A stretch of 64,000 nucleotides of DNA from Macrostomum hystrix (Eukaryota > Animalia > Platyhelminthes). The stretch covers positions 26,412,001-26,476,000 of the forward strand of contig CATNEN010000001.1 in NCBI GenBank assembly GCA_950097015.1. The letters run 5' to 3'. The translations under genes and the position numbers were made by a program. The notes beneath the pieces are model-generated. The model saw only the letters and a list, made by a program, of their open reading frames with translations. It searched no databases and was not told where the DNA came from. Positions 1-64,000 of this stretch are shown here, in pieces (within the stretch, counting starts at the first letter, position 1; each line of letters begins with the position of its first letter).

Positions 1-2185
1 TCTCTGTTGTACGCAAATTATTTTGGTATTTTAAATGCCTGTTCCAGCGCCAATCGCATCTCAGTGCAGCGACCAGTAGCTCAAAGTCGCAAAGACAGTC
101 GTTCTCATTATGTTTTGCATTGACTGTATGCTTTTGCAATCATGCGTCTTTTTCAGGAAAGCAAAATACACTTCAGATCAATCTTGGCGAGGCAGGTGCT
201 GTTTTATTAGTTAGTTTTTGGCTCATCGAAAAGCCCTTTCTATCGGCAAAAACTAACGCCGCTTGCACATTCAAAACCGTTTGTTGATGTGCAAAGCTGT
301 TATGATAAGAAACATGGTTATTGACCTTTTTAAGGTTTCTGATAGCTGTGATATAAATTTTCAACTTAAGGCTGCGTAGAAAGAGCACAAACCAACTCCT
401 AACACCCAACTGGCGACTAGTAAACTCGCTTGTCATTAGAGCATTTAACCTTTTTTGGACTCTTCATGATGCCTCTAATATAAATTTTCATATTGGTTCA
501 TCTAATTCACTTAATCGATTTTGTTAAACAATGTGAGTTGCTTAAAGATTAAAAATGAATGTGAATGAACCTCAGATTTAACCAGTTTTGACACGCGAAC
601 CGGAAAGACAATATCTTCCAGTAAAGTCGCGATTCATTGTATGTGCTATTGGATTCTCAAGCAAATAGAGCTTATAACGCGTGCTCAAACTGAAAGCAAA
701 TCAAAACCTCCTGCAAAACGAGCGATGCCAGGAATTTGATTGACTGTAGGAATTCACGTGACTTTGCGTGTGTCTGGAAAGATTTTAACACCCATAGCAC
801 TGCGAGGGCTGGAGCTGATAAACCGCCCAGGCACTGTAGCTAGCTACCAGAGAGAACTCATATTTACTGAATGCGCTTTGCAAAATGTGAAACATGAGGC
901 TCCCAGATTTACAGAGCTATTCGATAAAGATCACACATCGCATTTGCAAGCTTGTTGCTAGTTAGCAAACACAATACTGAGTTGCAAATGACAAATCAAA
1001 CATGATTCCACATTCCACAATGTCTTTGGAGAGAACTCGTTAAAAGAAGCCCTTTTGATGGCGATATTTCAATGCGGCATTTTAAAAATGTCCTTGCTAG
1101 TCGAAGGCAGAACGAACGAAAAGCTGTTCTGCGAATCTTATTTTATGATTTATCGGATGATAATTCCAACATTGGATAATGCGAGTTCGGATAAGAATTA
1201 ACTTCCGCATGGTCCGCCTTTTCAAATCAGTCGGATTTGCTCTACCAGCCGATCGCATGTAGAAATTTTTGAAGTGAATTTCTAAAATAAGCAATGCCAT
1301 CACGTCCTGGTTTGAAATTGCCAGAAGCTAAAGTAAGAAATAGGAAATTATTCCCGAATCCCCGGAGGTGCTGCGCCTTATAGGGTCTGCTTGACGGGCC
1401 CGTGTTGGCCTGTGTCAGGACGCACCCACGTGGCCAGCACACTCGTAGGGGACACGGTTGCGTCGACCAGCTTCAGCAAGGCGTCAGGACACACGGATGA
1501 CCCCTTTCTGTCACGCGAAAGAATTGAGTCGAGGAAGCAACTTACTTTTAGTTGCACTTGGCGCCCGCTGAACTTTTCCACAGGCAGATCGGATTGGCCG
1601 TTTATTTGCTCAGGGTTCAGGTAAGTTGCGAGTGAATCTGACGTCAAGAGCTTAGTCGGAAAATAGAAGGTAAGAGCGAAGGACTAGCTACCCCACAGAG
1701 CCGCGAATTTATAATACCTAGGCTCAACAGGGGCCGGGTAGGCACCAACGCCCACCCCATAACCCCCGGCCCCATTACCCCAACCGAGACAAATCACGGC
1801 GCAGCTGGGGGAAGGGCAGCCCGGGCGAGGGCCGGACAGGGTCGGCCCAGCCAATCAACGTGCACCAACCAGTAATTGCTCTAACACAGCAGCAAATAAA
1901 GCTTGGGAGCTAAGCGGCTTACGCAACTGATAACACGAAAGAGCATACCGCGTGGGGGCAATTAAGGTGCGCCTACACTGCAAGGTACACGGACACAACG
2001 ATACAACACAATGTTTTATTGATACAACACAAAGAACATAACAGCCTGCCAAAAAAATAATTAAGTCAGAAAGTTGGTAGGACAAGCTCAAAAGTTATTT
2101 AGTAGCTTCATTAGACTAGATTAGAGTGGGCGGCACTTAAACTCCGATTTATAAAAGACGAGAAAAGACTAAATAGGCAAAAAAT

Positions 2186-3226
2186 TCAATATCCACAGAA
2201 GCGGTTCAGCTCAGCGATCTCAGCGACTCCGAGGGCGGCCTTCGCGATGGCGTAGCAAATGAAGCGACCTTTCAGAGCTCCTCCAGCTCGAGAGTTGCTG
2301 CCCAGCCTCAGGCACTGTGGCAAGCCTTGAAAGCCAGGAAACTGGGCACTTCCGCCATTGGCCGATCCGTTGAAGTAGAAGGTGGCGAAGTTCGATGCAG
2401 TGTAGACGGCAGCAACAGACACATCTTGGGCGACATTGCTCATGCTCACCAGACCAGGTCCAGACGACTGGAAGGCTACAATCTTTGCACTGCTCGGTCC
2501 TGAGAACGGGTGACTCACGTACAGCTGGGTGGTTTTATCAGAAAATTCACCTCTGATGTTTCCACTGCAGTCGTGAAACAGGTGGTAGCCCTGCTCATTG
2601 AAGGTCTGTCTGACGAGCCTCGCGTAGAAGGTAAAGTTGTGAGTATAGTCCAGGTAGCTGGTCGCCAGTGTGTTTCCAGCAGTGTCCACATCGATGAAGG
2701 CCGAGACGCTTCCAGGAAAATGAGCGCCCTGGGTGTCTCTCTCGACAGAGCCTTGAGGAGTGGCCGAGTACATCGCTGGGTTGATGAGGTTCGTGTATCC
2801 CTGTCTGAAGTCGAACAGAATCACCAGCTTTGACCCGAGGGCGGAGCTCACACCTGGAGTGCTGGGTGGGGTAGCCGACGTGGTAGGAGGAAGTTGTTGT
2901 TTTCTGAAGCTGACGCAGCCATCGGAGCCGTCAGAGCCGCTGCTCAGATCCCACAGAGAGGCCAGCTCGGAGCTGCTGCCATGGTAGCACCTTGAGCTCG
3001 ACTTCGAGAAGTGAACTCCAGCGCAGAGGTCGGAGAGCACGCAGGCAAGAACACAGTCGGCCAGGTCTTTCATGCCACTTTCAGGCCTCAGCGCAGCCAG
3101 GTTCGCAAGCGATGGACAACTCAGAAACGAGTTGAGAGTCGAAGACGTTTGGCTTGCTTCTAATCTTTTGGGCAGCGTCAGAGCAAGAAGTAGAAGTGAA
3201 ACATAATTTGAGTTGCAATTAAACAT
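2186..3226 (-). CDS. Secreted PAN/Apple + S/T linker + ConA/LamG-like protein, paralog 1 (346 aa, intronless)
   Basis: ATG-initiated ORF with hydrophobic signal peptide (VSLLLLALTL), Apple-type Cys pattern CP..C-x3-C-x5-C..CYHG..GCVSF and short PTT linker. The C-terminal beta-rich domain ends LKGRFICYAIAKAAL...EIAEL, resembling the Laminin_G_3/pentraxin C-terminus. Confidence 0.9.
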   Translation of the reverse strand: MFNCNSNYVSLLLLALTLPKRLEASQTSSTLNSFLSCPSLANLAALRPESGMKDLADCVLACVLSDLCAGVHFSKSSSRCYHGSSSELASLWDLSSGSDGSDGCVSFRKQQLPPTTSATPPSTPGVSSALGSKLVILFDFRQGYTNLINPAMYSATPQGSVERDTQGAHFPGSVSAFIDVDTAGNTLATSYLDYTHNFTFYARLVRQTFNEQGYHLFHDCSGNIRGEFSDKTTQLYVSHPFSGPSSAKIVAFQSSGPGLVSMSNVAQDVSVAAVYTASNFATFYFNGSANGGSAQFPGFQGLPQCLRLGSNSRAGGALKGRFICYAIAKAALGVAEIAELNRFCGY

Positions 3227-4750
3227 TTTAAAAAAATTATTTGATGCTTTTGCGACTTTGATGTCAGGTAGTCTATAACTTTTATTTTATTTCTTTGCTT
3301 GCCTACTAGGGCTTATATTTAAAGGCTTTCACCTCATTTGTCTTCCGGCTTTGAGAGTCTTCACAGTGGCCAATGCGCAGCCTCCATAACATGTTTGAGT
3401 TCTTGGGAGTCGCAGGTGCTTGGCTGCGCTGTTGCTATGCAGTTTTTCTTGCTGATTTCTTGGCAATGGTACCGCTCTCTTCCGTCGGAGAATTTCTCTT
3501 GCTTTTGCTTTTCACAGGGTTGGTTGTTAGGGTGGGTTGTACTTCGGATATTATTTTATGTTCGTTTTCCGAAGCAGAAACAATGGCCCATTCATCTGAA
3601 TGCACTTCCTGCAGGCTGGTTTTACTTGGTGTCCCGCACCGCTCGACTGTCGGCTTGGAAGAATTTTGTTCGCTTCTTCACTCCAAGTCTTGTGGAATTT
3701 TTTTGTTTTTTTTTCTTTCGAGTTTGCAACAAAATGAGTTTACAATTGACAATAGCTTGTAGTATAAGGTTGTATAGGCATTATTATTCCGAAACAGGTG
3801 TTTTGTACCTTAATTCAAAGACAAACAGGAAGTAATCTTGGATTTTTCGACATGCTCCGGACCATGAATCAGATACTAGAAGATTTTTTCGGATAAGAAA
3901 GTAAATCTTTTTTCTAGGCCTCTATTTAGACAACGGACTTCAGGCTTTAAAGTACATGCTTTGTTTAAGTCTTAGAAGCTTTATATGTTTTAAGGATTAT
4001 TTTAACAAAATAAGCATTTGAATTTTTCATGCATTTGACGCAAATTGATGATTTTACGGTGTAAACAACATTTACATTGTATAGTACAGTAAATTTTTCT
4101 TTGAAATGTTATTCACTTATGTACACCGTACTTCAAACGCTGAAACATTGTTTCTTTAATTTTTAGCATCTTTGTTTTCTATATTAAGGCCTAGAAACCA
4201 CGGCTATTAAGGCCCATGCCTAGCCTCAAAATCTAAACTCTCCAGAAAGAAAGAATGACGAATGTTAGTACATTGAAACCGTTCGCAAATTTTAGATTCC
4301 ACAGGCTTAAATTCCGCATGCAATGACGTTCAACTCAAAAGCAACACTTTGAGCTACTTGTAGTAAGCTTCTCGGAGCTGGTTTCTCGTTTCGCCAGTTT
4401 ATTTCCAAAGAAACAAAGGTGAGGTCTTTTTTCGTGCGTACCAGTAGGCACCGTATTTACCTTCTAAAACTTAGGTGCTAAAACTTATTGACATCGAAAT
4501 TATGCAAAGGAAGCTAATTTGTTGGAGTATCGAAATACGGAGTCCGCAGAAACAATTCTCTATCCCAAACGGATAAAACTGGCTAGCTGGTCGATAGCCT
4601 TCTTCAGAATATTTAAGAATACTTATACTAATAAGTATCGAATACTCATACGCTCATAAGTAAAAAGTAAATAAATAAGCAAAACAAATCTGCCTAATCA
4701 ATGTAAGCAACTTTCATTCTGACGATAAAGTAAAATGAATTCACACAAAC

Positions 4751-4816
4751 GGCTTCCTTATCGGCTCTGCCGTTGAAGTAACGGGTGGCGAAGTTCCGTC
4801 CGTTATAGCAGCAGCA
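4751..4816 (-). pseudogene. Short remnant of a LamG-domain paralog
   Basis: Minus strand reads YNGRNFATRYFNGRADKEA versus YTASNFATFYFNGSANGGSA in paralogs 1 and 2. Confidence 0.6.
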
Positions 4817-4936
4817 TGGTACGTATAGTGTATTTCAATGGTTAAAAATACTTTATTAATTTAGTTTTGTCACTAGGACTCTTGTCCTTGCATGCTCATA
4901 TCTCGATTTGTCAGTTCATTCAAACAAATGAATGAA

Positions 4937-6058
4937 TCAGTAGCCACAGAAGCGGTTCAGCTCAGCGATCTCAGCGACTCCGAGGGCGGCCTTCGCGATG
5001 GCGTAGCAAATGAAGCGACCTTTCAGAGCTCCTCCAGCTCGAGAGTTGCTGCCCAGCCTCAGGCACTGCGGCAAGCCTTGAAAGCCAGGAAACTGGGCAC
5101 TTCCGCCATTGGCCGATCCGTTGAAGTAGAAGGTGGCGAAGTTGGATGCAGTGTAGACGCCAGCAACAGACACATCCTGGGCGACATTGTTCATGCTCAC
5201 CAGACCAGGTCCAGACGACTGAAAGGCTACAATCTTTGCACTGCTCGGTCCTGAGAACGGATGACTCACGTACAGCTGGGTGGTTTTATCAGAAAATTCA
5301 CCTCTGATGTTGCCACTGCAGTCGTGAAACAGGTGGTAGCCCTGCTCATTGTAGGTCTGTCTGACGAGCCTCGCGTAGAAGGTAAAGTTGTGAGTATAGT
5401 CCAGGTAGCTGGTCGCCAGTGTGTTTCCAACAGTGTCCACATCGATGAAGGCCGAGACGCTTCCAGGAAAATGAGCGCCCTGGGTGTCTCTCTCGACAGA
5501 GCCTTGAGGAGTGGCCGAGTACATCGCTGGGTTGATGAGGTTCGTGTATCCCTGTCTGAAGTCGAACAGAATCACCAGCTTTGACCCGAGGGCGGAGCTC
5601 AGACCTGCGACGCCGGTTTCTAGAGACAATGTCGTGGCTTTTGGTTCTGCCGCTGAAGTCATCATTGAAGCATCTGGACCGGACGTCGTTTCTGGAATGG
5701 CCAGAGGGACTATTGTGGAGATAGGTGACATAGTTCTATAGCTGACGCAGCCATCGGAGCCGTTAGAGACGCTGCTCTGGTCCCACCGAGAAGCCAGCTC
5801 GGAGCTGCTGCCATGGTAGCACCTTGAGCTCGCTTTCGAGAAGTGCACTCCAGCGCAGAGATCCGAAAGCACGCAAGATAGCGTACAGTCGGCCAGGTCT
5901 TTCATGTCACGGACTGACATTAGCGCGGCCAGGTTGGCAGGGGACGGACATCTCAGAAACAATTTGAGTACTGTGGACTTTTGACTCGCCGTGCTTTGTT
6001 CCGCCATCGTGAGAGCAAGAAGAAATGTTAAAGAGTCGGTGAAAAGCTTTCCCTTCAT
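4937..6058 (-). CDS. Secreted PAN/Apple-LamG protein, paralog 2 (373 aa)
   Basis: Same architecture as paralog 1 with a near-identical LamG domain and a longer Thr/Ser/Pro linker. Confidence 0.9.
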   Translation of the reverse strand: MKGKLFTDSLTFLLALTMAEQSTASQKSTVLKLFLRCPSPANLAALMSVRDMKDLADCTLSCVLSDLCAGVHFSKASSRCYHGSSSELASRWDQSSVSNGSDGCVSYRTMSPISTIVPLAIPETTSGPDASMMTSAAEPKATTLSLETGVAGLSSALGSKLVILFDFRQGYTNLINPAMYSATPQGSVERDTQGAHFPGSVSAFIDVDTVGNTLATSYLDYTHNFTFYARLVRQTYNEQGYHLFHDCSGNIRGEFSDKTTQLYVSHPFSGPSSAKIVAFQSSGPGLVSMNNVAQDVSVAGVYTASNFATFYFNGSANGGSAQFPGFQGLPQCLRLGSNSRAGGALKGRFICYAIAKAALGVAEIAELNRFCGY

Positions 6059-6135
6059 TTTTAGCAGAGGAAATGAACCTTTCTTTCAGCGCAACTGAAC
6101 GGCAGAGTAATAAGTCATAAGTGTATCTTTGCGTC

Positions 6136-6143
6136 TCTTTATA
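6136..6143 (-). promoter_or_regulatory. Putative TATA box of paralog 2
   Basis: TATAAAGA about 80 bp upstream of the ATG, with a CCAAT at about 6164-6168. Confidence 0.45.
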
Positions 6144-7224
6144 GTTGAGCTAAGGAGTTTTAATTGGCCGTTGCTATGTAGTTTGGAGCTTTTGCCTTTG
6201 TTTGAACTATTATTCAGAATAGTTCCTTGAGTAAGTTTTTCTGAGCTTTGTGTTTGATTGAGCTAATTGCTTTTGGTCTGGTCATTGTGATTCAGCTCGT
6301 CAAACAGAGAAATCTGGTCAAAAGCCTATTTAGAGAGCTGATGAGAAATATGATCACATATTTGCTTAGCTCAACCTTTTGCAAGAAAAAGAGACATTTC
6401 TACTCGTCTTAAAATAATAAGAAAAACTTATTGTGATTTCAACGTCAATTGCCTACAATGTTTCCGCTTTAGCTCGTACCACCGGTAGTCGCATAAGTTT
6501 TTAATTAGCTGGTTTGGATGCTCAAAGTCAGCTCAAACTTTTATTTTGTTATATATTAACAATTTTTGTTGAAATACAATAATAATCGAAAACAAAGACA
6601 AAGTTGTAAAGTTAGGCAGACAGATTGACCGTTGAGTTGATCGTAATTACCGGAGTGAGTTAAAGAGATCAAGCAAACGTATTGATTTTTAGCTCTGCGA
6701 ACCTAATTTCTACCAAATGGTTCTTTTGGTATATTTTGGACTTACAATTCAAGAACCCCATTGCTTTTTTATTAATAAAAATTAGCGACTACCTCAGAGC
6801 CGCTGTGTCACATCAATTCATTCGAGATTTAAAACTGCTGTTAAACTTCTGTTTTTATATTTGCGCTACTTAAAGTACTCTCTCAGATAACAGAAGTCAG
6901 GTGCACACGCAAACGGCTTATTCTATGCAGGTTATGCCACTTATGCGCAATAGATTTTAGGGCCACCTTTCCTTTGACCCGGCTGGTGCTGATGTACTAT
7001 AGTCATTGGCATGGTTAAATGTCTTAGTTTTGTTTTAGTCCGGGTTTAGTTGATGAACTCTTAGCAAAACTCATGAGGAATGCAGTTCTTATGACCTGAT
7101 TTAGATTGGCCAAAGTGCCGAGGTTTGATTCTGTCGGACACACCAGATCAGAACTCAGTTGGGCTTGCTTCTCAGTGGCAGGTTACGAGTGCCAGTCTTC
7201 ACGCGGAGCAAAACGCGAGGGCTA

Positions 7225-8286
7225 TTTTCCAAAAGCATCCCGAATATAACATGCAAAATTTTCGCATATTTATCCTGCGATAACATGTTACCGTGTTACA
7301 GAATTCGAGCATTTCTATGAAAGTAAATCGTGAAAGCAAACGTATAAATTGTAACTAGCTTATTGTTACTACATGTCAGTGTTACTTTGCAGGTCCTGTG
7401 ATGTATCTCTAGTTGTTATAGTTTTGCATTTCTATAGTATTTGGACTTATATTTCAAGCGCTGAAAGTATTCATTAATATAAAATGACTATTTAATAATA
7501 TATAATAAATTATAATGGAACTGTAACACGGTAACATGTTATCGCAGGATAAATATGCGAAACTTTTGCATTGTGACGAAATGAATTGACAGGAAGCTTC
7601 GGCGCACGCTCAATCCAATTGTAGTTAGTAATCAGTGCAGTATAGTGTAGCGGTAGCACTCTTAAATTCTTGTTTATTATTGCGACAACCACTGGGACAC
7701 GTGACAAGCAATATAGTAAGTTAATTAGAGGACAGGTGCAGGAGCTCGACGTGGACAACAATATGAGTGGCGAGTATAAGTGATTACAGTGGCCGGGACA
7801 CGCAAGACACGATAGGACAGGAACAGTGGAGGAAGGAAGGACAGGCTCAGAACCAGAACAAATAGGCAGGGATCAGAACAGGCAAGTGAGTAAGGAAGGA
7901 CAGGCTCAGAATCAGTGGAGCGCAAGCGGGCCTAAAGCCCTTGGTTAAATAAACTAGCCAGTCTAAAGAACAGGGCGATCGATAACTCTGGCCAGACAGA
8001 GCTCGCACGCTCATTGGCTGAGGGAAAATACATTGAACCACGCGTAGGAAATAAGCTAGAATGGCGCGATGTGCGTTAACGGTTACTTACAGTAGTGCTC
8101 TAACCATTTGAATTAGTTACATGAAACAGCAGAAGTGGATGAAATTACACGATATGAGTTAAAACGGCCCAAGCTAGTACGCACGCAAATTAGCTATGTA
8201 AATTAACACGTAAATTAAATTGCTAGGGGGCGCTTACAACAAGTGACAACGTCACAGCATGTTATATTCGGGATGCTTTTGGAAAA
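7225..8286. mobile_element. MITE/foldback element with ~76-bp TIRs; right TIR split by a solo LTR
   Basis: 7225-7300 (TTTTCCAAAAGCATCCCGAATATAACATGC...GTGTTACA) is the near reverse complement of 7521-7571 plus 8261-8286. Confidence 0.8.
7572..8256 (-). mobile_element. Solo LTR (4-bp TSD, gypsy-like)
   Basis: Termini TGTGACG...CGTCACA, flanked by a GCAT duplication (7568-7571 and 8257-8260); AATAAA on the minus strand near 7675. Confidence 0.8.
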
Positions 8287-8299
8287 CATAGGTGAAAAC

Positions 8300-8600
8300 G
8301 TACACATTGCAAAGGCCATGCAATTTTTCCTCCTTGGAAAGACCATGGGACTATTTCAAAATACAAGATAGTTCCAAAACCGAACGACCGATTTTCGTGA
8401 AAGTCCACCACATGGATGAACTGAACTGACTTTCAAAGCCGTCCAACGTCACCGTGGTAGATATATTCAGTGATTCTTGTCGAAATCACTAGTGACAATC
8501 ATGGCAATTGGTTGAATATTTTGGGAGACACAGAAAAAATAGATATATGGGTACTTAAAATACCCCATGGTCTTCTACTGCTAGGAGTATCGTCGGTTTA
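8300..8600. mobile_element. Degenerate, reverse-oriented copy of the MITE family at 35550-36006
   Basis: GACCGATTTTCGTGAAAGTCCACCA near 8386-8410 is the reverse complement of TGGTGGACTTTCA(C/G)GAAAATCGGTC seen at ~14090 and ~35905. Confidence 0.5.
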
Positions 8601-9213
8601 TTTATCCTACTTTCGTTCTTCTTGCATCTTTTCCACAATTGTATGGGTTTTGTATTGTCGCTTGTATGTTGAGTCCTGTTTTAGAAAACACTTTGAAGGA
8701 ACCATAGGCAAGATGAGTTGGCTTGCTTGACTTCTGCTTTCACAACAATAATGCTTCTGTTTTTTGGAAACTATAGTAACTTTTTTATTGGCAGCAGAGT
8801 GAAGTGTGCCTTCAAAGTGAAGAGGCCAACGAGTGCTTCAAGACGAGTCAACTGCGCAAACAGCTCAAGCTGAGCAGAGCTTTTGAGTGAATCCCATATT
8901 TCCAAGCCCCTCGCTCTCGCCATCGCGCACACTGTGACTGTTGGCATTTATTTTTCTCGTGCTATTATGTGTACGTACGCATCTAAAAAAAATTGGATAA
9001 CTGAGCATAGAATATCACTGAATTCAGTCCGTATCAGCTACAATATAGCCTTTGCTCAAGACAAATTTCTGACAAGGAGACCATCTAAAGTTCAGGCTGA
9101 TAAAAATGTCTTTCAATTCCAGAGTCCCAGTGTCTTCTCCAGCGTCTGGCGCAGCGGAAAATAGGCCGACGAGAAAGGTGGTGTCCACCCGCGCCCAATG
9201 CTCCTGAGGAGTG

Positions 9214-9699
9214 CTAGCCCGGAGCTCGTGCTTGCTGCATCTGCTGCATTCGTTGCATCGGTGCCGTTGATTTGAGTTGTGGCAAAGTTGTAGCTTGAGC
9301 AGAATCATCCGACTTCGAGTTGGTTTCTGGTATTGCAGGTGTCGCTCCTTGAGTCCCAGGCGCTTGTGACGGAGCTAAAAGTGTTAACGAATGCTTAATG
9401 AAGCTCAAGCACCCGAATGTCCCGAAGCTTGGCTGACTAGAGTACAAAGCTAACTGCTCGGGTCCGCCAAAGTAGCACACCGAGTCCTCGGACCTGTGCA
9501 CAATTTCACACCTGGGCAAAGTGGAACACGCCATCAAGCAGTACGCCGAGTTTGGTGCGCCCTCGAGCTTGCTCAGGACTTTCAGACCTAGCTCTGTAGG
9601 GCCGATTGAGTAGGGTGCGAATTGCACTTTCTTGTTGAGCATGCAGTCACAGCGCATTAGTGCTGCCAAGCACAGCAGAATGTAAGTCTCACGGAGCAT
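9214..9699 (-). CDS. Secreted PAN/Apple-only paralog 3 (161 aa, no LamG domain)
   Basis: Signal peptide, then YCLMACSTLPRCEIVHRSEDSVCYFG...GCLSF, a T/P/Q tail and TAG. No LamG sequence is recognisable downstream in any frame. TATAAAAA at 9743-9750. Confidence 0.75.
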   Translation of the reverse strand: MLRETYILLCLAALMRCDCMLNKKVQFAPYSIGPTELGLKVLSKLEGAPNSAYCLMACSTLPRCEIVHRSEDSVCYFGGPEQLALYSSQPSFGTFGCLSFIKHSLTLLAPSQAPGTQGATPAIPETNSKSDDSAQATTLPQLKSTAPMQRMQQMQQARAPG

Positions 9700-10021
9700 T
9701 GCATTGAACTGGTGTCTAATTACAATTCTGAAAGAGACTTCATTTTTATATCTTTCGTATTGCGCTGGGTTTCGACTCTTTCAGCTACAATCAGGATTAT
9801 TCAGAACACTTAAGGGCCCTTGCGAGAGAGTCTTCGGATGAATAAGGAGGCTGAAGTAGGCTTCAGTAGACTCATAGCACACCATTTTTAAAGTGTGCTC
9901 CACTGCATTCTCTAAAGTTCATCAAACACATTCATCTATTGTTAGTGATTATCATTTTCAAATTTGGTGTACTTTTCTGATAGCAGACAGTAGGCCGAGA
10001 ATACAAACCATTTCAAGAAGA

Positions 10022-12978
10022 AGGATTGGTAGCTGGAATCGCAGCTAGATTGGTAGCTGGAATCGCAGCTAGATTGGTAGCTGGATTCGCAGCTAGATTG
10101 GTAGCTGGAATCGCAGCTAGATTGGTAGCTGGAATCGCAGAAGGATTGGTAGCTGGAATCGCAGCTAGATTGGTAGCTGGAATCGCAGCTAGATTTGTAG
10201 CTGGAATCGCAGAAAGATTGGTAGCTAGATTTGCAGAAAGATTGGTAGCTAGATTTGCAGAAAGATTGGTAGCTGGAATCGCAGAAAGATTGGTAGCTGG
10301 AATCGCAGAAATATTGGTATCTGGAATCGCAGAAAGATTGGTAGCTAGATTTGCAGAAAGATTGGTAGCTGGAATCGCAGCTAGATTGGTAGCTAGATTT
10401 GCAGAAAGATTGGTAGCTGGAATCGCAGCTAGATTGGTAGCTGGAATCGCAGCTAGATTGGTAGCTGGAATCGCAGAAGGATTGGTAGCTGGAATCGCAG
10501 CTAGATTGGTAGCTGGAATCGCAGAAAGATTGGTAGCTGGAATTGCAGCTAGATTGGTAGCTGGAATCGCAGAAGGATTGGTAGCTGGATTCGCAGAAGG
10601 ATTGGTAGCTGTAATCGCAGAAAGATTGCTAGCTAGATTTGCAGAAAGATTGGTAGCTGGATTTGCAGAAAGATTGGTAGCTGGAATCGCAGAAAGATTG
10701 GTAGCTGGATTTGCAGAAAGATTGGTAGCTGGATTTGCAGAAAGATTGGTAGCTGGAATCGCAGAAAGATTGGTAGCTAGATTTGCAGAAAGATTGGTAG
10801 CTGGAATCGCAGCTAGATTGGTAGCTGGAATTGCAGCTAGATTGGTAGCTGGAATCGCAGAAAGATTGGTAGCTGGAATCGCAGAAAGATTGGTAGCTGG
10901 AATCGCAGAAAGATTGGTAGCTAGATTTGCAGAAAGATTGGTAGCTGGATTTGCAGAAAGATTGGTAGCTGGAATCGCAGAAAGATTGGTAGCTAGATTT
11001 GCAGAAAGATTGGTAGCTAGATTTGCAGAAAGATTGGTAGCTAGATTTGCAGAAAGATTGGTAGCTAGATTTGCAGAAAGATTGGTAGCTGGAATCGCAG
11101 CTAGATTGGTAGCTGGAATTGCAGCTAGATTGGTAGCTGGAATCGCAGAAGGATTGGTAGCTGTAATCGCAGAAAGATTGGTAGCTGGATTTGCAGAAAG
11201 ATTGGTAGCTGGATTTGCAGAAAGATTGGTAGCTGGATTTGCAGAAAGATTGGTAGCTGGAATCGCAGAAAGATTGGTAGCTAGATTTGCAGAAAGATTG
11301 GTAGCTAGATTTGCAGAAAGATTGGTAGCTGGAATCGCAGAAAGATTGGTAGCTGGAATCGCAGAAAGATTGGTAGCTGGAATCGCAGAAAGATTGGTAG
11401 CTAGATTTGCAGAAAGATTGGTAGCTAGATTTGCAGAAAGATTGGTAGCTGGAATCGCAGAAAGATTGGTAGCTGGATTTGCAGAAAGATTGGTAGCTGG
11501 AATCGCAGCTAGATTGGTAGCTAGATTTGCAGAAAGATTGGTAGCTGGATTTGCAGAAAGATTGGTAGCTGGAATCGCAGAAAGATTGGTAGCTGGAATC
11601 GCAGAAAGATTGGTAGCTGGAATCGCAGAAAGATTGGTAGCTAGATTTGCAGAAAGATTGGTAGCTGGATTTGCAGAAAGATTGGTAGCTGGATTTGCAG
11701 AAAGATTGGTAGCTGGAATCGCAGAAAGATTGGTAGCTGGAGTCGCAGAAGGATTGGTAGCTGGAATCGCAGAAAGATTGGTAGCTGGATTTGCAGAAAG
11801 ATTGGTAGCTGGATTTGCAGAAAGATTGGTAGCTGGAATCGCAGAAAGATTGGTAGCTGGAATCGCAGAAAGATTGGTAGCTGGAATCGCAGAAAGATTG
11901 GTAGCTAGATTTGCAGAAAGATTGGTAGCTGGATTTGCAGAAAGATTGGTAGCTGGATTTGCAGAAAGATTGGTAGCTGGAATCGCAGAAAGATTGGTAG
12001 CTGGAATCGCAGAAAGATTGGTAGCTGGATTTGCAGAAAGATTGGTAGCTGGATTTGCAGAAAGATTGGTAGCTAGATTTGCAGAAAGATTGGTAGCTGG
12101 ATTTGCAGAAAGATTGGTAGCTGGAATCGCAGAAAGATTGGTAGCTGGAATCGCAGAAAGATTGGTAGCTGGAATCGCAGAAAGATTGGTAGCTGGAATC
12201 GCAGAAAGATTGGTAGCTGGAATCGTAGAAAGATTGGTAGCTAGATTTGCAGAAAGATTGGTAGCTGGATTTGCAGAAAGATTGGTAGCTGGAATCGCAG
12301 AAAGATTGGTAGCTAGATTTGCAGAAAGATTGGTAGCTAGATTTGCAGAAAGATTGGTAGCTGGAATCGCAGAAAGATTGGTAGCTGGATTTGCAGAAAG
12401 ATTGGTAGCTGGATTTGCAGAAAGATTGGTAGCTAGATTTGCAGAAAGATTGGTAGCTGGAATCGCAGAAAGATTGGTAGCTGGAATCGCAGCTAGATTG
12501 GTAGCTGGAATCGCAGCTAGATTGGTAGCTGGAATAGCAGAAAGATTGGTAGCTGGATTCGCAGAAGGATTGGTAGCTGGATTCGCAGAAGGATTGGTAG
12601 CTGGAATCGCAGAAAGATTGGTAGCTGGAATCGCAGCTAGATTGGTAGCTGGAATCGCAGCTAGATTGGTAGCTGGAATAGCAGAAAGATTGGTAGCTGG
12701 ATTCGCAGAAGGATTGGTAGCTGGATTCGCAGAAGGATTGGTAGCTGGAATCGCAGAAAGATTGGTAGCTGGAATCGCAGCTAGATTGGTAGCTGGAATC
12801 GCAGAAAGATTGGTAGCTGGAATCGCAGTAAGATTGGTAGCTGGATTCGCAGAAGGATTGGTAGCTGGATTCGCAGAAGGATTGGTAGCTGGAATCGCAG
12901 AAAGATTGGTAGCTGGAATCGCAGCTAGATTGGTAGCTGGAATCGCAGAAAGATTGGTAGCTGGAATCGCAGCTAGAT
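10022..12978. repeat. 24-bp minisatellite, about 120 units (GATTGGTAGCTGGAATCGCAGAAA and variants)
   Basis: Direct inspection; the unit is a dimer of related 12-mers. It explains the ~1000-aa ORFs on both strands, neither of which starts at ATG. Confidence 0.97.
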
Positions 12979-13444
12979 TCACATATATGCGATCACAGAA
13001 AAGCGCTTCGCTGAAACCGCAGCACAAACTATTTTCAGTATCGTAGTAAGGGTCGTATCTCCCAGCTAGAACCAAACCTACGTAGAATCGCAGCTAGAAT
13101 CGCTGCAAGAGGTGCCGCATCAAAAGTCGTCTCTAGAAGCTTAGCTAATGAACCTAAATGACATTGTTAGATCATGCATAAATTCTGAATATGAATTTCT
13201 CACTATCCTGGGATTATTATGGGATTCTTGCATTCGGGTGGAATCACATAAGAACAGAACTTCTAAAACCGAAAATAAACTGAATGCTTTTATCGAGGCA
13301 GTTAAATTATGAGCGCAGATATATTTTTTTATAAAAAATATATATTTACTAACACACTTCCAGAAGAGAAACATTCAGAAGATCGCATACCTAATTAAAG
13401 TGAAAGGCTAATTATTGAGTTTAAAATCTCTACCATATACGAGT

Positions 13445-14194
13445 ATTAAGAGGATATTTCAAATACGCACATTTTTCTTAAACATGTATCTCACTAAATT
13501 ATTTAACTGTTCGTCACAAAAATCCAGAACACGGGTTAAAATTTTCCACTCTATCCCACGAAAAAACATTTTAGAATCACAAGACATCGTTATTATCGAG
13601 ATGTTTGACAATTCCCGTCGGTGTGTCTGGTGTCAAAACCACAAGTATAAGCATACTTTTTTCTGCTCATATTATTTCAGGTGACCATGAAACTGAGTTC
13701 ATCGTCTGCGAGTATATGGTGGACTTTTGGGGGTCGGTGGCGGTTAACGCGTTTGCCTCTCGCACCACGGTCCCTAAGTTCGATTCCACTGCGAGGCCAC
13801 ATTTATTTGGGCGTAGCCGCGGAGAGAAGGCTTTGGGGGCTTGAAGTGCAATTTACGCCCTTGAGGGCCAACCTCCAAGGCACAGTGAAATGTACACTGC
13901 CTGACGATGAGAAAGTCAGGGCAGATGTACACACCTGTATGAGCGTGTGCCTGCGTACGGTATCTGTGTGCGTGTGTGCTCAGGAGTCAGCGAAATGGGC
14001 AGAATTGCCTCCTCGCTGGCTGCGGGTCTACTGTCACTAAATGATGGGCCACTGCTCGCAGCCCTCCTGCAATTATTATTATTTATGGCGGACTTTCACG
14101 AAAATCGGTCATTTGTGACATAGGTTGTGGGTGTTTGAAATACCCCACCTGGTCCTCCCCCCAGGGGGAAAATGGCTTGGTCTTTCTACTGTTA
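13445..14194. mobile_element. MITE family copy (related to 35550-36006) interrupted by a SINE
   Basis: Shared blocks AAGAGGATATTTCAAATAC, AATCACAA..CATCG, GGACTTTCACGAAAATCGGTC and the terminal TTTCTACTGTTA. Confidence 0.6.
13728..14083 (+). mobile_element. tRNA-derived SINE (family B)
   Basis: tRNA-like head with B box AGTTCGATTCC, (ATT)n tail and a 13-bp TSD TATGG(T/C)GGACTTT at 13715-13727 and 14084-14096. A partial copy lies at ~28690-28860. Confidence 0.7.
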
Positions 14195-14324
14195 ATCAAC
14201 CTTGCTGTTTGAACATGTGAACAACTAAATTATCGAAAAGAGTAGAACAAATAGTATCCTTGCAGTTCTCCACTCCAGAAGGAGTCATTCCAGTTAATCT
14301 AGCCTTCACAAACAGGTGCGATGA

Positions 14325-15365
14325 TCAGGTCTGACAGTAATTATCCAGCTGCTGTAATTCACTCAGAGTCAGCGCGTCCTTCCCGATGACGTAGCAGATC
14401 AGCAGGCCTCGGATGTTGTCGGTCGCGGAGCTCTTATCGCCCAGACGCAGGCACATCGGACTGCCGGACGGGTAAACGCCGCTGTCAACCCCTGGCCCAA
14501 TGAAGGACCCATCCATGTAGAAGGTACTCAGACTATTGCCTAGAAAAACAGCGCCCGCTGAAACCGTCTGGGGTGCGTTGTCGGTCCTCAAAAGAGTACT
14601 GTTTGTCTGCTGCGTGACCTTGTTTCCTGAAGCTGGCGCGCCCGGGAAAAGATGCTCGACAGTCAAAAAGCCGCCTTGATCACCAAAGAAGCCATGATGG
14701 TCGTTTGTTGAACAGTCATAAAAGTTGTGATAGACTTGCTTGTAGTTAGTTTGTCTAGCCAATCTGACAAAGAAAGTGAAATTATTTGCATGCGACAAGA
14801 ACTGCGGCACGAGAGTATTGCCGCTGTTGTCTACTTCGATGTAGGTGTTGACATTTCCTCCAGGGAAGTGGGCACCAAGACTGTCTCGGCTTATAGATCC
14901 GAAAAGAGTTGCGGAATACTTAGCGGCATTCACTAGATTCGTGGTGCCCTTTCTGAAGTCTAGTAGAATCAGGAGCTTCGATGTGACAGACGAATCAAGA
15001 CCGCTTACAATTGTGGTGGTCGGAGCGGTCCCTGTTGAACCCACCCCAACTTTCACGTAGCTGACGCAGACCCCAGTTCCTGGCGTGTTGGTCGGGGAGA
15101 ACAAGTCCTCCGTTTGCTTGGCAGTTGCAAAGTAGCATGTTCCATCAGCACTTCGGAAGGTCGCGTACAAGTTAGCATTCATGGCGCACTGAAAAATGCA
15201 GTCTTGCATCGAATGTGAGCCAACTACTTTCTTGAGCAGCGTCAAGCTTGAGTCTGCTGGACAAGACTGCAATCTGTTAAACTTCAACGAGGAAGTTGTT
15301 GAACAGTCTCCAGCCAGGACTGTCGCAGCTGTTATGCACAGTACTGCGCTCGCTAAAGCTTGCAT
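14325..15365 (-). CDS. Secreted PAN/Apple-LamG protein, paralog 4 (346 aa from MQALASAV)
   Basis: First ATG is at 15365 and is followed by a signal peptide. PAN domain lacks Cys4; LamG domain has KLLILLDFR..YHNFYDCS..CLRLG..ICY..YC. Confidence 0.88.
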   Translation of the reverse strand: MQALASAVLCITAATVLAGDCSTTSSLKFNRLQSCPADSSLTLLKKVVGSHSMQDCIFQCAMNANLYATFRSADGTCYFATAKQTEDLFSPTNTPGTGVCVSYVKVGVGSTGTAPTTTIVSGLDSSVTSKLLILLDFRKGTTNLVNAAKYSATLFGSISRDSLGAHFPGGNVNTYIEVDNSGNTLVPQFLSHANNFTFFVRLARQTNYKQVYHNFYDCSTNDHHGFFGDQGGFLTVEHLFPGAPASGNKVTQQTNSTLLRTDNAPQTVSAGAVFLGNSLSTFYMDGSFIGPGVDSGVYPSGSPMCLRLGDKSSATDNIRGLLICYVIGKDALTLSELQQLDNYCQT

Positions 15366-16658
15366 AGCTTTATTGATTTCCAGCGTCTCCAGAAGTCGAC
15401 AATCTACGCCGTCTATTCCAAAGCAAGCAGCAGCTACGAGCAACGAAGGACAAAGCAGAAGCCTCTTAAAAAATAGCCTTTCGTCGGAATGACTTTCTTA
15501 ACGCATCCCTTCACCCAATCAGCTGCGATTGGGTGCCTGTGGGCAATGTTTAAGTGGGAGCCACATGAGCACGGAATTGAGTCTGGAATAGAATACTGGC
15601 TTCCAATTAGAACTCTTTTTTGTAGAAACTTGGGGAATATACAAATTGAAAGATGCAGCTTCAGAGTAAGTGGAATGGGATTGCAAGTGCGCAGGCTCAA
15701 CTAAATGCACTTTTGGCAAGATTTGGTTCTAGCGAGCACTTTTTCCTAGGTTCCAGATTCCCTTGTAGAGATGCACTAAATGAAAATCACATTTGAGAGC
15801 ACAAACCCTCAACTGGCAAGATACTCTGCTTCTCTCTTTTCTCAAATGGCGTCTCGTAAAGTCGGTAAAAATGGGACTCGAAATCGGTCATGCGTCAGTG
15901 CATCAAGCGCGCTCGCCATGCCTGTGAACGAGTCGTGCCAAGCTGACTAGCTAAGATCTGTGATGCCTGCTACTTTTAACTCTCTTCATTTATCCCTAAC
16001 AATTTTTGTCTGCTAGCCAACTGCAAGCCTTCGATAATTAAGTATCGATTTATTTCCTCCCTCCCCCAGTGAGCCCCCCATCCAGTCTAGCCTGCCGGCT
16101 CGTTTCTCTTACCCCGTTTTGATTATAGTCGGCTTGCCTTTCATCTCTTTAATCGCTGTACCTCCCTTCTCTGTCTACACCCCGTCATCCGGCCTCTTTA
16201 TGTTTAGCCACCTCGACCTTCGTTGCAAGGACGACTAGAAGAAGGACGGGACGCTTCGTTTCTTGGGAAATTTATTATAGGTAGATCTTGACTTAAAAAT
16301 TCACCAAAAGTTTTGAAAACTTTTGAATTGAAGCAGATTCAATGCTGTTATTTAAAAAATCTTGCAAAATATGTTGCTTCAACGAGTTTTAGAAAGCCTC
16401 ATTCATGAATAATTGATCTTCATTTAATTTTCGTTTATTTATTATGAACTACAAAAGCAACAAAGGTACAAAGACACTTATGCTTAATTTGAAAGTGACT
16501 GTTAAATTGAGTTCGTCACTCGATGGCTATTTGACTAGCTATAAGAACCAGTTACCGTTCCCGAGCCAAAAGGTTCCCAGAATAAATAATTAACACAGCG
16601 GCAAAGTACCCGTTTGGTGCTCCGCTCTGATCCGCAGGGAAACCCCAATTCCACTGAA

Positions 16659-16698
16659 AAAGACGGTCTCTTACCGCGAAGACTCATTTGATTGCACG
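16659..16698 (+). ncRNA. Degenerate copy of the flatworm (Macrostomum) spliced-leader exon; probable SL RNA pseudogene or variant
   Basis: AAAGACGGTCTCTTACCGCGAAGACTCATTTGATTGCACG matches 36/40 nt of the M. lignano SL as recalled from memory (AAAGACGGTCTCTTACTGCGAAGACTCAATTTATTGCATG). The terminal ATG reads ACG here. Confidence 0.65.
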
Positions 16699-18262
16699 TT
16701 TGGTATCAGTTGCATTTAACAATACATGAGCAGGTCATTGCAGGAGGATGCCCTGGGCCTCCTGGCACCAGTAAGTCCTACACATCTCGTAGGTACATAT
16801 TCCAAGAGTGTTCAAGACTGGCTTTTTAGATATTGGTGGACTCTCGTCCCCACGCTGTCCAAGGATCACACTGTATCTTAAGTCAAGGAGGTCAGTTAAG
16901 TCAAGTGTGAGCCTCGTATGAATCGGAAAAAGTAGTGAGTGGGAGTATGTCTTACAAAAAGTGCAGAGAGACTAACAAGGAAGGACAGATGACTGCGGCA
17001 AAGAAGTTATATCGGAAGTAGGAAATAAGTAGGCTACGGGAAACAGGAATTGAGTATGCCGCGGCTAATTGGGAAATCGCAGGACGAAATCCCATAGTAT
17101 TTAAATCCTATAGGTCTTTCCAAGAAAGTTGGGTTGAAGTCTTTCTTGAACAAAGGTTTTTGCAAGAGCTCTTCACAATTGGAATTGGCAATTAAGCTGA
17201 GGAAGTTTCAGCTGGAGAGGCAAGGCTAGCAGAACTCTGTACACATTCATAGGAGAGTCAGACAATATGATTGAAGCTCGCGAGCTACTACTCAGATCGG
17301 GTATTTAAGTAGGATGCAATGTCAATGCACTATTTGAGTACTGAGGCGATTGAGAAGCCAAAAGGACTTGAAATTCTAAGTATGCATTTTTAGATTAAGG
17401 AACGGAATTTAGGCGACAGAGGTGTAGATCAAAAGACTGAATAGTCATTCCGAAGCAAAAAGATGGATTTTAGCCCAGTGACTAGAGCTTAGGACTTACT
17501 GCTGATAAAGAGGTCGTGAGTTCAAACTCAGCCAAGGGAAACTTTTTTTCTTCAAGCAAGACACCTGGGTAGGTATTGTGGTGTGTGAGGCATCTTCCCC
17601 AGTCCATGGGCTGATGATCACAGTCTTTGGAAGCGCATCGCAACAGCTGCGGCTGTGACACTGGCTGTAACCACGACTAAATCTAGAAACAATTAACTTT
17701 CTGCTTAGATATCGAACTCTGTGCTGTCATCGTAATTTGTTTCCTGGGCCTAAGTTCCCTGCATTCCCACTGTCCTTATCTTTCCTTATCCTATGTAAAG
17801 TTCTTTTACGTTATCAACTTTTTAATTTACAAAGAGACTGTGAAGCAGTCAACCCAGCTGTTCGCTGTACTGCTACGTAATCGCCCCATCACCTGTTTGC
17901 TATGCGGTAGCATTCAAGTGCTAGCTAAGTTACTTATGTACACGGGACAATTTCCAGTTGGTTGCTAGGAGCAACACCGACAGCTTGAGAAGAAACGTTG
18001 GGCCCGAAGAGAAAATTTAGTAGGGTTTCGGATTAGGGCTGGCTTAAATTCTACAAAGGAGTATTTGGTATTCAGGACATTACTATTGGTTGAGACCTGT
18101 CTATCAATTTGCTGCATGGCTGGCTTTGTGCAGCTAAAATGTTTACTTAAGTTGTAGATTTTAATGCAGAAAAAATGCCACTAGTTGTGAAAACAGTGCA
18201 GTAAAAGTTGTAATCCTTGCTCGAACAGAATAGTTTAATCTTTAGTGCTGCTTATTACAAAA

Positions 18263-19324
18263 ATGATTCCGTCAACAGCCTACCTGCTGCCTCTGATTCT
18301 ACTGAGCAGCCGCTCAGCCGCAGGACAAAATCCAGAACGGCGCTTCGCTCTGTCTTCAGTCGCCAGCTGTCCTTCGATTGTAAATCTCGCCCTGCTGAAT
18401 CCTGACATCAACGCCAGAGATTTGTCCGACTGCGCAGCAAAATGTGCCAGCTCTGAAAGCTGCTCTGGTTTCTATTTTTCAGAAAGTCTCGCTCGATGTT
18501 ATCCGGGAAGTAGGAATCAAATTACGTCACTGTGGAATGCAAGAAGCACTTCTGCTTCAGACGGTTGTACCAGCTTTGTTTTTCCCGAGCTCAAAATTTT
18601 TGGATGAAGCCGCCAGCTGCCATGCCAACCACTTCTTCCAGCATTTCCGGCATCAGCGATTCTACTGCATCAAAACTGGTGATTTTGTTTGACTTCAGAC
18701 TGGGCTACACCAACCTCGCAAACCCAACCAAGTACGGTGCCAGCCCCCATGGATCGGTGACACGAGACAGTCAAGGCGCGCACTTTCCAGGAACCAACTC
18801 TGACTACATCGAGATTGATACGAATGGAAATACTCTCGCGCCGACCTTTCTAGATTATCCCTCAACTTCATTTTCTTTGTGCGAGTGCTGAGGCAGAGCT
18901 GGAACCAGCAGAACTATCACCTTTTTCATGACTGCAGTGCCAATCCCAGAAGTGAGTTTGCCGTTCGCCTTGGCAAGCTGCTTGTCAGGCACTCGTTTCC
19001 AGGAAAGGTGGATCTGGTTGACCAGACGGAAAGCATCGAGTCAAATGACATCCTAGTGAATACGCAGAACATTCTGCAGGAGGTCACAGCCGCCGCAGTT
19101 TTTACCGGAATAAACTTTCTACTTTGTTCTTCAACGGAACAACGGTTGCTAGGAGCAGGGATTTGAACTATGCCTACCAGGGACCACTGCAATGCCTTCG
19201 CGTAGGTTTCAACTCGGCCGCCAGCGCCGCACTCAAGGGTCGCTTCGTTTGCTACGCCATTGCCAAGACAGCTTTGAGCGCCAATGAAGTTGCTGAACTA
19301 GGCAACTACTGCGGAAGCACCTAG
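18263..19324 (+). pseudogene. Inverted PAN/Apple-LamG paralog 5 with three -1 frameshifts (pseudogene or assembly error)
   Basis: ORFs 18245, 18532, 18879 and 19124 join into one full-length paralog; shifts are near 18580, 18860 and 19120. Confidence 0.85.
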
Positions 19325-19863
19325 CATTATGTCTAGCAAACCTTTTATTCTGATTTCTCGAAGTATAGAAGCAAGTAAATACTCCCAGATTTTTTAAGTG
19401 GGCTGTGTTCTTTGATGAAAAAAGGTCTGACTAACTCAATTTAGATATTGACGTGCATATTTCTGATTCTGCACACTAAATAGCAACAACACAGCACAAA
19501 ATTACTTGCTATATTTTCTTCTAGCAATGTTTTTAGAAAACCAGTAATGTTTTACTAAGCAAGATTTTCTATAATATTTTGCATTGCAACGGTGACAGTA
19601 ACAATTACAACAGTTTATTATGCGCAAAATAAATTTAACGAGCTAATTTGTGAATATTTGAAGAACTGCTTGCAAAATTATGGTTTTAGAGCTTTGTTTC
19701 TCAATTGTTTATTTTTTAAATAGAGATTAGAGAATATAGCAAAAATGGCATGGCAACAGATGGATTCGGTAAAAGTTTTTGCCAAACTTTTGCTTAATAC
19801 ATCAAAAGACTGTTAATACTCGATAAGTTATAGTACGAGTAATAATTAAGAATTCATAATTCA

Positions 19864-20078
19864 TTACACATGTCCCAACAGCACAGCCGCAGCTCTTGCG
19901 CGGCACATCTGAAGGCTGTTCAGTCCATGGACTGGGTGGACGCCACACCCGCCCTCAATTACCCTTTCCCCAGCTAATGCTCGTACGCATTTAGCAACTG
20001 GGTGAACTGAAGCAATGCAGATTTTGTATCTTGCTAAAGGACACAAATTGTTCCAGTGGAGTCGGGAATCGAACCCCA
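19864..20078 (-). mobile_element. 5'-truncated SINE (family A)
   Basis: High similarity to 20761-21054 and 37461-37739. Confidence 0.75.
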
Positions 20079-20202
20079 TCGTTCATTTTATGTTCGATTG
20101 CCTGCTGAAAAATGAAACTTGTTCGCGTTTCTCTCGAGACTTTGAGACTAGTGAGTGCAACCGGAGGTGCAACCGGAAGTGCAACCGTTGCAATGCAAAA
20201 GT

Positions 20203-21300
20203 TTACTTGGGTTCGCAGAACGATTCGATCTGCTGCAACTAAATCAGACTGAGCACCTCCATGGCGATGGCTTAGCAGATAAGCCGGCCGCGCAACCGGC
20301 TACCACATCGAGGACTCCATGTGGTAGCCGAGACGCAGGCACAACGGCTCGCCAGAGAAGTCACTTGACTGTACGTTGGGCTTTTTCAGGAATGCTCCAT
20401 CTTTAAACTTGCTGGTTATATTCCTGTCGGAGAAGGCGGGTATAAAACGTGAAACCAGCCATATGACTTAAGCAAGTGGATGCCAGGGTGTTATGCTTGT
20501 TTCAATCTCAATGAAGTTCGTTGCTGCTTCCGCCAGGAAAATGAACTCCCCGACTGTCTTGAGTGACGAAGCCATGCGGCATTGCCTTGTCGAAAGTCAT
20601 AGAGAAGAATCAGCTTCGATAGAAGAAATGCACTCAGACCGGAAATATTCGGTAAGAAGGGTGTCGTATAGATTCAGTACTTTTAGCTACCGGTGTAGCA
20701 CTTACCGAATTAGACACAAACTCTGTAGCTAAATAATTAATTAATAATAATAATAATTGATTACACCTGCCCCAATTGGGTCAGATGTGCAGCCGACAGC
20801 ACAGCCGCAGCTAATGCGCGGCGCATCTGAAGGCTAGCTGCGTACAGCTGTTCAGTCCACGGACTGGGGGGACGCCACACCCACCTTCAATTATCCCAGC
20901 TGATGCTGGTACCCATTTAACAGCTGGGTGAACTGAAGCAATGCAGAGTTAAGTGTCTTGCTAAAGGACGCAAATTGTTCCAGTGGAGTCGGGAATCGAA
21001 CCCCCGACCTTCAAGTCGTGAGTCCGACGCCCTAACCACTAGGCTACAACCTCTGCTATTAATAATAGCAGAGGTTGTAGCTAAAACATGACTCCTACAG
21101 ACAGAGAATACTTCTGATCTTGTAGAAAAAAAGAGATCTTAGTTAATCGGAAGTTTCCAGGTAGCACCCGGATGCAGAATGAAATACCACTGAGCAGCCG
21201 GCTCGAGTAGCGCATTTGAAGACACTAGCCGGCAAGCTTTGAACGTCCTTTGATAGGTACAGGTGCGAAAGGTCTGAAAGGGCTTAAATGTCGTTTTTTA
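20203..21300 (-). pseudogene. Decayed PAN/Apple-LamG paralog 6 interrupted by a SINE
   Basis: Minus-strand fragments VFKCATRAGCSVVFHSASGCYL (~21150-21225), SKLILLYDFRQG, PHGFVTQDSRGVHFPGG, NTLASTCLSHMAGFTFYTRLLRQ, FKDGAFLKKPNVQSSDFSGEPLCLRLGYH and LQQIESFCE, with stops, frameshifts and internal deletions. The 5' boundary is approximate. Confidence 0.85.
20761..21054 (-). mobile_element. Full-length tRNA-derived SINE (family A)
   Basis: Head AGAGGTTGTAGCCTAGTGGTTAGG (A box) ... GGTTCGATTCCCG (B box). Central AGCAAGACACTTAACTCTGCATTGCTTCAGTTCACCCAGCTG..AAATGGGTACC resembles V/Meta-type SINE cores. (TTA)n tail. Confidence 0.85.
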
Positions 21301-24298
21301 CACTCTTAACACCGTCCATTAGTCCTTTTATCGATCTCTGAAATGTCTTAAGCGAGTGCTTGATACCAAAATTGTCTATAAATGCATCGATAAACTATCC
21401 TGATGTGGAGTGTGCTGCGGGAATCGAGTGGGAGTGTGAGCCAGCATAATTTTTCAAATTTTTAAGTGTCTAATAATTGCGACCCACATAGCAGCTGGCC
21501 GCAAACACGATCATTAATCTTAGGGCCGGGTTTTGGGCGGCGGCGAATTAAGTAGCCGTCGAATCCCTTCTCCCTGGATCTGTCTAGACCCCTGTAGGAA
21601 TGACTGATCGCGGCCATAGCTTTTATTGTATGAGTAGTTTAGGTCATAATTCTCCTCCAAACCGCGATCAGATATAGGGGATCACTCGGGCGTTATGAGT
21701 GATCATTAAATTCTTCATGTCCCCTCTTCTTTACAGTATTCGAGCCCAGCTCGACTTTATGATCTTCCCCTTGTAGATACTCGTAAATGTCACTGTAGGC
21801 AGGTCGGCGCCTGCGCTTCCATTGTCCCGGTGGAGTAACAATTGTTGGCCGTCTGCCGATGGCTGCTCTCGATGAGCACCTGTCGTTTCCCGCCGCCGGT
21901 TCATTGGGCAATTGGGGCGGCCTGTCGTCGCTTCGATTCCCCGTTGACAGGCGGGCGCGAATGTGGGTTGCTTTGATGGATGTCGGGGTTGGCGTGCTGC
22001 AAGGCCTATTTAAGCAAGCGCGCTGCGCTGCTCCCTCTAGGACCTCTTTTCTCCGACCGGCTCTTCCCCTTCTCCCCTGCCGGACTTACTTTTGCCGGGC
22101 CGGATTCCCACCGGACCCAGAGCACCTTTCCGGACCCACTTAGGGCATAGACCCTAGAGCTCATAGCTCCACAGTTAGCGCAGGCCCATTGCCTGTCCCC
22201 ATTCCCCCTGAGCGCGAGCCACCTCTTTAGGTGAGCTGTTAAATTGAGCCTTGAGCTCCAAGCGTGTTGGCCCCCTGCCGACTCGCAGCATTTTTCCCTT
22301 CCCGGCTTTTGCTATCTTACCCCATCCTCTTCCCCGAGAACAACGGGATTGCAGCACGCGGCCGAAGCGACTCCAGATAAGTAATCCGCGCAGCGGTTTG
22401 CAATTATTGCTCCTAAGGGGCTTTCTATTAGTTAGGCGGCATTTAGTGGGAGGGGAGCTAGGAATTGTTTAGCCTAATAAACTATCGAATTTATAGCCAT
22501 CATTTAACTTATTGGGCTTACTTTTACAACAACTTAATTCCTTTTATTATGCCTCCTCTTTACGTTTATTTTATCGTTAGACAGCCCTCTGTCATGAGTG
22601 GCTAATCGCCTAGGGGGCGGGTTCTGGTAATGCCGAGCTGAAGGCTGTGGCAGGAAGGCAACTGTAAGCGCGCATGAGAGTAATATGGAGCTAGGGATTT
22701 GCGAGTAATATGCGGAGCGTAGCATGTGTTTCTCTGCTAGGGGTGGGGAAATTCCTTGGCGGGCTTTTCCTCTCTTCCTGGCGGATCAAGGAGTACGTGT
22801 CAACCTCCCTTGTCAATTAAGTTTCCCTCCTGTTCCCCGCCTCTCGCTGCCGCCGCCATGGGAGCGAGGGGTGTGATCTAATAATCATCGCTTGCATAAT
22901 CACTCAGCCAGTGTTCTGCCTAATCTCTCCTGCCTCTGATTTCCTCATCTCACACAGATTCGGATTTGCTAGTTAATTAATGAGTAGGCTGTAATCTAAT
23001 GTAAGGAATGTGCCTGATGTTTCATGAGTAGGATTCCGGCTATGGATCTTCATTCGAGTTCTGAGTACCACCTTTCTAGACCACTGTAGCGCAAATTCAG
23101 GAATCCCCTGGTGAGGCGTGTCTCGATCCATTCCGGGGTCTTCACCCTAGTCTAAAACGGAAGTTACAGAAGGCTCTATTTTTCGGCTTGTCTAAAATCT
23201 GCGTGACAAACTAGGAGCTGCGAGCTCCGGGGACCCAAGTTCCCAAATGTCTGCGGTGGCAACGTAGGCGCATTGGGTGGTGGCGCTACCCTAGATCAGT
23301 TTCCGCTTTGCCGATAGCCTTTCCGCATTTCTAAGACAAGAGCCTAGGCCGAGTCGACCACTGCTACCAAGGTTAGGGGTCAGTTACGAACATGCTACTG
23401 ATGACAGTAGGCTACATAGCCCTGTCCTATCCGCTTGCGGGTAGTCCGACATCTATTTAGACTTTTAGCCGGTTTCGAGCACTGCTTGGGGTAGGCACGG
23501 CAGTCATGCCTGTGGCCTATGGGTTGAGTGGGACTGGCCAGCCTGAGGCCGAGAGGACCACTCCCTGCATCCACTGTCTCTCCCTTCATCTCTCCCTTCA
23601 TCCCTCTTTCCGCGGCAACTCGCGAGACTTTGCGGTACGACTTCTGACTCTATCGCCATCCCCACACTCCTTTTCCTTCACGAGGACAAATCATCGGATT
23701 GCAAACCCGCAACTATTTCAATCCCCTATTTTGTCTCACAGACTTTCCAGCTATAATTAACGCTGTTATCACAGTTAGGTAATGAATGGAATGGCTTGAC
23801 TTTGGCCTGAAATATTCAGTTGCTACGATTCTTTCGTATAATAAAGCATTTTTTCTGAAGTTTAATCTTTTTAATGAGCAAAAAGTGAACAAAATATTTA
23901 TATTCCTTCACTAGATTACCAAGCATGTCTTGTTCCTCATTCTCCTCTTAGAGCTTCAGCTTCCTGTCCCAGAGAGTGCTATCAGATGCGATCCTCTCCT
24001 TCAGAAAAAGGTGGCTTTAAAAGTGGTGGTGTAATTTTTTAAAGTCCAAAACACGAATTTTTTCAATTTGAATTCCATAGTAATTTTTAGGAACCGCTTG
24101 TACTCAAACGAATATGTCCTAATATTAAATCAATAAAAAGCCTTACTTTCCAGAGAAGAATTCATTTAGGATAGGAAAATGTTGACTAGAGCGTTTTGAA
24201 AAATTATAGCCAAAGGAATGATTTTTCCAACCACTACACTATTTGTAAGGCAACAACTGTAAACTAGTTAAAAATCTGCGTCACAACCGAACTCGTCT

Positions 24299-25615
24299 TC
24301 AGCTCGCACAGAAGGCCTCCAGCTGCTTCAGCTCGCTCTCAAGCAGGGCCTCCTTTGCCACCGCGTAGCACACGAACCGGCCCTCCAGAGCGTAGGAGGA
24401 CTCGCTGTTGTACCCGAGACGCAGACACAGCGGCACTGATCCCGAGATCGAGCCCGAATTGATGATGGCTTTCGGTAGAAGGGCGCCGTCTTTGAAGAGC
24501 TTGAGCTCGCCGCTGTCCAGGAACACGGCACCCACTGAGGCCAGCTGCAGCTTGTTGCTCCTAGCAAAGAAGCTCTCGATCGATTCCACCACCAACTTTG
24601 TTTGGGTTTGTGACACGTCAGAAAAGATCGGAAATGTATGAAAAATCCTGAGTTTCCCATTGTTGTCTCCGAACTCGCCTCGACTGTTAGTGCTCGAAGA
24701 GCAGTCAAAGATGATGTGATATGTCTGGCGATCTTCTGCGTTTCGCAAAAGGCTGACAAAGAAAGTGAAGTTTCTGCTCTGGCCAAGAAAACTGGGCACC
24801 AGCGTGTTCGAGTCGGTGTCGACATCGATGAAGTTTTCAGTGCTCTTTGCTGGGAAATGAGCTCCCTGGCTGTCCCGAGATACTGACCCACGAGGGGTGG
24901 CAGAGTACTTCGTTGGGTTGGCCAGGTTGGCATAGCCCTGTCTGAAATCGTACAGAATCAGCAACTTTGCGATCAGAGTTGCATTGAGAACCGATGTGAT
25001 GCGAGTGCCGTACAGCGGGCTAGGAATTTCTGCTGGAGTATTTTCCATTCTGGGCGTCCAAGTTGTCGTTTCGCTCGAAGATGGCTCGATTGCTTCAACA
25101 TCTAGAGGCATTCCAATGTTTGAACTTGTCGTCACGGTGCTCGTTGTAGTTCTAAGGCTCGTAAGGCTAGTAGAAGAAGTTGTGGACGCTTTCGAAATAG
25201 CAGTCGATGTTTGCGTTTCTGTCTCGGGTAATGTCGTTATCAGTTCGTTTGACGTGGAAATCGCTGCGGCCGTCAACATCATAGCTGGTGTGTCGATTTC
25301 AGTGTCCTTGATAAAGCTCACACACCCGTCAGACTCGCTCACACTGAGTCGATCCCAGATAGTAGCTTTTTGATCAGCGTTTCCCAGCAGGCAAGCAGAT
25401 TCAGCTTTCGAAAAGTAGACCACTGAGCATTGCTCAGAGCTGACGCATCTCCTCACACAAGCAAATAAGCTTCGCGCGGAGCCAACAGAGCCAAGTAGAG
25501 CTCGGTTCGAATTAGAAGGGCACTTGTGGAATGCCCTGAGAGTGGCAACTTCGTGCACCGCTTGGACGGCGTGTGAAGTCCAGAAAGCAAGCAGAATGAC
25601 CGCTATAATGAGCAT
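24299..25615 (-). CDS. Secreted PAN/Apple-LamG protein, paralog 7 (438 aa, longest mucin-like linker)
   Basis: Signal peptide MLIIAVILLAFW, 6-Cys PAN domain, ~100-aa T/S-rich linker and LamG domain. Confidence 0.9.
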   Translation of the reverse strand: MLIIAVILLAFWTSHAVQAVHEVATLRAFHKCPSNSNRALLGSVGSARSLFACVRRCVSSEQCSVVYFSKAESACLLGNADQKATIWDRLSVSESDGCVSFIKDTEIDTPAMMLTAAAISTSNELITTLPETETQTSTAISKASTTSSTSLTSLRTTTSTVTTSSNIGMPLDVEAIEPSSSETTTWTPRMENTPAEIPSPLYGTRITSVLNATLIAKLLILYDFRQGYANLANPTKYSATPRGSVSRDSQGAHFPAKSTENFIDVDTDSNTLVPSFLGQSRNFTFFVSLLRNAEDRQTYHIIFDCSSSTNSRGEFGDNNGKLRIFHTFPIFSDVSQTQTKLVVESIESFFARSNKLQLASVGAVFLDSGELKLFKDGALLPKAIINSGSISGSVPLCLRLGYNSESSYALEGRFVCYAVAKEALLESELKQLEAFCAS

Positions 25616-27100
25616 CGGAACTGCAGTGAATGTTTAGATGGTTTGCTGCTTGAAGAGTTTCAAAATAGACAGCTTGCTTGGTCAGGAACCCAAGTTTATC
25701 TTGATCTTGAAATGATCTGCCAAGTCCTCGGTACGTGCGGTACGAATTGAGTCTTTCATATTTTACCGGTTTTTAATATATTTTTTAAGCGTTTAGGCGC
25801 TTTTTTAGTGGCTGAGTTGCTAACCAATTGAAAAATGGCAATTAGAGATCAAACCAAGTTTGCTTGAGAGCTCACGTTGTCACAGGCAGCTTACTACTAG
25901 CCTCCATTGGGACAAAACCGAATTGGTAATTTAGCTCTTGCAAAAAGACAATTAGGATTTAGACAATTGTCTAACTTTGCTATATATAAGTTCGAGCTTT
26001 GAACAGATGCTTCAGTCGGCATGGGACTCTCAAAAAAGTCAAGTTGCGACAATCGAACGAGCTATTTCTGGATTCATTATGATTTTGTTTGCATGCATTT
26101 TGCATTATGTGGACAGGTTTTTCCCCTTCAAGGAAAATTAATTTTTAACGATATTAGGCTTCATTGTTCAGATGTCATGCCAATATATTATTACTCCTTC
26201 CAGCAAGATTGAAATCCAACGTCACTGTGTAAATTTTCTTTTAGTTAGCACTTTGAGTTCCTGAGCACTGAGCTTTGAGCATATTTGAGGCATTCAAATC
26301 TAAAGACCAAAGTTTAATTTTGTAGAGGTAAGTATGCTAGAAGGGGAATGCCTCTTGAAATTTTATGCTTCCTCTGTCGAGTCAGTCAAGCGTGATCAAG
26401 CAGCAACTCAGCTTCGATTTTGGCGCCTTAACAAACGAGTTGCAGAAAACACTGAGCGATTGTCTCCACCCACGTGTCTCAGCGACATGCGGGTTGTCCC
26501 AGTCCCACGATTCCTGTTCGCAGAAAGACGCATTTGCTTCTGTGCGCAACAAAAGACTAAGACTATTGTGAAAAGGCGTCTGCTATTTTCTGGTTCCAGG
26601 ACTTCTATTTGCCAAAATTTATGAGAATTTCATAGGAATGATTCCACGAAGAGTCAAATCTCTTTTTATGATCGTTTAATACTCGTACTCGTGCTTCTTT
26701 GGCTTCTCGGGTTTGTGAGCAAAAGTATAAAAGTTAGATAGTTTGCTAAAAAACTATTTCAGAGAGTTTAGAGGTGAAGTTAAACTGACAAAGGACGTAA
26801 GAATGACATCTAATATTTTTCCTTCTTAGTTTGACGGACTTTCTCTCCTCTGGATGAAGCATTGATTTAGACTTACCTGCACTTCTAGTAATTTATTAAA
26901 TATACTCTTCCCAACTTTAAGAAACGTTTTAGGCTGTTAAAAGGGCGATTAGAAAAAAATTCTAGCTGACACAAAGTACTTGTAATTGCTCTAGCTGTCC
27001 CTCAGCAATTCCTTGGCATGGGATATCTCGCTGCTCGTCAGTAGTTACGAAGCTGTATTTGGTTACCGATGCAGGCCACGATGCAATCCTGATGATCCTA

Positions 27101-27688
27101 TCTATCTATCTATCTATATGCAGGGGGCCCCGGGGCACTTGTCGCACAAGCGACGGAGCGGCACGCCCCCAGACCGGCGAACTAGGCGCTTTTGCGCCCA
27201 TCGCGCCGCCTCCCCCTGAGCAGGCACCACACACAGCAGCACAGACCAGCCGGGGAGGGCAGGAGGCACCCAGAATAGGCAGCAGTGTCCCCCACCCCAG
27301 CCCCACACGCACAGAGCAGACCAAGCCGGGGTGGAAGGCTGATAAGAAACCAGTGGGGGCCGGGTGATGAGTGTACACTTATCCAATCGCGCTGACAGAA
27401 GTCCAGAAAGCGCGCGGCGGTGTACACCCGCCCTCCAGCCACCCGCAAGGCCTCACGCCCCAGCGCCAACGCACACAACTCACACAACGCAGAACAGGCA
27501 CACAGAAGGGTAGGAGCGAAGCTATTATGTCAAGGTTTGATTACACGAAATATGGTGCACCTCCGCTGGTCGCTACTGTCCAAAGCCCCCCAACAAGTCC
27601 CGAAATTAATCGTGACTTGAAGGGTGAATCGAACTAGCGTCCTTTGGAGTGCGAGGCAGCGACGTTAGCCGCTGACCCACTCGCCCCC
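27101..27688 (-). mobile_element. tRNA-derived SINE with 15-bp TSD
   Basis: TSD ATCCTGATGATCCTA at 27086-27100 and 27689-27703. Head has TGGGTCAGCGG (A-box-like) and AGTTCGATTCA (B-box-like); (TAGA)n tail. Confidence 0.85.
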
Positions 27689-27989
27689 ATCCTGATGATC
27701 CTACGTTACATATAGAGAGTTTCAAATTCGCCAAGACGCCAAGTTGGAACTCAATGCATACCTGGAAACGGTTCTCTGAATTAGCGCCTTCCAGTTGGCT
27801 GCAGAAAGCTTCAAAAGCGAGTCGACAATTTTGGCATTATTTTGTTCTTTTTTTCAAGAAAGCCTGTAGCGACGAAACATTGTGAAAGCTAATCAAACCT
27901 CATACTACTCAAAACAGTATGCTGTGATGTGATGTCTTTTGACCATCAGTCAAAGAAATTTTGGCGTTAGGTAGGCATTTGAATTGTAG

Positions 27990-28290
27990 AATGGTGGTCA
28001 GAGCTTTGGACTTCTGATCGAGAGAGGTCGGGAGTTCGTATCTCAGCCCGAGTGACACCGTTAATTTTCGAGCAAGACACTTCATTCCCTTTTGCTCTTC
28101 AGTTCACCCAGCTGAGAAATGAAAGCCGGCACGATTCAGGTTAGAAATTCGAATCGGTGAAGCAGCCTCCCCTCCACGGACCGAACAGCTGTACAACCTT
28201 TGGAAGCGTCTCTCAATAGCTGCGGCTGTACCCACGGCTGTACATTTGTAGCTGACCCAACTGGGCTACATGTAATTTCTATCTGCATGT
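27990..28290 (+). mobile_element. Older SINE family A copy
   Basis: GGTCGGGAGTTCGTATCTC head and GAGCAAGACACTT...CTTCAGTTCACCCAGCTG core. Further degenerate copies at ~17470-17680, ~38155-38270 and ~44475-44730. Confidence 0.6.
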
Positions 28291-29356
28291 GAAAGTAAGC
28301 TACCTTACCTTCACACATACCAGGAAACGTATGGGCAGAAAGTTGGTTCTGAGCTCCATTTTCTCAGAAAGAAGTTTGGATGCCTAGTCAAACCATCTGA
28401 GTCTGTTTACTGAAACAATCTTTGCCTTCCAAATATATGCGCTATAGAATAGGTTGGTACCTTTGCTGCTGCATTAGCTTTCTTGTCGTCAGGGGCAACC
28501 AAAAAGCCTGACAAGAACAAAGGGAGTTGTAAGCGATTGGCTTTGAATTATCACACTTTGTTTTAAAAATCTGACGGCTTGAGAAACCACTCGTGTGAAA
28601 GGGGACTGGTTTTCAGCAGCAAGGGTCGACTGTTGAATTTTTTGAAAGAACACGACTAAGCTTGATACGAGAATACTAGGCCTCAATTATTTGGAGCGCA
28701 CAGGATTTGATGTCCACGCAGAGAGAAGGCTGTGGGGCTTGTTGGGAAATATATGCCCTTGAGGGCCAAGCTTCAAGGTGCAGTTTTTACCTGCGAACGG
28801 TGTCTTGTGCATGTGTGCTCAGGAGTCAGCGAGTACCCACTGCCCTCCTGCAAATATTATATACATTATTAACGCCAAATAACGTTTAAAAACAAAAGAA
28901 AGCAGTAGAAAAAGCAATGAATTTCTGTATGGCTTTTGTGTTTACTGTTGGTAATGCTTTACTGTCCTTTTATAAGATTCGGAGCTCTGAAAACAGATCG
29001 ATAAACTGTGCATCTAGGAGTTAAGATGTACGAAGTCGCATCGTTTCTTTTACTTAAACTAAAAAACTAAAAAACTAAAATGTGCTTTTCTGCTTACAAA
29101 ACTAGTTTTGTCAATAAAGTACATGGCACTCTGTAGCTCAATCCAAAATTCATTTCGAAGTGTTAAACTGTGTTAGGGCAGTGACGAGAAATTCTTGTGT
29201 CAAAAATACACTTAATGAATTAAGAATCGAAAACTAATTATCTAAGTGCAGAAGATACTTTTCGGGAATAACAGAAATATAAGTTTCACTTGCCAATAAG
29301 AAGGAAATGTGACTCAGTTTCTCATCAAAGTTAGTAAGTTCCACTGAAAGGTTAGA

Positions 29357-30556
29357 CTAGGCGCAGAAGGATTCCAGCTGCTGCAGCTCGCTCACGGAGA
29401 GCGCCTCCTTGACCACCGCGTAGCACACGAACCGGCCCTTCAGAGCGCACGCAGACTCGCCGCAGTAGCCAAGGCGGAGGCACAGTGGCGCCCCAGAAAA
29501 AGCATTAGACTGAACAGTCGGATTTAGGAGCAGGGCACCATCTTTAAAGAGTTTGTACTCGCTTCTACCAACAAACACTGCGCCGACTGATGCTAACTGA
29601 AGATTATTTTCGTTGGACTTAAACGCACTGTTATCAGATGTAACAGTGACCTTGCTAGAAACTGCTGGAAATGAATGCGAAATAATGAGCTGCCCGTTGT
29701 CATCACCAAAGTTGCCGTGACTGCTGGTTGGTACCGAGCAGTCATGAAAGTGGTGATACCGCTGTTTTTCTTTTGTGCTTCTCCAAAGTCTAGCAAAGAT
29801 TGAAAAGTTTTTGTTTGGGCCAAGGTAATCTGGCACTAGATTGTTCATGTTTGTGTCTACATCGATGAAGTTGTTGGTGCTCTGTGCTGGAAATTGAGCA
29901 CCTTGACTGTCCCGAGTTACTGAACCGTGGGGAGTGGCGTTGTACATTCCTGGATTGACGAGGTTTGTGTAGCTCAGCCTGAAGTCGAACAAAATTACCA
30001 GTTTCGATGTCAGTGATGCGCTCAGGCCTGCGATGGTCAAGCTGGTTGTCATGGTGTTTTTAGTAGTTGTGACGGCGGTTGGGCTTGTGGACGTTGTGGT
30101 GGATGTAGCAGTCGATGTTTGAACTTTGGTTGTCGTCGATGTTTCGGACATTGCTGTTCTCAATTCGGTTGACGCGGAAGTTTCTGCCCACGTGAATGTC
30201 ATCGCTGGAGAGTCTGCTTGACTGTCCTTGACAAAGCTTATGCACCCATCTGCCTCGCTCACGCTGAGTTGGTTCCACAGAGTTGCCTTCTGATCTGCGT
30301 TGCCATGATGACATGAGGACGCAGCTTTCGAGAAGTGCATCACTGAGCAGCTCTCAGAGCTGATGCATCTCAAGGCGCAGGCGAATAAATCTCGCGTTGA
30401 GTCCACAGAGCCCAGTTGAGCTCTGTTCGAGTCGGATGGGCACCTCGGGATCGACCTCAAAACCGAAACTCCCTGCACTGCTACTGCAGCCTGGGGAGCT
30501 GCTAATGTAAGAACAATGGCCGCTACCACACACCAGTGTGGGCTGCAGGACAACAT
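29357..30556 (-). CDS. Secreted PAN/Apple-LamG protein, paralog 8 (399 aa)
   Basis: Signal peptide, PAN domain most similar to paralog 7, Thr-rich linker and LamG domain. Confidence 0.9.
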   Translation of the reverse strand: MLSCSPHWCVVAAIVLTLAAPQAAVAVQGVSVLRSIPRCPSDSNRAQLGSVDSTRDLFACALRCISSESCSVMHFSKAASSCHHGNADQKATLWNQLSVSEADGCISFVKDSQADSPAMTFTWAETSASTELRTAMSETSTTTKVQTSTATSTTTSTSPTAVTTTKNTMTTSLTIAGLSASLTSKLVILFDFRLSYTNLVNPGMYNATPHGSVTRDSQGAQFPAQSTNNFIDVDTNMNNLVPDYLGPNKNFSIFARLWRSTKEKQRYHHFHDCSVPTSSHGNFGDDNGQLIISHSFPAVSSKVTVTSDNSAFKSNENNLQLASVGAVFVGRSEYKLFKDGALLLNPTVQSNAFSGAPLCLRLGYCGESACALKGRFVCYAVVKEALSVSELQQLESFCA

Positions 30557-31057
30557 TTGTCAAACTTACTATCAAATCTAAGAATATGATATTAATAGAG
30601 TGAATTCAGCGATAAATAGCTGGACTGGAACTTGTGATGTTTTGTTCCACTCTCATGAAAAAAATTTATTGGTTCACTCTTGAATGCACTCAGGGCTTTC
30701 GATTATCACTTTTTAGTGGGTGAGATGTGGACCAATCCAAGTTCAGTTTTCGCTGGGTAGCATGTAGTCACGCATCAATTCCAAGCCTTTCTTTTCTTTT
30801 CTCAAATTAGAATTCCATGAGGTGTGCTATCCTCATACTCGTACTTTCAGCCTTCCTATTTCAGTCGCTTAAAGACTTTCCCAAGCTCAAAGTTAAGATA
30901 TCTATATCAAAGAACAAATTCAACCAGCTGGTTTTTTAATTTGATTGCACATATCTCAGGTGGTTTTAAAATAGGAAACTTGACTTGAAGGTTGCTAAGA
31001 GTTCTGCTTAATACTCGTAATCATGGATTCTCTTCTCACCTCTTCATCATATTCGCC

Positions 31058-31262
31058 TCCTGTCTCTTCCCCATCTTCCCCCTGTCTCTTCCCCATCTTC
31101 CCCCTGTCACTTCCTCATCTTGCCCTCCTGTCTCTTCCCCATCTTCCCCTCCTGTCTCTTCCCCATCTTCCCCTGTCTCTTCCTCATCTTCCCCTGTCTC
31201 CTTCTCACCTTCCCTTCTTTCTTTTTCTCATCTTCCCATCCCGTCTCTTCCTTATCTTCCCG
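31058..31262. repeat. Polypyrimidine low-complexity tandem repeat (CCCTGTCTCTTCCCCATCTTC-like)
   Basis: Direct inspection. Confidence 0.85.
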
Positions 31263-32090
31263 AGTGTATTTTCCCAATCTTTCTCAATTTCCCACAACTA
31301 AAAAGAGAAGTTACCGATTTGCATGTAGTGAAGCTAAAGAATGAGTACTGAAGCTTTAGTATCATGGCTAAAACTTAAAACTGATCTAGATAGATTGCTC
31401 CAAGTTTTGTCCTAAAAAGCCAAAAACTCCCTGAAAAGCTTCCTTTAATCTGCAACTTTCAGGTCTCCCGCTGACTGCATTTAGAAGACGCGAAAGTAGA
31501 GCTCTTTGTTGATTCTGCCGGATTCTTGGCGGCAGAATCCGGTAGTGAATGTTAAAGCTAGACACTGCAACTCATTAGGCAACCTGACCTGGACAGGGAA
31601 GCTTGTCAAAGTGAGCTATGCTGATGGCTGGAACCCATTAGCCATTGTCTGCAAAACACAGCTAGCTACCTAAATTAGGATCTTAAGCTGCCCCCTGCGG
31701 TCTTCAAGTAAATCGATTGCCCAGCTCATCGTCAGCTAGCCCAGCTACTAGCTTCGGTGCTGAATGGAAAGGCAAATCTCTTACAGACTAATTTGTCTTC
31801 TTTTGTTGCTAAGAGACGTTGGAAAGGGATGGAGGCTGCCCTTTCCTCCCCGGCATGGGGCTTTTCAACGCTTTTGCGCCGGTTGCTAACAAAGCTTAAG
31901 ACGAAAGCAAGCCAGCGTAGTTCTAAACTAGCGTAGAAATGGTGCACTCTCGTAGTTTCAAGAAGAGAAGTTGACACAAAAAAGTTTCTAAAATTTTCAG
32001 TTTTTAATGATGTAAAATATAGCAGCATCTCCAACGTTGCGGCAACTAAATCTTTAAGAGTATACGTCTATCTGCTTAATTAGGCGGGGA

Positions 32091-35000
32091 ACTAGTTGGG
32101 GGCGAACGTAGTATTGAGCCGCGAGGCGCGAAGCGCCGAGCACCGAGGCCTCGGTAGAGGCCGAGGGGCGAAATCGGAGTGAGCCCCACCTAAGATCCAG
32201 CGTACGTAGTGAGATAGAAAACACCTCGAAAATCACGCATTTTCAATGCATATTGGGCGCCATTTGAGACTGCCTCAACCGTTTGCCTCGCGGGTGGTGT
32301 CGTTGGGTAGGTAACTTATAGGGTTATCCGATTTATGGCGGTTGGTTGCCATGGCAACCCGTGAGGGTTGCCATGGCAACGTAAAACTGCCATTTTTTTG
32401 GAAATCGATTTTACGCAAACTCATTTCCAGCGCACATTTTTTCTGGCACGGAGAAAAGTTGAGACACAAAAGTTGCGGGCAGGCCTGGCCCAGGCGAGGC
32501 AGGAAAGCGATTTTTCAATTTCCTCATAGTCTATGATAAAAGTGCAAAAAACATACTTTTAGGTACTGCTTTTTTGGGTTACATTTTCCAGCGCAGCTCC
32601 CCAAGGGCTAAATCGATTGTCACGCGGGTGGTGTCTTTTTTTTCTACTCGGTGAGTTCTTTCCAGCGAGGTGTGACTCAATGGACTGCGAGTGTACCGCG
32701 CGCCTGATATCTGATGAAGCAAGTGTAAAATATGGCGCAGCCAGATTTTACACTTGCGTGCTGCACGGTACTGCAGCTGAATGGCAGGTAGTTGCACTGC
32801 GCAAGTGGTGTCAAAAATTCGGCACGGATGCCTGCTACACGACGCTTTGCAAGGCGACTCTATGCAATGCACGGTTATCAAGCAGTACTGGGAAATGCAG
32901 TGCAAAACGTGCATTTTTGCCGTTTTCTCGAAAATGCATGCCGACCTTGGTGGAGTCAAAAATTTTTTTTTCGAAGACAAACAGTCGGACAGCTTAGCCG
33001 CAAGCGATGTAGTATGCACAACATTAGGGCACATGACATACTGAGTCGGCGTTGATAAAAGTACATCGCAAGTGTATTAAAAGTACATAATAGTGCACAT
33101 ACACTTTCGTGAAAAATTTGTATTTTTCTCCTTTCGACGCGCGCATTTCGCGAAATCCGGCTCCGAATTTGTCGAATGATGCGTCAATCTACTGGAAATA
33201 TTGTTTTGCGTCTAACAAGATATTGCGCGCACCTTTCGGCCCTACCCGGGCTGAGAAAGTCCACCCAGACTGGTGAAAGGTCGGGTTCGGGACCGGTGCA
33301 GACTTTGCTGTGCTCAAACCTACGGCTGGAGGCGAAAAGGGCGTAATACTCCTTGAGCTTGGTATTTAAAGATGCACATCCCATGTGGGTATATGGAAAA
33401 AATACTGCCGTCGATACACGTATTACCTGTTAGGATTAGTACCTGAAAATGTAATTATGCACAGCGTGTACATTGTGCATATTTGTGTGTACTTTTGTGT
33501 ATAAGTCTGCGAATTCCTGATGGCTTTAAGCGCGGATGGCTTCAATCGACGCGGAATGTTGTCTACATTCCAACGACATCTCACACGGCTAGATTGGTTA
33601 ACGTGTGTCGTGTCTGGATCCTATTGAGTACATGAAGGTAAGGGGTACAAATTTTGGACACTATCATTTTTGAAGCATCCGTTATTTGCTATTGAAAGAT
33701 TTTGCAAGTTCCGTTGATGATAAACAGTATCTGTGGTAGTTAAACTTTTTTTGGTTGCTTGCCGTTTGGCAAACGGTTTTCATTTTGATGATTAAATCCT
33801 AAATGATTGCAACTTTTTTAGCTTCTTCATTGATAAACCGACCGCCTTGCAGAAAATGCTTGCGTCGAGATTTTTGAATTGCTTTTATTAAAACAAGTGC
33901 ATATTCAGTTTCTGCATTTTTTGTGCATCTAAATGCAGGAAGGAATGTAGCAGTCAGTAGAAATCACCTTATGTTGTATTTCCTTTTAGCGCGCACGTCT
34001 TTGTGTCGTTGAAACTTTTTATTTGAACATTATCGCCTTTCAGGACGTGTTTTGACGCTTGTCACATCACACACGCGCAGGCCTTTGATTTGTCTGGGTT
34101 TTTTTACTTTTGCATGGATAATGTAATTGATGTGCATTTAAATGTCGGTCTTCATTGTCGTGTTGATAATGTCGATTATACTCTTTTATTGACTCACTTC
34201 TTGCAGTATTCGAAAGTATATGCCATATGCACAAAAAGTGCATTTATATTCTCTTACAAAGTCTTATTAATAATGTTCAATACGTAGGATGCCTTTTTAT
34301 TGAATTAACACTATGTTACAGTCATCACAAATTTTGTGCAAGTGATGACATCTTAGATATTTAAATTCAGGTCAAAAAGTCTGCTTCAAGCTGTGTAATA
34401 TTTTCCCTATCTTTTCTATGCATTTATACTTAATTGCTTTTAATGTACTTGGCCAGTCATATGAATCATTATTCTCCTTTATAAATTTGCTCTAGCACAT
34501 AATGGTGCTATTGTAAGATTAGTTTTAATCTAATTAAAAAAATGTCTTAGCCAGCCCTCAATAGGCCTAGTCAATTTAATTTTGCATTTAAATTGCATTT
34601 AATTGCTGCTTATATGCTGTGCATATAGCCTCCACTTTTCAAGTCATCGAATCGCTTTTTAATTGTGTAAATTTCGCTGATTGTATTCCAGTTGCATGCA
34701 GTAATTTGGAATTTCATTCAAGTTTAATAAATGGCTGGCTTGTTTGTATTTCATATCGTACGTTCCCTTGTTGACATGTCAGTTGCATTCGTTTGCTTAG
34801 TAGTTTGCTTGCAATTAATACGAGTATGTTGCTGCTCCGTTTGCATTACATTTTTTGCATTAAATTGCTTTGATTGTACTTCAGTGGTTGAATCATTCCG
34901 TTGATTGCACTCTGTTTGTTGAATTGTTGCCTTGATTGCAGTCCAGTTGTTGCATTGTTTCGTCAATTGCAGTGTAGTGGTGTAACTTGAAATTGGCATA

Positions 35001-35473
35001 GTTTACTGCAGTTGTGTGTATGATTAGGGGCACAAGGCAGCCATATAGCTTCTAAATGCTTCCAAACGATTTTGACTCTTTTATTGAGCATTTTGTTCCT
35101 CTGTTTGAGCCGTTTTTCCGTCGACTTGCGATTTAAGGGGAAATATGCTTTACTATGCTGTTTATATCATATGCCACCTTTCTGTCTCTATTCACCCATA
35201 GTTCCTTCATTGGTTTTCGCGAATACATTTGTTCAATTCGAGCCTAAAGGGAAAGGTTCAATTCAGAGAAAAATATTTTTCTTTTTATTGATAAAACGAC
35301 CGCCTTGCAGAAAGTGCTTGCGTCGAGATTTTTGAATAGCTTTTATTAAAACAAGTGCATATTCCGTTTGTGCATTTTTTGTGCATCTAAATGCAGGAAA
35401 GAATATAGCAGTGAGTAGAAATCCCTTTATGTTCGCCCCCACGTAAAAGACTGCAGTCTTCTTACTTACTAGT
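32091..35473 (+). mobile_element. Non-autonomous Helentron/HINE-like element
   Basis: 11-bp subterminal inverted repeats TGGGGGCGAAC (32097-32107) and GTTCGCCCCCA (35431-35441), followed by the perfect palindrome AAGACTGCAGTCTT (35447-35460). ACTAGT occurs at both ends, with an internal ~145-bp direct repeat (~33829-33975 and ~35288-35433). Confidence 0.6.
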
Positions 35474-35549
35474 ACTGGTACGTGTCAGCTAGTTTTCGCA
35501 GCTAATGCAATCAAGGTTAAGCGCATTGTTGTCGGCCAGTAAAGTCCAT

Positions 35550-36006
35550 TAACAGTAGAAATACAAAGAGGATATTTCAAATACCAACAATTATCTTTTT
35601 CTGCATCTCTCAAAATATTCAACCAATCGCCATGAAAGGCTAAATTTTACGCTCTATCTGATGAGACAAGTTCAAAAATCACAAATCATCGGCATCGTCG
35701 AGATATTCAACGATTCTTGTCGGCTACTATTGTTGACTGTATTGATTATACGCTCGTAATGTTCATGGATTCGCTAGAGTAATGGTATTTGTCCTTGTCA
35801 CCAGGGTCTTCGATCGACAATAATCGCTGAAAATCTCGACGATGCTGGCTCGCACGGCTTTGAATGTTAGTTCATAGTGAATGGCGGATACTTTGGTTCA
35901 GATGGTGGACTTTCAGGAAAATCGGTCATTCAGTTTGGGAGCTATTGTGAAATACCCCGCGTGGTCATTCCGCATGGAGAAAAATAGAACGGTCTTTCTA
36001 CTGTTA
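35550..36006. mobile_element. MITE with 12-bp TIRs
   Basis: TAACAGTAGAAA (35550-35561) and TTTCTACTGTTA (35995-36006); related copies at ~13445-14194 and ~8300-8600. Confidence 0.7.
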
Positions 36007-36038
36007 CAGCAACCAGTAAACAATTTGTAGTTAAAAGT

Positions 36039-37214
36039 TCAATTTGCACAGAACTGTTCCAGCTGGTGAAGCTCGCTGATCGTTAAAGTTGTCGCAGCCA
36101 CAATGTAACAAATGAATCGGCCTCGAAGACTAAACGATGGTTCGGCATGGTAGCCGAGACGCAGGCACAGCGGCTGACCCGTGTACGAAGCCGACTAGCT
36201 GTTGGGCGCCTGCAGAAATGAGCCGCCTTTGAAGAAGTTGCTGAGACTGTCGCCCACAAACACTGCCGCCACAGACGCAAGTTGAGCGCTGTTGTCATTG
36301 GTGAAAACATTTTCGATTGACTCGCGAAGCACTTGGGTCTGTGAAAAGCCAAAGACGCTCGGAAACGGTTGATCGACTCGAAGGCGGCCTCCATTGTCTC
36401 GGAACTCTCCCCGATAGACGGGCGAAGCGGAGCAGTCGTGGAAGTAGTGATAGGTCTGGTGGTTAGGATCGGATCTAGTTAGTCTTGCATAGAATGTGAA
36501 GGACTTTGAATGGCTCAGATAAGTGGATGCCAGCGTGTTCCCATCGGTGTCGATATCGATGTAGTCATTGTTGGTTCCTCCAGGGAAGTTTGCGCCCTGG
36601 CTATCCCTGGTGACAGCGCCTCGAGGAGTGGCGAAGTACTTGGCGGGGTTGACAAGGTTGGCATATCCCCGTCTGAAATCGAGAAGAATTATCAACTTGG
36701 ACGCTAGTGCTGAACCCAGTCCTTGCACTACATGCTCGTAATTGTTTGTCGTCATTTCCACTGGTACTAAGGAAGTTGACATCGGTGAGCTGCCAGATGT
36801 TGACGTGGTCGGCATCGTTGTCATAACCGGCGTGGTCTGCCCAACTGACGAGATTTCGCCTGAAGTTACTGCTGATTCATTCGGTTCTGAAAATTTCGCG
36901 AAACTCACACACGCCGGGCTTATTTCAGTAGAATTTGGAGGTGAGAATAGATCAAGCAGTTGGTGGCTGTTTCCGAGGTAGCAGACACCTTCAATGCTTC
37001 GAAAGATAACCGAGCAGTTTTGACGAGTGGCACAATAATAGGCGCACTCCTCCATGGCTCGATGCCCAGAGAGCCTTGACAATTGGCTGAGGGCAGAAAC
37101 TCTAGGACAAAGCGACAGCTTTTGAAACCTCGTTCTAGACTTTCCAAAGCAGTCTGTAGAGCAGACTGTAGTTGCTGAGTAAAACAATATCAACAGAGTA
37201 GCGATCGTGTACAT
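36039..37214 (-). pseudogene. PAN/Apple-LamG paralog 9 with a single in-frame TAG at 36195-36197
   Basis: After the TAG the same frame continues SASYTGQPLCLRLGYHAEPSFSLRGRFICYIVAATTLTISELHQLEQFCAN to TGA at 36039-36041. Confidence 0.85.
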
Positions 37215-37460
37215 ATTGGAGAAATCACAGAATTTTCTTACCGATTAGTTAATTTAATTTTCCTACGCAATTTTTAGTAATGCTTTACTTTTGCCTAAAA
37301 CTCTCCTTCAAATATTCACTACGACACTGAATGCACAAATGGCTCCCGGCATTTCTTTTCCTATCCCAGCCAATCACAGACGAGTGTATTCTGTAACCTT
37401 TTTGTTCGACCGATTCGTTTACTAATGGATTATAATAAAAATAATTAATAATTTATTAAA

Positions 37461-37739
37461 CCTGCCCCAATTGGGTCAGATGTGCAGCCGACAGCCGCAG
37501 CTAATGCGCGGCGGATCTGAAGGCTGCGTACAGCTGTTCAGTCCATGGACTGAGGGACGCCACACCCACCTTCAATTACCCCAGCTGATGCTGGTACCCA
37601 TTTAACAGCTGGGTGAACTGAAGCAATGCAGAGTTAAGTGTCTTGCTAAAGGACACAAATTATTCCATTGGAGTCGGGAATCGAACCCCCGACCTTCAAG
37701 TCGTGAGTCCGTCGCCCTAACCACTAGGCTACAACCTCT
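37461..37739 (-). mobile_element. Full-length SINE (family A)
   Basis: Nearly identical to 20761-21054. Confidence 0.85.
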
Positions 37740-38924
37740 CTCAACCATACTAATGTAGATTAATGCAATGGGGTAAATTCTGAACAATGCGCCTCGCCCG
37801 ACCTTTTTGTGCTTAGCAAACAACCAAATATTTTGCTAACTACGAGCACTGGTCTGATTGTCCTGATAAATAAAAAGATAAGACTAGACTCCATACTAAG
37901 GCCAAGAAAAAATGAAAGCTATAAAAAAGTAAAAAATAGCCATTTCTGCAGTTATACGAGTAATAAAAGAAACAATTAAATTTGAATTCACTCAACTTTA
38001 GCGCAAAATATGAACTTCGTATATTCTCACACATTCCTTAGCCTGAACAAGAAAACAAGCAACATATAAACAAAAAACATTACAGCTGCTTAAAAGTACA
38101 TTTCCCTAGTGATAAAAGTCTGCATCCTGCGGAATCAGCTGCCGAAAAAAGATATTACACCTGCCACAGTCGGACCAGATGTGCAGCCGACAGTTATTGC
38201 GCGACAAAGGCTGCGTACGCTGTTGAGTCCATGGACTGGGGAGACGCCACATTACCCCAGCTGAAAATTGGAAACCATTAATTAATCCTCATCTTGGAGC
38301 TCCCCTGATTACGTCTTCGAACTCATTCCGGCGAAGAAAAGGCCCTTCAGAATATACTCGCACTTATAGAGCAGAAAAATGAAGGAAAAGTCAAGTGTGC
38401 CGCGCCTCCAGGTCACGTCTGTTGGAGATGACCCACCAATGAACGCTTTTATGCCTAATTGATGTACGCTCAGCGCATTTTCGCCAGTATCGTCCGATAG
38501 ATAGTAAACAACGCTCGCAAACACTCGACAAAAATATTGTACCCGATCGGAATGAGGATAAAATTTCGGATTTTTCGATTTTAACCATCAGTTTCTACTT
38601 CACAGCTGATTTCATAAAATGATTATGTTTATGTTCACAGATATTCAATGTGATCGCATTGCTTCTCACACATCAACCGATGTGCTAACAGCCGGAAGGT
38701 ACCAGTCGATTTGCTGCCGGACTCACCAGTGGCACACCCAGTCACCTTGAGGTAGCTCTGGCATTTCAAAAGGCATTTCTTTTTAAATGCCCGAACTCTT
38801 CACTTGTCACATACCACGCTGTTCCAGTTCAGTTTAGTTCTCATCTAAGTGACAAAATCATTACTAAATTTGGATAAAGGCTTAAAAACATGCAAATTTT
38901 TAAAGACATTTTCTGTACATACTA

Positions 38925-40205
38925 TTCCTGGGGAGTACGTTTGCTTGCGGAAGTTTGCTTGCAGGAATTTTGCTTGCCGAAGTTTGCTTGCCGAAGTTTG
39001 CTTGCAGGAATTTTGCTTGCCGAAGTTTGCTTGCCGAACTTAGCTTGCAGGAAATTTGCTTGCGACACATTAGCTTGCCGAACTTTGCTTCCTGACTGTT
39101 TGCTTGCGAAGTTGGTGAGTCAATTATTGCTACAGAATGTTTTCAAGCGCTTATCAGCGGCAATGCCGTAAACTCACTCACAGTAAGCTTTCGAACTAGC
39201 CTTTGGGATTTGTACACGAAGGATTTAGTATAATAGAAGGATAATAGCAGCATAAATTGTAGCAGTTCCTTATTTCAGCACGATCGAACAGATAACGAAT
39301 ATGATCATAGTGGTGGTGGTAATAACAGGCAGAGCTATGAGCTAACTACCAGACGAATTCGTCTAGATCTATTAGCTATGAAGATATAGATACGAGCGTA
39401 TATAACAGTTATCTGTACATTTTGCCATGAGATTATTGACTTATGCTTCTTCAGCAAGCCACTAAGCTATAGCTCTCTATACCTAGGATTTTTTGTAATT
39501 TTTTAAATAAGCACAGCAATACATTTATTCTCCCAGTCTCTAGACTCGGCCATAGACTAAATTGGCTCTGACTGCGGCGAGAAAAAAATACGAGTACATT
39601 AGGTAGACACGAAAACACGTATTTTTTTACCAATTAAGGTTAATTGAAAAACTTTCTTACTGACATGGCCTAAAAACCATCTCAGTAAAAGTTGGCATCA
39701 GATTGGTACCAGTGTGATGAAAATTGGTTGGGCCATTTTGTTTCTACGCTGTCATTTATAGACAGACAGATAGCCCAGCTTTAGAGCGAGAGAGAAGAAG
39801 ACGTGGACTAAGTGAACTGTACGAGTTCTTGTAGTAGATTGTACTTTTTACTGTAGAATAACACGATTCATGACCGTTCTTCGGAACAATTATCTAGATT
39901 AAACTCAATTTTTTATCAATTAAACTACCACCTTTTGAATTTATTATTTAGATATGGCTAAACAAGCTAACGAGTTAAAAATTCTTTCAATTTTTTTGAA
40001 AGAAGCTTTTTCAAATGTGCATTGTGCACGTTCGTAGCTTTTTTCCATAACTTAATCTGCAGTGCCAGATAATAAAATACATTAACCACGTTCAACACGG
40101 GGATCAGTTAGTTGTCTTGTACAAATATATACATGAGCACAAAGAGAAGCTTAGTTAAGGTTTAGCAAGCAAAGTTCGGTAAGCAAATTTCATAGACCCG
40201 GATTC
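38925..40205. mobile_element. Probable non-autonomous DNA transposon with subterminal (TTTGCTTGCCGAA)n repeats
   Basis: Tandem ~15-bp units at 38940-39110; inverted units (GCAAGCAAAGTTCGGTAAGCAAA) at ~40165-40190. Confidence 0.45.
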
Positions 40206-41344
40206 CTGTGTAAATCTATGTATTCTTCCACAGGACGTCTGTCGGATGCAGCAGTTCTGAAGGCCAATCGTTGGCGGGCACAACCTGTAGGACAGTGCAT
40301 TTGGTACATGAAAACCATCCTGTCCAACCATTGTGCAATGAACCTGGCCTTGTCGCAGAGAAGCTGCATGTTCTCAATTCACTGAGTTAGAATATGATTT
40401 GCTTCTTATGTGATAGCTATTGCCCTTCTAAGTTATGACTTATTTGATTGACAGTCTCTCAGGCTTCTAGCAATTTTCAACATGATACCTTGCCTAGCTG
40501 CCACCCACAGCCTGAGGCAGTGAAAGAGGCTCAAAAGAGAGAAGGTGTCGTTTGTTTGCTTTTTTCACAAGCAGACTTTTTCTCGCACACTTTCTATAGG
40601 ATCACTCAGCATTTCTCACTTACAGCAGTTTGGATCCGAGCCAGTCTGTACTTGCGATCAAACAAAAAATATACACGCCTTGACTATTCAGCTCTCACCT
40701 CTCTATCCAGTTGCAAAATTCTATATTTTCAAGTACGTTTTGTTTAGTTTATACACGCAAATAAGTAACTTACTTCTGGCAGCTAATTGTGCTCAATTGG
40801 TTAAGCGCGCATATACTTCTATGGAATGAGAATTGAATTTAATTGAATTTAAAGAGAAGAGCTTATAATAAACGGTTTTCCTTGATTTAGTATAGTCTAT
40901 GGCCTATAGTCTATGGGAAATGGGAATTCTCCTCTTGATTGGGTGTTTATCTACTTCATTGGCTTTTAGTCTATGGTCGAGAGTAGTTCTATGGCAACGG
41001 CTGTTACTGCAGTAGTAGCAGTAGTATGTCTACTGCAGTAGTATGTCTACAACAAACACGTCTACGATATTGTTCATTTTGAAATAAGATTTTTATCAAA
41101 GGTTCGATGATCAGAGTTACTTGCCGATAAATAACACGGCCTACTTAAAATGGAGGCTTTTCATATGAACAGTTTTTGCTACTTCCATTTTTAAACATTA
41201 TCATCATATGTTTTAGCAGAATAATGAAGTTCCACTCATTCCTTGTTCCCTGATCGAGAAATGGTGGGCAAATGGCGATCATAACGCTGTTTATGTAATT
41301 AGAATTATTTTGGATTACATTTTATGCGAACCTCTCCTTTGACG

Positions 41345-41830
41345 CAATCCCGTGCCGCAGTTCCGCGCCCGTCTCGCAGGCTTAGGAACATCCTTTTGAA
41401 CCAAAACCGGAAGAATATCCGCGCCTTCGCCATGACCCTCATGGGCCACGGCTACCTTGCTAGGCACTGTTTCCTCCGGGGCGACCTTGAGAGTGAACTT
41501 TGCCCCATTTGTGAGTACGACAACGAAGATGCTGAGCACTTTGTGTGTCACTGCCCTTGCTTTAGCAGAGACCGGCTACGCTACCTCGGGCCCAACCCGT
41601 CTATAGACGAGATCTGCCAGCCCGACAGCATTCCACGGCTCGTCCAGTTCCTCCGGGCAACAAGACGAGCCACGTTCTTCCCTACGCAAGACAACGCTGC
41701 AGGACGGACCGGCGGACCACCCTGACCGGCCCCGTGGCCTCGCCTGTCTGCGGGCCTACAGGGGTATGGGCGATCCTCGCCTCCCCGCTGCGTCCACGGA
41801 CCACCCTGCAGCTAAGCAAAGTAAGTCAAG
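41345..41830 (+). mobile_element. 5'-truncated non-LTR retrotransposon (I/R1/Loa-group 3' end with zinc knuckle)
   Basis: Translation LMGHGYLARH..CPICEYDNEDAEHFVCHCP; flanking TCTCCTTT(G/A)ACG duplication at 41333-41344 and 41831-41842. Confidence 0.8.
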
Positions 41831-42325
41831 TCTCCTTTAACGACTAGACCTCTGTTTCTATTATCACTACATTATTAGAACAAGACAGACAGGGTTTTGT
41901 GGCCTTCCTGATTCATGAGCTTTTGAGCACATTTCTTATTCATTCTTTTGTGCTCTCAAAAAGCTGAATCCATCTCACCGCTCTTGCTTCAGCTGTTTAA
42001 ATACGTGCAAAATGGACATTTTCAATGGAGCTTTTAATACTTCTGAACTGACGCGAGTCAACAAAGTTTGGTCAACAACAATGGAGCTTCCATTAGGTAC
42101 CTCCTCAGCTAGTTTTGTAGGCTTAAAAAGACTAGGGCCGAGCAGAAAGCTTCTTTGTATGCCGGATAGGACGCAGAAAAAAAGAGGAGCTTTTACACTC
42201 GCATTTCATAGTCAGAGCAGATGCGAGGTACAATTTTATTTGAACTCATTTCAGGGGCATTTGAAACACAATAAGAAAGAGGCTGAGTAAGGATCAAGTT
42301 CTATGATAGGCACAAGGCTCAAGGC

Positions 42326-43360
42326 TCATCCGCAGTAGGCCTCCAGCTGCTTCAGCTCGCTCAGAGTGAGGGCCTCCTTTGCCACCGCGTAGCAGATGAA
42401 CAGGCCACGGAGAGCGACCGTGTTGTCGTTGTGGTAGCCGAGACGCAGGCACAGAGGCTCACCTAAGTAGCTGCTAGATTGCGCATTGGGCGTTGACAGA
42501 AATGACCCGTCCTTAAAAAAGTAATTCAAAGCACCGGCCGAAAACACCACTCCAACAGAAGCCAGTTGGAATTCATTGTTATTGCTGAAAACATTTTCAA
42601 TGGAATCGCGAAGCACTTGGCTTTTGATAGGCGGGAACGCATGCACAATTTGAATTCGTCCACCGTTGTCTCCAAACTGCCCCCTGTTGCTAGCAGAAGC
42701 AGAGCAGTCGTGAAACAAATGATAGACTTGGTGATGCATGTTGTTTCTTAGAAGTCTGGCATAGAAGGTGAATGATTTTGTGTCACTCAGATAAGTTGAC
42801 GCCAGGGTGTTTCCGTTGGTATCCACCTCGATGAAGTCTTTATTGTTTCCACCTGTAAAATTGACACCCTGTTCAGTTCGAATGAGGTTCCCATGCGGAG
42901 TGGCGGTGTACGTGCCTGGGCTGATAAGATTGGTGTAGCCCTGCCTGAAGTCGAACATGATCACCAATTTCGAAGCCAGACTAGCATTGATTCCTGAAAC
43001 CCGCGCACTGGGTGGTTCCTGGCTCGCATCCCAAGTCCGCACGTAACTCTCGCAGCGGTCAGGTGTATGAGTGCCGTTCGCAGAGAAATTTTCCGCCAAC
43101 TGACGAGTGCTTCCGAAGTAGCAATCGGATGAGGCCCTCTGAAAAATCACCGAGCAGTTCCTGAACGCAGCGCACTCCACAAAGCAGGCTCTGGGATGGA
43201 CGCCAGCCAGCCTGCGCAGGCTTCTGAGCTGGTCAGCGCTACTCGGACAGACGCCCGCTTTGGTAAAGTTCACTTTCAGGGTCTCGCGCACTGTGGAACA
43301 ATTGGCGAATTTTGCCGCGCAGAGCAGCAGAAGAACCACAATCGCAGAGGCACTGGCCAT
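42326..43360 (-). CDS. Secreted PAN/Apple-LamG protein, paralog 10 (344 aa from MASASAIVV)
   Basis: First ATG at 43360, then signal peptide, PAN domain, very short linker and a LamG domain closest to paralog 9. Two CCAATAAGA motifs lie upstream (~43458, ~43507). Confidence 0.9.
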   Translation of the reverse strand: MASASAIVVLLLLCAAKFANCSTVRETLKVNFTKAGVCPSSADQLRSLRRLAGVHPRACFVECAAFRNCSVIFQRASSDCYFGSTRQLAENFSANGTHTPDRCESYVRTWDASQEPPSARVSGINASLASKLVIMFDFRQGYTNLISPGTYTATPHGNLIRTEQGVNFTGGNNKDFIEVDTNGNTLASTYLSDTKSFTFYARLLRNNMHHQVYHLFHDCSASASNRGQFGDNGGRIQIVHAFPPIKSQVLRDSIENVFSNNNEFQLASVGVVFSAGALNYFFKDGSFLSTPNAQSSSYLGEPLCLRLGYHNDNTVALRGLFICYAVAKEALTLSELKQLEAYCG

Positions 43361-43619
43361 GGCATTAAAAATGTGTTTCCTGATGCTTTTTGACCGTGGC
43401 AAAATCTGGGGCTGCCAAGCTCCAGATTATCTAGTGTTGCCGGTGAATTTCCACTATCCAATAAGACCGTTCGCCTCATCTTCTTGAATCTCATTTCTTT
43501 CCTTATCCAATAAGATGCTGTTTAGTAAACTGAGTGATGCAAAAAGCTTTGGCCACTAGGATAGCAAAGTTGGTGTAATCTTTAGCTTAGTTGTTAATTG
43601 ATCGAGGATGCTGGAAAAC

Positions 43620-44446
43620 GTAGCATAATTGAAAAAATTATTACAAGCATCGATTTATCCCCTATTGTCCCGGTCAAATATGTGTATGGTCTAGTGTTGA
43701 AGCATTTATTTTTCCGGGACGAAGAAACGATCTATTTGGAACTGACAACAACAAAAAGGCACAAAAAGCAACTATGGCTGACACTAACGCTAATAGACTG
43801 ATAATCAATGACAGTGAAGCACTTTTTGTCTTTCTCACTCCATAGTGATCACGACGGTGTTATCATTTCCAGAAACTTCGATTCGCAGTTTCTTCGCAGG
43901 AGTAGTAAAAACCGTCGTAGACCCACTGTGTCTTCTTTTCGTTGTGCCATTCCATGAACGTGTTGACCATCCAAGTAGTTTTCTTCTTAGTAGCTTCTGG
44001 CACACAGCCATCGACAACAGCCATGAGCTCTTCCTCCGACGTAAAATCGAAGCGAGGGCTTGAGGGTGTCTCTGATGTGGTTCCGTCCGAAAAAATCAAA
44101 TCAACCATTCTCGCTATATCGTCGTCAATACTGGCAAAGTCACTAATGTCTTCAGCCATGTCTTCAGCTATTTCGTGCGCAAGCGTTGTAATTAAATTGG
44201 TGACACAGCGGCGCATCAAACTCCGAGCTGTTCCGTTTCGATCAGAACCATGGACTGTTGAGCTATAGTTCTTTTTTCCACAAGACCGAGCCAAGTTGGG
44301 GAAAATACTATCTCTCCCGTTTATTCATTTGTCTATGGCCAGAACGACTTCAAACTCGTTTCTCTGGCCTCGGATGCTCCTCGGCCGAGAAACAAGTTCT
44401 CAGTCGCTCTGACGGCCACAGATAAATGAATAAACGGGAGAGATTA
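43620..44446 (-). mobile_element. Crypton-like (tyrosine-recombinase transposon) remnant with terminal hairpin
   Basis: Peptide FTSEEELMAVVDGCVPEATKKKTTWMVNTFMEW resembles the N-terminal motif of Crypton/ZMYM/KIAA1958 proteins. 21-bp perfect inverted repeat at 44310-44330 and 44424-44444. The left boundary is uncertain. Confidence 0.5.
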
Positions 44447-45444
44447 TATACTTCCAACTCGTGGGCAACTGCTTACCTGCCAAACAGCCAGTGGCACAGC
44501 CGCAACTATTGCGCGGTGCATCCAAAAATTGTGTACGCTTGTTGAATCCATGGACTGTGCATTCGCCAAACCTATATTCTTTTTTCCTCGCTGATTCTGT
44601 TACCTATTTACCTAATTGAAGCAATATGGAATTAATTGTCATGTTCAATGACACAATTTGATTCCATTGAGCAAATATTTGAACTTCGGACCTCTTGTTT
44701 CGTAGTCCGAAGTTATAACGCAAACGCTGCAAGCTGCGCTTTAAATTCATAGATGAACTATAAAAATGGTTAAAGTGATTGTGGCAACCAGTTTTAAGAG
44801 ACAGAACTCCACGGAAAATATCTAAACAGCTAGTCGTTTATTTACAGAATGTCGCTATAGTCGCTACACAAAATGTCATTTATTAGTGCAAGATATTTCG
44901 AAGAACAATGCAAAAAATGTTCTAAAATGACAGATGGAAAATGACAGCGAAACAGTATCGAAGCCTAGCTTGGCCCTTCATTTCAGTGTTGCAGTGTCAA
45001 TCGTTAAGCGTATAAATGCAAGTGCTAGAAGATGTGGTGGTGTTAGAAGGCCTCCCAATAATGCTTTCTCGAGAGGGTAACGAGCTTAAACCCAACTGAG
45101 GTAGAGGTGAAAAGCCTCGACAATAACTCTAACTTAACTTACCTTGACGAATGAAGCCTGTCATTAAAACACAAGATACTTTTTCTCACTCAATCGATAT
45201 TCTGTCAAAAGTAACACTCGCTTTGGCAGAGGTTAATTGTGTGACGAAGAGTAAGAAACACACCAACTCTTCCAGACAAGAAAAGAAGAAGGAAGAGCAA
45301 AGGGGTTGACATGACTGTCTAGGCTACTGGAATATCCTTTGAAATCAACTCTTTGATGCTAGGTTTTATAGCAGGGCTCGTCAAACTAGCGGGCCACAGA
45401 GAGAACCTAAAATACGACACGGGCCGCTTAAACTGTAGGAATAT

Positions 45445-45610
45445 GAGACAAGGGAGAGATTATACAGAGAAGAGGTTAGGCAGGGAAGAGATGAGACACG
45501 GGAGAGATGAGAAACGGGAGAGATGAGCCAGGGAAGAGATGAGAAACGGGAGAGATGAGCCAGGGGAGAGATGAGAAACGGGAGAGATGAGCCGTGAGAG
45601 AGATGAGACA
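45445..45610. repeat. Purine-rich tandem repeat (GAGATGAGAAACGGGA-like)
   Basis: Direct inspection. Confidence 0.8.
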
Positions 45611-46050
45611 CTTTCATCTAATGGCCATTAACGGGCAAGACTTTCTGCCCGACGGGCAAAAAAGTCATGGTACAATAATTCTGTGATTACTCTGTAATTG
45701 CCCCTTGAGCTTGAGCAAAATAGCATCATACTACGCCTATAGTCTATGGCAATTATGGTGTCGCTCAAGAACACGCGGCTAGCTATACAGTTTTGTATTG
45801 TGTTCTACGACTACGTCTAAAATCTCGCTCAGAAGAAAACACTAAAATTTGTTTAAGGTAACACTTTCTCTGTAGAAATTGTTGATTGACCCGCTCGAGT
45901 TTCATTGCTTCGAGATCGAAAAATGCAGACAGAGGAAGACTGGAAAATGTAAGTCGTTTTCTGCTAATTATTAACATTTCCTATTTTTGTCCTGAATGCT
46001 TGAAAAGTCCGTGTTATTCCTGCACTTTTTAAAGAAACAAATGAGTTACA

Positions 46051-46776
46051 ATGAATAGCGGGCGTAGTTTGGGTGAGTGGGAATTAATTGGGTAAGAAAA
46101 AGAATAAATAAAGTAGTAAGGCGTAGGTAAACACCCACCTGATAATTTTTATTGCATCTGAACGGAGCAACGCAGGTCCGTGAATTCTAGAACACGCGAG
46201 CAAAGATTTAGTTTCACACCTTCTAAAATTAGGGCCGTTGCCTAATCACTATTTAGCACAACTACAGCTTCATCCGTGCATCCTTCCTCCAGAGTTCTCT
46301 TGGTATCCGGTATCATCGTTTTATTCATGTGCGCACTCGCTGGAATCGCTATAGTCACCTGCTGCTGCTGGGGTGCCGAATTGTGCATCGACTGCACGGC
46401 CGGTGGCATTTTTGGCCTCTGTATCCTCTGCCTCGGTTTCTTGGGCTTGCGCACTCGGCGGGGAAATCGCATGGGAGGCTTCCAACAGCCGGGGATGAAT
46501 ATGGGATCGACGCAGGCCACCCCGACGCTGTTACAGCCACCACCGCCGCCATATGCACCACTGAGGCCATTTCAGCAAGCGTCAGCGCCATTTCAGCCAG
46601 CGCCATTTCAGCCAGCGCCATTTCAGCCAGCGCCAGCGCCATTTCAGCCAGCGCCAGCGCCATTTCAGCCAGCGCCAGCGCAATTTCAGCCAGCACCAGC
46701 GCCATCTCAGCCAGCGACATCTCAGCCAGCGCCAGAGCCAGTGCCATTTCAGCCACCGAAAATGGGCAATTATTAA
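46051..46776 (+). CDS. Small Cys-rich membrane protein with PPPY motif and PFQPAPA repeats (exons 46051-46072, 46268-46776; ~176 aa)
   Basis: ATG...TTG G|GTGAGT donor is phase-compatible with the ACTACAG|CT acceptor. Hydrophobic segments with CCC, then PPPPPY and a Pro/Gln tail. Confidence 0.6.
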
Positions 46777-48332
46777 CCAGCCGTCTATACTAGCCAAGGA
46801 ATGCTTCGTGTCGCAGAAGCTTCACTGTGTGAAAAATATAGATTTTTAGAAAAGAGGCGCTATTATTAAACTTTGCGGTTTCTTAAAAATAAAAATGGCT
46901 GAAAATGACGAATTTCATTTTGCAGTTCTCAAAAAGCGCTACATATTTCTGCAACGGTTCTGATTTACTGAACTCGCGAATTTATTTATTAATTATTATT
47001 GTCGAGCATTTTTGGTGTCCCTGTCGTTACCGTAGAGAACTTTTGAATGGGGGCAAACCATGCTAGTCCTATCTTTCTTGGATTTATTTTTTAGCTAAAA
47101 ACTTAAACGTACGAGTACGTAACCGTTTGTTTACTCCCAGTCGCGCCTTAATTTGTCTATATTCAAGGAAATAATAGACAATTTGAGCCAATTAGGATAG
47201 AAGTGCAGCTACGCACTTATGCCATCCTCAGGTTGACCACAGTAGCTGTAGCCCTACGAGACGCACTGGTTCCAGAAATAAAGCCTGTTCCTTCTCTGCA
47301 CTTTCCTTATTGTTTACATAGTCCGGTTCAATCTTGTTTTTTCGCTCTTATTTTTCTCCGCATGCGGCTGATCTCTCATTTTCTCTCCCTTCCTCCTTTT
47401 TGATTGGTCACCACCTTACTCCAACTGCCATCTATAGGATGTCTGCAGGACAACGACAAATATTATTCATTTCTTTTTGTCACGACAATGGATGACTTAG
47501 AGTACGTTTTACCGCAAATAGTGAAAACAAAAACAGAAATGAGTTTTTGTATTACCTTAGGTATTTAGCTAGTATACTTAATTTAATTCCCTGGCTATCG
47601 CACCTCACAAGCGAAGTGGCAAGTGAAGACGAGACGAGGCCGCACCAAGCGGGACCCACGGCTTAAAATCGAGTGTCCATGCAGATTTATTTTCGGTTGG
47701 CTGTCAAAGCACAACTGTGACGTCATTTGCATAAAACAAAGTTCGAATTTAAAGGCACAAGCGGCAGCGCGGGTGAGCAGGAAACGAAAGGCAACAAAAA
47801 AAGATTTTACTCGACTGCCGGGTGGAACGAACAGGAGCGAGAGAGGCAGGCCAGCCATATAAGCTGCTCGGGGAGGGGGTGGGTGCAGAGGGGCGAAGGC
47901 GGAGGGGGGAGGGTGCAACGCACGCACAAAAGGGGGGGCAGAAAGGACGAGACGCGGGGGTGGCCAGCCGGTCATTAATCCTCGTAAGCGTCACACAAAG
48001 TGCACGCTTACGCACCATTAATATCCTGATTCAATGCGCAGGTATTAAGTTGTAAACTTAATCAGCATAGCATTATTATTTAATAATGATCACGTGTGCT
48101 CCCTTCCCAGATCAGGTGTCCGGATCCAGCTAATATTAAAAGTTTCAATACGGTAAAACAAGTTGCACAAACATACGAAATTGGTGTTTGCTCAAAAAAA
48201 GTAAAAATGCGCTTTTTATCTTGGTTTTTATCTTGGCAATAAATAAGTCCCGGTGTTTAGTGAATCTAAAATGGCGATGAAAAAACGACTACGCACAAAT
48301 TGATATGCACAGCCGAGATACCCGCTCGATGA

Positions 48333-48766
48333 ATGACGGAAGATCGCTTCGCGTAAGTTTGATTATTTAAACGACCGATATTCTTAGTGAATGGGAGGAC
48401 ACAGAGCAAAACTGTCAGCTCCATTTTATGCTCACTAAATTGTCTCACAGGACCATAGTCAGCGTGGGCAGTGCCCTGCTAGTTGTCATGATTATCTGCC
48501 TAGTTGTAGCTGTGCTCTGCTGCTCCTTCGGCATGCGGATCTGCATAGGTTGTCACAACAGGGTGGCAGGCACAGCAGCCGCGGGCATCTCTAGTCACGG
48601 TGGCGGCTACGTCAACATCTGCTGCCTGGCCTGCTACATTCACTTCAGCTGCCCCAAAAGGCAGCAGTCCTGGCTAGATGAGACGCCAGCCTCACTATCA
48701 GCCACCGCCACCGCCACCGAGAGCCAGCAGACAGCCAGCCGCTTCAACTACTTTTTCGTCCGCTGA
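48333..48766 (+). CDS. Second small Cys-rich membrane protein (exons 48333-48352, 48451-48766)
   Basis: ATG ACG GAA GAT CGC TTC GC|GTAAGT joins in phase to CACAG|G, giving MTEDRFATIVSVGSALLVVMIICLVVAVLCC...; AATAAA near 48893. Confidence 0.5.
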
Positions 48767-49490
48767 ACCTCACAAAGCCCACGCGAGAGTCAGCTGGGCC
48801 TGTAGTGCCGAGCTACCCGCTATCTACTGGCATGCCAGTGTACCCGCAGTCAAACTTTCCTAAACCTGACGCACCTTGAATTGTCTTTTTAAAATAAAAT
48901 AAAATTAATGTGTCTTTCTGTGCTCATTGGAAAAAAGAAGCACGAATTTAAATTTGCAAAAGCCGATGCGCTTTTGGCGAAAGTATGAGGTATGTGGCAA
49001 AGCCCTAAAAAGATTACCTAAATAAATTATTTTCAAGCAACCAACAGGGTTCATCTTTAGAATGCATACCTGGGTGGGTGATGGGGTTGACAAAAATTTT
49101 CTAAACAAAAGCTGAATAGCCTAGCATGGCAACCAGATGTTTTCGCTTTGCTCGTAAACTGTACCATAAGAGCGTAGAACAAAGGACTAGTTTACAATGA
49201 ACAGCACGCACAGGCGGGACCCAATCAACAGGGTTTGGATGAGAGGAAATTAATTAAGGTAATTACAAATAGAGAAAATAATAGAACTGATTAAGTTTGC
49301 TGATGCGAATTCACACAAAAGTAGCAAGGCAAAGGGTGATACCCACCTGAGAATTTTTACTGCACCTGAATAGAGCAACCCAGGTCCCTGAAATTCTAGA
49401 ACACCAGCAAAAATTTTATTACGAACCTTCTGGAAAAATAATCTGGTGGCCACCTCCTCAAAACATCGATAAGTTCAACGATTTAAACAG

Positions 49491-49622
49491 CGGCAGTTCA
49501 CCTCATTCAGTGACTTGTGCTTCGGGATGAATTTGGCGTCGCCACAGGCGTCCTTCAGGCCCGCCCCGACGCCATTCCTACCATCGCCAGCGCACTTCCA
49601 GCTTCCGAAAATGGAAAATTGA
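49491..49622 (+). pseudogene. Paralogous 3' segment of the 46051 gene (remnant or alternative last exon)
   Basis: GMNLASPQA..PFLPSPAHFQLPKMEN* versus GMNMGSTQA..PVPFQPPKMGNY*. The following 3' flank (49670-49730) also matches 46925-46985. Confidence 0.55.
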
Positions 49623-49925
49623 CGAAAATTAAAAGAATGACAGAAAAGAGCTCCATTTTCCTTTTACAGATCTCAAAAAGCGCTTCGTATATCAGCAACG
49701 GTTTTAATTTACTAAACTCACGATTTTATTAAATGAACTTTTGGTGATTGAATATTGGACACAAGTTTAGGTTCCTTCATTAAAGGCAAAATATCTAGTA
49801 GCTACAGAGAAGAGTAAAATAAAATGCAGAAAAATATTAATGGTTTACTACGAGTGTTAACAAAAATACGAGTAGTCTAAAAATAGAGAAAGAAAACCAG
49901 AAAAGCTGCAAAAGTTGAGAAGAAC

Positions 49926-50740
49926 AACATAGGGAGTGAGGTGGCTGCAGATGTGCGGTGTAGGGAAGGAACAACATGACAGGGAGTGAGGTGGCTGCAG
50001 ATGTGCGGTGTGGGGAAGGAAGAACATGACAGGGAGTGAGGTGGCTGCAGATGTGCGGTGTGGGGAAGGAAGAACATGACAGGGAGTGAGGTGGCTGCAG
50101 ATGTGCGGTGTGGGGAAGGAAGAACATGACAGGGAGTGAGGTGGCTGCAGATGTGCGGTGTAGGGAAGGAACAACATGACAGGGAGTGAGGTGGCTGCAG
50201 ATGTGCGGTGTAGGGAAGGAACAAAATGACAGGGAGTGAGGTGGCTGCAGATGTGCGGTGTGGGGAAGGAAGAACATGACAGGGAGTGAGGTGGTCGCAG
50301 ATGTGCGGTGTGGGGAAGGAACAACATGACAGGGAGTGAGGTGGCTGCAGATGTGCGGTGTAGGGAAGGAACAAAATGACAGGGAGTGAGGTGGCTGCAG
50401 ATGTGCGGTGTGGGGAAGGAAGAACATGACAGGGAGTGAGGTGGTCGCAGATGTGCGGTGTGGGGAAGGAACAACATGACAGGGAGTGAGGTAGGTGGCT
50501 GCAGATGTGCGGTGTGGGAAGGAAGCACATGACAGGGAGTGAGGTGGCTGCAGATGTGCGGTGTAGGGAAGGAAGCACATGACAGGGAGTGAGGTGGCTG
50601 CAGATGTGCGGTGTGGGGAAGGAAGCACATGACAGGAAGTGAGGTGGCTGCAACCTGCAGATGTGCTGTGTGGGGAAGGAAGCACATGACAGGGAGTGAG
50701 GTGGCTGCAACCTGCAGATGTGCGGTGTGGGGAAGGAAGA
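49926..50740. repeat. 50-bp minisatellite, about 16 units
   Basis: Unit ACATGACAGGGAGTGAGGTGGCTGCAGATGTGCGGTGTGGGGAAGGAAGA. Confidence 0.95.
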
Positions 50741-50848
50741 AGAGAATAGGGTGCGAGGTATTAGCTATACAGATTTATGAAAGGGTAGGAAGGTCGTATT
50801 AAAACAAATTAGACAGCGTTCAATCTTAAAGTTCATTCCCTAAGGATA

Positions 50849-51923
50849 CTAGAGATCCTGTGGTAAAATGCGCGGATTTTCTTGCCAAAAGGTGTCTTTA
50901 ATAAAATCCAGATGGAGCAGCGTGGTGGCTGCGTCAGCGACCCTAGACCTTGTAGTAGTGTCTCCGTCGTCGCCATCGTCGATAGTGTCAGTGTCAGCGG
51001 GAGTATCTTCCGCGGCAGCGACAGCTTCAGAGTCCAGCAGGTTAGAGCGTACCAACAGGCTGCCCTTGCGATACAACTCCGGCTCGTTGTTGTAATTAAC
51101 GCCGAACTGAGAGAACAGAAGCTCATTTTTATCTGCAGCCAACGTGCCTTTTAGGCGCTCCTGTGCCTGGGTGGGAGTCATGCCGCCTCGAAGGACTAGC
51201 GCCCAGAAGGTGGTGTTGTAGAGATTGTTGATGTGGCAGTCAGCCTGTGGTTAGGCAAATATGAAAATCGTAAGAAAAGTCTATTTGCATATCTCGAAAG
51301 ACCAGAACCTTCACAACAGAGTATTCAATGATTATGAAGAACTTAGAAAACTATAAGGTTTTATTGGTCTCGAGTCCCAAAGGGGATTCCGTGTGCTTAC
51401 AGTACGTGTGCTCACCCGTGTGCGTATGGCTTCAAAGAACTCAATCACTATATAGTAAAGTGCAGAACAGAGCCCAGCTCACCTGTCTCCAAGAGAGGTA
51501 GTCTCGAAGAGTTCTCACTGACGGATAGGTCACCACTCGAGCGTCAAATGACGGTGGATACAACAGACACCTGTCGGGGAAGCAGAACGACCAGTGGAAC
51601 ACGAAGGCCGACGTAAACAGAGATCCGATCAGCGAGGCCAGCTTGCTGGCTCGCCTATTGAACGCGTTGGAGTCCTTGTGCAGCACGAAGCTGTACTCGT
51701 CGCTCTGGCCGTAGGCGAGCAGGACGCTGCGGTGCTCGGCCATGACCCGCTTCGCTGCCAAAGTCATCAGGCGGAGGCAGCGCGGCTCGTTCGGCTTCGC
51801 GAACTCGTGCCGCTCAGAGAAGCGATGAAAGCCGCGACCGTCGACGCGGACAACCAGCCAGCAGTGGGGCAGCAGCTGGTCGCTCTGCTCAAACTTGCGC
51901 ACGTATTCAAACTTACTCTTGGC
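50849..51923 (-). CDS. THG1: tRNA(His) guanylyltransferase (exons 51923-51483, 51244-50849); start Met not encoded at the acceptor
   Basis: [50 protein letters not shown]|[25 protein letters not shown]; canonical phase-0 GT-AG intron. Confidence 0.95.
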
Positions 51924-52592
51924 CTGGAAACGGGCGCGAAACAGAGACGTCACGTCAAATGACTTATTTGCTCCTAATAGAAATCTTATGTGCTTTATAC
52001 AAAAATGAAAAACAAAGACGGTAGGTAACAAAGACCAGGTATATTCTCTAGTACTACACTTGAACATGTGAACAATATTGCATTTAGCCAATAAAATAAC
52101 AGAATGAAGTATTCAAGAAAACTGAAACCAAATTCAAGTTTGGAATGAATGGTAGACTAGCTGGACGAAAATGAAATTCCATCGCTGTGCTATGAAACGA
52201 ATAAACAAATAAACACTTAAGACAAATTATAACAACAGATTAATTAAATCATCAAAGTAGTTTATAGTACTTTGGACTATTGGAAGCTAGCAATATGCCC
52301 TACTTATTTAGTAATGCAACCATTATATATTAGATAGACTTAACAAGATGACTTGTCTGCCCATGAACCGTGACCAGAAGTAATGAGGAGAGTAAAACTT
52401 GAAACGATCTGATGCAAAAGCGATCTATATATTACTACTCTAAAACATCGATAAGTAGTGCGCACTGGAAGTTGTCATCCATAACACATATTTTGGCAAC
52501 TTTTATGGATGGCTGTTTAGACAACAAAAAAGTCAAACTGGACGCTTAAGTCCGTAGGTAAATCAAGAATGCAAAAATTAAACTGCCCGCCG

Positions 52593-54389
52593 CTAGGCTT
52601 CCTGAGTCGCCGCTACCGAGCTCAGGCGAACATCGCCCTGGCTGACAACGGCGTCGACCTCGGACTTGCCCGGAGCTTCCGGCAGTCCCTCAGCCTTCAA
52701 TAATGAGGCCAGGGAAACTTGTATCTCGGAAAGTGAGGGCCGGCTGTCCGCATCGGGGCTGCCCATGCTGACGATCAGCTGCAGCAGCTCAGGCGGGTAG
52801 CTGGCAATGGGGAAAATTTCATGAGAATTCAATATGCAAGCAAAATTGTATTCGAGACAAACTTCGAGTGTAAGTATGTCGCTTCAACTCACGAAAATTC
52901 CGGATTGACAGGGATTTTGATACCCGAGCAGGTGGCCAGCGCCACGCTGTCACCACGACTGTAGACTGGATCAAAAGGCGATTCGTTGAAACACAATGCA
53001 TAGAGAATGCAGCCAAGGCTCTGAAAAGTACAATAAATTGGTATATAGAATACTTCAAACACTCGGCTCCCTAAGCATCGGTGGTTCAGTGGTAGAATGC
53101 TCGCCTGCCACGCGGGCGGCCCGGGTTCGATTCCCGGCCGATGCAACCTTTTACCCATATTTTCCTTAAATGTCCACAATATATTTTCAGAAAAATACAC
53201 TAAAGCGTATTTTTTCATACGATTTGTCAACCTTCAGTTTTGTTTATCTACCTAATAGGCCCTTAAAAGGCAAAAGACAGCCGATCTGTTGCGAAAAATT
53301 TCTAAACAAAAGAGTTATTTGATTCGAGTCTACAATCGCATTCTTGGCTTAGTGAGTGTTGATTCGCGAGCCTAGCTTGAATCGGATATTGTCAATGGGC
53401 TAAAAGAAAAACGAAAACTTTAAGAGAACTGATCAAATAGAGTTTGCCTATTGAAACTATAATCATTCATGCATTTTTTATAATAGAAGCGACTGCAGCC
53501 TGTACTACTTAAAGTACAAAGTGGGAATTTCAACTGCAATTGGATTAGCATACCCAAATATCGGCCTTCTCGCTGATAACACCGGGACAAGGCACATTGT
53601 ACAGCTCCGGTGCTCTATAGGTCATGGAGCAGTGCTCGGCAGCGTAGTCCTGCCAGCGAACCGCCTCCTGTCTGGAATTAATCCACACCAGCTTCTCGGT
53701 CACGCTGCCAAAGTCCATCAGAACAGGTTGCAGCGAGTCGTCAAAAAGTACATTTCCAGTTTTGAGATCGCGATGCGCCAGATCGGCCGAGTGCATTGCG
53801 GCCAGGCCTGAGCACAAACCGTTCATTGTGGACAGAATCCTGGCCAGCCCTAAAGACTTTTTTACTATGCGGCACAGGTCCAGCTCCTCTGACAGGGTGC
53901 CCCGTCTATGATAGGGCAGCAGCAGCGTCACCTCGGCGACTACATTCGCGGCCACCGAGGAGGTCAACGGCTGGCCTATAGAGTGTCCCAGGCAGGGCAG
54001 GAGGTTCGGGTGCCGCAGGCGGTTGTGGTGCTCGGCCTCGCGCACCGCCCGATCAGTGTCGGACTTTGAGTGACACAGAATCCGCTTGGCAACGCACAAG
54101 CGGTCGGACTTGTCTTCGCGGCACAGGTCCACCTGGCTGAAGCCACTGTTAGTGTTGTTGGATATTTTCAGCGTTTTAGCTTTTCCTATACACATCGGTT
54201 GAGAATTTTCTGCCGATTTTCGACTTGCAGACAGATCTTTCAATACATATCGGTTCCTCGAAATAATGCTCAAAGCCTTAAGTTAAGATAATCACTATAA
54301 AAGCAAACTCACCCTTCGCCAATATTTTCAACGATTCGATAGGTTCGCCCGTCCACAACAAAGCTCGGGCCTGACTGAATGCAGCCCAT
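52593..54389 (-). CDS. STK16: Serine/threonine kinase 16 (NAK family); exons 54389-54313, 54145-53554, 53020-52893, 52800-52593
   Basis: MGC acylation-type N-terminus, IGEGGFS, VAKRILCH, HRDLKTGN, LMDFGS, AAEHCSMTYRAPEL, DIW|SLGCILY, GDSVALA. All three introns are GT-AG with compatible phases. Confidence 0.9.
53075..53145 (+). tRNA. tRNA-Gly(GCC), antisense within STK16 intron 2
   Basis: GCATCGGTGGTTCAGTGGTAGAATGCTCGCCTGCCACGCGGGCGGCCCGGGTTCGATTCCCGGCCGATGCA forms a canonical cloverleaf; TTTT terminator follows. Confidence 0.97.
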
Positions 54390-54567
54390 AATTTGTTCTT
54401 GTTAGCTTCGAATCTTCTCGGACGAATAAATGTTGCCGAGAGGCGTGCTATACTACTGATTCACTGAAAGTAGCATGAGATGGACTTTTCTAGTAAAAGG
54501 ACTACTAAAAGGACTACGCGATTTAACAACGAATACGCGTACAGGGAACCTTTAGCCCTATAACCAA

Positions 54568-55297
54568 TCCCAGTTCTACCCTCAGATCATACAGCAGTCC
54601 CAGTTCTACCCTCAGATCATTCAGCTGTCCCAGTTCTACCCTCAGATCATTCAGCAGTCCCAGTTCTACCCTCAGATCCTTCAGCAGTCCCAGTTCTACC
54701 CCCTGATCATCCAGCAGTCCCAGTTCTACCCTCAGATCATTCAGGAGTCCCAGTTCTACCCTCAGATCATTCAGCAGTCTTAGTTCTACCCCCTGATCAT
54801 CCAGCAGTCCCAGTTCTACCGCTGATCCTTCAGCAGTCCCAGTTCTAACCCTGATCCTTTAGCAGTCCCAGTTCTACCCTCAGATCATTCAGGAGTCCCA
54901 GTTCTACCCTCAGATCATTCAGCAGTCTTAGTTCTACCCCCTGATCATCCAGCAGTCCCAGTTCTACCGCTGATCCTTCAGCAGTCCCAGTTCTAACCCT
55001 GATCCTTTAGCAGTCCCAGTTCTAACCCTGATCCTTTAGCAGTCCCAGTTCTAACCCTGATCCTTTAGCAGTCCCAGTTCTAACCCTGATCCTTCAGCAG
55101 TCCCAGTTCTAACCCTGATCCTTCAGCAGTCCCAGTTCTACCCTCAGATCATTCAGCAGTCCCAGTTCTACCCCCTGAAACAGTCCCAGTTCTACTCCTG
55201 ACACAGTCCCAGTTCTACCCCCTGAAACAGTCCCAGTTCTACTCCTGACACAGTCCCAGTTCTACCCCCTGAAAAAGTCCCAGTTCTACCCCCTGAA
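54568..55297. repeat. 30-bp minisatellite decaying into 29- and 22/23-bp units
   Basis: Unit CCCAGTTCTACCCTCAGATCATTCAGCAGT. Confidence 0.95.
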
Positions 55298-55758
55298 ATT
55301 ACAAAAGGAAATTAAGCGCAAGGCAGTTAGTCGACCGAAAAATAGTTTTTATATTGATTCGAAAAAACAACTAGTTGGACTGGGACTGACGAGAAACCAT
55401 GAATGTTCTTTCCGTAGGCAGATAGTATATATTTTTCATGTACTGAAGATCTAGGTTCCATTAGGTTTTTTTTGAAATGTTGAATAATTGCTAGCCATTT
55501 TCTACTAAAATATACCTAAAACTGAATTGTCTAGAAGCATACAAGCTTTAACAAACAGATGGTGGAAAATATACCAACTTGGTGTTCTAATGTCCATATT
55601 GATGAAATCTAAAGAAGGGGGAACCACTGCACCAGAGGAAGAATTTTCAGACGCGGTATAACGTCAAGGTGCGCTAAATAATTAAAAGTACATTGCTATA
55701 TTAAGCTACGGGGGTTCACAAGTCTATATTGTAGAGTCACATTATATAGAGAGAGTTT

Positions 55759-55992
55759 TCACTCGGCATCCGGCACCTCAGTGCGGTACTTCTTGCACAG
55801 ATGCAGAAAGGTGCAAAGCGGCAGGAACCACACCAGGTACAGGCCGGTGCCCATTGCGACTTTAAAGCCCAGAGAGGCCTTGTTGCGCGGCGGAGTGGCC
55901 CAGTAGTAGTAGGAGTTCAATCGGGCACCGCTGCCAACCTGTACAGACTGGCGACCCGCGCGGAGTAGGGCGAGAGAGGCGCGGCTGAGCAT
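55759..55992 (-). CDS. COX8: Small mitochondrial single-TM protein, cytochrome c oxidase subunit 8-like (77 aa)
   Basis: Arg/Ser/Leu presequence MLSRASLALLRAGRQ, then PPRNK.S...K motif, a TM segment with LP...LH and KY as in COX8. Splice acceptor TTCTGTTTCAG 18 nt upstream of the ATG. Confidence 0.65.
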   Translation of the reverse strand: MLSRASLALLRAGRQSVQVGSGARLNSYYYWATPPRNKASLGFKVAMGTGLYLVWFLPLCTFLHLCKKYRTEVPDAE

Positions 55993-56033
55993 TGATGAGC
56001 TTTAGGCGAACTGAAACAGAAGTGAATTCAGAG

Positions 56034-56484
56034 CACTGCAGCTGGGTATTACACCCTGCACCTGGGTATTACACACTGCACCTGAGTATTACACACTGCA
56101 GCTGAGTATTACACACTGCAGCTGAGTATTACACACTGCACCTGGGTATTACACACTGCACCTAGGTATTACACACTGCACCTGAGTATTACACCCTGCA
56201 CCTGAGTATTACACCCTGCACCTGAGTATTACACCCTGCACCTGAGTATTACACACTGCACCTGAGTATTACACACTGCACCTGAGTATTACACACTGCA
56301 CCTGAGTATTACACACTGCACCTGAGTATTACACACTGCACCTGAGTATTACACCCTGCACCTGAGTATTACACACTGCACCTGAGTATTACACACTGCA
56401 CCTGAGTATTACACACTGCACCTGAGTATTACACACTGCACCTGAGTATTACACACTGCACCTGAGTATTACTCACTGCAGCTG
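56034..56484. repeat. 20-bp minisatellite, about 22 units
   Basis: Unit CACCTGAGTATTACACACTG. Confidence 0.95.
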
Positions 56485-57138
56485 AATGCCTCCTGCAATC
56501 TAGAATCTAACTAGAGCCTAAGCGCATTTCTAAATTCCTAAATTCCTAAATTCCTAATCCTCAAGAGCATTTGGAAGAACTGTGCAATCTAGTTGACATC
56601 GCATGCCAAAGATTTTAACTACAAAAAGCTTTTTAAATTCACAAAATTGTGAAGAAAGCTTTGGATTGGCACCTCGGTGAGATTGCTTGGTGAGTAAGTA
56701 TTGTGAATGCTGCAAATGGACAGCAATTGACAAAATTACTCAATTTTTCTGTCAGCTCCGACTGTTCTATTCGGACAAGTTCATCAAAGTCTTTAATTAC
56801 TGCCGAATTGAGTACGGAGACATGGGAAATTTGTACTGATTTCACTCTACGATAAGGCGTAAACTCTAAGACTACAAATTGTAGGTCAGAAATGATGCGA
56901 AGCATGACAATGTGCTTGAATGGTTGGAATAGACAGGCTAGCATTGTATTTAGTTAACATTTCTTTTAAATAATTATTTATAACAATAAGCGATAATTTT
57001 CAACTGTTAAGCAATCAGCTGGTAAGATGAATTTCCAACTTTGAGACTTGCGATTTATGATCAAAAAGGAAAAAATGCATCACTCAGTGCGATGTACTTG
57101 ACTTGACCTGACAGTACAGCAACCACCCGCCAGGTGCT

Positions 57139-60100
57139 TCAATCATCGCTGACTTCTCCCTCCTCAGTCTCGGAGCCGACATGCTTATGTACAGCGCCGG
57201 ATTCATCACGCGGCGAAGAGTCTGCGACGGCATTATCGACGTCGTCGCCTTCAGCAGCCAGCGGCTGGTCGCATCGGGCACTCCGGCCAGGATCGGGCAG
57301 CTCAACAGCCGTCCCCGACTGACTGCCAGTCTCGTCGGGCAGCTCAACAATCTCCATGGGGTCATCTGGATATTCCTCATCGCGAGCGTCAGCTCGGCCA
57401 GTCGACGAGGGCGACGGCGAATGGGGCCACACCTGCGGCGGCGACTGGCGGCGATGGGTTGAGGAGGGTCGAGTTGGCGACGGTCGGGATCTGCGTCGCC
57501 AAGAGGATGACGACTGCTGGGGCGGCGAAGCGCGGCGATCATCCCGACGCTGATAGTGTCGATGATGATCTCGCGGTTGCCGGCCAGCGCCGGCGCGACG
57601 GTCCACCTCCACCTCAACGGCTGATGGTCGACGTGGCGGTGGACTTGGACGCTGATAGAGACGCTGCTGACGGTGCCGACTGTCGTTAGACGATGGATCG
57701 TCGGACGAGCCAGACCTGCGATAGCGATAATTACGTTGCGGCTGCTGCCGTTGCCGCTGATGCCGCCGAGGACTTGGCTGCTCCTGGCGCAGATGACGCC
57801 GCTCAGAGGGCGATAGTGATCCGCTCACGGCAGCAGCGGCAATGGATGAGTCGCCAGACTTTGTTCGCGAACGGGTGGAACCCCGCTGAGCGGCGCCGTA
57901 GTGACCGCCGCCGCGCCTGTCATCGCGTGTTCGGTCTCGCTGTCGTTCCCGATCGCGTTCGCGCGATCGAGACCTTCGACGACTGGCTGACGAGGCCGAG
58001 GCGCGCGCAGGCGGCGACGATCGGGACCGGGATCGCTGACGATGATGATCACCGGATTGACGAAGCCGACGAAACGACGAGCCGCTGATCTCACCGGTCA
58101 GCTTGGCTTTTTGCTGCTGCTGCTGCTGCTCCTGCTGCCGCTCAGAGTCGTCCCGGCTCATTCGTCTGCGTCTTCGCTCGGTTTCGCTTTCAATCTCGCG
58201 CAGTCTGGCCTCGATCTGAGCCTTCTGATGCCGCCGCTTCTCCAACTCGGCTGCCTCGGTGGCCTTCCGTCCGTTGTTGCCGGACTTATTCTTTTCTGGC
58301 TTGCCTGACTGCTGCTGCTGCTGATGTTGCGCTTCCCCTTCCGGAGGTTTGTCGACCTCGATGTCGGACAGGTCGGAGGTGTGCACCGATGACACGGTGA
58401 CATCCGAAACGTCGTTGCTGTCAAGCTGAACGCCCTGCCAGGCAAAGTTGTAATCTGAGGCAGCGGCCGCAGCTGCCACTGTTTTAGTCTCCTCAGCTGG
58501 AGGCGTCGGCGGCGTCGCTGGCAGACGCTGTCGAAGCTGCTCGGAGGATGAAATCATCATCGTCTCCTCGCTGCTGACCAAAGCCAGCTGACGAAGTTCA
58601 CCTTCCAGTCCGCCAGAGTTTTGCGCCACTGAGGCGGTCTCGATGGCACTCAGCCCAATGTCAGTGGGAGGCATGTTTTGACCGGAGACTTCCACTGAAG
58701 GAGGCGGCTGCTGCATCTGCTCTTCTTCTGGTGGCGGCGGTGGGGGCGGCGGTGGCGGTGGAGGTGGTGGCGGAGGCGGCGGTGGGGGCGGCACTTGTTC
58801 GATAGTAGCAGATTTTAGCTGCATCTGTGGTGGTGGCGGCGGAATGACAATCCCGGCGAACGCCGGCGGAGGCATCGGCGGCGGCGGAAAAAATGGGAAA
58901 ATCGGAAAACTGGGCGGCGGTGGCAGCGGTGGCGGTGGAGGCGGCGGCGGCGGAGGTGGGGGTGGCGGTGGCGGTGGCGGCGGGTGCTGAGAGCGCGGCG
59001 TGGGCAACAGCGGGCCCTGGCGCCGCATCAGGCGCAGCTCCTCGTGCGAGATGCCGGCAAAGTCGGCGATGGCGCGGTCGATGCGTGGCTGAATGTCAGC
59101 CTGTACAGCTGACTGACTGAGCAGCTGATCGAGCAAGTCGTCCAGCATCGACTGCACGGCCGGGGTGTCCAGCAGGCGACGGCGGAGGCGCTCACGGGTG
59201 GCCACCTGGTGATTTTTAGGGTGAGATTTGTAAATGGGATGACATGGCAATTAGGATCTGGGATGGATGACCTGACGATGAGGATCTGGAATGGCATGGC
59301 TATGAGGATCTGGGATGGATGGCCTGACGATGAGGATCTGGGATGGATGGCCTGACGATGAGGATCTGGGATGGATGGCCTGACGATGAGGATCTGGAAT
59401 GGAATGGCTGTGAGGATCTGGGATGGCATGGCTGTGAGGATCTGGGATGGCATGGCTATGAGGATCTGGGATGGATGGCTGTAAGGATCTGGGATGGCAT
59501 GGCTATGAGGATCTGGGATGGATGGCCTGACGATGAGGATCTGGGATGGATGGCCTGACGATGAGGATCTGGGATGGATGGCCTCACGATGAGGATCTGG
59601 GATGGATGGCCTGACGATGAGGATCTGGGATCGATGGCCTGACGATGAGGATCTGGGATTGGATGGCCTGACGATGAGGATCTGGGATGGATGGCCTGAC
59701 GATGAGGATCTGGGATGGCATGGCTGTGAAGATCTGGGATGGCCTGACGATGAGGATCTGGGATGGCCTGACGGTGAGGATCTGGAATGGCATGGCTGTG
59801 AGGATCTGGGATGGCATGGCTGTGAGGATCTGCGATGGCCTGACGACGAGGATCTGGAATGGCATGGCTGTGAGGATCTGGAATGGCATGGCTGTGAGGA
59901 TCTGGAATGGCATGGCTGTGAGGATCTGGATTGGCATGGCTATGAGGATCTGAGATGACATGGCTGTGAGGATCTGGGATTGCATGGCTGTAAGGATCTG
60001 GGATGACATGGCTATGAGGATCTATGATGGCAGTTGCATGGCTATTAACTCTGACCTTATTTAGGCCGGGCTCCCATCGGACTCGCTCCAGGTGCTTTGT

Positions 60101-60274
60101 TGTCAATGGCTTCAGCTGGTTAATCAGCCTGGAGAATGCTGACTTGGACTCCAACTTAGACGCGCAGTCGCGCCGCAGCTCATCGAACAAGCCGCTGGAC
60201 TTCACTGATTGGATAATCTCCTTGGTTAGGCGCCTGCTACCGCTATGGCCGTGACTGCTGTCAGCACTGGGCAT
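57139..60274 (-). CDS. BOD1/Shg1-domain protein with polyproline and RS-rich tail (exons 60274-60056, 59205-57139; ~761 aa)
   Basis: IIQSVKSSGLFDELRRDC..WEPGLNK|VATRERLRR..LDQLL..IQPRIDRAI fits the BOD1/COMPASS-Shg1 domain. SDVTVSSVHTSDLSD motif; phase-0 GT-AG intron. Confidence 0.8.
59230..60045. repeat. Intronic 24/28-bp composite minisatellite
   Basis: GAGGATCTGGGATGGCATGGCTGT and GAGGATCTGGGATGGATGGCCTGACGAT units fill almost all of the BOD1-like intron. Confidence 0.93.
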
Positions 60275-62249
60275 GCCTGACTGACAGGATGCGGAATGAG
60301 CCTACTGCTTTAGCTGGAGGCAGGGTTTAACGCAGGTAACTGGCTAGACTGCAAGATTGAGGTAAAGATTAATGCCAAAATATAGATATAATTTATTTAC
60401 ACATTGCTGGAATAGTCACATTGATGGCATAGAAAGAATTCGCCCCTTATATTTGGCAAACATGTGTTCTCAATGAATGACATTATGATTAAAAGATAAC
60501 TACTTGGGCTGTTTTTAATAAAACTAGGCTTCAGACCAACTTAGTTTTATCTAAACTTTGCATATAGTGAAAGCACTAAATAGCAAAATCAGTTGCTTTA
60601 CACATCTGGGCATGTTTTAACGTTAGTCTTCTAGACAAACATATAATTTTCTTATATGTATTAAAAATAAAAAACAACAAAAAACTGGATGCACTTTAGA
60701 CTGAGGGCAGATAAAGGTACAGATTTTTCAGATTTAGCAATAATAAAATAACTTATATAGCTATATATACAACTTAGTAATTTAATGTAATTGTTTTATT
60801 CTAATGTATTAATGTAACAGCATGAGATACTTAATGTCTTGTCAGTTTGTGAATATTTTAGTCACTTAATGTTGTAAATTATTTGTATTTGCATTTTTAA
60901 TGCACCCCTCCTATTCTATATTCCAGATTATATAGTGCACAGTGGAATTTTTGCAGCATGCATCTACTTTGGGCTGGTGTGCATGGCCTGCATATATTTA
61001 AAGGGGTTGGTATATACCAATCAGTGAATGGTATGCATTTGTGCATTTAAAAAAGAGATTGAATGTGCTACTTGTATATATAGATTATCATCACTTGACA
61101 GTTGTGTATTGTGTGCAATAAAATAGCAGAACAGTGTAAAACCTGTAAATACAATAGCAACATACTTTGAAATGTGTTTTATCAATCATAATGGACTTTG
61201 TATGAATAAAACAAAATGTTCTGTCAGATGTGTAAACCTTTCTGATTTCTATAAATTGGACTATAAATACCTAAAATCATACATGCGCAACACCCGGACG
61301 ACCCAGCCAAACCTGCCGGGTGAAACAAGGGCCAAGCAAGGTAAGTAAAAAAAACCAATCAACCAAGCACAAAAAAATCAAAGGGGGGACCAAGGGACAA
61401 AACGGAAGGCGTGAAGAAGAGGAAAAAGGGGAGAAAAAAATAGAGCAAATGAGAGCAAACTCATTGAGCAAAGTCGTAAATAGAGCAATGAAACAAACTA
61501 AGTCGCAACTGAGAGCAAACTAAGTCATAAATAGAGCAAAAACTAAGTCGCACGGCCGGCTAAGATTTGGGAGGTTGCACATGTATGCCTAAAATTAATT
61601 AGTTCTTACACTTTCTATTGATTTTAGTTAAATCTATATATATAAAAGTGAAAACTCTGTCTGTCTGTGTGTGTGTGTGTGTGCAACCTTTTGTCTTTAT
61701 AGACGCCGAAACCGCTCAACCAAATCGCACCAAACTTTGCACATACCTAAAACCACCTACGCTGAGTGCAATAGGCTACTCAAATTCCCGAAAAATCATT
61801 TCCTTCCTGCTCAAAAGTGCAAAAAACTGCTCAAAAATCGTCAAAAAATCACTCAATTCGACATATCGTCGCCCCACTTTGTCAGATTTTCTCCAAATTT
61901 GATCCACTTACACTTTACATGTTTTCCAACAATGCTGTCAATTTTGAACATCTCTACTCAATCCAGAGCAAAGCTGCATCATCTCAAAGTGAGTCACTTT
62001 TTGTTTTCCGAGGACAGCCACCCCAACTCCCCTCCGCCACTCTGCGGGCCAAATTTTATTACAGCCACCCCCTCCCTTCCCCGGGCGCCGAAGCCCCAGA
62101 CTGTACATTGTATTTCAAGCCGTGAATGTACACAGCCCAAACCCCTAGACTGTCTACTGGCCCCCAAGCAGCACTGAGACTGAGTGCGGTGAGTGCGGTG
62201 GCGTCCCAGTGCGCAGGGCTCTCCGGTCGATATTTCTCTCCAGCCAGCC

Positions 62250-62888
62250 TATTTCTCTCGATATGCTGACGTTGACTGGCTGTCAGAGAGGGCAATTCTG
62301 TGTCCTAGAAATGATGCCACCAACGAAATTAACTACCAACTGCTTCAGGAGTTGCCAGGTGCAGTTTTCACCTACAAGTCAATTGATACAACGTTGACTG
62401 ATGACACCGCTGTGGAGTATCCTGTTGAGTTTCTGAACTCTCTAGATCCTCCTGGAACTCCATCGCACAACTTGCAGCTGAAAGTTGGGGCACCAATTAT
62501 GCTCCTCCGCAACCTGAATGCGCCAAGGCTGTGTAACGGCACCAGACTGATAGTCAGGCGGCTCTTCCCACACGTGATTGAGGCCACGATAATGACTGGA
62601 TCTGGCAGAGGAGAGTCTGTGTTCGTTCCCCGGATTCCAATTATCCCCACGGACCTGCCATTTCAGTTCAAGCGACTGCAGTTCCCTGTGAGAGTGTGCT
62701 TTGCGATGACTATTAACAAGGCTCAGGGACAGTCGCTGAAGGTGGCTGGCATCAACCTGGAGACTCCTTGCTTCTCGCATGGGCAGCTTTATGTCGCCTG
62801 CTCCCGTGTTGGAACTCCAGCTGGCCTATTCATTTTCGCACCAAGGGGAAGAACGAAGAATGTGGTGTATCCCCAGGACTTGAGGTGA
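62250..62888 (+). pseudogene. C-terminal fragment of Helitron Pif1-like helicase
   Basis: ERAILCPRN, LKVGAPIMLLRNL, LCNGTRL, PFQFKRLQFPV, FAMTINKAQGQSL, FSHGQLYVACSRV, TKNVVY. The Rep domain and Walker A are absent. Confidence 0.9.
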
Positions 62889-63040
62889 CTCGCAAGCAAT
62901 TAATAGAAAAGTAGTCACGAATTGACCTTGACCTGTCTAACTCTGAACTCTGAAACAGTTTAATTTTGTTTCTTTGACATTGTTATTGTTATGCCATGGC
63001 TATTTTCCTTATGTATACGCGTGTACATGCATACTGTATA

Positions 63041-63314
63041 CAGAGGCAGATTTAGGGGGGGGGCGGGGGGGCAGTCGCCCCCCTAAATTTTAATCATGGG
63101 AATAAGATGCCCCCACCAGGGGCGCCAGTCGCAGCACTGGCGCTCCTTTTCGGCCGCTGGCGCCCCTTTTTCAGCCGCTGGCTCCCGTTTTTCAGCCACT
63201 GGCGCCCTTTCTTGGCTCCTGGCGCCCTTTTTCGGCCGCTGGCACCCCCTCTGTGATTCTCATGGCGCTCCCCTGACAGACCGCCCCAAAACAAAATTCC
63301 TGGATCTGCCACTG
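63041..63314. mobile_element. hAT-type MITE nested in the Helitron
   Basis: 8-bp TSD ACTGTATA (63033-63040 and 63315-63322); TIRs CAGAGGCAGATTTAGG and CAGTGGCAGATCCAGG; internal ~21-bp repeats. Confidence 0.85.
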
Positions 63315-64000
63315 ACTGTATAGAGGAGTGGCTAAGAGACATGTTTCTAAAGAAGTAATCAAGAGGGGGCTGTTTGGACAAACTTTTCACTTATTTTTTA
63401 CTTAAAACGCCCTTAAACAAACTCTTCACTTTTCATTAATGCAGTAAATAAATAAATGGTGACCTTCACTATAAAGTTAATACAGAGACGTGAATTGCTT
63501 ACTGCTTTGCTTTAAATTTCTGCCCCAAAAACAACGGGCAAAAAAAGCTAGTACTATATACAAACAACTTTGATATTTATAATTGAAACATAATGTTATG
63601 TAGGCCCTAGATTACAAATTAGAATAATCAGTTTTGTTGTTATCTAAATGTTTTTGCATGCCACACCAAAGTGCAGTGGCATGCAATTAAAAAATCTGAC
63701 TAGACCTAACATTTGTTTGCAAATCCAATTAAAAAGTTTCACACGATAAATTTCTGGTATGTACCCCAACATGATCTAGACAATGCCAATAATGGCTTTC
63801 ATTCATGGAATTAGAAACATGTTTACTGCTTTAAAATTATTGATTTTACTTCTGAATCTAAAAAATTACAATAATGTCACATCAACTTGAATCAATCACA
63901 CTACAAAAAAAACAGTCTAAAAATGTTGTGGACAGCAGAATTAGCACATATCAATAATTATCAAATACAAACTTTTTTGAATTAAAAAGAATTGAAAAAA

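Follow-up and report, generated by a model that had tools for sequence, protein, structure and literature searches.

Genes and pseudogenes of the array

The window, that is the whole stretch of 64,000 nucleotides of Macrostomum hystrix DNA that was analysed, carries ten paralogous loci between positions 2186 and 43360, nine of them on the minus strand. They were located by tblastn of the paralogues against the whole window, and a family HMM run on its six-frame translation recovered the same ten loci and none further, in agreement with the number and orientation given in the preliminary description. Six loci (A, B, D, E, F and H) are intact and four are disabled. The family HMM matches the intact copies with E-values of 1e-128 to 1e-145, and their membership in the array is thus far beyond chance. 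Each intact gene is a single uninterrupted ORF with one exon, as expected from the earlier view that these genes are intronless. The tandem array as a whole has 13 loci, most of them in the window and three just upstream of it. The features are as follows (window coordinates).

2186-3226, minus strand: gene A, intact, 346 aa; signal peptide, beta-type PAN/Apple, 27-residue linker and LamG_3-like jelly roll (ORF; family HMM E 9.9e-139)
2186-2856, minus strand: putative gene-conversion tract of gene A, spanning the jelly-roll domain; 98% identity with gene B 4937-5607
4937-6058, minus strand: gene B, intact, 373 aa (ORF; HMM E 4.1e-145)
9214-9699, minus strand: locus C, signal peptide, PAN and linker, 161 aa (HMM positions 7-139 only, E 2e-17)
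14325-15365, minus strand: gene D, intact, 346 aa, alpha-type PAN (ORF; HMM E 3.6e-129; PAN tree)
18278-19315, plus strand: pseudogene with all family regions kept but spread over several frames (four HMM pieces; tblastn pieces)
20215-21277, minus strand: decayed, fragmentary pseudogene (short HMM and tblastn pieces, E 6e-10 to 6e-5; two internal TGA)
24299-25615, minus strand: gene E, intact, 438 aa (ORF; HMM E 9.8e-132)
29357-30556, minus strand: gene F, intact, 399 aa (ORF; HMM E 1.8e-139)
36045-37214, minus strand: locus G, full-length, with a single in-frame TAG at 36195-36197 (codon 340 of 389)
42326-43360, minus strand: gene H, intact, 344 aa; PAN 43025-43285, jelly roll 42329-42991; its protein was used for modelling

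The frame and motifs of locus G are still intact after the TAG, and its HMM match falls into two pieces (5-308 and 314-362). Downstream of locus C there is no jelly-roll remnant, as neither tblastn nor the HMM found a family match between 6058 and 9214.

Gene B is covered, from about 4789 to 6095, by contigs of four runs that are colinear with the genome, show no joints and include only the gene and short UTR-like ends. These contigs resemble transcriptome assemblies, although the runs are not registered as RNA, and they suggest that at least gene B is transcribed, a point that the preliminary description had left to be checked. Gene A has no coverage in the same four runs. A TATAAA lies 85 nt 5' of the gene B ATG and an AATAAA 80 nt past its stop codon, and no promoter or poly(A) motif is conserved among the paralogues.

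Two domains joined by a mucin-like tether

The intact genes share one layout, in which a signal peptide is followed by a six-cysteine PAN/Apple module, a tether rich in serine, threonine and proline, and a four-cysteine, Laminin_G_3-type ConA-like jelly roll. This is the anatomy that had been read from the sequence at first, and both the ORFs and the structural models bear it out. At the N-terminus the proteins are hydrophobic, with small residues ahead of the mature part, and they have no hydrophobic tail at the C-terminus, from which we infer secretion as a small soluble protein. The six PAN cysteines of H are C38, C59, C63, C69, C80 and C103, and the C-x3-C-x5-C spacing is found in 20 of the 24 family members. 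The C-terminal domain has the four conserved cysteines and the YH/DCS motif described previously, here in the form YH..(H/Y/F)DCS, together with a CLRLG motif; a DFR motif also belongs to the family signature. The proteins end one to three residues beyond the last jelly-roll cysteine. Measured from the last PAN cysteine to the SKL motif, the linkers in the window range from 26 to 117 residues with 23-50% S+T. The longest is that of gene E (117 residues, 39% S+T), while that of gene F has 78 residues and 50% S+T; one family member has a mucin-like tether of up to 222 residues. The tether is probably O-glycosylated.

The AlphaFold model of the N-terminal domain (pLDDT 79.9) predicts the PAN fold, an antiparallel sheet on one helix in about 70-90 residues. 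Among its 25 best VIA matches the majority are PAN, apple or related WSC/MANEC modules, with Z 3.8-7.6 over 65-82 residues. The top ones are LAPP (Z 7.6), the PAN of SRK (7.2), HGF N (6.5) and plasminogen (6.5), and MIC4 and factor XI also appear. As the highest of these Z values is in the middling range of the tool, the case for the fold rests on the consistency of the matches. Foldseek returned largely HGF, plasminogen, MIC and AMA1, all at E of 0.066 or above. A search of PDB sequences with the family profile gave saratin, a fungal oxidase PAN, MIC4 and HGF, all PAN proteins, at E 0.035-0.27. The Pfam PAN_1 gathering cut-off of 21.4 bits was missed, the best score being 18.9 bits (15.7 for gene A), and 11 of the 24 members match at E of 0.1 or below. 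The family has the six conserved cysteines, with both the C-x3-C-x5-C core and the outer N-to-C pair typical of apple domains, in a putative disulfide pairing. The same predicted fold and cysteine core are found in PF00024 modules such as leech antiplatelet protein, HGF N, plasminogen PAp, Toxoplasma MIC4 and factor XI. These are extracellular binding modules, and that is the likeness drawn for the Macrostomum PAN, which differs from them in being present as a single copy per protein, fused to a jelly roll via the mucin-like tether. The apicomplexan microneme PAN lectins TgMIC4 and Sarcocystis SML-2 are among the structural matches of the N-terminal domain. Both are secreted, and their apple modules themselves bind galactose-type glycans. 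However, they consist of apple modules in tandem and have no jelly roll, and the likeness to the Macrostomum family seen here is one of fold.

The full-length AlphaFold model of H has a mean pLDDT of 83.1, with residues 122-344 mostly at 84-98. This part is predicted to form a two-sheet jelly-roll beta-sandwich, a fold of about 150-220 residues, in line with the ConA-like domain proposed at the outset. Its best VIA match is domain 4 of AbnA (Z 18.1, rmsd 2.8, 180 residues aligned), and 112 chains were found at Z of 8 or above, including the clostridial neurotoxin HCN subdomain (Z 15-17.6), CBM40 (14.4-14.7), TSPN (14.2) and pentraxins (13-14). Foldseek with the jelly roll gave E-values down to 1e-7. 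The Pfam Laminin_G_3 cut-off of 27.6 bits was missed (best 23.4 bits, gene A; E 5e-5 to 1e-4), with an alignment that is full-length (profile positions 8-151 of 151) and with 8 of the 24 members matching. Laminin_G_3 clusters were also the protein-language-model neighbours of the C-terminal part in 23 of 30 matches, at 0.97.

Compared with these PF13385 jelly rolls (AbnA domain 4, CBM40, HCN, TSPN and pentraxins), the Macrostomum domain is predicted to adopt the beta-sandwich that they have in common (Z 13-18 across some 160-208 residues), but sequence identity does not exceed 16% and the four-cysteine pattern and the YH..DCS and CLRLG motifs are its own. The proteins also lack the other toxin, enzyme or collagen parts. 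The likeness to pentraxins (Z 13-14) is one of fold only, the pentraxin signature H-x-C-x-S/T-W-x-S/T being absent from all 24 members. A clostridial neurotoxin receptor-binding domain was rejected because only the jelly roll aligns, the HCC beta-trefoil, translocation and protease domains being missing. The jelly-roll profile found no match among PDB sequences, hence no solved relative and no neurotoxin similarity by sequence. Binding of a glycan or protein ligand, often with a metal site, is typical of the ConA-like superfamily and is putative here.

Range and evolution of the family

The M. hystrix genome assembly Machtx_v2 has at least 20 intact members, six in the window and 14 elsewhere in the genome. 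A phmmer search of F against 1.84 billion representatives returned only two proteins, both from Macrostomum lignano. One is A0A267E973 / PAA58135.1 (BOX15_Mlig032668g1), annotated as 'Apple domain-containing protein' (E 1.5e-20 to gene F), and the other is UPI0007A151EB (E 2.5e-46 to gene F). With the family profile, a protein search recovered one of the two and nothing else (E 1.3e-90), and neither a word-indexed protein search with H nor a search of the protein collection with the jelly-roll profile alone gave a match. In an Atlas search with the whole protein, giant-virus PAN_1 clusters appeared at 0.88-0.89, under the informative level, and are no more than a lead. Both M. lignano proteins belong to the family proper and share its two-domain layout as well as its cysteines and motifs. 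Against an M. hystrix copy on contig 14, UPI0007A151EB reaches 68% identity in the jelly roll and 57% in the PAN, while identity of the M. lignano proteins to the window genes is 25-43%; they are known solely as automatic annotations. As these were the only outside relatives found, the family appears to be restricted to Macrostomum. No published study of the family or of the M. lignano locus BOX15_Mlig032668g1 was found in the literature searched, in keeping with the initial failure to assign a named family, and the arrangement of two known binding folds as PAN, tether and LamG seems to be new relative to those papers.

In a self-blastn, genes A and B are 98.06% identical over 671 nt, from the stop codon on. 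Between them, dS is 0.054 in the 2186-2856 tract versus 0.605 in the PAN part; sliding identity was also used. The jelly rolls of A, B and the copy U1 are 98-100% identical up to the stop codon, where the flanks become unalignable, and in the array at C1 25.16 Mb a different near-identical patch is common to two of the genes. Since the patches of 98-100% identity lie in coding sequence, the near-identity of some copies points to gene conversion within old genes. Homology between loci does not extend past the coding sequence, and the flanking DNA cannot be aligned, which indicates that the duplications are old and that no recent birth is visible. A recent segmental duplication is ruled out by the lack of any flank homology.

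The PAN and jelly-roll trees are in significant conflict, which suggests domain shuffling. The PAN split has 99% support and is rejected by the jelly-roll data at p-AU 0.0006, with reverse AU tests at 0.006 and 0.003; these values come from quick trees, an 88-column PAN alignment and groups named once the trees had been seen. According to the domain trees and AU tests, genes E and F combine a PAN of the beta type with a jelly roll whose nearest relatives are those of the alpha-type genes.

All pairs have dN/dS of 0.1-0.8, and the six long ORFs are still intact although synonymous divergence is saturated. Positive selection in the divergent patches of otherwise identical paralogues was rejected, since dS is high there as well as dN, the mark of old unconverted sequence and not of recent adaptive change. 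Because of the unalignable flanks, the conversion patches, the discordant domain trees and the four disabled loci out of ten, the mode of evolution is therefore read from these sequences as old duplication with concerted evolution, domain shuffling and some gene loss, and not as simple birth-and-death. Of the birth-and-death process proposed earlier, death holds (4/10 loci disabled), while recent birth does not, conversion and domain shuffling taking its place.

A putative two-headed secreted binding protein

Taken together, these features suggest that the array belongs to a Macrostomum-restricted, intronless tandem family of two-headed secreted binding proteins, an old and constrained repertoire reshuffled by conversion and domain exchange. 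We give this reading a probability of about 0.6. The protein would be a soluble extracellular binder, lectin-like or adaptor-like, acting in a secretion or on a surface, and each head, PAN and jelly roll, may recognise a glycan or a protein. Specificity would be set by variable loops upon a conserved jelly-roll framework; the strands of the jelly roll have a column entropy of 1.38 bits, the loops one of 1.94. The old repertoire would be under purifying selection, with paralogues reshuffled as coding patches are converted and entire domains are swapped across the tether. In this model the secretion and glycosylation of the proteins, their binding, their ligand and their tissue are all putative, as are the lectin or pattern-recognition activity and the role of linker length that the preliminary description proposed. 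A more speculative extension, which we regard as unlikely, is a combinatorial recognition repertoire in which recombination and gene conversion bring two types of PAN into new pairings with several types of jelly roll across the tether. If so, specificities of two-headed receptors (e.g. for microbes, food or mates) would be mixed between paralogues at the DNA level.

Few secreted recognition molecules have been characterised in free-living flatworms, and a large one-genus family (at least 20 intact genes) combining two known binding folds is undescribed in the papers searched. RNAi and transgenesis are available in Macrostomum, a laboratory model, which makes the family experimentally tractable. 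The arrays are also a clean natural example of gene conversion that stays within coding patches of genes duplicated long ago, and of apparent domain reassortment across a low-complexity tether. The finding is useful and not surprising, as lineage-specific secreted families are common and the biological role is still putative.

The proteins could instead be reproductive secretions (seminal fluid, female-tract or eggshell-gland) acting on the partner or gametes, which we consider unlikely. The reproductive transcripts of Macrostomum include many that are lineage-specific and secreted and have no recognisable domain (Weber et al. 2018, PMC5977470), and a genus-restricted family in multi-copy arrays would fit among them. 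However, the words PAN, apple, laminin, concanavalin and lectin are absent from the text and the supplements searched on 76 prostate-limited M. lignano transcripts (PMC5977470). Moreover, dN/dS below 1 and paralogue lineages common to M. lignano (68% identity for the contig 14 copy) are unlike fast turnover.

It seems equally improbable that the family supplies structural or adhesive matrix components of mucus, rhabdite, cement or eggshell, with the two modules cross-linking matrix and not binding varied targets. PAN modules are known in matrix and cuticle proteins, and the two heads and mucin-like tethers of up to 222 residues would suit such a role. Against this, the proteins are small and monomeric with no repeat or polymerisation domain, and loop-concentrated variation with many divergent paralogues is more typical of the recognition repertoire favoured here.

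The jelly roll has about ten invariant polar residues (D, R, N, R, Y, H, D, D, H, R), which could equally well bind a metal or even take part in catalysis. An enzyme (ConA-like glycosidase, lyase or trans-glycosylase) targeted by the PAN module would account for them, and the ConA-like clan includes glucanases and lyases, with a glucuronan lyase match at Z 11.4. This is very improbable, because non-catalytic binding modules score best by a clear margin and catalytic folds lower, and the Pfam and language-model matches are Laminin_G_3, not glycoside hydrolase families. Finally, decaying copies with no present function, as four disabled loci out of ten and the uncovered gene A might indicate, are hardly credible and already contradicted by constraint: six long ORFs remain unbroken at saturated synonymous divergence, dN/dS lies well under 1, cysteines and motifs are kept across at least 20 genes and M. 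lignano, and gene B is covered by transcriptome-like contigs.

Loci of the array and range of the family

ORF listing, tblastn and the family HMM applied to the six-frame translation of the window agreed on ten paralogous loci of the PAN-tether-LamG family between 2186 and 43360, nine of them on the minus strand, and the coordinates, counts and motifs reported for the array in the preliminary description were correct. The loci, with the window paralogues lettered A to H, and the copies of a dispersed repeat lying among them are as follows.

2186-3226, minus strand: A, intact single ORF
4937-6058, minus strand: B, intact single ORF
9214-9699, minus strand: C, codes for signal peptide, PAN and linker only
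14325-15365, minus strand: D, intact single ORF
18278-19315, plus strand: pseudogene broken across several reading frames (family HMM)
20215-21277, minus strand: decayed locus, fragments only (family HMM)
24299-25615, minus strand: E, intact single ORF
29357-30556, minus strand: F, intact single ORF
36045-37214, minus strand: G, full length, with a single in-frame TAG at codon 340 of 389, frame and motifs being kept beyond it
42326-43360, minus strand: H, intact single ORF
19875-20077, 20742-21054, 28071-28276, 37436-37739 and 44494-44669, both orientations: dispersed repeat copies

No jelly-roll remnant was found downstream of C by the family HMM in the six-frame translation of the window. 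The dispersed repeat, possibly a small mobile element, was detected by self-comparison of the window; it is about 200-300 bp long, and its copies are 68-93% identical, some of them adjoining the pseudogenes and G. A 24-nt minisatellite (10019-12979; 123 copies, 92% match) lies between C and D; on both strands, several of its reading frames are open. Its minus-strand reading would give an octapeptide repeat of the ATNLSAIP type with an N-x-S sequon per unit; it has no ATG and shows no sign of a coding role.

The family profile was also run against the Macrostomum hystrix assembly Machtx_v2 (220,453,370 bases, 42 contigs; Wiberg et al. 2023, PMC10468722), where it found 94 matching pieces, from which at least 20 intact two-domain ORFs and several broken ones were read. 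Upstream of the window, the array includes a further three intact copies (U1-U3, 26.398-26.406 Mb). Another array is located on contig 1 at 25.156-25.168 Mb (the 25.16-Mb array), and further copies are found on contigs 14, 34, 38 and 41. On contigs 9, 11, 3 and 7 (e.g. C9:1003842-1010254), short ORFs of about 150 aa occur in clusters, and their similarity to the family profile is restricted to its last 140 positions, with E values from 1e-13 to 1e-8. They may belong to a more distant family that has the jelly roll's C-terminal half in common with this one, or be exons of relatives with spliced genes.

Outside M. hystrix, 1.84 billion representative proteins searched in full with HMMER yielded two matches only, both from M. 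lignano and one of them auto-annotated as 'Apple domain-containing protein'; profile searches of the protein collection with the whole family or the jelly roll alone gave no further relatives. The closest relative of the M. lignano protein UPI0007A151EB is a 535-aa member on contig 14 (1,050,035-1,053,820; 68% identity in the jelly roll, 57% in PAN), and the two group together with 97% support. Since these two pair, the paralogue lineages are older than the split between M. hystrix and M. lignano. A literature search found no paper tying Macrostomum to apple or PAN domains, or to the M. lignano locus tag.

Architecture and folds of the two domains

In the intact proteins, small residues follow a hydrophobic N-terminus, and the chain ends 1-3 residues past the last cysteine, which leaves no membrane anchor. 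The N-terminal module has six conserved cysteines, with C-x3-C-x5-C spacing in 20 of the 24 members. Counted from the last cysteine of PAN to the SKL motif that marks its C-terminal limit, the tether is 26-117 residues long in the window and 4-222 across the family; where it exceeds about 25 residues, serine plus threonine account for 20-58% of it in most members. In the contig 14 member, the 222-residue tether is a true mucin-type TTTPTTATP tandem repeat with 58% serine plus threonine. Four cysteines are conserved in the C-terminal domain (about 220 residues), together with invariant DFR, YH..DCS and CLRLG motifs. Its invariant polar residues include D137, R139, N144, R205, Y213, H214, D231, H240 and R306 in the numbering of H.

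The Pfam PAN_1 profile scored below threshold (best 18.9 bits, cut-off 21.4), with matches at E <= 0.1 in 11 of the 24 members. Modelled alone (pLDDT 80), the N-terminal module gave structural matches that were almost all PAN, apple, or related WSC or MANEC modules, including LAPP (Z 7.6), the S-receptor-kinase PAN (7.2), HGF N (6.5) and plasminogen (6.5), values that are modest for a domain so small, as well as Wsc1, HAI-1 MANEC, MIC4, SML-2, factor XI/kallikrein and AMA1. The sequence profile matched saratin, a fungal oxidase PAN, MIC4 and HGF at E 0.035-0.27. The module was assigned to PAN because these matches are consistent and the cysteine pattern fits.

Laminin_G_3 was also sub-threshold in Pfam (23.4 bits, cut-off 27.6), its match spanning the whole profile, and reached E <= 0.1 in 8 of the 24 members. 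With protein-language-model features of the C-terminal part, Laminin_G_3 clusters made up 23 of 30 matches at 0.97. The ConA-like beta-sandwich predicted earlier for this domain was borne out by an AlphaFold model of paralogue H built from the 24-sequence family alignment (full-length mean pLDDT 83), in which residues 122-344 fold as a jelly roll. Among known structures it comes closest to ConA-like superfamily binding modules, with Z 18.1 for the arabinan-binding domain 4 of AbnA (rmsd 2.8, 180 residues), 15-17.6 for the lectin-like HCN subdomain of clostridial neurotoxins, 14.4-14.7 for CBM40 modules, which bind sialic acid, 14.2 for the N-terminal domain of thrombospondin and 13-14 for pentraxins; Foldseek E values go down to 1e-7. 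The likeness to clostridial neurotoxins is limited to the fold, no other toxin part being present, and the family members do not bear the pentraxin signature. Comparison of the family's jelly-roll profile with PDB sequences found no solved relative by sequence. Variation in the jelly roll is concentrated outside the strands, with a mean column entropy of 1.38 bits in strands versus 1.94 bits in loops.

Gene conversion and domain exchange

In both domains, dN/dS was below 1 for all pairs (0.1-0.8), and most pairs were saturated at synonymous sites. The jelly-roll domains of A, B and U1 share 98-99% DNA identity (dS 0.03-0.05), and their PAN parts 74-81% (dS 0.25-0.6). When these loci were aligned with 1.5-kb flanks, identity climbed from the start codon to 98-100% in the jelly roll and stopped sharply at the stop codon, both flanks being unalignable. 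Self-comparison of the window restricted homology between loci to coding sequence and delimited the following tract.

2186-2856 (A) versus 4937-5607 (B), minus strand: A/B conversion tract

In U2 the tract is broken by an older patch. A tract 97-100% identical between two genes of the 25.16-Mb array takes in PAN, the tether and the jelly roll's first 60%; an old patch with dS 0.5-2.1 comes after it. Judging from these alignments, the near-identical tracts are gene-conversion patches within anciently duplicated genes. Recent duplication was rejected as the source of the near-identity, since the flanks are unalignable and homology lies inside the coding sequence only, and positively selected islands were rejected because the divergent patches are old (dS 0.5-2.1). 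Birth-and-death evolution, as proposed for the array, holds for its death component, with four of the ten loci dead or disabled; no recent birth was seen, and a prominent part is played by concerted evolution and domain shuffling.

A long branch, supported at 99%, divides the PAN tree into two classes.

Alpha-type PAN: D, H, the 25.16-Mb array, contigs 14 and 34
Beta-type PAN: A, B, U1-U3, E, F, contigs 38 and 41, and 24.93 Mb

The jelly-roll data, in which E and F are nearest to H and the 25.16-Mb array, rejected this split (AU p 0.0006), and the PAN data rejected the corresponding jelly-roll or full-length groupings (p 0.006 and 0.003), the domain trees being quick ones, the PAN alignment having 88 columns and the AU-test groups having been named after the trees were seen. 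Between E/F and H, dN was about 1.04-1.10 in PAN and 0.40 in the jelly roll; between E/F and A/B it was 0.61-0.68 and 0.58-0.60, respectively. The conflict between the domain trees, with which the distances agree, therefore indicates that whole domains were exchanged across the tether.

Transcription, likely mode of action and other contents of the window

Contigs of four runs from one 2020 study (39-47 Mb per run), the only matching data sets found, were compared with positions 1500-7400, covering A and B. They span B at about 4789-6095, that is, the ORF with short UTR-like ends, at 95-100% identity and with no joint. The intergenic DNA around B is uncovered except at 3252-3445 (194 nt, a single run) and 6840-7353, and no contig of the four runs covers A in the interval compared. 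This distribution of coverage is the pattern of transcriptome assemblies, so that B is very probably transcribed and unspliced, the runs not being recorded as RNA. Lack of transcription, named earlier as grounds for refutation, is very improbable for B. B has a TATAAA 85 nt upstream of its ATG and an AATAAA 80 nt past its stop; no motif of either type common to all paralogues was found. The segment 6840-7353, between B and C, is covered by contigs of all four runs, one of which has a loose end bearing an A-run at 7217. It contains no internal ORF of 60 aa or more and no family homology, and may be an unannotated transcript or UTR.

The family proteins would best fit soluble two-headed extracellular binding proteins, in which each head may act as an independent recognition module for glycan or protein. 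This reading is favored by the secretory-type N-terminus, the two disulfide-rich extracellular binding folds, the mucin-like tether and the lack of an anchor, and also by the conserved framework with variable loops, the purifying selection and the modular reassortment. A reproductive role is kept as a rival; PAN and lectin terms are absent from the searched text and supplements of the M. lignano prostate screen, which is weak evidence against a seminal-fluid reading. A structural matrix role, and a jelly roll that is an enzyme, are kept as well. Both the constraint and the contigs covering B contradict the reading of the array as purely decaying.

The rest of the window, with what we take from reading translations to be THG1-like, kinase and Helitron-helicase-like ORFs, fits an animal genome. 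Its gene-rich right part contains tandem-repeat blocks, some of which fall within long ORFs.

49837-50760, 54565-55298, 56034-56485 and 59234-60032: tandem-repeat blocks
57139-59250: proline-rich ORF, 703 aa, overlapping tandem-repeat DNA
59456-60274: PDPHSHAI-type repeat ORF, overlapping tandem-repeat DNA

Finally, the ORF at 62193-62888, presumably the C-terminal part of a PIF1/Helitron-type helicase as read from its translation, suggests that a Helitron remnant lies at the window's right end.
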